A stretch of DNA of 36,627 nucleotides from Octopus bimaculoides (lineage: Eukaryota), in NCBI RefSeq assembly GCF_001194135.2, contig NC_069003.1:27391792-27428418 (forward strand). The letters run 5' to 3'. The notes beneath the pieces are model-generated. The model was not told where the DNA came from. It was given only the letters and a program-made list of their open reading frames with translations, and searched no databases. Shown here piece after piece: positions 1-36,627 of this stretch; within the stretch, counting starts at the first letter, position 1; each line of letters opens with the position of its first letter. The position numbers and the translations under genes are program-made.

Positions 1-211
1 ATCACCACCACCACCACTACAACCATGACCATCACTCTGACACTACTACTTCTACTCTCACCACAACCAAAGCACGATTATATTTATCAAAAGATAATCA
101 TTTGGACAAATCTTTCTCTCGTTTTCCATCTCTTCCTCCGCGTGTGTGAATGCGTGTGTCTCTGTGTGTGTGCATGTTTATGTATGTTCCTACCGTTGTA
201 TATGCGTGTGT

Positions 212-560
212 GGAGGCGCAATGGACCAGTGGTTAGGGCAGCGGACTCGCGGTCGTAGCATCGCGGTTTCGATTCCCAGACCGGGTGTTGTGCGTTTTTA
301 TTGAGGAAGGCTCTGGCAAAGGTTTGTGGCGAACCCTGCTGTACGCTTTCACCACAACTTTCTCTCGTTCTTTCTTCCTGTTTCTGTTGTACCCGTATTT
401 CAGAGGGCCAGCCTTGTCACACTCTGTGAGAAAACTACGTTAAGGGTACACGTTTCTGTGGAGTGCTCAGCCACTTGCACGTTAATTTCACGAGCAAGCT
501 GTTCCGTTGATTGGATCAACTGGAACCCTCGTCGTCGTCGTAACCGACGGAGTGCCAACA
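212..560 (+). mobile_element. tRNA-derived SINE (family A)
   Basis: tRNA-like head with Pol III A/B-box-like motifs (TGGACCAGTGGTTAGGG / GGTTTCGATTCC). A close second copy lies at 31193-31572. Confidence 0.85.
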
Positions 561-596
561 ATGTGTGTGTGTGTGTGTCTTTGTGCTTCATTGAAA

Positions 597-1010
597 ACAA
601 CGAGGCCAACAAGATATATTTATGTGGTAGGAAGTTGATGTTTATGAATGTATTCCATAACAAAGGGATTTTCTAAGTTTATTTCTAGATAGTCTTTTTT
701 GAGGATAGCATTGTAAATTGTTTTAGCAACAACATCGTGCCGCATAGGGAGGTAGTGCCATGACGACATTTTAGAACAGCTGCTAATTACAAGCGTAATG
801 TCTTCCACAGAAACATGGCGCAGCCTACACATGCGGTTGCACCTTGGGATTACGAGAGCGTCACTGTCTCTCTTGTTCACCAGCTACTTTCTTGCAATCT
901 CCTTTTCCAGGATTGCAAATGCATAGCCTTCAAAATGTAATGTGATGTAGTGGTATTGTGTCCAAGAGAGGCTGCGCTTCGTGTCAATTCTGTCTTCTTG
1001 AAGCATCCGG
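597..1010 (-). mobile_element. Decayed RLE-type non-LTR retrotransposon fragment (R4/NeSL-like, C-terminal region)
   Basis: Minus-strand translation FEGYAFAI.EKEI...CRL..VSVEDIT.VISSC...YLPMRHDVVAKTIYNAI matches the degenerate CCHC knuckle plus RHD motif of restriction-like-endonuclease LINEs. Contains a stop codon. Confidence 0.8.
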
Positions 1011-1046
1011 GTAACATACATATAACATTCACATATAAAGTTTCTA

Positions 1047-1301
1047 TGTACGTACGTATGTATGTACGTATGTATGTATGTATGTATGTATGTACCTGTC
1101 TGTTTATCTATCTATCTATCTATCTATCTATTTATCTATCTATAGACAGGAAGACGGAGGGACAAACAGAAGTTAGACGGACAGACTGACAGATAGTCAG
1201 AAAGATACATACATACATGCATACATACATACATACATACATACATCCATACATACATACATACATACATGCATACACACACACACACATACATACATAC
1301 A

Positions 1302-1332
<31 letters not shown>

Positions 1333-1347
1333 TGCTGGTTGTATAAT
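1047..1347. repeat. Compound tetranucleotide microsatellite (TATG/TATC/GACA/CATA) running into an assembly gap
   Basis: Directly visible. Confidence 0.95.
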
Positions 1348-2299
1348 NNNNNNNNNNNNNNNNNNNNNNNNNNNNNNNNNNNNNNNNNNNNNNNNNNNNN
1401 NNNNNNNNNNNNNNNNNNNNNNNNNNNNNNNNNNNNNNNNNNNNNNNNNNNNNNNNNNNNNNNNNNNNNNNNNNNNNNNNNNNNNNNNNNNNNNNNNNNN
1501 NNNNNNNNNNNNNNNNNNNNNNNNNNNNNNNNNNNNNNNNNNNNNNNNNNNNNNNNNNNNNNNNNNNNNNNNNNNNNNNNNNNNNNNNNNNNNNNNNNNN
1601 NNNNNNNNNNNNNNNNNNNNNNNNNNNNNNNNNNNNNNNNNNNNNNNNNNNNNNNNNNNNNNNNNNNNNNNNNNNNNNNNNNNNNNNNNNNNNNNNNNNN
1701 NNNNNCTCTCTCTCCAGCTTTTCTATTCACGTGTAACCACGAGAAAAGATTTCTTGTAAATAGCTTGAACCAATTTCGTTTTTCTCAAGACATCAATATC
1801 GCCTTTGTACAATATCTGAAGTACAAAAGAAATTTCTATAGTTTGTTTTGTCCGTGTTTTTTTTTTTAAATAAATCTTTCATTCCAAACTAATTCATCGT
1901 CTCTATTACTTTCGTTATCTCAAATTCTGTTTATGAGTTTTATTATTTTCTCTTTGCCACAAGATTCTTTAGGATATAATATTTTTTTTTTTTTACCTCT
2001 CTTCCTAGTATTCATGTTTATATTACAATTCCTCATCAATATTTCATTATATATCGCTTGCCCTTACTATCGTCTGCCGTATTTTCTTCATCTATTCTTT
2101 TGACATTTAGACATACATGCCAGTAATGGCGACTCTAATTCGTTACTCTATCTACTAGAAATAGCTACCAAGTCTTTCTCAAATAACACCCTACTCTCTT
2201 CAATAAAGGATTCATTGATCAGCATATTCTCTAATATACTAAAAGACTGGATGGACATGGCTCCCTCATCCTTCTTCCTGGTGGCAAATAAACAAAATC

Positions 2300-2662
2300 A
2301 TTATTATTATTATTATTATTATTATTGTTCAGTAGTTTTATTTTTATAACGTGCTTTCACTTCACTACCGAGCGCAGCTCTGTGTGCCTTGGGTATGTGC
2401 TGTGGTTTGCTGTGATGCTCTTATGGTTACTGTATTGAAAGTGTTTTGCGTAGGATGTGTGCAGTGCCCAGTAGTGCAATTTTCTGTATGTTATATATAT
2501 TTGTAAGTCCTGGTGTTTTTGTTATGTATTTGTCTGAATATTTTTTATTATACCTAAAGCACCTACTACGATAGGAATTGTTTCTGTTTTTAGATTCCAC
2601 ATTCGAGTTACCTCTATTTCCAGGTCTTTGTATTTTGAAAGTTTTTCCATTTCTTTTAGGGA
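2300..2662 (-). mobile_element. 5'-truncated RLE-type LINE 3' end with (AAT)n tail
   Basis: Minus strand encodes EKLSKYKDLEIEVTRMWNLKTETIPIVVGALG...IQKIALLGTAHILRKTLSIQ*, then a short 3' UTR and (AAT)n. Confidence 0.85.
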
Positions 2663-2734
2663 ATATTATTATTATTATTACTAGTATTATTAGTATTGTT
2701 GTTGTTGTTGTTATTATTGTTATTGCTTTTTCAG

Positions 2735-2971
2735 GTCAGAGCTACCTTCTTATTGATCCGTTATATACTGTCCAATGTTGTGGTCATATCTCAAGTTGGG
2801 AAATCTTCACTAAACGTGCTGGAACAGTCCGTATGCAAATATGGCGCCCCCAAAACAACAACAACAACAGCAGCAGCAACTACACTGATGTGGTGGACAA
2901 CAATAATTCAAAGGGCCAACAAAGCAATACCTATCAGTTAAGGGGTCAAAATAACCTTCTTGTTTCTCCAG
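2735..2971 (+). CDS. Exon 1 (first visible; phase 1-1): N-terminal non-cadherin module, part 1
   Basis: ttttcag acceptor and G|gtagga donor. Encodes [49 protein letters not shown]...[13 protein letters not shown]. Confidence 0.8.
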
Positions 2972-4158
2972 GTAGGAGAAAACACTGTCTTATCATTATT
3001 GTTATCGTTATTATTGCCGAGTCTGTTGTTGATATTATTGATCTTATCATCATCATCATCATCATCCTCATCGTCATCATCAGCATCCTCCTCATCATCA
3101 TCATCGTCATCATCAGCATAGTTATTTAAAGAAATTAATGGAAAATTAAACCTCAAATTCAGCCAATTTCTCCAGCCTGATGCCAGTCACAACAAAGATA
3201 TTTAAAAGCATAAACATTTAAAACAAACCTAAAAACTGCTGTCGATGTTATTTCCTTTAACCTGGTAACATTGATATTTGTGTCTGTGACAGCCAGATCT
3301 GTGTTTCTTATCATTGATATTATCTTAGCATTCTTGATAAGTTCTCTCATTAGTCCAAATGGAGATCTTCCCTTGATTTAACTGTTTTTTGTAATTATTT
3401 CCAATTTTAGATTAATAGTTCAAGGGTTCTATTTTTAGAAATCTTTATTCTTAATTCTCACTCATATTCACTTTCATTCATATTTTTGGTTGTGTTATTC
3501 TGGTAATTATTGTCATTATTTAATATATTTACTTATTTTCTACAGATAATATACAGAAAAAACTGGTTTTTCCTGTTACCCCGGCACAGTCTATTATGGT
3601 AAACACAGGAGATATGATTGGATGGTATGGTCTCTACAAGTTTCACATAACAAATTTCACTATAAGACTTTGGGTGTATGTATGTATGTGTGTATGTATG
3701 TATATATGTATGTATGTATGTATGAATGTATGTATGTATGTGTATAAATAGAGGGTGCATAAGATATTTGAAGACAGATTTATGTTTATAAAAAAATAGA
3801 TACCTAATAACAGATAATAACCTCTAGCTGTTTTGCAATGTCAGAAGCCTTCGAACAGGGTTCGTTTTCCACAATTCTCTTCAAACAGCAAAACTTCCTT
3901 TCCAGAGGCCCAAGTCGACCAGAACAAGAATCTGTTGATTCTTTTCCTTGGCTTTTGAATTGCATATTAACAGTAGCAAGAAGAATTTGAAGATTTTCGG
4001 TAATTTTTCGCTAGCCAAGACCAGCCTCAGATTGCCCAACAATAAAACCTCTTTGAAAATCTGACAGTTGTACTGAATCTTTTGTGCGTGGCATGGTTAC
4101 TCTTTGCAAATGTTTAATATAATGGCACCTGGAATAAAAAAGAATAATTACTGTATAC

Positions 4159-4200
<42 letters not shown>

Positions 4201-4425
4201 CAGACTTGTAAATATTTTGGGAGTATATGCCTTAACCTACTCTATAATAATAGTAATCATATTAAAACTATGGATTGCAGCTACTCCAGGAGTATGTGAG
4301 CATATTTCACAACCCTCTTGTGAGTTAAGCACATCATAGCATTTGCTTTACTTTATGTTTTGTATTCATAAATATCATAAACTGACTTGATACCAGTTGT
4401 GTGCCTGCCTATACATTTATTATAT

Positions 4426-4469
<44 letters not shown>

Positions 4470-5699
4470 GATAGGTAGATAGATATAAATATGCAAGAAT
4501 AATAATTTGCTTTATTAGGTCTTATTCAGGACGTGATATGATCACATACAATAAGAATGCTGCAACCAGAAGTACCATCTTGAGAACTTCGAAGATGCCA
4601 TCCCTGAAAATCGGAGACACATTTCAATTTCCTGTCAGAGTTATTGAAGATCGTAACTATGCTGTGAAAGCAGTTCTTTCATCTGGTAGGTATAGCAATA
4701 ACAGCAACAATAATAATGATGATGATGACTGATGATGATGGTTGATGGTGATTGATGATGATTGATGGTGATTGATGGTGATTGATGATGATTGATGGTG
4801 ATTGATGATGATTGATGGTGATTGATGATGATTGATGGTGATTGATGACAATGATTGATGGTGATTGATTGTGATTGATGATTGACGGTGATTGATGATT
4901 GATGGTGATTGATGATGGTGGTGATTGATGATTGATGGTTGATGGTTGTTGATGCTGATGATTGATGACGATGATGATTGTTGGTTGATGATTATGATGA
5001 TGATGATTGAGCTTACCAACCACATAGTTCCTGGTTCAGTCCCACTGCATGGCACTTTGGGCAAGTGTCTTCTACTGTAGCCTCGGGGTGACCAGAGCCT
5101 TGTGAGTGGACTGGGTAGACAGAAACTGAAAGCCCATCATATATATGTGTATACATACATACATATAGTGGATGTACTTAGTTGACTTTAGACGTTTCCA
5201 CTAATTAAATTGTGAAATAAAACATAACACTTTCTATCTTTGCCCACAGGTAAAGCACCAGTTTTTCGGAATCTACCTGCCGTGATATCTGTTCCAAGAA
5301 ATACTACTAAAGGGACATTGGTGTTTAGTATAAAAGCACATGATGATGACAGACAGGGCAAAATCTTCTTCCAGTTTATAGAATTTTCCAAGGAGAATAT
5401 TTCATTCCATCTGAATTCTGAAAGTGGTATATATTTATTCAAAGTTTTTCTGTTGTACGCACATACACATGCTTGCATGCGTGTGCAACACACACACACA
5501 CACATACACACACACACACACATACACACACACACACACACTTATATACGTATATACATACAAATACACATATATAGTCACATACATATATACACTGATA
5601 GATATGCATACACATATATATATATATATGTACATATGTGTACCTGAGTGTATGTGTGTGACTATGTGTATGACTATGTGTGCATGTATGTGTATGTGT

Positions 5700-5733
<34 letters not shown>

Positions 5734-5743
5734 NNNNNNNNNN

Positions 5744-5788
<45 letters not shown>

Positions 5789-7461
5789 GAGTGAGTGGAC
5801 AAATGAAAGAAGGGCACTCAACACATTAATTGGTAGTTGAAATTCAAAATGGCTGACGACTAGCATCATACTTGAAACTCAGAGTACCAACAAATTTGAA
5901 TAAAACTGTTTTGATCCATACATATATACAGGGTTGGCCTTCTGGAGTCAATTTAATTGATCTCTCTGCATCACAGATACAAATCAATATTGAGTTTTGT
6001 TTTCTTTTTTATATTTTAGGTGGGATATATTTGAATTCCAGTATTCCAGATATTGATTCCTTTAAACTGAAACTCCGAGTTTCTGATACTTGTGGCATGT
6101 ATTCTGACAGCATTTTAGACATTAGATTTAAACAAAAGAAACTGGGCAGTATATCGCCATTACAAGAGGTAAGTACATGTACTTGAGAGAGAGGTGAGGA
6201 GGAGAGTCTAAAAACAAGGAAGAAAGCAAAAGGGTGGGAAAAGTAAGGAATGAGAGAGCGGGGGAAGAAACAGAAAGAGAGGAACGTGTTGTGATAGTTG
6301 TAGACATCATAATAATTTTATAAACTTTTGAGAGAACATGAAACAATTTTGGGGTGGGATAGTAGGTCTCAAAATGCATAAAGCTATAAGTAATCTTTTT
6401 TGCTATAGGCACAAAGCCTGAAATTTTGGGAGAGGGAATAAATTGATTACATTGAACCAGTATGCAACTGGTACTTATTTTAGCAACTCCAAAAGGATGA
6501 AAGGCAAAGTCAACCTCAGTGGAATTTGAACTCAGAATGTAAAGACAGATGAAATGCCACGAAGCATTTTGCTGGATGTGCTTCTGATTCTGCCAGCTCA
6601 CTGCCTTAGCATAAATTTGTGAATAATGGTTTCAAATTCTGGCACAAGCCAGCACTTTTGGGGGAGGGGTAAGTCAATTACATCGACCCCAGTATACAAC
6701 TAGTACTTGTTTTATTGACCAAAAAAAAAATGAAAGGCAAAATCGATCTTGACAGAATTTGAACTCAGAACATGGACATATCAATTACTGAGAAGCATTT
6801 TCCCCGGCATGCTAACGATTCTGCCAGCTTGCTGCCTTAGAATAATGCTACAAATAATCTTTTCTACTATAGGCACAAAGTCTGAAATTTTGGGGGAGGA
6901 GGCTAGTCAATTACTTCAACCCCTGTATGCATTTGGTACTTATTTCATCGATCCCAAAAGGATGAAAGCAAGATTGATCTCAGCAAANNNNNNNNNNNNN
7001 NNNNNNNNNNNNNNNNNNNNNNNNNNNNNNNNNNNNNNNNNNNNNNNNNNNNNNNNNNNNNNNNNNNNNNNNNNNNNNNNNNNNNNNNNNNNNNNNNNNN
7101 NNNNNNNNNNNNNNNNNNNNNNNNNNNNNNNNNNNNNNNNNNNNNNNNNNNNNNNNNNNNNNNNNNNNNNNNNNNNNNNNNNNNNNNNNNNNNNNNNNNN
7201 NNNNNNNNNNNNNNNNNNNNATCTTTGCATGACTATTTGCAGCACTTCCAGTTTTACAATTTACCATTCCATATTGATGTGAGAGAGGACGCAAGCCAGC
7301 AGATGCTTCTGCGACAGTTCAACGTCAGTCATTCGGTGGCCGAAAGGAAAATATCCTGTTCTTTAATCAATGGAACTACGCAGAAGAATTTATTCCTTCT
7401 GAAACAAACCTTTCCATTCATAAGTGAGTAGAATTGTCCTACTTACGTACATATACATAAT

Positions 7462-7493
<32 letters not shown>

Positions 7494-10400
7494 TAATTAT
7501 AATGGTGTTTTTTTATAAACTTAAAGCTTATAGTGATCGCCGTGCAAATTGACTATGGAAAATAGTCTACTAATGGGGCATATAAGCCCTCAACAAAAAA
7601 GCAGGCTTTTCCATACATGTGGGACTTGAACCCACATCCCTTTTCCTTAGTCATTTGCACAGTGATTGCTATAAGCTTTAAGCTTATAAAAACAAATACC
7701 ATTATTATTATTTACAGAATTGTAAATCTCGACATCGCTTAACAAAACCATTCGCACCATGTGTATATGTGTGTGTGTGTTTAATAGTACTGTTTACCTT
7801 CAATCACTCCCAGTTTCTTTTTATTTACCATTGAAAAACAAAATATTGTTGAAACCAGTTTGGTATTTCAATAAATTTGTTACAAAATTTAAAAACTTCA
7901 TGTTTTAAGACTTAGGTGCATTTACAACCCCTGAAACTAACTCTCCTATATATATATATATATGTATAGGTTATGAGTGACAGTGATGTCAATTAGACCC
8001 AGAGGTTTCAAGTAATGCTGAGTAAGTGCTATGGATAGACCACGGTTAAGTTCCAGGTTCAGTGGTTATGCGAATAAGGAGTCGAACTTAGGTCATATAT
8101 CAGCGTGTGAATATAGGATATACTTTTCGTAATGAGATAAAAAAACCCAAGGCTGTGTATAATATAGAACATTTATAACATTTATATATATATATATGTA
8201 TGTGTGTATATTTCAGACACATATGAACTTTATTTGCGAGCCAAAGCCAAGTTATTGTATACAAAATTCACTTCACATGTAGCAGTTATAACCTGTTTTG
8301 ATGGTCACCAAAAGATTCAGTCGTCCCTTACAATGGATCTGATCAAGAACAAAGCTCCAGTTGTACATAATTTACCTGGTAAGTACCAAAACCATTCTCT
8401 AGAGTTTCAATATCATTTCGGATGATTTATTTTTTGGTCTTGCAATGTCTAATGTTTCTGGAACGGTGTTGTAAACGATGAGCGACTTAATTGATCATTG
8501 AAGCGAAAAAGAAATAAAAAGGAAAAAAGAAAATGGATGAATTTGCAAATATATTGTGGAATTATTAGACAGACAAATGAACGGACAATGGAAGAAGTAA
8601 TTCTTCAAATAAATGGAAAATCGAGTTTCTCAAGAATTATTCTATGCTGACGCCCACAATATATGTATGGATGCTTGTGTATGTGTGTTTGTGTGTGTAC
8701 ATACATGTATGTGGGTGTGGGTGTGTGCACATACATGCATATGTGTGTGCATAAGTATGTATGTATTATGTATATATGTATAATTATATATACATATATA
8801 CATATTCGCCATGATTGACTGCTAACTCCACAAGTTTTTTTTTTATTCCCTCTCTGTTTATTTCTTCATGTTCCTTTCTGTTGAAGGATGAAGACAGACA
8901 GACAGACACACACATTATATATTATATCTTATTTTATATTAGATTATATGTATATATATATATCTAGAGAGAGGGTGAGAGAGAAAAGGAGGGACAAAGA
9001 AAGCAGAGTAAGGGTAAAAGAGGAAATTCTGTAATAAGAGTGTGTGCATATTTAGCCCAAAAAGGCTGAGAAGCCATGCAACCTTGAGAAAAGCGAATTT
9101 GATTTTCGAAATCTGTATCCTAAGAATAATGTTGTCCATAAAATAATAATTATAAAATAAAATTTACTATGACAAATATATCGACTTTTATTTCAACAAC
9201 TCTCCTACCCTCTATCTACCATCATGAATCTGTCTCTATTATTTATCACACTCTTTATCACCTGCTCTCTATGTAGAGGGTCTTGCTGACAAATTTAGAC
9301 AATTTTTATGATGTATAAAACTGGTTATAAATATTAAAATAATGGTAGTAGACAGATAAAATTTTAATGTAACATTTATTACAACAAAAACATTTATCAC
9401 TCAGTATGGTTGCCCTTTTAGGCGATTACTGCTGCTACATGAGAACGAAATTTTTATGCAACGGCCACAACCGCTGCCTTTTTGATTTTGTGTGTTGCAT
9501 GCACAATGCAGGTCTTCATACTGTTGACACTCTAGTGTGGTGAAGCATTGGTCCTTGCTTGAAGTACACTCCATAAAAAGTAATCAAGGAGGTTGGGATC
9601 TGGGTTATTACTGGGCTAGATGTTGGCCCTCACAAAACATGGCACCTTCTCACCAAGGAAGGCCTGTGTTGCTTTTGAACCCTGGCATGGTGCAGAATCC
9701 ACATTGTTGTCAAGCCGAAACTTCTGCTCCATCTAAGGTCACAGAGAGTTCTTCAGGCTGTCCAGATACTCCTTTGTACCAAATTCAATGAAGTATGGAT
9801 CCATGGCACTTCCATCACTTGCCATGGCTCCAAATACCATCACAGAGGCAGGATTCTTAGTCTCAAACACAGGAGGGATATCAGAAGGGTTGTATGCAAT
9901 CATTCAAGAATTTCTGTGATTTACCTCAGTGTCCACAATGATCTTTTTCTCGTCCACAAACACGAGAGTTTTTCCTGCACCTCAATACTTGATGAATAAC
10001 AGAAGCTTGGGCATCTCTCAGCTCTGATTGCTTTGGCCTTGGCTGTTAGGAGGTGACGGCTTTGTCGAACATAGCTGGTCATGCCAAGGTTCCTGTTCAC
10101 AGCTCTGGGCACTATGGAAAGAGACACATTGCGTTTCTTTGTAAGAATTATGAATATCCAACTAATTTTGTTTTTGTTTGTCAAAGCTACTTACAAATTT
10201 TCCTTTAATCACTCAATTTCTTCCTCTGTTTCCATCACAATGAACATCTCTTCAATATGTTACATGAAAATTGTGTGTTTGTGTTATGGTAAATTCGTAT
10301 TTCTTTCTTGCTATGAATCTGATATTATATGTGTTTAACATTCATGTATTTGGCAACCAATTCACCATTCATAAAACTTTACCAAAAAATTTTCCACTCG

Positions 10401-13400
10401 TTGGCTATGCATAGATTTCTATTTTTATCTGTAGCCAATTCTAGGTAAACTAGTTTAGCATCAGAGACGAGACTTTGCTTTATTTAGAGAATTGGGATTT
10501 GGAAAGAATTTCTTGTCGAATGCATTCTTTGATTCCCAAATTCTTTATTTTATTTATTCATTTATTCCATTTTTTTACATTTCTGTAGAATTTGTCTTTC
10601 TTTTGCTTTATTTGTTGTTTTTGGTTTCAATCACATTTCGGATTTAGATCTCTTTTTTCCATTTCCTTTCTCTCAATATCGGTTTAACCCTACAACTGCG
10701 AAATTAAATTTCTTAGTTATTCCAGTAATGATGTTATATATCTACCAAGAAATAGAAATGGTATTTTCTGCAAGTCCTGTTGCCACCATAAACTTAAAAT
10801 ATCTTTTATCTTTTACTTGTTCCTGTCACTAGACCATGGCTATACTGAGGCACCACCTTGAAGAATTCTTAGTTGAATGAAGTGGCCCCAGTCACTAGCG
10901 TAGCTAGTAGGGTGCAGTAAGGTCGGTCCGCCCCAGGCAGCACTTTTAAAGGGGCACCACTTTTGAGTCTGCTGTAGGTAATATGTGTCTTTTGTGGGGT
11001 CTGGGGATGGCAAACATAAAGGCCATCCCGGGTGGCACACATTCTAACTATGCTAGTGGCACCAATACTTATTTTTTTCTTTTTAAGCCTTGTACTTATT
11101 TTATCAGCCTCTTTACTGAGCCACTAAGTTACAAGGATACAAACAAACCAACACACACTCACACACACATTAATAGAAGACGGGTTACTTTCATTTTCTA
11201 TCTGCCAAATCCACTCACAAGAATTTGGTTGGCCCCTGGCTATAGTAGAAGACACTTGCCCAAGGTGCCATGCTGTGGGTCTGAACCAGGAACCATGTGA
11301 TTAGGAAGCAAGGAAGCAAGCTACTTACCACACACCCATGCCTGTGCCTACATCTTAACAAAAATTAATGTCAAACATGACATTACTCAACAAGAGATAA
11401 TATATCTTTTCCAGCATCAATATCCATTTCTGCGAAAGATACCAAAATAGGAAGTCAAATATATTTTGTGAATGCAACTGACGAGGAGGGAGATTCTTTA
11501 ATAATTTCAATGTCCTGTCCAAAGAAACACTGCCCTTTCCAGATGTCAACATGTAAGTAAAATATTTGGGTAACTCATAATTTCTAAAAGAATGCAACTG
11601 GAATTAACCCTTTAGCATTTAAGCTAGCCCAAATATTCTATCTGTTTATGTTTAAAACTGGCCAGATCTGGCCTCTCACACCTACCCTATAATATCATTC
11701 TAAAAGTAAATTATCACATCATCAAAATCTTGGAGATATGAGATAGTGCATGATTAATTCAAAGCCTTTAACAGGATAATCTTAATGCTAAAGGGTTAAA
11801 CTGGCCAAATATCTGGCCCAAATAACATTCTACCTGTTTTATGCTTAAACTGACCAGATCTGGCCACTCACACTTATGCTATACTATTATTCTAAAAATA
11901 AACATTCACATAATTTAAATCTCAAAGTTGAGAGGTAATACATAATGAATTCAAAACAATGCAAATAAGTAAGCAATACATTTGACAGAATAATATGTAC
12001 GCTACAAGGTTAACGTGTCATTCATTACAGGCTGAAGTCTGATTTCTGGAATTGAATAAATGTGGGTTTTTTTTGCATTTTGTGAGTTTTGTCTGTCATA
12101 TTAAGAAGAGGGATTTGGTATTTGGAGGCAATTTCAAGAGCGTAGGGAATCATATATGTATCTGTGTGTGTGTGTGTGTGTATTTATATATATATATATA
12201 TATATACAATTATGTGTATTTCTTCTATCTTAATGAATAAAAATTCTTCGGATAGAATAAATGGGTTAATAGAAACCAATGTAGCAAAGAACACAAAATA
12301 ACTGTGGTTTAGTTCCTGTTTTTAAGGCAGGAACTCCTTGAAATTTTGGGTATTTGAGTATATTTAAAAAATTAAGGAATGGAGAAAACGCATGTTATNN
12401 NNNNNNNNNNNNNNNNNNNNNNNNNNNNNNNNNNNNNNNNNNNNNNNNNNNNNNNNNNNNNNNNNNNNNNNNNNNNNNNNNNNNNNNNNNNNNNNNNNNN
12501 NNNNNNNNNNNNNNNNNNNNNNNNNNNNNNNNNNNNNNNNNNNNNNNNNNNNNNNNNNNNNNNNNNNNNNNNNNNNNNNNNNNNNNNNNNNNNNNNNNNN
12601 NNNNNNNNNNNNNNNNNNNNNNNNNNNNNNNNNNNNNNNNNNNNNNNNNNNNNNNNNNNNNNNNNNNNNNNNNNNNNNNNNNNNNNNNNNNNNNNNNNNN
12701 NNNNNNNNNNNNNNNNNNNNNNNNNNNNNNNNNNNNNNNNNNNNNNNNNNNNNNNNNNNNNNNNNNNNNNNNNNNNNNNNNNNNNNNNNNNNNNNNNNNN
12801 NNNNNNNNNNNNNNNNNNNNNNNNNNNATACATTTTTTTTCACAAAAATAAAAATAAACTTTAGGGGTGCATAAATTACATGAGTAGATCATTTGCAGAA
12901 TTTTTTTGAAATTTTTTTTGCTGAAAAAAGAGGTACAAAACATAAACATTTGTACCAGAAGCTGACTCATTTAATGTCAGAATAGGTTTTTACAGAAAAA
13001 ATAAGGGCTTAAATATAATGAAGTTGACTTTTATTTATGCTGGATGGTATAATGCTAATATTTTCTGTAAAAATTTACTAAAACCATTAAACGGTCAACT
13101 ACTTTCTGAAGTCTGGTGGTCATGCTTCTCATCACGGTCCAGGCCATATTTTACGTATTTTACTCGATTGAATAAAGTGTCATCCAAGCTGATGTTTATT
13201 GGTAATTAAACTTAATTTGTAACACCTGCACATATTTATCAGCCTTATGAATATATATATGATTCTTTACACTTATGAATAACTTTATAGCTGGGACAAT
13301 GTCATCAGTTCGTGCCCTACTAGCAGAAACTTCACCAATATTTGATCTTAAGATGTTCATATCAGATCATTATAACCAAGAAGGACCATTCATTTTAACC

Positions 13401-13992
13401 GTACTTCTTACAGGTAAGAATACATTCCATTACACCTTATTATGAACCTATATAACCCTTTAGTATTTAGACTTGCCATATTCAGCCCTAAATCTTATAT
13501 CTGCTTTATTTTCAAACTGGCTACAACTGGCCTCTCACTCCTACCCTACAGTGTCATTTCAAAAATACATTCTCACATTATTGAAACCTTGAAGCTACAA
13601 GATAATGCAGGATTAATTGAAAATGATGTAAATAAATGAATATTACATTTGAAAAAATAATCTGAATGCTAAAGGGTTAAACTTATTTTGTTGTGTATCA
13701 TTCATAAAAATAATTGATAAAGCAGCATGGCAAATGATTTTATTTTGCTCCAGGACTCAGTCATTGGATTGTGGCCATGCTGGTGCACCCATCATCAGGT
13801 TTTTAAATTGGATTATATTGTAATGTAATCTATGGAAAACGTTTCCAAACATAATATCTCTGGATCTATATCATCCAGCATACCATTTCTTCTTAAGACT
13901 GGTCCTCAACTATCTTTTACTTATGGACCTCTTTGACTCCTATTTTATCCAAGTGGACCCTCATAGCCATTCAATGCTTAAAAAATCCTTTT

Positions 13993-14039
<47 letters not shown>

Positions 14040-14688
14040 TTAACGTCCGCTTTCCATGCTAGCATGGGTTGGACGATTTAACTGAGGACTGGCGAACCAG
14101 ATGGCTGCACCAGGCTCCAATCTGATTTGGCAGAGTTTCTACAGCTGGATGCTCTTCCTAATGCCAACCACTCTGAGAGTGTAGAGGGTGCTTTTACATG
14201 CCACCGGCACAAGGGCCAGTCAGGTGGTACTGGCAACGGCCACGCTCAAGTGATGTTTTTTACATGCCACCTGCACAGGAGCCAGTCCAGTGACATTGGC
14301 AACGACCTCGCTCAAATGTTTTTTCACGTGCCACCGGTTGAGAACCACTGCTATAGAGTTTTCACCATGAACCCTGTTTTATATTTACCATTTATCATTA
14401 TGACTTTTCTTGTGTCCTTAGACCTGAACAATCCACCAACAATATCACCAAATGAAGCTAATCTATATGTGAAAGAGAACACAGCTAATACGGAAATGAT
14501 CTTCCAACTCCAAGGTTCAGATTTTGATGATGACCAGTTAACCTATCACTGGAGATTTCAGTCTGAGTCAGGATCCATGTATTTTAGCTTAAGTAAATGT
14601 AAGTAGAAACCAATGAATAATGCAGCGGAGATAGTTTTCATTCAAGCTTCTGCTGCAAACTCTGCTTAAGTGTAAAATTATTATTATG

Positions 14689-14739
<51 letters not shown>

Positions 14740-15097
14740 TTCAGTTGGCAGAATCGTTAGCATGCTGGACAAAATGCGGTTAAGCATTTTGTCCACCTTC
14801 ACATTCTGAGTTCAAATTCAGCTGAGGTCACCTTTGTCATTCATCCTTTTGAGGTCAATCAATAAAATAAGTAGCAGTTAAACTCTAGGGTCAATTTAAT
14901 CGACTTGTCCTCTCCCACAAAATTATTGATCTTGCATCAAAATTCTAGAAGCACTGTGTGTCCCACCCATACTTAACAAGAAAATATCTCACACATTCTA
15001 CCACAAACCAAAATACATCTTTTCTCTTCCTCACATTTCCACTTTATGCACTTTGCTTACCTTCCACTCTCCAATTCTGTCCTCTTCTTCCTGTGTC

Positions 15098-15134
<37 letters not shown>

Positions 15135-16550
15135 NNNNNNNNNNNNNNNNNNNNNNNNNNNNNNNNNNNNNNNNNNNNNNNNNNNNTAGAAAACCTTCAT
15201 TAATTGCATGGCCATATTTATCTTAAATTTCTGAAATAAAAAAGGAAAATACAAAACTCAAATACAAAAGGGCGTTACTTCTGCCACACCCTACACACAC
15301 ACAATTCTATCTGAATAATGCTAAATCGCTGAGTGATAGATTTACTTTAATTTATAAGAGAACATTAAACACAACTCCAAAGTGTGTTGCATCGTGTGTG
15401 TGTGTGTGTGTGTGTGTGTGTATTTATTTTTGTATTAAAATTATAAATATATTTCCTTTCCCTCTTTTATTTGTAGCTGGAGAAATAACAGTGATTTCTA
15501 AGCTGGATTTCGAGAGTATGTCATCTCGTAATTTCAATGCTACAGCTTGGGCCAATGATGGTATATCAGAATCGAACCCAGTAAAGCTTTGTATCAAAGT
15601 GGTCGACATTAACGAACCACCCCAGTTCTCCTCAGCTAACTATTCACTTTCTGTATATGAGAATTCGGTAAGATTATTTTGGCTGGTCCTTCTTCTAAAG
15701 TTTTTGTTTTTAAATTAGGTCCAAATTGTTGAGATTGAAAAATAAAAGTGGACATCATTTGATAGGGTGTTCATGTCCTGACGTATCACAAGTTTATGTC
15801 TTATAACAAGAATACTGCATTAGTATTTTGGGTTTTAATATAATATCCACATTAAGGTGGCAAACTGGCAGAATCATTTGCATGCCGTGTGAAATGCTTA
15901 ACGGAATTTCATCTGCCGTTACATTCTGAGTTCAAATTCCACCAAGGTTGACTTTGCCTTTCATCCTTTCTGGGTCGATTAAATAAGTACCAGTTACGCA
16001 CTGGGGGTCGATGTAAGCAACTTAATCCCTTTGTCTGTCCTTGTTTGTCCCCTCTGTCTATAAGAAATGTATAATAGTATAAATAACTGTGGGGTCACTC
16101 ACCAAGCAGATAGTGTAGATGTGGGGGGTCAAGTCGTTTGACCTTTGACAGACACAAGAAGAAAGTCTAAAGGACATACAGATTTTGCATCTAGGCAGGA
16201 AGGCAGAAAGGGCATTGTGAGAGGGGTTATAAATCACTACAGTGCAAAGGGTTTGCATTCACATATACATCCGTGTATACATACATATTTACACAGACAC
16301 AATGATGGAGTTGGTGGAAGTGATGGGGTTGCTATTCATTTTTATGAATTAACGTTCCTACATATTTCACTTTGTGGATGTGCATGGCTTAGTGGTTAGA
16401 GTTCTGGGCTCATGGTTGTAATATAGTTTCGATCCCTGGACTGGGCGATGCATTGTGTTCTTGAGCAAAACACTTCATTTCACATTGCTCCAGTTTACTC
16501 AGATGGTAAAAATGAGTAATCCTGTGATGAACTGGCATGCCATCCAGGAG

Positions 16551-16591
<41 letters not shown>

Positions 16592-17853
16592 AAACTGGGA
16601 AATTGGCCCTGTGCATCTTATGGAATAATGTGAACTAACCATTTTTCTCTTTACTTCTCTATTTCAGGCTGGAGTTGTTGTAATCCCAAATACAATGTTT
16701 CAAGTCTATGATCCAGATCAGTTAGACAAAATAACTTTCAAAATTTCGGGAGGACAACATGCTTTAAACTTCAAAATTGACCCTGATTCTGGAGAGGTCA
16801 GATTCGCTGTGAACTATGATGTCCGAATCATGCCATCACATGTCTTATTGAACATCACTGCTATAGACAAGTCTGGTTTAAACTGCACTGCTCAAGTGGA
16901 CCTAAACATCAAACCTTTGAACTGGAAACCTTATCTTAACAATTTACCATGGAAACAGACAGTTCCTGAGAACAGTAACTTCAGTGGACGTCCACTCTAT
17001 ATTGTCACTTCTTTCGATGCTGACAAAATGGACCCGGTTTATTTCCGGGCATCGTTTTACCCTTTGACTGGTGCAAGTAAATTCTATCTGAATTATTCCA
17101 GTAAGAGTTATTCTTAATATTATCATAAAACTTTTCATTTGTGGTTGTTGTTGCTGTTGTTGTTTGGCCTTGTAGGGGTATCCTGATCGAGCAGGCCTAT
17201 GATCTTAAAGCATTCTAGAAATGATCATTCTGTTATATTTTCATACTATATCCACTGTGCCCTCCATACACATACACACCGTTAATTAAGACAAGAGTAT
17301 GACCTGTGTGAGATTTGGCTGGAGATCGAGTGACCCTGAGGCCTTCATTCATTTAACAGGCTTCATTGTATGCATAACATTATATATTCCACTTCCAGTT
17401 AGTTTTTCTTGTCTATCTCAGTTTTACTTCAAATATGACACAAATACTAGTTGAACACTAAGAGTCAATGTAATTCACTTAACTACTCTTGGCTATGAGT
17501 ATAAAATCTGCATTTCTCTCCTAAGCCATGTCATGCCAGTGTGGTGTAGGTTCATCAAACCAATATGATCTCAAGTTCAAATTCATGGCTTTCACATCAG
17601 ACCATGGTTGGTGGAGAGGACATGCTGAGGCCTTTATCTTGTAGCGGACTGAACATTGACAATCCAATTCAAAATTGAAATTCTAATAGATGCTTTTCTC
17701 TATCAACAGCTACTGACTGATGTGGGTGGTTTATTCCATGTTTCAACATGTTACCAAAAGTCATGGGTGCTGTTTTGATTTTTGATTTAGTAAGCATGTC
17801 CGTGAGTGCTTGACACATGGAATTCAAGGAAAGATGTCCAAGGTGATGGTGAC

Positions 17854-17885
<32 letters not shown>

Positions 17886-17909
17886 CACCGACAATGCTGA
17901 TGACAATGA

Positions 17910-17940
<31 letters not shown>

Positions 17941-18623
17941 AGTGATGATTAACGATAAACAATATCAATAAAACTGTAATGAAACAATAAATTATGGAGA
18001 TGTACTTGCATAGCAAGTGATCTGATCTGAGATCGTGTGCTGGAACGAAAACAATTGTAGCGTGGAAGGTGTTTATAAGCCATTTAAAATAACACACAAA
18101 AGCCGTCAGATTCACTTCAACATTTAAATTTAATTTGTCAAAATATTTTCGTCGCTTTGAGACCGTGACAATTTTGTCAGTGAACAGGTCGTGGTCTCAA
18201 AGCGACGAAAATATTTTGACAAATTAAATTTAAATGTTGAAGTGAATCTGACGGCTTGTGTGTGTTATTTTAAATGGCTTATAAACACCTTCCATGCTGA
18301 AACAATAAATGCTAATGATAAACAATAATAATGTTCAATAAGTTTATAAAAATCCATATTTACATTATTTTTCTTCTTATTTTCTCTTATTATCGTATTT
18401 ATTGTTGCTACAGCTGGGGCTGTATCACTTATAACAGGAGAAAAATTGGATTTTGAAACCGAGCCTCGAGAATACATGTTGGAAGTTATTGTGAACGATG
18501 GTTCTGTTGACTCAAGAGCAGCTAATCTATCAATTACTGTAATCGATGTCAACGAAGCTCCTGTATTTAAACATGATGTTTACTATGCAGAAACAACTGA
18601 ACCAAAGGTATGTAGACATCGTT

Positions 18624-18675
<52 letters not shown>

Positions 18676-20461
18676 CCACCACCACCACCACCATGCTGCA
18701 TCTGGGAATTTTGTCAGCGAACAGGTCATGTTCTCAAAGTGACGAAAATATTTTGACAAATTAAATTTAAATGTTGAAGTGAATCTAACGGTTTTTGTGT
18801 GTTTTTAAATGGCTTATAAACACTTTCCACGCTGCAATTGTATATACATATGTATATATATATATATCTTCTATAATTTTTTTGTCTTCTACTTGTGTCA
18901 GTCATTAGACTGTGACCATTTTTAAAAACATATCCATTAGATTTTTATTCTTATTTTTATGCTATAGTTTACTGCACATATAAACGTGCACACACATTGA
19001 TATGTCTGTCTTTTTTCCTCTTTCGACTCTCTTACTAAAATTACTACTGTTATTTTCTCCCTTTTACAACTTGTTTGTAAATATCCTATTTTTTCCCTAT
19101 TACTCCATTTGTATTCTCCCTTATTGTCTCTTATTTTACTTTACTTTATTTTATTAAACCTTTTTCGATGTCCTTACAAAAATTCCTCACACTGATGAAA
19201 ATGTCAATGCGTAAATTTAATTATAATTACTATGACTATAATTTTTTTCTTACATATTTGTATTGTCCTTTGAAACGTGCATATGTATTGAATCCTATTT
19301 TGTATTAAATCTAATTTTTGATTCAACATCTTTTTCTCCTCCATTTTTTCTATAATTGTTTATGGTATATTTATACCTATAACGATATTNNNNNNNNNNN
19401 NNNNNNNNNNNNNNNNNNNNNNNNNNNNNNNNNNNNNNNNNNNNNNNNNNNNNNNNNNNNNNNNNNNNNNNNNNNNNNNNNNNNNNNNNNNNNNNNNNNN
19501 NNNNNNNNNNNNNNNNNNNNNNNNNNNNNNNNNNNNNNNNNNNNNNNNNNNNNNNNNNNNNNNNNNNNNNNNNNNNNNNNNNNNNNNNNNNNNNNNNNNN
19601 NNNNNNNNNNNNNNNNNNNNNNNNNNNNNNNNNNNNNNNNNNNNNNNNNNNNNNNNNNNNNNNNNNNNNNNNNNNNNNNNNNNNNNNNNNNNNNNNNNNN
19701 NNNNNNNNNNNNNNNNNNNNNNNNNNNNNNNNNNNNNNNNNNNNNNNNNNNNNNNNNNNNNNNNNNNNNNNNNNNNNNNNNNNNNNNNNNNNNNNNNNNN
19801 NNNNNNNNNNNATATATATGTATATATAAATCTGACTTCCACAGTAAAAGGGTTAAAATAAGTCTTATATTTTTTCTTTCTTTTACTTTTTCCTCAGAAA
19901 GGTTTGGTATTAATGAAATCAGCTGCATTTGAAGTGAGCGATCCAGATTTGAATGACGAGTACAACTTTACGGTGGAGCCAGGAAATTACAGCAGTTTCT
20001 TCAAATTCGATCCTCTCACCAATAATCTCATCACAACTCTCGACTACAATTCCCATATAGTACCACATCACGTGATGCTTATCATCTCAGTCAGTGACCG
20101 TGGTGGTTTGTCGGACAGTGCAAGGGTTGACGTATCAATCAGATCATTGAATAAAGCTCCAGTGATTACAGGACTTCCCTTGTCATTGATGGTATCAGAG
20201 AGCACACCTAACAATACTGAGATATATAGAATCAATGCTGTGGATCCAGACTCCGAAGATACAGTGTTTTACCAAATTGATTATTTGACTGTTGGGGCTT
20301 CGTCCAAGTTCTTCTTTAATCAGTCGAGTAAGTAATTCTTTGACTCAGTCTTATCTCACTACTTCTTTCTTATCTTTGGCATTTTCGTTGTCTTGTCCCT
20401 TCTTTCATGCTTTGTGAATGGATTTGGTAAACAGAAACTGAAAGAAGCCCTTCATATACAT

Positions 20462-20505
<44 letters not shown>

Positions 20506-21364
20506 GTATGTATATATATGTATGTATGTATATATGTATGTATGTATTTCTATGTGTGTGTCCCCTTCTGTCTGTGTTTGTCCCTCCACCACTGCTTGGC
20601 AACCAGTGTTAGTGTGTTTGTGTTCCTGTAACTTAGTGGTTCAGCAAAAGAGCTTAGAAAAATATGTACAGGAGTCGATCCATTCAGCTAAAACTTCTAG
20701 GCGGTGCCCCAGCATGGCCATAGTCTAATGACTGAAACAAGTAAAAGATAAAAGATAAATAAAATAAAATGACCCTATTTGTTTATTTTGTGTTTTTTTT
20801 TTTTCCTTTTCTTTTTGTTAAGCTGGAGCAGTCCATGTGTCTGGAAATCTAGATTATGAAATGATGACAACAAAGGAGTTTACAGTTAGCGCGACAGCAA
20901 GTGATGGCCATTTAAATTCTCCGTCATATAACCTCACCATTGTCATCACAGACTCCAATGAACCACCATATTTTACATCACAGATTTTCTACGTAAAAAC
21001 TTTCGAAGCAAAGGTATTTATCTCTTCTCATTTGTCTTTGATGCTCCTGCTGTAGGTCCACCCAGTTGGCATCTCATATATGAGAATTCTCTTTAGTATT
21101 CCAGTAGATTAGGTATGCATGTGTGTGTGTGTGAGTGTGTATGTGTGTGTGCATGAGTGTATGTGTGTGTGAGTGTGTGTGTGTGTGAATGTGTATGAGT
21201 GTGTGTGTGTGTGACATATTTTCAATTTCTATTAGCAAGTCTTTATATTTACTGATCTTGTCAAATTCTTTCGCCGTTATATTGTCATCCCAAGGAATAC
21301 TCATGCCAATTAATAAACACATCTTTTTTGTCTGGTCTTTTATGATAATATCCAGTTTATTAGC

Positions 21365-21426
<62 letters not shown>

Positions 21427-24400
21427 AAGGTGGTGAGATGGTTGAATCATTAGTGCATCAGACAAAATACTAAATGGCATTTCTTCTGGTTTTACATTCT
21501 GAGTTCAAATCCTGCACGGGTTGGCTTTGAATTTCATCTCTTTTGGGGGTGGGATAGGTGGGGGGTGTCAATGCAATAAATACAATATGAGCCCCGGGGT
21601 TAATATAATTGTCTAGATACCCCTCACCCAAAACTTCAGGTGTTGTGCTTATAGTAGAAAAAAATTATTGTTGTTGTAACTGTTTTTTTGCCCCAGGTCA
21701 CGTTCTATTTCTGTCTTTTAGGAAAGAACAGTGTTTACAAACATCATTCCTCTGAATACAATAGAACCTGATCAAGGAGATGTCACTCAGTACAAAATTA
21801 GCAAAGGTTCAAATCACAGTCTGTTTGCAATTAATAGCACAACAGGTGAACTGTACTTTGCCGTCAACTACAGTACTACCACAATGCCAAAGTTTACCTC
21901 AATCAATGTCACAGCATACGATTCGTCAGGATTGAGCAGCACAGCCAGGCTCGATATTGACATCAAGGCTAAGAACCGGATTCCAAAGATAATCAACTTA
22001 CCACAGACTGTCTATGTTAAAGAAGAAGCAAAACCAGGCACAGAACTGTTTCAGGTAGATGTCTATGATGCCGACAAGGATTCTGTGTCATTCAACTTCA
22101 TCTATTTCCCACCTCAAGGAGCTGTGTGGTTTACATTCGATGATAAAAGTAAGTAGGTTCTTTTAATTGTGTTATAATTATTGGTGAAAGCACATGGCTC
22201 AGTGGTTAGAGCGTCAGGCTCACAATCATGAGGTAGTGAGTTCAATTCCTGGACTAGGCTGTGTTATGTTCTTGAGCAAGACACTTTATTTCACGTTGCT
22301 CCAGTTCACTTAGCTGTTGTGATGTCACTGATGCCAAGCTGTATTGGCCATTGCCTTTCCTGTCAAGCTAGCATGGAAAATGGACATTAAATGAAATGAT
22401 GATATACTTACATATAGGTATATAATGTATGTATAGAGTGTTTACTCTTCATATTACAGGTGGAAAACTATTTACAGCAGCTGACCAAATGCTTAACTAC
22501 GAAGCTATGTCTGATGTTAGCTTTATATTTTCTGTATCTGTGAGTGATGGCAAATCCCATTCAGATTTCTCCAACCTTACCTTGCAAATTGTTGATGTAA
22601 ACGAAGCTCCACACTTCTATTCTCGCCTTTATTTTGTTGATGTTGTTGAAAGCAAGGTGAGTAGAACATCTCCTTGCATGCCACCATCTCTTTTCAATGT
22701 AGTTAGGATGAGTTCAACAGTTGTGTTCGAAATTAAATAAAACTCAATGGATTAATATCTTTTATCTGTTATCTTCTGCTTGTTTCAATCATTTGACTGT
22801 GGCCACCGACCGAAAACCCCTCGAAATCACTGTTCCTTTACATTCCAAATTACAAACAGTCAAATCAATTCAAATCACATCAAATCAAACAATCAAAATA
22901 GCATAATTTAATAATCAATGAATAGGCACTTAAGCCTCTTATACTTCCTCCCCGAGCAACTCTTTTGCTGCCTGCAGGCAAGCCTGCTGCGACAAGCAAA
23001 CTTCTTACCACTCAGCCCTACCTGAAGTTACGTATGCTTGTTTAAGAACATTAAATGATTATTTTGTGTTTGAAATGTTGATGACAAGTGATTCTGATAA
23101 ATCAAGCCTGTGCATTTCATATTGTATATTTAACAGGGTGGAACTGTGTTGCCGATGTATGTCCAATTTAAAGTAATTGATCCTGATATCAATGACACTT
23201 ACCACTTCAGTATGATGAGTTCAGATAACAGCAGCTGGTTTTCCATAGATCCAATCACTGGAAATATTAGTTTTGCTATTGATTATAATGTCAGGTAATG
23301 CAATGTTCAATAACTATTATAGTGTTCTATATTTCTCTGCATGGACTAGAATTTGTGTGTGTGAGTATATACATATATATGTGTACATGTGCATGTATAT
23401 ATGTATGGTCATATGTATATATGTAGTGAAAATGTGTGGCTTAGTTGTTAGGGTGTTCAGCTCACAGTCGTATGGTCATAAGTTCAATTCCAAGTGATGT
23501 GGCGAGTCCTTGAGCAAGACACTTTATTTCATGTTGCTCCTGTCCAATCAGCTGGCAAAAATGACTTGCACTTGTATTTCACGAGGGCCAGTCTGGCAGT
23601 ACTGGCAATGGCCATGCTGAAATGGTGTTTTTTACGTACCACCTGCACAGGAGTCAGTCCAGTGGCACTGGCAACAACCTCGCTCGACTGTTTTGTTCAC
23701 ATGCCATTGGCACAAGTTCCAGTAAGGCGACGCTGGTAACGGTCATGCTTAAAAGGTACTTTTTATGTGCCACTGGCACGGAAACCAGACAGCTGCTCTG
23801 GCAGTGATCCCACTCAGATGGAGCTGTTAGCACTCCACTTGCATGAGTGCCAGTCATGGAATTTGGTTCAATTTCGATATATATATATTAAAGATTAATA
23901 GATAAGATGGAGTATAAAAAAATTATTTATTAGAAAAACAGTTGTTCCAGTTCATGTTGCAAAACTCCCTTTCGAGACAGTACTTCTTGATACACCAAAC
24001 ATTTCGGTTGTTTTCGTTATGTTAGCGCCTGCCATACGAGCACCAACAATTTGTCCTCTTTGAAAGTCAGACAGATCTGTCATTTTAATGAATTCTAATT
24101 ACCTTTTTCTCATTATGCCTGAAAAGAAACAGCAATTTTAGTAAAACATATTAAGCAACACTATCAATAAATCAAAAAACATAAAAATAAACAAGCTTTT
24201 GACGGTTTTATAGATATTTCAAAATTATGATGCTATGATGCTAAGTGTTTCCATTATTTTGTCCAACCCCTGCATATATACATGTGTGTGTATGATTTTT
24301 TTTAATTATAGACTCCACCCTTCAAATATATTTCTGGTTGTTGCTGTGAAAGACAGGCATAATCTGCAGGACACCACTTTGGTCAATGTTACAGTACATT

Positions 24401-34984: not shown

Positions 34985-35275
34985 GTGCAATCGATATAAA
35001 TCAAAACTGAATTTATTAAAAAACATGCTCATTGTAACGTTTCTGTTCCAGTAGGTAGTGACCAGAGCGGTGATGAGAGCTCGTCTGTCGAGGCACCAGC
35101 TCAGCCACCCCGTCGTCAGTACACTGATAACACCGAAAGGGATATTATCACACCTCTTGATTCTGAGGGGAAACGCCCGTCACGAAAGGATATCCACAAA
35201 GACAGCCGGATGGTAACTCCTTCTTATAGATCCTTAAAGAGGGAGAACATTATCAATGCTTGGTTGAACTGCTGA
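2735..35275 (+). CDS. Multi-exon cadherin-superfamily type I membrane protein (5'-incomplete; 26 exons; about 2038 aa; N-terminal unknown module + about 16 EC-like repeats + TM + about 160 aa tail)
   Basis: 26 segments, each bounded by AG/GT, join with compatible phases into one open frame (6119 nt = 2 + 2039 codons including stop). Repeated cadherin motifs (PE/KEN, DxD, LD[YF]E, SDG/DKG, DxNE.P, DVNDNAP) and a hydrophobic TM stretch are present. No start codon or signal-peptide exon was found. Confidence 0.9.
3546..3624 (+). CDS. Exon 2 (phase 1-2): N-terminal module, part 2
   Basis: ttttctacag acceptor and TG|gtatgg donor. Encodes [27 protein letters not shown], in phase with exons 1 and 3. 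Confidence 0.78.
3751..4150 (-). mobile_element. Tc1-like transposon relic (N-terminal HTH region)
   Basis: ATG at 4094 on the minus strand begins [30 protein letters not shown]..., a typical Tc1 paired-like HTH start. It is interrupted by a stop. Confidence 0.72.
4519..4685 (+). CDS. Exon 3 (phase 2-1): N-terminal module, part 3
   Basis: tttattag acceptor and G|gtaggt donor. Encodes [13 protein letters not shown]...[19 protein letters not shown]. Confidence 0.8.
4703..5008. repeat. (GAT)-derived minisatellite with 10/20-bp periodicity (GATTGATGGT GATTGATGAT)
   Basis: Directly visible. Source of the His/Ile-rich spurious ORFs. Confidence 0.92.
5250..5426 (+). CDS. Exon 4 (phase 1-1): first half of EC1
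   Basis: cccacag acceptor and G|gtatat donor. Encodes [17 protein letters not shown]...IKAHDDD...FHLNSES. Confidence 0.87.
6020..6168 (+). CDS. Exon 5 (phase 1-0): second half of EC1
   Basis: attttag acceptor and GAG|gtaagt donor. Encodes [26 protein letters not shown]...PLQE. Confidence 0.87.
6405..6987 (-). mobile_element. Three tandem copies of a SINE-like repeat (family D)
   Basis: Reverse complements of GGCAGTGAGCTGGCAGAATC...TTCTGAGTTCAAATTCC...GACTTTGCCTTTCATCC at about 6405-6607, 6612-6838 and 6852-6987. Other copies on + at about 14745, 15858, 21428, 28270, 32900 and 34505. Confidence 0.75.
7243..7423 (+). CDS. Exon 6 (phase 0-1): first half of degenerate EC2
   Basis: atttgcag acceptor and A|gtgagt donor. 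Encodes [18 protein letters not shown]...TFPFI. Confidence 0.82.
7494..7710. mobile_element. MITE-like element with about 60-bp TIRs and an internal tRNA T-arm-like hairpin
   Basis: 7494-7553 is the reverse complement of 7650-7710. Interior 7618-7636 reads GTGGG-TTCAAGT-CCCAC on the minus strand. Confidence 0.6.
8217..8378 (+). CDS. Exon 7 (phase 1-1): second half of EC2 and start of EC3
   Basis: atttcag acceptor and G|gtaagt donor. Encodes [10 protein letters not shown]...VITCFDG...[12 protein letters not shown]. Confidence 0.85.
9380..10330 (-). mobile_element. Tc1/mariner DD37D-type transposase pseudogene
   Basis: Minus-strand translation VFVDEKK...NHRN...[14 protein letters not shown]...DSAP...[13 protein letters not shown], with 37 residues between the second and third Asp. 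Multiple stops and frameshifts. Ends approximate. Confidence 0.85.
10893..11058. mobile_element. hAT-type MITE nested in a SINE
   Basis: 15-bp TIRs CACTAGCGTAGCTAG / CTAACTATGCTAGTG. 8-bp flanks GCCCCAGT and GCACCAAT (6/8 identical), consistent with a hAT target-site duplication. Confidence 0.7.
11415..11552 (+). CDS. Exon 8 (phase 1-1): EC3 part
   Basis: ttttccag acceptor and T|gtaagt donor. Encodes [46 protein letters not shown]. Not in the ORF track; found by hand. Confidence 0.85.
11604..12013. mobile_element. piggyBac-type MITE (11604-11799) plus an abutting partial second copy (to 12013)
   Basis: TTAA|CCCTTTAGCATT ... AATGCTAAAGGG|TTAA termini. The second copy shares the internal sequence and ends AGG|TTAA. 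Confidence 0.78.
13291..13413 (+). CDS. Exon 9 (phase 1-1): EC3 second half
   Basis: ctttatag acceptor and G|gtaaga donor. Encodes [41 protein letters not shown]. Confidence 0.83.
13452..13680. mobile_element. piggyBac-type MITE, same family
   Basis: ATAA|CCCTTTAGTATT ... AATGCTAAAGGG|TTAA, colinear with 11604-11799. Confidence 0.78.
13992..14340 (-). mobile_element. Retroposon-like repeat (family E) ending in a (GAT)n tail
   Basis: Reverse complement of 32080-32420. A partial copy lies at 23585-23850. Contains internal duplicated GCCAGT..GGCAACGAC units. Orientation inferred from the tail. Confidence 0.72.
14422..14598 (+). CDS. Exon 10 (phase 1-1): EC4 first half
   Basis: tccttag acceptor and T|gtaagt donor (alternative in-phase donor 6 nt upstream). 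Encodes [10 protein letters not shown]...YVKENT...GSDFDDD...YFSLSK. Confidence 0.88.
15477..15667 (+). CDS. Exon 11 (phase 1-0): EC4 second half
   Basis: tttgtag acceptor and TCG|gtaaga donor. Encodes [13 protein letters not shown]...NDG...DINEPPQF...YENS. Confidence 0.92.
16378..16552 (+). mobile_element. tRNA-headed SINE with CORE-like segment (family B)
   Basis: TGGCTTAGTGGTTAGAG...TTCGATCCC head followed by GTGTTCTTGAGCAAAACACTT, resembling the CORE/MIR TGTGACCTTGGGCAAG motif. Copies at 22183-22402 and 23426-23581. Confidence 0.7.
16668..17100 (+). CDS. Exon 12 (phase 0-1): module 1 long exon (EC5 + first half EC6)
   Basis: atttcag acceptor and A|gtaaga donor; 433 nt. Encodes YDPDQLD...FAVNYD...DKSG...KPLNWKP...PEN...DADKMD. 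Confidence 0.93.
17991..18297. repeat. Head-to-head inverted pair of an unclassified interspersed repeat
   Basis: 18060-18164 is a near-perfect reverse complement of 18193-18297. Further copies at 18707-18838 and 25748-25903. Confidence 0.9.
18414..18607 (+). CDS. Exon 13 (phase 1-0): module 1 short exon
   Basis: gctacag acceptor and AAG|gtatgt donor. Encodes TGAVSL...LDFE...NDG...DVNEAPVF. Confidence 0.93.
19898..20327 (+). CDS. Exon 14 (phase 0-1): module 2 long exon
   Basis: tcctcag acceptor and A|gtaagt donor; 430 nt. Encodes SDPDLND...LDYN...DRGG...RSLNKAP...DPDSED. Confidence 0.93.
20823..21013 (+). CDS. Exon 15 (phase 1-0): module 2 short exon
   Basis: ttgttaag acceptor and AAG|gtattt donor. 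Encodes [13 protein letters not shown]...SDG...DSNEPPYF. Confidence 0.92.
21060..21368 (-). mobile_element. RLE-type LINE endonuclease fragment interrupted by a microsatellite
   Basis: Minus strand encodes [47 protein letters not shown] (decayed PD-(D/E)xK region). Abuts (TTA)n at 21369-21425. Confidence 0.75.
21722..22148 (+). CDS. Exon 16 (phase 0-1): module 3 long exon
   Basis: cttttag acceptor and A|gtaagt donor; 427 nt. Encodes EPDQGD...FAVNYS...DSSG...KAKNRIP...DADKD. Confidence 0.93.
22183..22402 (+). mobile_element. tRNA-headed SINE (family B)
   Basis: Same head and core as 16378-16552. Confidence 0.7.
22460..22656 (+). CDS. Exon 17 (phase 1-0): module 3 short exon
   Basis: attacag acceptor and AAG|gtgagt donor. 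Encodes SGKLF...LNYE...SDG...DVNEAPHF. Confidence 0.93.
23137..23294 (+). CDS. Exon 18 (phase 0-2): module 4 long exon, 5' piece
   Basis: taacag acceptor and AG|gtaatg donor. Encodes [20 protein letters not shown]...[16 protein letters not shown]. Read-through hits TAA immediately. Confidence 0.9.
23426..23581 (+). mobile_element. tRNA-headed SINE (family B)
   Basis: Same head and core as 16378 and 22183. Confidence 0.65.
23890..24272 (-). mobile_element. Tc1-like deletion derivative with one intact TIR
   Basis: Reverse complement starts CAGGGGTTGGACAAAATAATGGAAACAC (Tc1-type TIR) and encodes [38 protein letters not shown]. The left boundary is approximate. Confidence 0.8.
24312..24583 (+). 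CDS. Exon 19 (phase 2-1): module 4 long exon, 3' piece
   Basis: attatag acceptor and A|gtaagt donor. Encodes [17 protein letters not shown]...HSINNVP...PEN...DNDPWD. Exons 18+19 total 430 nt. Confidence 0.9.
25944..26140 (+). CDS. Exon 20 (phase 1-0): module 4 short exon
   Basis: gttttag acceptor and TCG|gtgagt donor. Encodes SGFLYL...LDYE...SDG...DVNEAPEF. Confidence 0.93.
26181..26610 (+). mobile_element. SINE-like repeat (family C) with internal (TG)n tract
   Basis: GGCATGGCTGTGTGGTTAAGAAGC...GGTTCAGTCCCAC...GGCACCTTGGG. Related copies at 5010-5138 (+), 10800-11348 (-), 20425-20750 (+, 3' part), 26900-27078 (-) and 33045-33356 (-). Confidence 0.72.
27164..27593 (+). CDS. Exon 21 (phase 0-1): module 5 long exon
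   Basis: atttccag acceptor and A|gtaagt donor; 430 nt. Encodes FDQDADD...FAVNYD...DTKG...SHLNRIP...PEN...DPDPND. Confidence 0.93.
28473..28663 (+). CDS. Exon 22 (phase 1-0): module 5 short exon
   Basis: ccaccag acceptor and TCT|gtaagt donor. Encodes SGAVTL...LNYE...YDG...NINEAPYF. Confidence 0.92.
28849..28920 (-). pseudogene. tRNA-Thr(UGU)-like pseudogene flanked by about 21-bp inverted repeats
   Basis: Minus strand folds as a cloverleaf: D-stem GTTT/AAAC, anticodon stem CTTGA/TCA(C)AG with loop CATGTAA, T-arm GTGAG-TTCGAGT-CTCAT. Position 33 is A instead of U, and there are bulges in the anticodon and acceptor stems. Confidence 0.55.
29276..30105 (+). CDS. Exon 23 (phase 0-2): EC15, EC16, stalk, TM helix and juxtamembrane tail
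   Basis: In-frame AG at 29274-75. Encodes QDPDRND...VDYD...DKGG...DVNDNAP...DFD...DKG, then [25 protein letters not shown] followed by basic [10 protein letters not shown]. Donor AG|gtaaat; read-through gives stop TAA at 30107-09. Confidence 0.92.
30110..30910. repeat. Compound (GA)n/(GT)n microsatellite field with an internal duplication
   Basis: The segment TAGGAAGGTTAGCA.TATATATCTGGAA occurs at about 30250 and again at about 30400 among GA/GT tracts. Confidence 0.88.
31193..31572 (+). mobile_element. tRNA-derived SINE (family A)
   Basis: Colinear with 212-560 along its full length, with two short segments absent from that copy. Confidence 0.85.
32080..32420 (+). mobile_element. Retroposon-like repeat (family E) with (GAT)n tail
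   Basis: ...GGTTGGCGTTAGGAAGGGCATC...GGAAAGCGGACGTTAAACGATGATGATGAT, matching 13992-14340 in reverse complement. Confidence 0.72.
32728..32832 (+). CDS. Exon 24 (phase 2-2, 105 nt): cytoplasmic tail
   Basis: ttttatag acceptor and AA|gtaagt donor. Open frame [34 protein letters not shown] in an otherwise very AT-rich intron. Confidence 0.68.
32900..33040 (+). mobile_element. SINE-like repeat (family D)
   Basis: GAGCTGGCAGAATCGTTAGCATGCC...TTCTGAGTTTAAATTCCACCGAGGTCGACTTTGC, shared with about nine other loci in the window. Confidence 0.7.
33045..33356 (-). mobile_element. SINE-like repeat (family C)
   Basis: Reverse complement of the 26181-type element (CTATAGTAGAAGACACTTGCCCAAGGTGCC...GAACCCAGAACCATGTGG). 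Confidence 0.72.
33612..34503. repeat. Microsatellite fields (TAG)n, (CT)n, (TA/CATA/TATC)n, (TAT)n flanking exon 25
   Basis: Directly visible. Exon 25 (33769-33827) lies within this span. Confidence 0.9.
33769..33827 (+). CDS. Exon 25 (phase 2-1): cytoplasmic tail
   Basis: tatttcag acceptor and G|gtgaaa donor. Encodes [20 protein letters not shown] and bridges the phases of exons 24 and 26. Confidence 0.58.
35052..35275 (+). CDS. Exon 26 (probable last coding exon)
   Basis: ccag/tag tandem acceptor. GC-richer open frame [23 protein letters not shown]...[11 protein letters not shown] ending TGA, followed by TAA. AATAAA at 35498-35503. Confidence 0.66.
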
Positions 35276-35429
35276 TAATATAGATAGGCAAAGGAAGTTT
35301 TGCATTACAAGCATTTTACCAAGGCATATGTACATATATACACACGCACGCACACACACACATTTATATATATGAATATTTATATCCGTGTTTATATATG
35401 CATGTATATCCATACCTATATGTTTGTTT

Positions 35430-35481
<52 letters not shown>

Positions 35482-35702
35482 TGTTCAAATGTACACAAAT
35501 AAAAGAAAAACAGAAGACAGTGACAGGTGATGGAACAAGCAAGGTTTATTAGTTTGACACTCAGGAAAATTGGGAGAAGTCTTTGACAGTTTGGTCTTAC
35601 GCTCTTCGACAGAAAGGAATGAGGAAAGAAACGGAGAGTAAAATATGTCATGATTAGCGGTTTCACATATCGAATTTGTAGATAGATAGATAGATAAATA
35701 GA

Positions 35703-35734
<32 letters not shown>

Positions 35735-35736
35735 CG

Positions 35737-36216
35737 GGAATAAATGTAAGGACAAACAAGTTAGGCAAGTCGATATACAAAAAATATTAAACACACTTAA
35801 TACAAAAAATGTACAAATGTATACATATAAAAAAGTTTGACTTGCACAGAATAGCAATGATATCAGGAATTAAAGGGGTTGAATATGTTTTACGAGTCCA
35901 ACAGCTGTTTTGTGGGGATTGGTGGTCCAAAATAATGTAACTTGCTTCTATCATCGGATTACACCAGCCCCCGTCTTCAGGGAAGAATTTTACATTTGTG
36001 GTGTTGGCAGAATGGAGTTTAAAGACGGAATCTTTTGGACCACCAAGCCTCCAGAAACAGCTGTTTATTCAACTCCTTTAATTCCTTGATATAAACTTAC
36101 CTCTGTGTAAGTCGAACTTTTTTATATGTATACATATGTATATTTTTTTGTATTAAATGTATTTGTTATTTTTTGTATATCGACTTGCCTGGCTTGCTTG
36201 TCCTTACATTTACTCC
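35737..36216. repeat. Long imperfect inverted repeat (about 190-bp arms, about 100-bp spacer), MITE/foldback-like
   Basis: 35737-35932 pairs with 36033-36216 (e.g. AAATGTAAGGACAA..GGCAAGTCGATATACAAAAAATA and GGAATTAAAGG.GTTGAATA..TTGGTGGTCCAAAA versus their reverse complements). Confidence 0.85.
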
Positions 36217-36627
36217 TCTAACTGCTCAAGTTCAAACCTCTTGAGTACTACGAAGTGTATTCTATTCAAAGAATATCTATCCCTAATCTATAAACTACAT
36301 GCATATACATACATATAGATATACACACACATACACACACACACACATACACATACATGTGTAAGTGATTAAACGAAGGAAAGTGGCACTCAGAATATTT
36401 GGTATAAGTTACATATATTATTTAGTAAGTTTAACTCATCAGGATGAGCCTATTACATCAGATATCAGAGTAACAGAACTTGAGAAAATTCAGTATGGTT
36501 TCTAAGTGTTAGGCCTCAATGAATCAGCTCAGATATTAGACCTCTCATAATCATTTCTATTAATCGACCTAGGGCACGTGGTGCTTTTACTGCTGAAGCG
36601 ACATCAGTTTCTTTCCCTATTCTTAGG

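Follow-up and report, generated by a model that had tools for sequence, protein, structure and literature searches.

The window analysed here, an AT-rich stretch of 36,627 nt from Octopus bimaculoides that is bordered at each end by an N gap, carries a cadherin gene on its + strand (Table 1). Stop-free stretches with clear cadherin motifs were found on this strand, and Pfam recognised Cadherin domains in them. A provisional concatenation of the window's stop-free stretches retrieved two homologues, P0001 and P0002, the former a protein of 1908 aa annotated as 'cadherin-23-like [Octopus sinensis]'. For the choice of splice junctions, every frame-compatible GT/AG pair was scored against P0001 and against P0002, a 2054-aa protein from a Logan assembly comprising a signal peptide, an N-terminal module, an EC array, a TM helix and a tail. 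In the resulting spliced model, 26 exons on the + strand between positions 2735 and 35275 join into one stop-free frame of 2038 codons, with AG acceptors and GT donors at 26 of the 26 exons (all introns being of the GT-AG type) and a stop codon of the TGA class at 35273-35275. Length and coordinates are identical to those of the ORF of about 2038 aa in the original prediction, which had been spliced manually; the order of modules given there (an unknown module, about 16 ECs, a TM helix and a charged tail) was likewise recovered by Pfam, manual segmentation, AF2 modelling and the TM call. The octopus cadherin gene is real and intact, and the model is 5'-incomplete: it contains neither a Met nor a signal peptide, and exon 1 opens at a phase 2 acceptor, so that an upstream exon is needed. 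Minus-strand ORFs in intron 7 were considered as transposase-like and dropped, as they gave zero Pfam matches.

Table 1. Exons, encoded features and intronic assembly gaps of the octopus cadherin gene, in window coordinates.
Feature	Position	Strand	Remarks
Exon 1, aa 1-78, first tip beta-sandwich strands	2735-2971	+	CCG, W and QIWRP motifs
Octopod-only poly-Asn/Ser loop insertion in exon 1	2851-2928	+	
Exon 2, aa 79-105, tip domain	3546-3624	+	VNTGDMIGW motif
Exon 3, aa 105-160, C-terminal tip strands	4519-4685	+	Holds the RefSeq CDS start, internal ATG 4538
Exons 4 and 5, EC1 (degenerate)	5250-5426, 6020-6168	+	Conserved D-x-C-G cysteine
Exons 6 and 7, EC2 (degenerate)	7243-7423, 8217-8378	+	Conserved Cys pair
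Exons 8 and 9, EC3 (degenerate)	11415-11552, 13291-13413	+	Conserved C-x5-CPF loop
Exons 10 and 11, EC4 and start of EC5	14422-14598, 15477-15667	+	First canonical-type linker, DINEPP
Exons 12 and 13, EC-pair unit 1 (EC5/EC6)	16668-17100, 18414-18607	+	433 + 194 nt
Exons 14 and 15, EC-pair unit 2 (EC7/EC8)	19898-20327, 20823-21013	+	430 + 191 nt
Exons 16 and 17, EC-pair unit 3 (EC9/EC10)	21722-22148, 22460-22656	+	427 + 197 nt
Exons 18, 19 and 20, EC-pair unit 4 (EC11/EC12)	23137-23294, 24312-24583, 25944-26140	+	(158 + 272) + 197 nt; extra intron splits the 430-nt exon
Exons 21 and 22, EC-pair unit 5 (EC13/EC14)	27164-27593, 28473-28663	+	430 + 191 nt
Exon 23, EC15, EC16, juxtamembrane segment, TM helix, start of tail	29276-30105	+	DVNDNAP linker
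Transmembrane helix, aa 1857-1877 (21 residues)	29945-30007	+	
Exon 24, cytoplasmic tail	32728-32832	+	
Exon 25, cytoplasmic tail	33769-33827	+	Conserved HFEFWNN motif
Exon 26, end of tail	35052-35275	+	Conserved C-terminal IINAWLNC; NAGNAG alternative acceptor 35055
Intronic N runs	5734-5743, 6988-7220, 12399-12827, 15135-15186, 19390-19811		
Intronic N runs	25613-25747, 26679-26688, 27731-28025, 34876-34928		

Ten N runs are present in the window, nine of them within 2735-35275 and all nine intronic, the remaining one lying upstream; the run nearest to coding sequence ends 22 nt 5' of exon 6. Global alignment of the model with P0001 (93.6% identity) and P0002 (49.6%) revealed no residues found only in a homologue at the gap-spanning junctions, which indicates that no coding exon is concealed in the gaps. 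The window corresponds to positions 5464-42090 of locus L002 (GCA_001194135.2, CM046623.1) with 100% identity. As the newer chromosome-level O. bimaculoides assembly has identical N runs, it does not count as independent evidence on the gaps.

The gene is already in RefSeq, but truncated and misnamed ('Fat 2', 'cadherin-23-like'). The RefSeq protein XP_014775730.2 ('protocadherin Fat 2 isoform X1', 1927 aa) agrees with the model at every position from residue 112 through the C-terminus; its start is set at the earliest in-frame Met of exon 3, and the protein lacks a signal peptide and most of the N-terminal module, hereafter the tip. The O. sinensis RefSeq model ('cadherin-23-like') begins a further 19 residues in. 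Since both of these starts fall inside what is confidently predicted to be a single beta-sandwich, the two annotations are truncated. Isoform X2 differs from X1 in the NAGNAG acceptor of the last exon (35052 versus 35055), and isoform X3 (1543 aa) uses acceptor 29274 in place of 29276, which shifts the frame and ends the protein before the TM helix; X3 may have arisen from faulty prediction or may be degraded by nonsense-mediated decay. With P0002 residues 1-66 as query, positions 1-2734 of the window yielded nothing credible as a signal-peptide or N-terminal exon. An upstream exon of 96 nt, here called exon 0, was located past an assembly gap at L002 1362-1457, about 4.0-4.1 kb 5' of the window start. 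Its acceptor reads TTTTCAG and its donor GTAAGC, it ends in the phase needed by exon 1, and its product, GILCASGSSQKYHFVGEETPSNYSERVDNTS(R), can be aligned with P0002 residues 29-60, the conserved N-terminal cysteine being among the aligned positions. Because exon 0 itself starts at an acceptor, the signal-peptide exon, which was not located, must lie further upstream.

The largest part of the ectodomain consists of cadherin repeats. Pfam recognised 13 Cadherin stretches in the 2038-aa model (E 2.4e-94), and on the whole model it gave no match to EGF, LamG, Cadherin_C (E up to 1), Cadherin_tail or Cadherin_2. Manual segmentation resolved residues 163-1825 into 16 contiguous and mutually alignable EC repeats of 99-110 aa each, EC4-16 being the 13 recognisable ones, while EC1-3, which carry cysteines, have degenerated beyond recognition by Pfam. 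An AF2 model of the tip together with EC1-3 (pLDDT 83), run on the orthologous segment of P0002 as a stand-in for the octopus sequence, contains three seven-stranded domains and is matched by multi-EC cadherin structures (E ~1e-16); as predicted by this model, EC1-3 have the cadherin fold despite their degenerate sequence. The cadherin motifs XEX, DxD, LD[FY]E and DxNExP were seen in EC4-EC15, and the ectodomain contains 42 N-glycosylation sequons.

The central part of this array is strikingly periodic. EC5-EC14 are encoded by five tandem units of two exons and two ECs (exons 12-22), each unit being phase-symmetric and 624-627 nt long, and by sequence the ECs fall into two classes, the odd- and the even-numbered ones. 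For 16 of the 16 ECs the best match in P0002 was the EC at the same position, so that the duplications must be older than the split between the octopus and P0002 lineages. The linkers alternate in the same rhythm. Those leading from an even to an odd EC read D-[VIS]-N-E-[AP]-P with L-[DN]-[FY]-E and retain most Ca2+ ligands; those leading from an odd to an even EC read x-[LKI]-N-x-x-P with N-Y-D/S or D-Y-N in place of D-R-E and, judged by their motifs, have lost the acidic ligands of Ca2+ sites 1 and 2 and kept the DxD and D-x-G of the next EC. A fully canonical linker, DVNDNAP, occurs only between EC15 and EC16. The alternation is kept in P0002 and is highly regular, with a period of 208 aa, in a 3565-aa protein of the bivalve Solemya. 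Ca2+-poor linkers are known in PCDH15, DN-cadherin and Fat/Dachsous, and by analogy with these we infer that the octopus stalk would have periodic hinges at its Ca2+-poor linkers.

The array is followed by a juxtamembrane segment of 31 aa, one TM helix (aa 1857-1877) and a cytoplasmic tail of 161 aa, in which no match to the Pfam cadherin-tail families was obtained, in agreement with the earlier view that the tail is devoid of known cadherin motifs. That the tail is charged was also correct (37% charged residues); its description as disordered held only in part, the conserved FEFWN and C-terminal NAWLN motifs giving the tail six more motif residues than this term would suggest. Written for the octopus protein and P0002 together, these common motifs are [HR]-[FY]-[ED]-F-W-N and C-terminal I-[IL]-N-A-W-L-N. 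Bivalve members of the family described below likewise have a TM helix, and FWN-like motifs are present in the tails of some of them.

The tip is a non-cadherin, all-beta jelly-roll domain of about 160-175 residues with the motifs CCG..W, QVWRP, GDxIGW and YA[IV][RK]A, and is 60% identical between the octopus protein and P0002. An AF2 model based on a 32-sequence alignment was all-beta (pLDDT 86.4, pTM 0.83), and tip family alignments contain invariant C, G, W, W-R, D and G columns. Pfam gave zero matches on the tip, both for model residues 1-162 and for 32 family members, and a PDB sequence search with the tip family profile gave zero matches as well. Foldseek against the PDB returned weak jelly-roll matches only (best E 2e-3, TM <= 0.48), among them the Cwp84 lectin-like domain, CBM6, a mycobacteriophage central fibre and a cyanophage capsid protein; as these matches are weak, 'lectin-like' denotes a fold class, not a shown activity. 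Other weak Foldseek matches of the tip were bacterial toxin or protease entries (TM < 0.4).

A profile built from two tip sequences produced 177 matches at E <= 1e-3 among 1.84 billion representative proteins. Proteins other than cadherins carry the domain too: the hemichordate Glandiceps has it in tandem copies, and it is present in a nemertean protein, in echinoderm proteins, and in a protein of the gastropod Babylonia that combines it with astacin, ApeC, CUB, kringle, sushi and C-type lectin domains; in an environmental animal contig it adjoins F5/8 type C exons. Its occurrence in such extracellular mosaic proteins is suggestive only as regards ligand binding. Matches of a word-index profile search, most of them short ENA fragments, were considered as a prokaryotic family and rejected, as they resemble individual exons of animal genes. 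Cadherin-linked tips have the CC pair, which the Glandiceps repeats lack. This distribution, together with the exon 0 cysteine and a lone cysteine in EC1, suggests tip disulfides that are specific to the cadherin-linked architecture and involve these residues.

Proteins with the same architecture are widespread in molluscs. Tip-first cadherins of 857-1074 aa with Cadherin domains and a TM helix were found in Crassostrea, Saccostrea, Mytilus, Mercenaria, Argopecten, Mizuhopecten and Potamilus, and further tip cadherins in Solemya (the 3565-aa protein mentioned above), in Argonauta and in the annelid Capitella. The bivalve proteins can be aligned colinearly to model aa 1-680 with 27-29% identity (BLASTP, E down to 1e-76), and the Solemya protein aligns over model aa 1-1751. 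The family alignment contains invariant cysteines in EC1, EC2 and EC3, with C254, C318 and C363 among the invariant positions, as well as F/P columns. Like its relatives, the octopus protein has the tip directly before EC1, degenerate EC1-3, a stalk of alternating EC pairs and a type I TM topology. The automatic names of family members vary ('Fat 4-like', 'Fat 3-like', 'cadherin-23-like'), and every named member is uncharacterised. A literature search by accession, SRA run and topic returned no description of the tip-cadherin family or of its members' accessions. The octopus skin-mucus proteome contains a 'cadherin 23' (A0A6P7UBR3), which was considered and set aside as the product of a different gene, since neither accession nor peptide matches. 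On the sequence comparisons, the octopus protein belongs to an uncharacterised tip-cadherin family, defined by the tip, degenerate EC1-3, a stalk of variable length and a TM helix, that is present in bivalves, cephalopods and an annelid, and we infer that the stalk was lengthened through duplications of EC pairs that took place separately in several lineages. The proposal of a poorly described mollusc-type cadherin family was thus supported, with the tip and EC1-3 architecture recurring in bivalves, Solemya, Argonauta and one annelid.

Tandem EC repeats with Ca2+-binding linker motifs place the protein in the cadherin superfamily. It does not have the features of the classical cadherins (types I-IV): Cadherin_C and EGF/Laminin_G are absent and EC1 is capped by a domain of about 160 aa. 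Clustered and delta protocadherins have 6-7 ECs, encoded largely by one exon, a Cadherin_2 N-terminal domain and a protocadherin tail; the octopus gene spreads 16 ECs over exons 4-23, and its product lacks PF08266, PF08374 and PF15974. Its EC count (16), the absence of EGF/LamG and low identity separate it from Fat, Fat-like and Dachsous proteins, and 16 ECs, a tip-capped EC1 and the 31-aa juxtamembrane segment separate it from Cadherin-23. The original prediction had stated that the protein fits neither protocadherins nor classical cadherins nor Fat, which agrees with its 16 ECs encoded by about 20 exons and its lack of EGF, LamG and tail domains. It had also argued against a strand-swap adhesion molecule, and this holds for strand swap by a free EC1: because the tip caps EC1, exchange via a free EC1 N-terminus is structurally excluded.

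Taken as a whole, the data are probably best explained by a type I tip-cadherin of an uncharacterised family that would serve as a receptor binding through its stalk-borne tip. A more specific version, in which the octopus protein is a heterophilic recognition or adhesion receptor whose putative glycan- or protein-binding tip stands about 70 nm from the membrane on a hinged spacer, is a credible possibility. Under such a scheme, the lectin/CBM-like tip would be held rigid on EC1-3, perhaps by disulfides in which the single EC1 cysteine and the CC pair peculiar to the family take part, and would bind a glycan or protein ligand about 70 nm off the membrane; the stalk would act as a Ca2+-stiffened, periodically hinged spacer (its Ca2+ state being read from motifs) whose length could have been tuned during evolution through EC-pair duplication; and the conserved FEFWN and C-terminal NAWLN motifs of the tail might recruit cytoplasmic partners. 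More tentatively, the tip can be proposed as a hitherto unrecognised domain family, present in lophotrochozoans and ambulacrarians, that would bind a ligand, possibly a glycan; joined to a length-adjustable hinged stalk, it would constitute a new class of heterophilic adhesion or recognition receptors.

It is also conceivable, if rather unlikely, that the stalk itself binds, through antiparallel EC-EC overlap of a homo- or heterophilic kind, and that the tip is an accessory cap with a role in cis-clustering, protection or regulation. Long cadherins with solved complexes mostly bind via EC1-4 surfaces, and Fat-Dachsous and protocadherins bind via EC-EC contacts. Such a role for the stalk would suit the matches of the AF2 model to EC-binding structures (e.g. 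8egx, Fat4-Dchs1) and the pattern of conservation between octopus and P0002, which by position is 45-69% in EC5-16 and 31-47% in EC1-4. Across the family, however, the tip and EC1-3 are the most conserved hallmark and the stalk ranges from about 6 to more than 30 ECs, and an EC overlap that depends on register is hard to reconcile with a stalk of varying length below a constant tip and EC1-3; moreover, Ca2+ motifs have been lost in precisely EC1-3, the usual binding repeats.

The remaining alternatives concern the identity and fate of the product. That it is mainly a shed or secreted structural protein (of extracellular matrix, mucus or shell type) and not a signalling receptor appears improbable: the tip does occur in secreted mosaics with astacin, CUB, C-type lectin or F5/8C domains, the sequence carries its 42 sequons and isoform X3 stops short of the membrane, but X3 is perhaps artefactual or subject to decay as noted above, the skin-mucus 'cadherin-23-like' protein comes from another gene, and octopus and P0002 share a conserved TM helix and two conserved tail motifs, which are seen again in bivalve members. 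Even less likely is orthology, however divergent, with Fat, Fat-like, Dachsous or CDH23. This would account for the RefSeq names given in O. bimaculoides and O. sinensis, and Dachsous/PCDH16-like and Fat4-like proteins are the best matches outside cephalopods and the tip family; these matches, however, reach only 23-25% identity and are confined to EC repeats, the octopus protein has 16 ECs and not 27 or 34, EGF/LamG and a shared tail are missing, the tip was absent from all named Fat/Dachsous-like matches inspected, and the bivalve family members are closer (E down to 1e-76 over the tip and EC1-5). Finally, the omission of the tip exons from the RefSeq proteins of two octopus species, which start inside exon 3, could mean that exons 1-3 belong to another transcript and that the 2038-aa ORF is a chimera of manual splicing. 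We regard this as scarcely tenable, because the frame is open for 111 codons upstream of Met 112 across two phase-compatible GT-AG introns, because exon 3, which is shared, codes for the final tip strands as well as for the RefSeq start, and because that start falls midway through the confidently predicted beta-sandwich. The same order of tip and ECs is furthermore present in a single P0002 transcript contig (6359 nt, RNA-seq run SRR27666065, with one ORF at 50-6214 encoding signal peptide, tip, 16 ECs, TM helix and tail), in an Argonauta model whose first residue is that of exon 1 and which extends into the ECs, and in at least 14 bivalve proteins, which makes a separate transcript for exons 1-3 very unlikely.

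Work on cephalopod cadherins has centred on expanded protocadherins. The gene described here reveals a separate cadherin lineage that is common to molluscs, whose defining tip is absent from Pfam and from solved structures and is missing even in the RefSeq protein models of O. bimaculoides and O. sinensis. What is new is the tip domain, the family defined by it and the corrected gene model; long stalks, Ca2+-poor linkers and the presence of the gene in RefSeq were known. If the tip is the binding module, it would represent a third mode of partner engagement by cadherins, beside strand swap and EC-EC overlap, and if these proteins form a new receptor class, EC-pair duplication would determine its reach, oysters having about 6 ECs, cephalopods 16 and Solemya about 30. 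In either case the family offers a natural series of stalk lengths that can be used for studying ectodomain reach and Ca2+-poor hinges in adhesion. On the practical side, a systematic annotation error, consisting of a wrong start codon and misleading names, is flagged, and the corrected model of 26 exons plus one upstream exon is provided.

Among known systems, CDH23 and PCDH15 have long EC stalks, a single TM helix, flexible Ca2+-poor linkers, multi-exon genes and heterophilic tip-to-tip binding via EC1-2 in place of strand swap; CDH23 has 27 ECs and PCDH15 11, followed by a membrane-adjacent MAD domain. The octopus protein resembles them in its long stalk, its one TM helix, its Ca2+-poor linkers and its multi-exon gene, and fragments of both were among the fold matches of the AF2 model, but they have no non-cadherin N-terminal domain, their tails are different and they show no specific sequence relationship to it. 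Fat and Dachsous, which have 27-34 ECs, bind heterophilically and have an ectodomain bent by Ca2+-free linkers, share with it the large number of ECs, the Ca2+-poor linkers and the lack of a catenin-binding tail and provide its best sequence matches outside the family; they differ in EC number, in the EGF and LamG domains of Fat, in lacking a tip and in an identity of only 23-25%. Hedgling, a cadherin of sponges and cnidarians with an N-terminal hedgehog signalling (Hedge) domain and VWA as well as EGF and Ig domains, is not known from bilaterians; it likewise has a non-cadherin module N-terminal to a membrane-anchored EC array, a likeness of layout that implies no homology. The closest counterparts are the bivalve and Solemya relatives (Crassostrea virginica XP_022309583.1, Mercenaria XP_053376790.1, Mizuhopecten XP_021343494.1, Potamilus KAK3611262.1 and Solemya velum KAL5014827.1), which share with the octopus protein a tip with CCG, QVWRP and GDxIGW, the EC1-3 cysteines, EC-pair alternation and a type I TM helix. 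They differ from it in their tails, which are mostly unrelated save for the FWN-like motif in some, in gene number, with several paralogues in bivalves and one cluster seen in octopods, and in stalk length, most bivalves having about 6 ECs, cephalopods 16 and Solemya about 30 or more.

The RefSeq models of the gene are truncated at their 5' end. In the O. bimaculoides models the start Met is internal, lying in exon 3 within the tip beta-sandwich (window position 4538, corresponding to 10001 of L002, the locus in assembly GCA_001194135.2), and by alignment the O. sinensis RefSeq model likewise starts at an internal Met inside this domain. As a consequence, the RefSeq models have no signal peptide, and two thirds of the tip domain are missing from them. 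The names "protocadherin Fat 2" and "cadherin-23-like" were assigned automatically and are misleading. An exon upstream of the window (Table), whose phase fits exon 1, codes for the N-terminal portion of the tip domain, including a cysteine; since this exon opens at an acceptor, there must be at least one further 5' exon (signal peptide), which was not found. Two closely spaced acceptor pairs account for the RefSeq isoforms: X1 and X2 differ by a single Val because of the NAGNAG acceptor, and use of the acceptor at 29274 shifts the frame, giving X3 (1543 aa). This isoform terminates upstream of EC15, the TM and the tail; it may represent a secreted product, be subject to nonsense-mediated decay, or be an artefact of gene prediction.

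Features of the locus (window coordinates unless L002 is given)
Feature	Coordinates	Location or remark
Upstream exon, 96 nt	L002 1362-1457	~4.0-4.1 kb before the window start, on the far side of an N gap
Low-complexity poly-Asn/Ser insertion, ~20 aa	2851-2928	tip-domain loop
ORFs, transposase-like by eye	9739-9903 (-), 9921-10184 (-)	3-kb intron 7
Inverted pair, 228 nt, 92%	14020-14247 / 32193-32420	introns 9 and 23; 18 kb between copies
Dispersed repeat, ~83 nt	14772-14854, 15892-15974, 21465-21547, 32934-33016, 34542-34624	several introns
Near-perfect hairpin, 111 nt, 96% complementary	18059-18169 / 18188-18298	intron 12; 18-nt loop
Acceptor pair, 2 nt apart (AAG|AG|)	29274 / 29276	
NAGNAG tandem acceptor	35052 / 35055	exon 26

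Several introns carry repeats. The dispersed repeat contains a tRNA-like "GAGTTCAAATTCC" box, and Rfam returned a single tRNA match (36 bits, window 28849-28920, minus strand); together these are probably copies of a tRNA-derived SINE. The hairpin and the inverted pair are probably remnants of transposable elements, and the minus-strand ORFs of intron 7 gave no Pfam match. The rest of the introns is dense in TG/TA/CAT/ATT microsatellites, which also border most assembly gaps.

The poly-Asn/Ser insertion is shared with Argonauta and is absent from both the 2054-aa homologue P0002 (encoded on a transcript contig of RNA-seq run SRR27666065) and the bivalve homologues. A tip-like domain was also present in ENA contig ERZ25070167, an environmental and apparently animal sequence, where it is flanked by two fragments of F5/8 type C (discoidin) domains (1118-6160), an arrangement that suggests a further mosaic extracellular protein with a tip-like module. 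In the Solemya velum protein P0026 (3565 aa), the stalk shows a very regular period of 208 aa over residues ~580-2300, with near-identical repeats (VTDVNESPVFA / IENVNQKPALL / ITDTNESPVFS / IENVNKKPTLL). This regularity indicates that the EC-pair unit of the cephalopod gene also expanded in Solemya, recently and independently of the cephalopod expansion.
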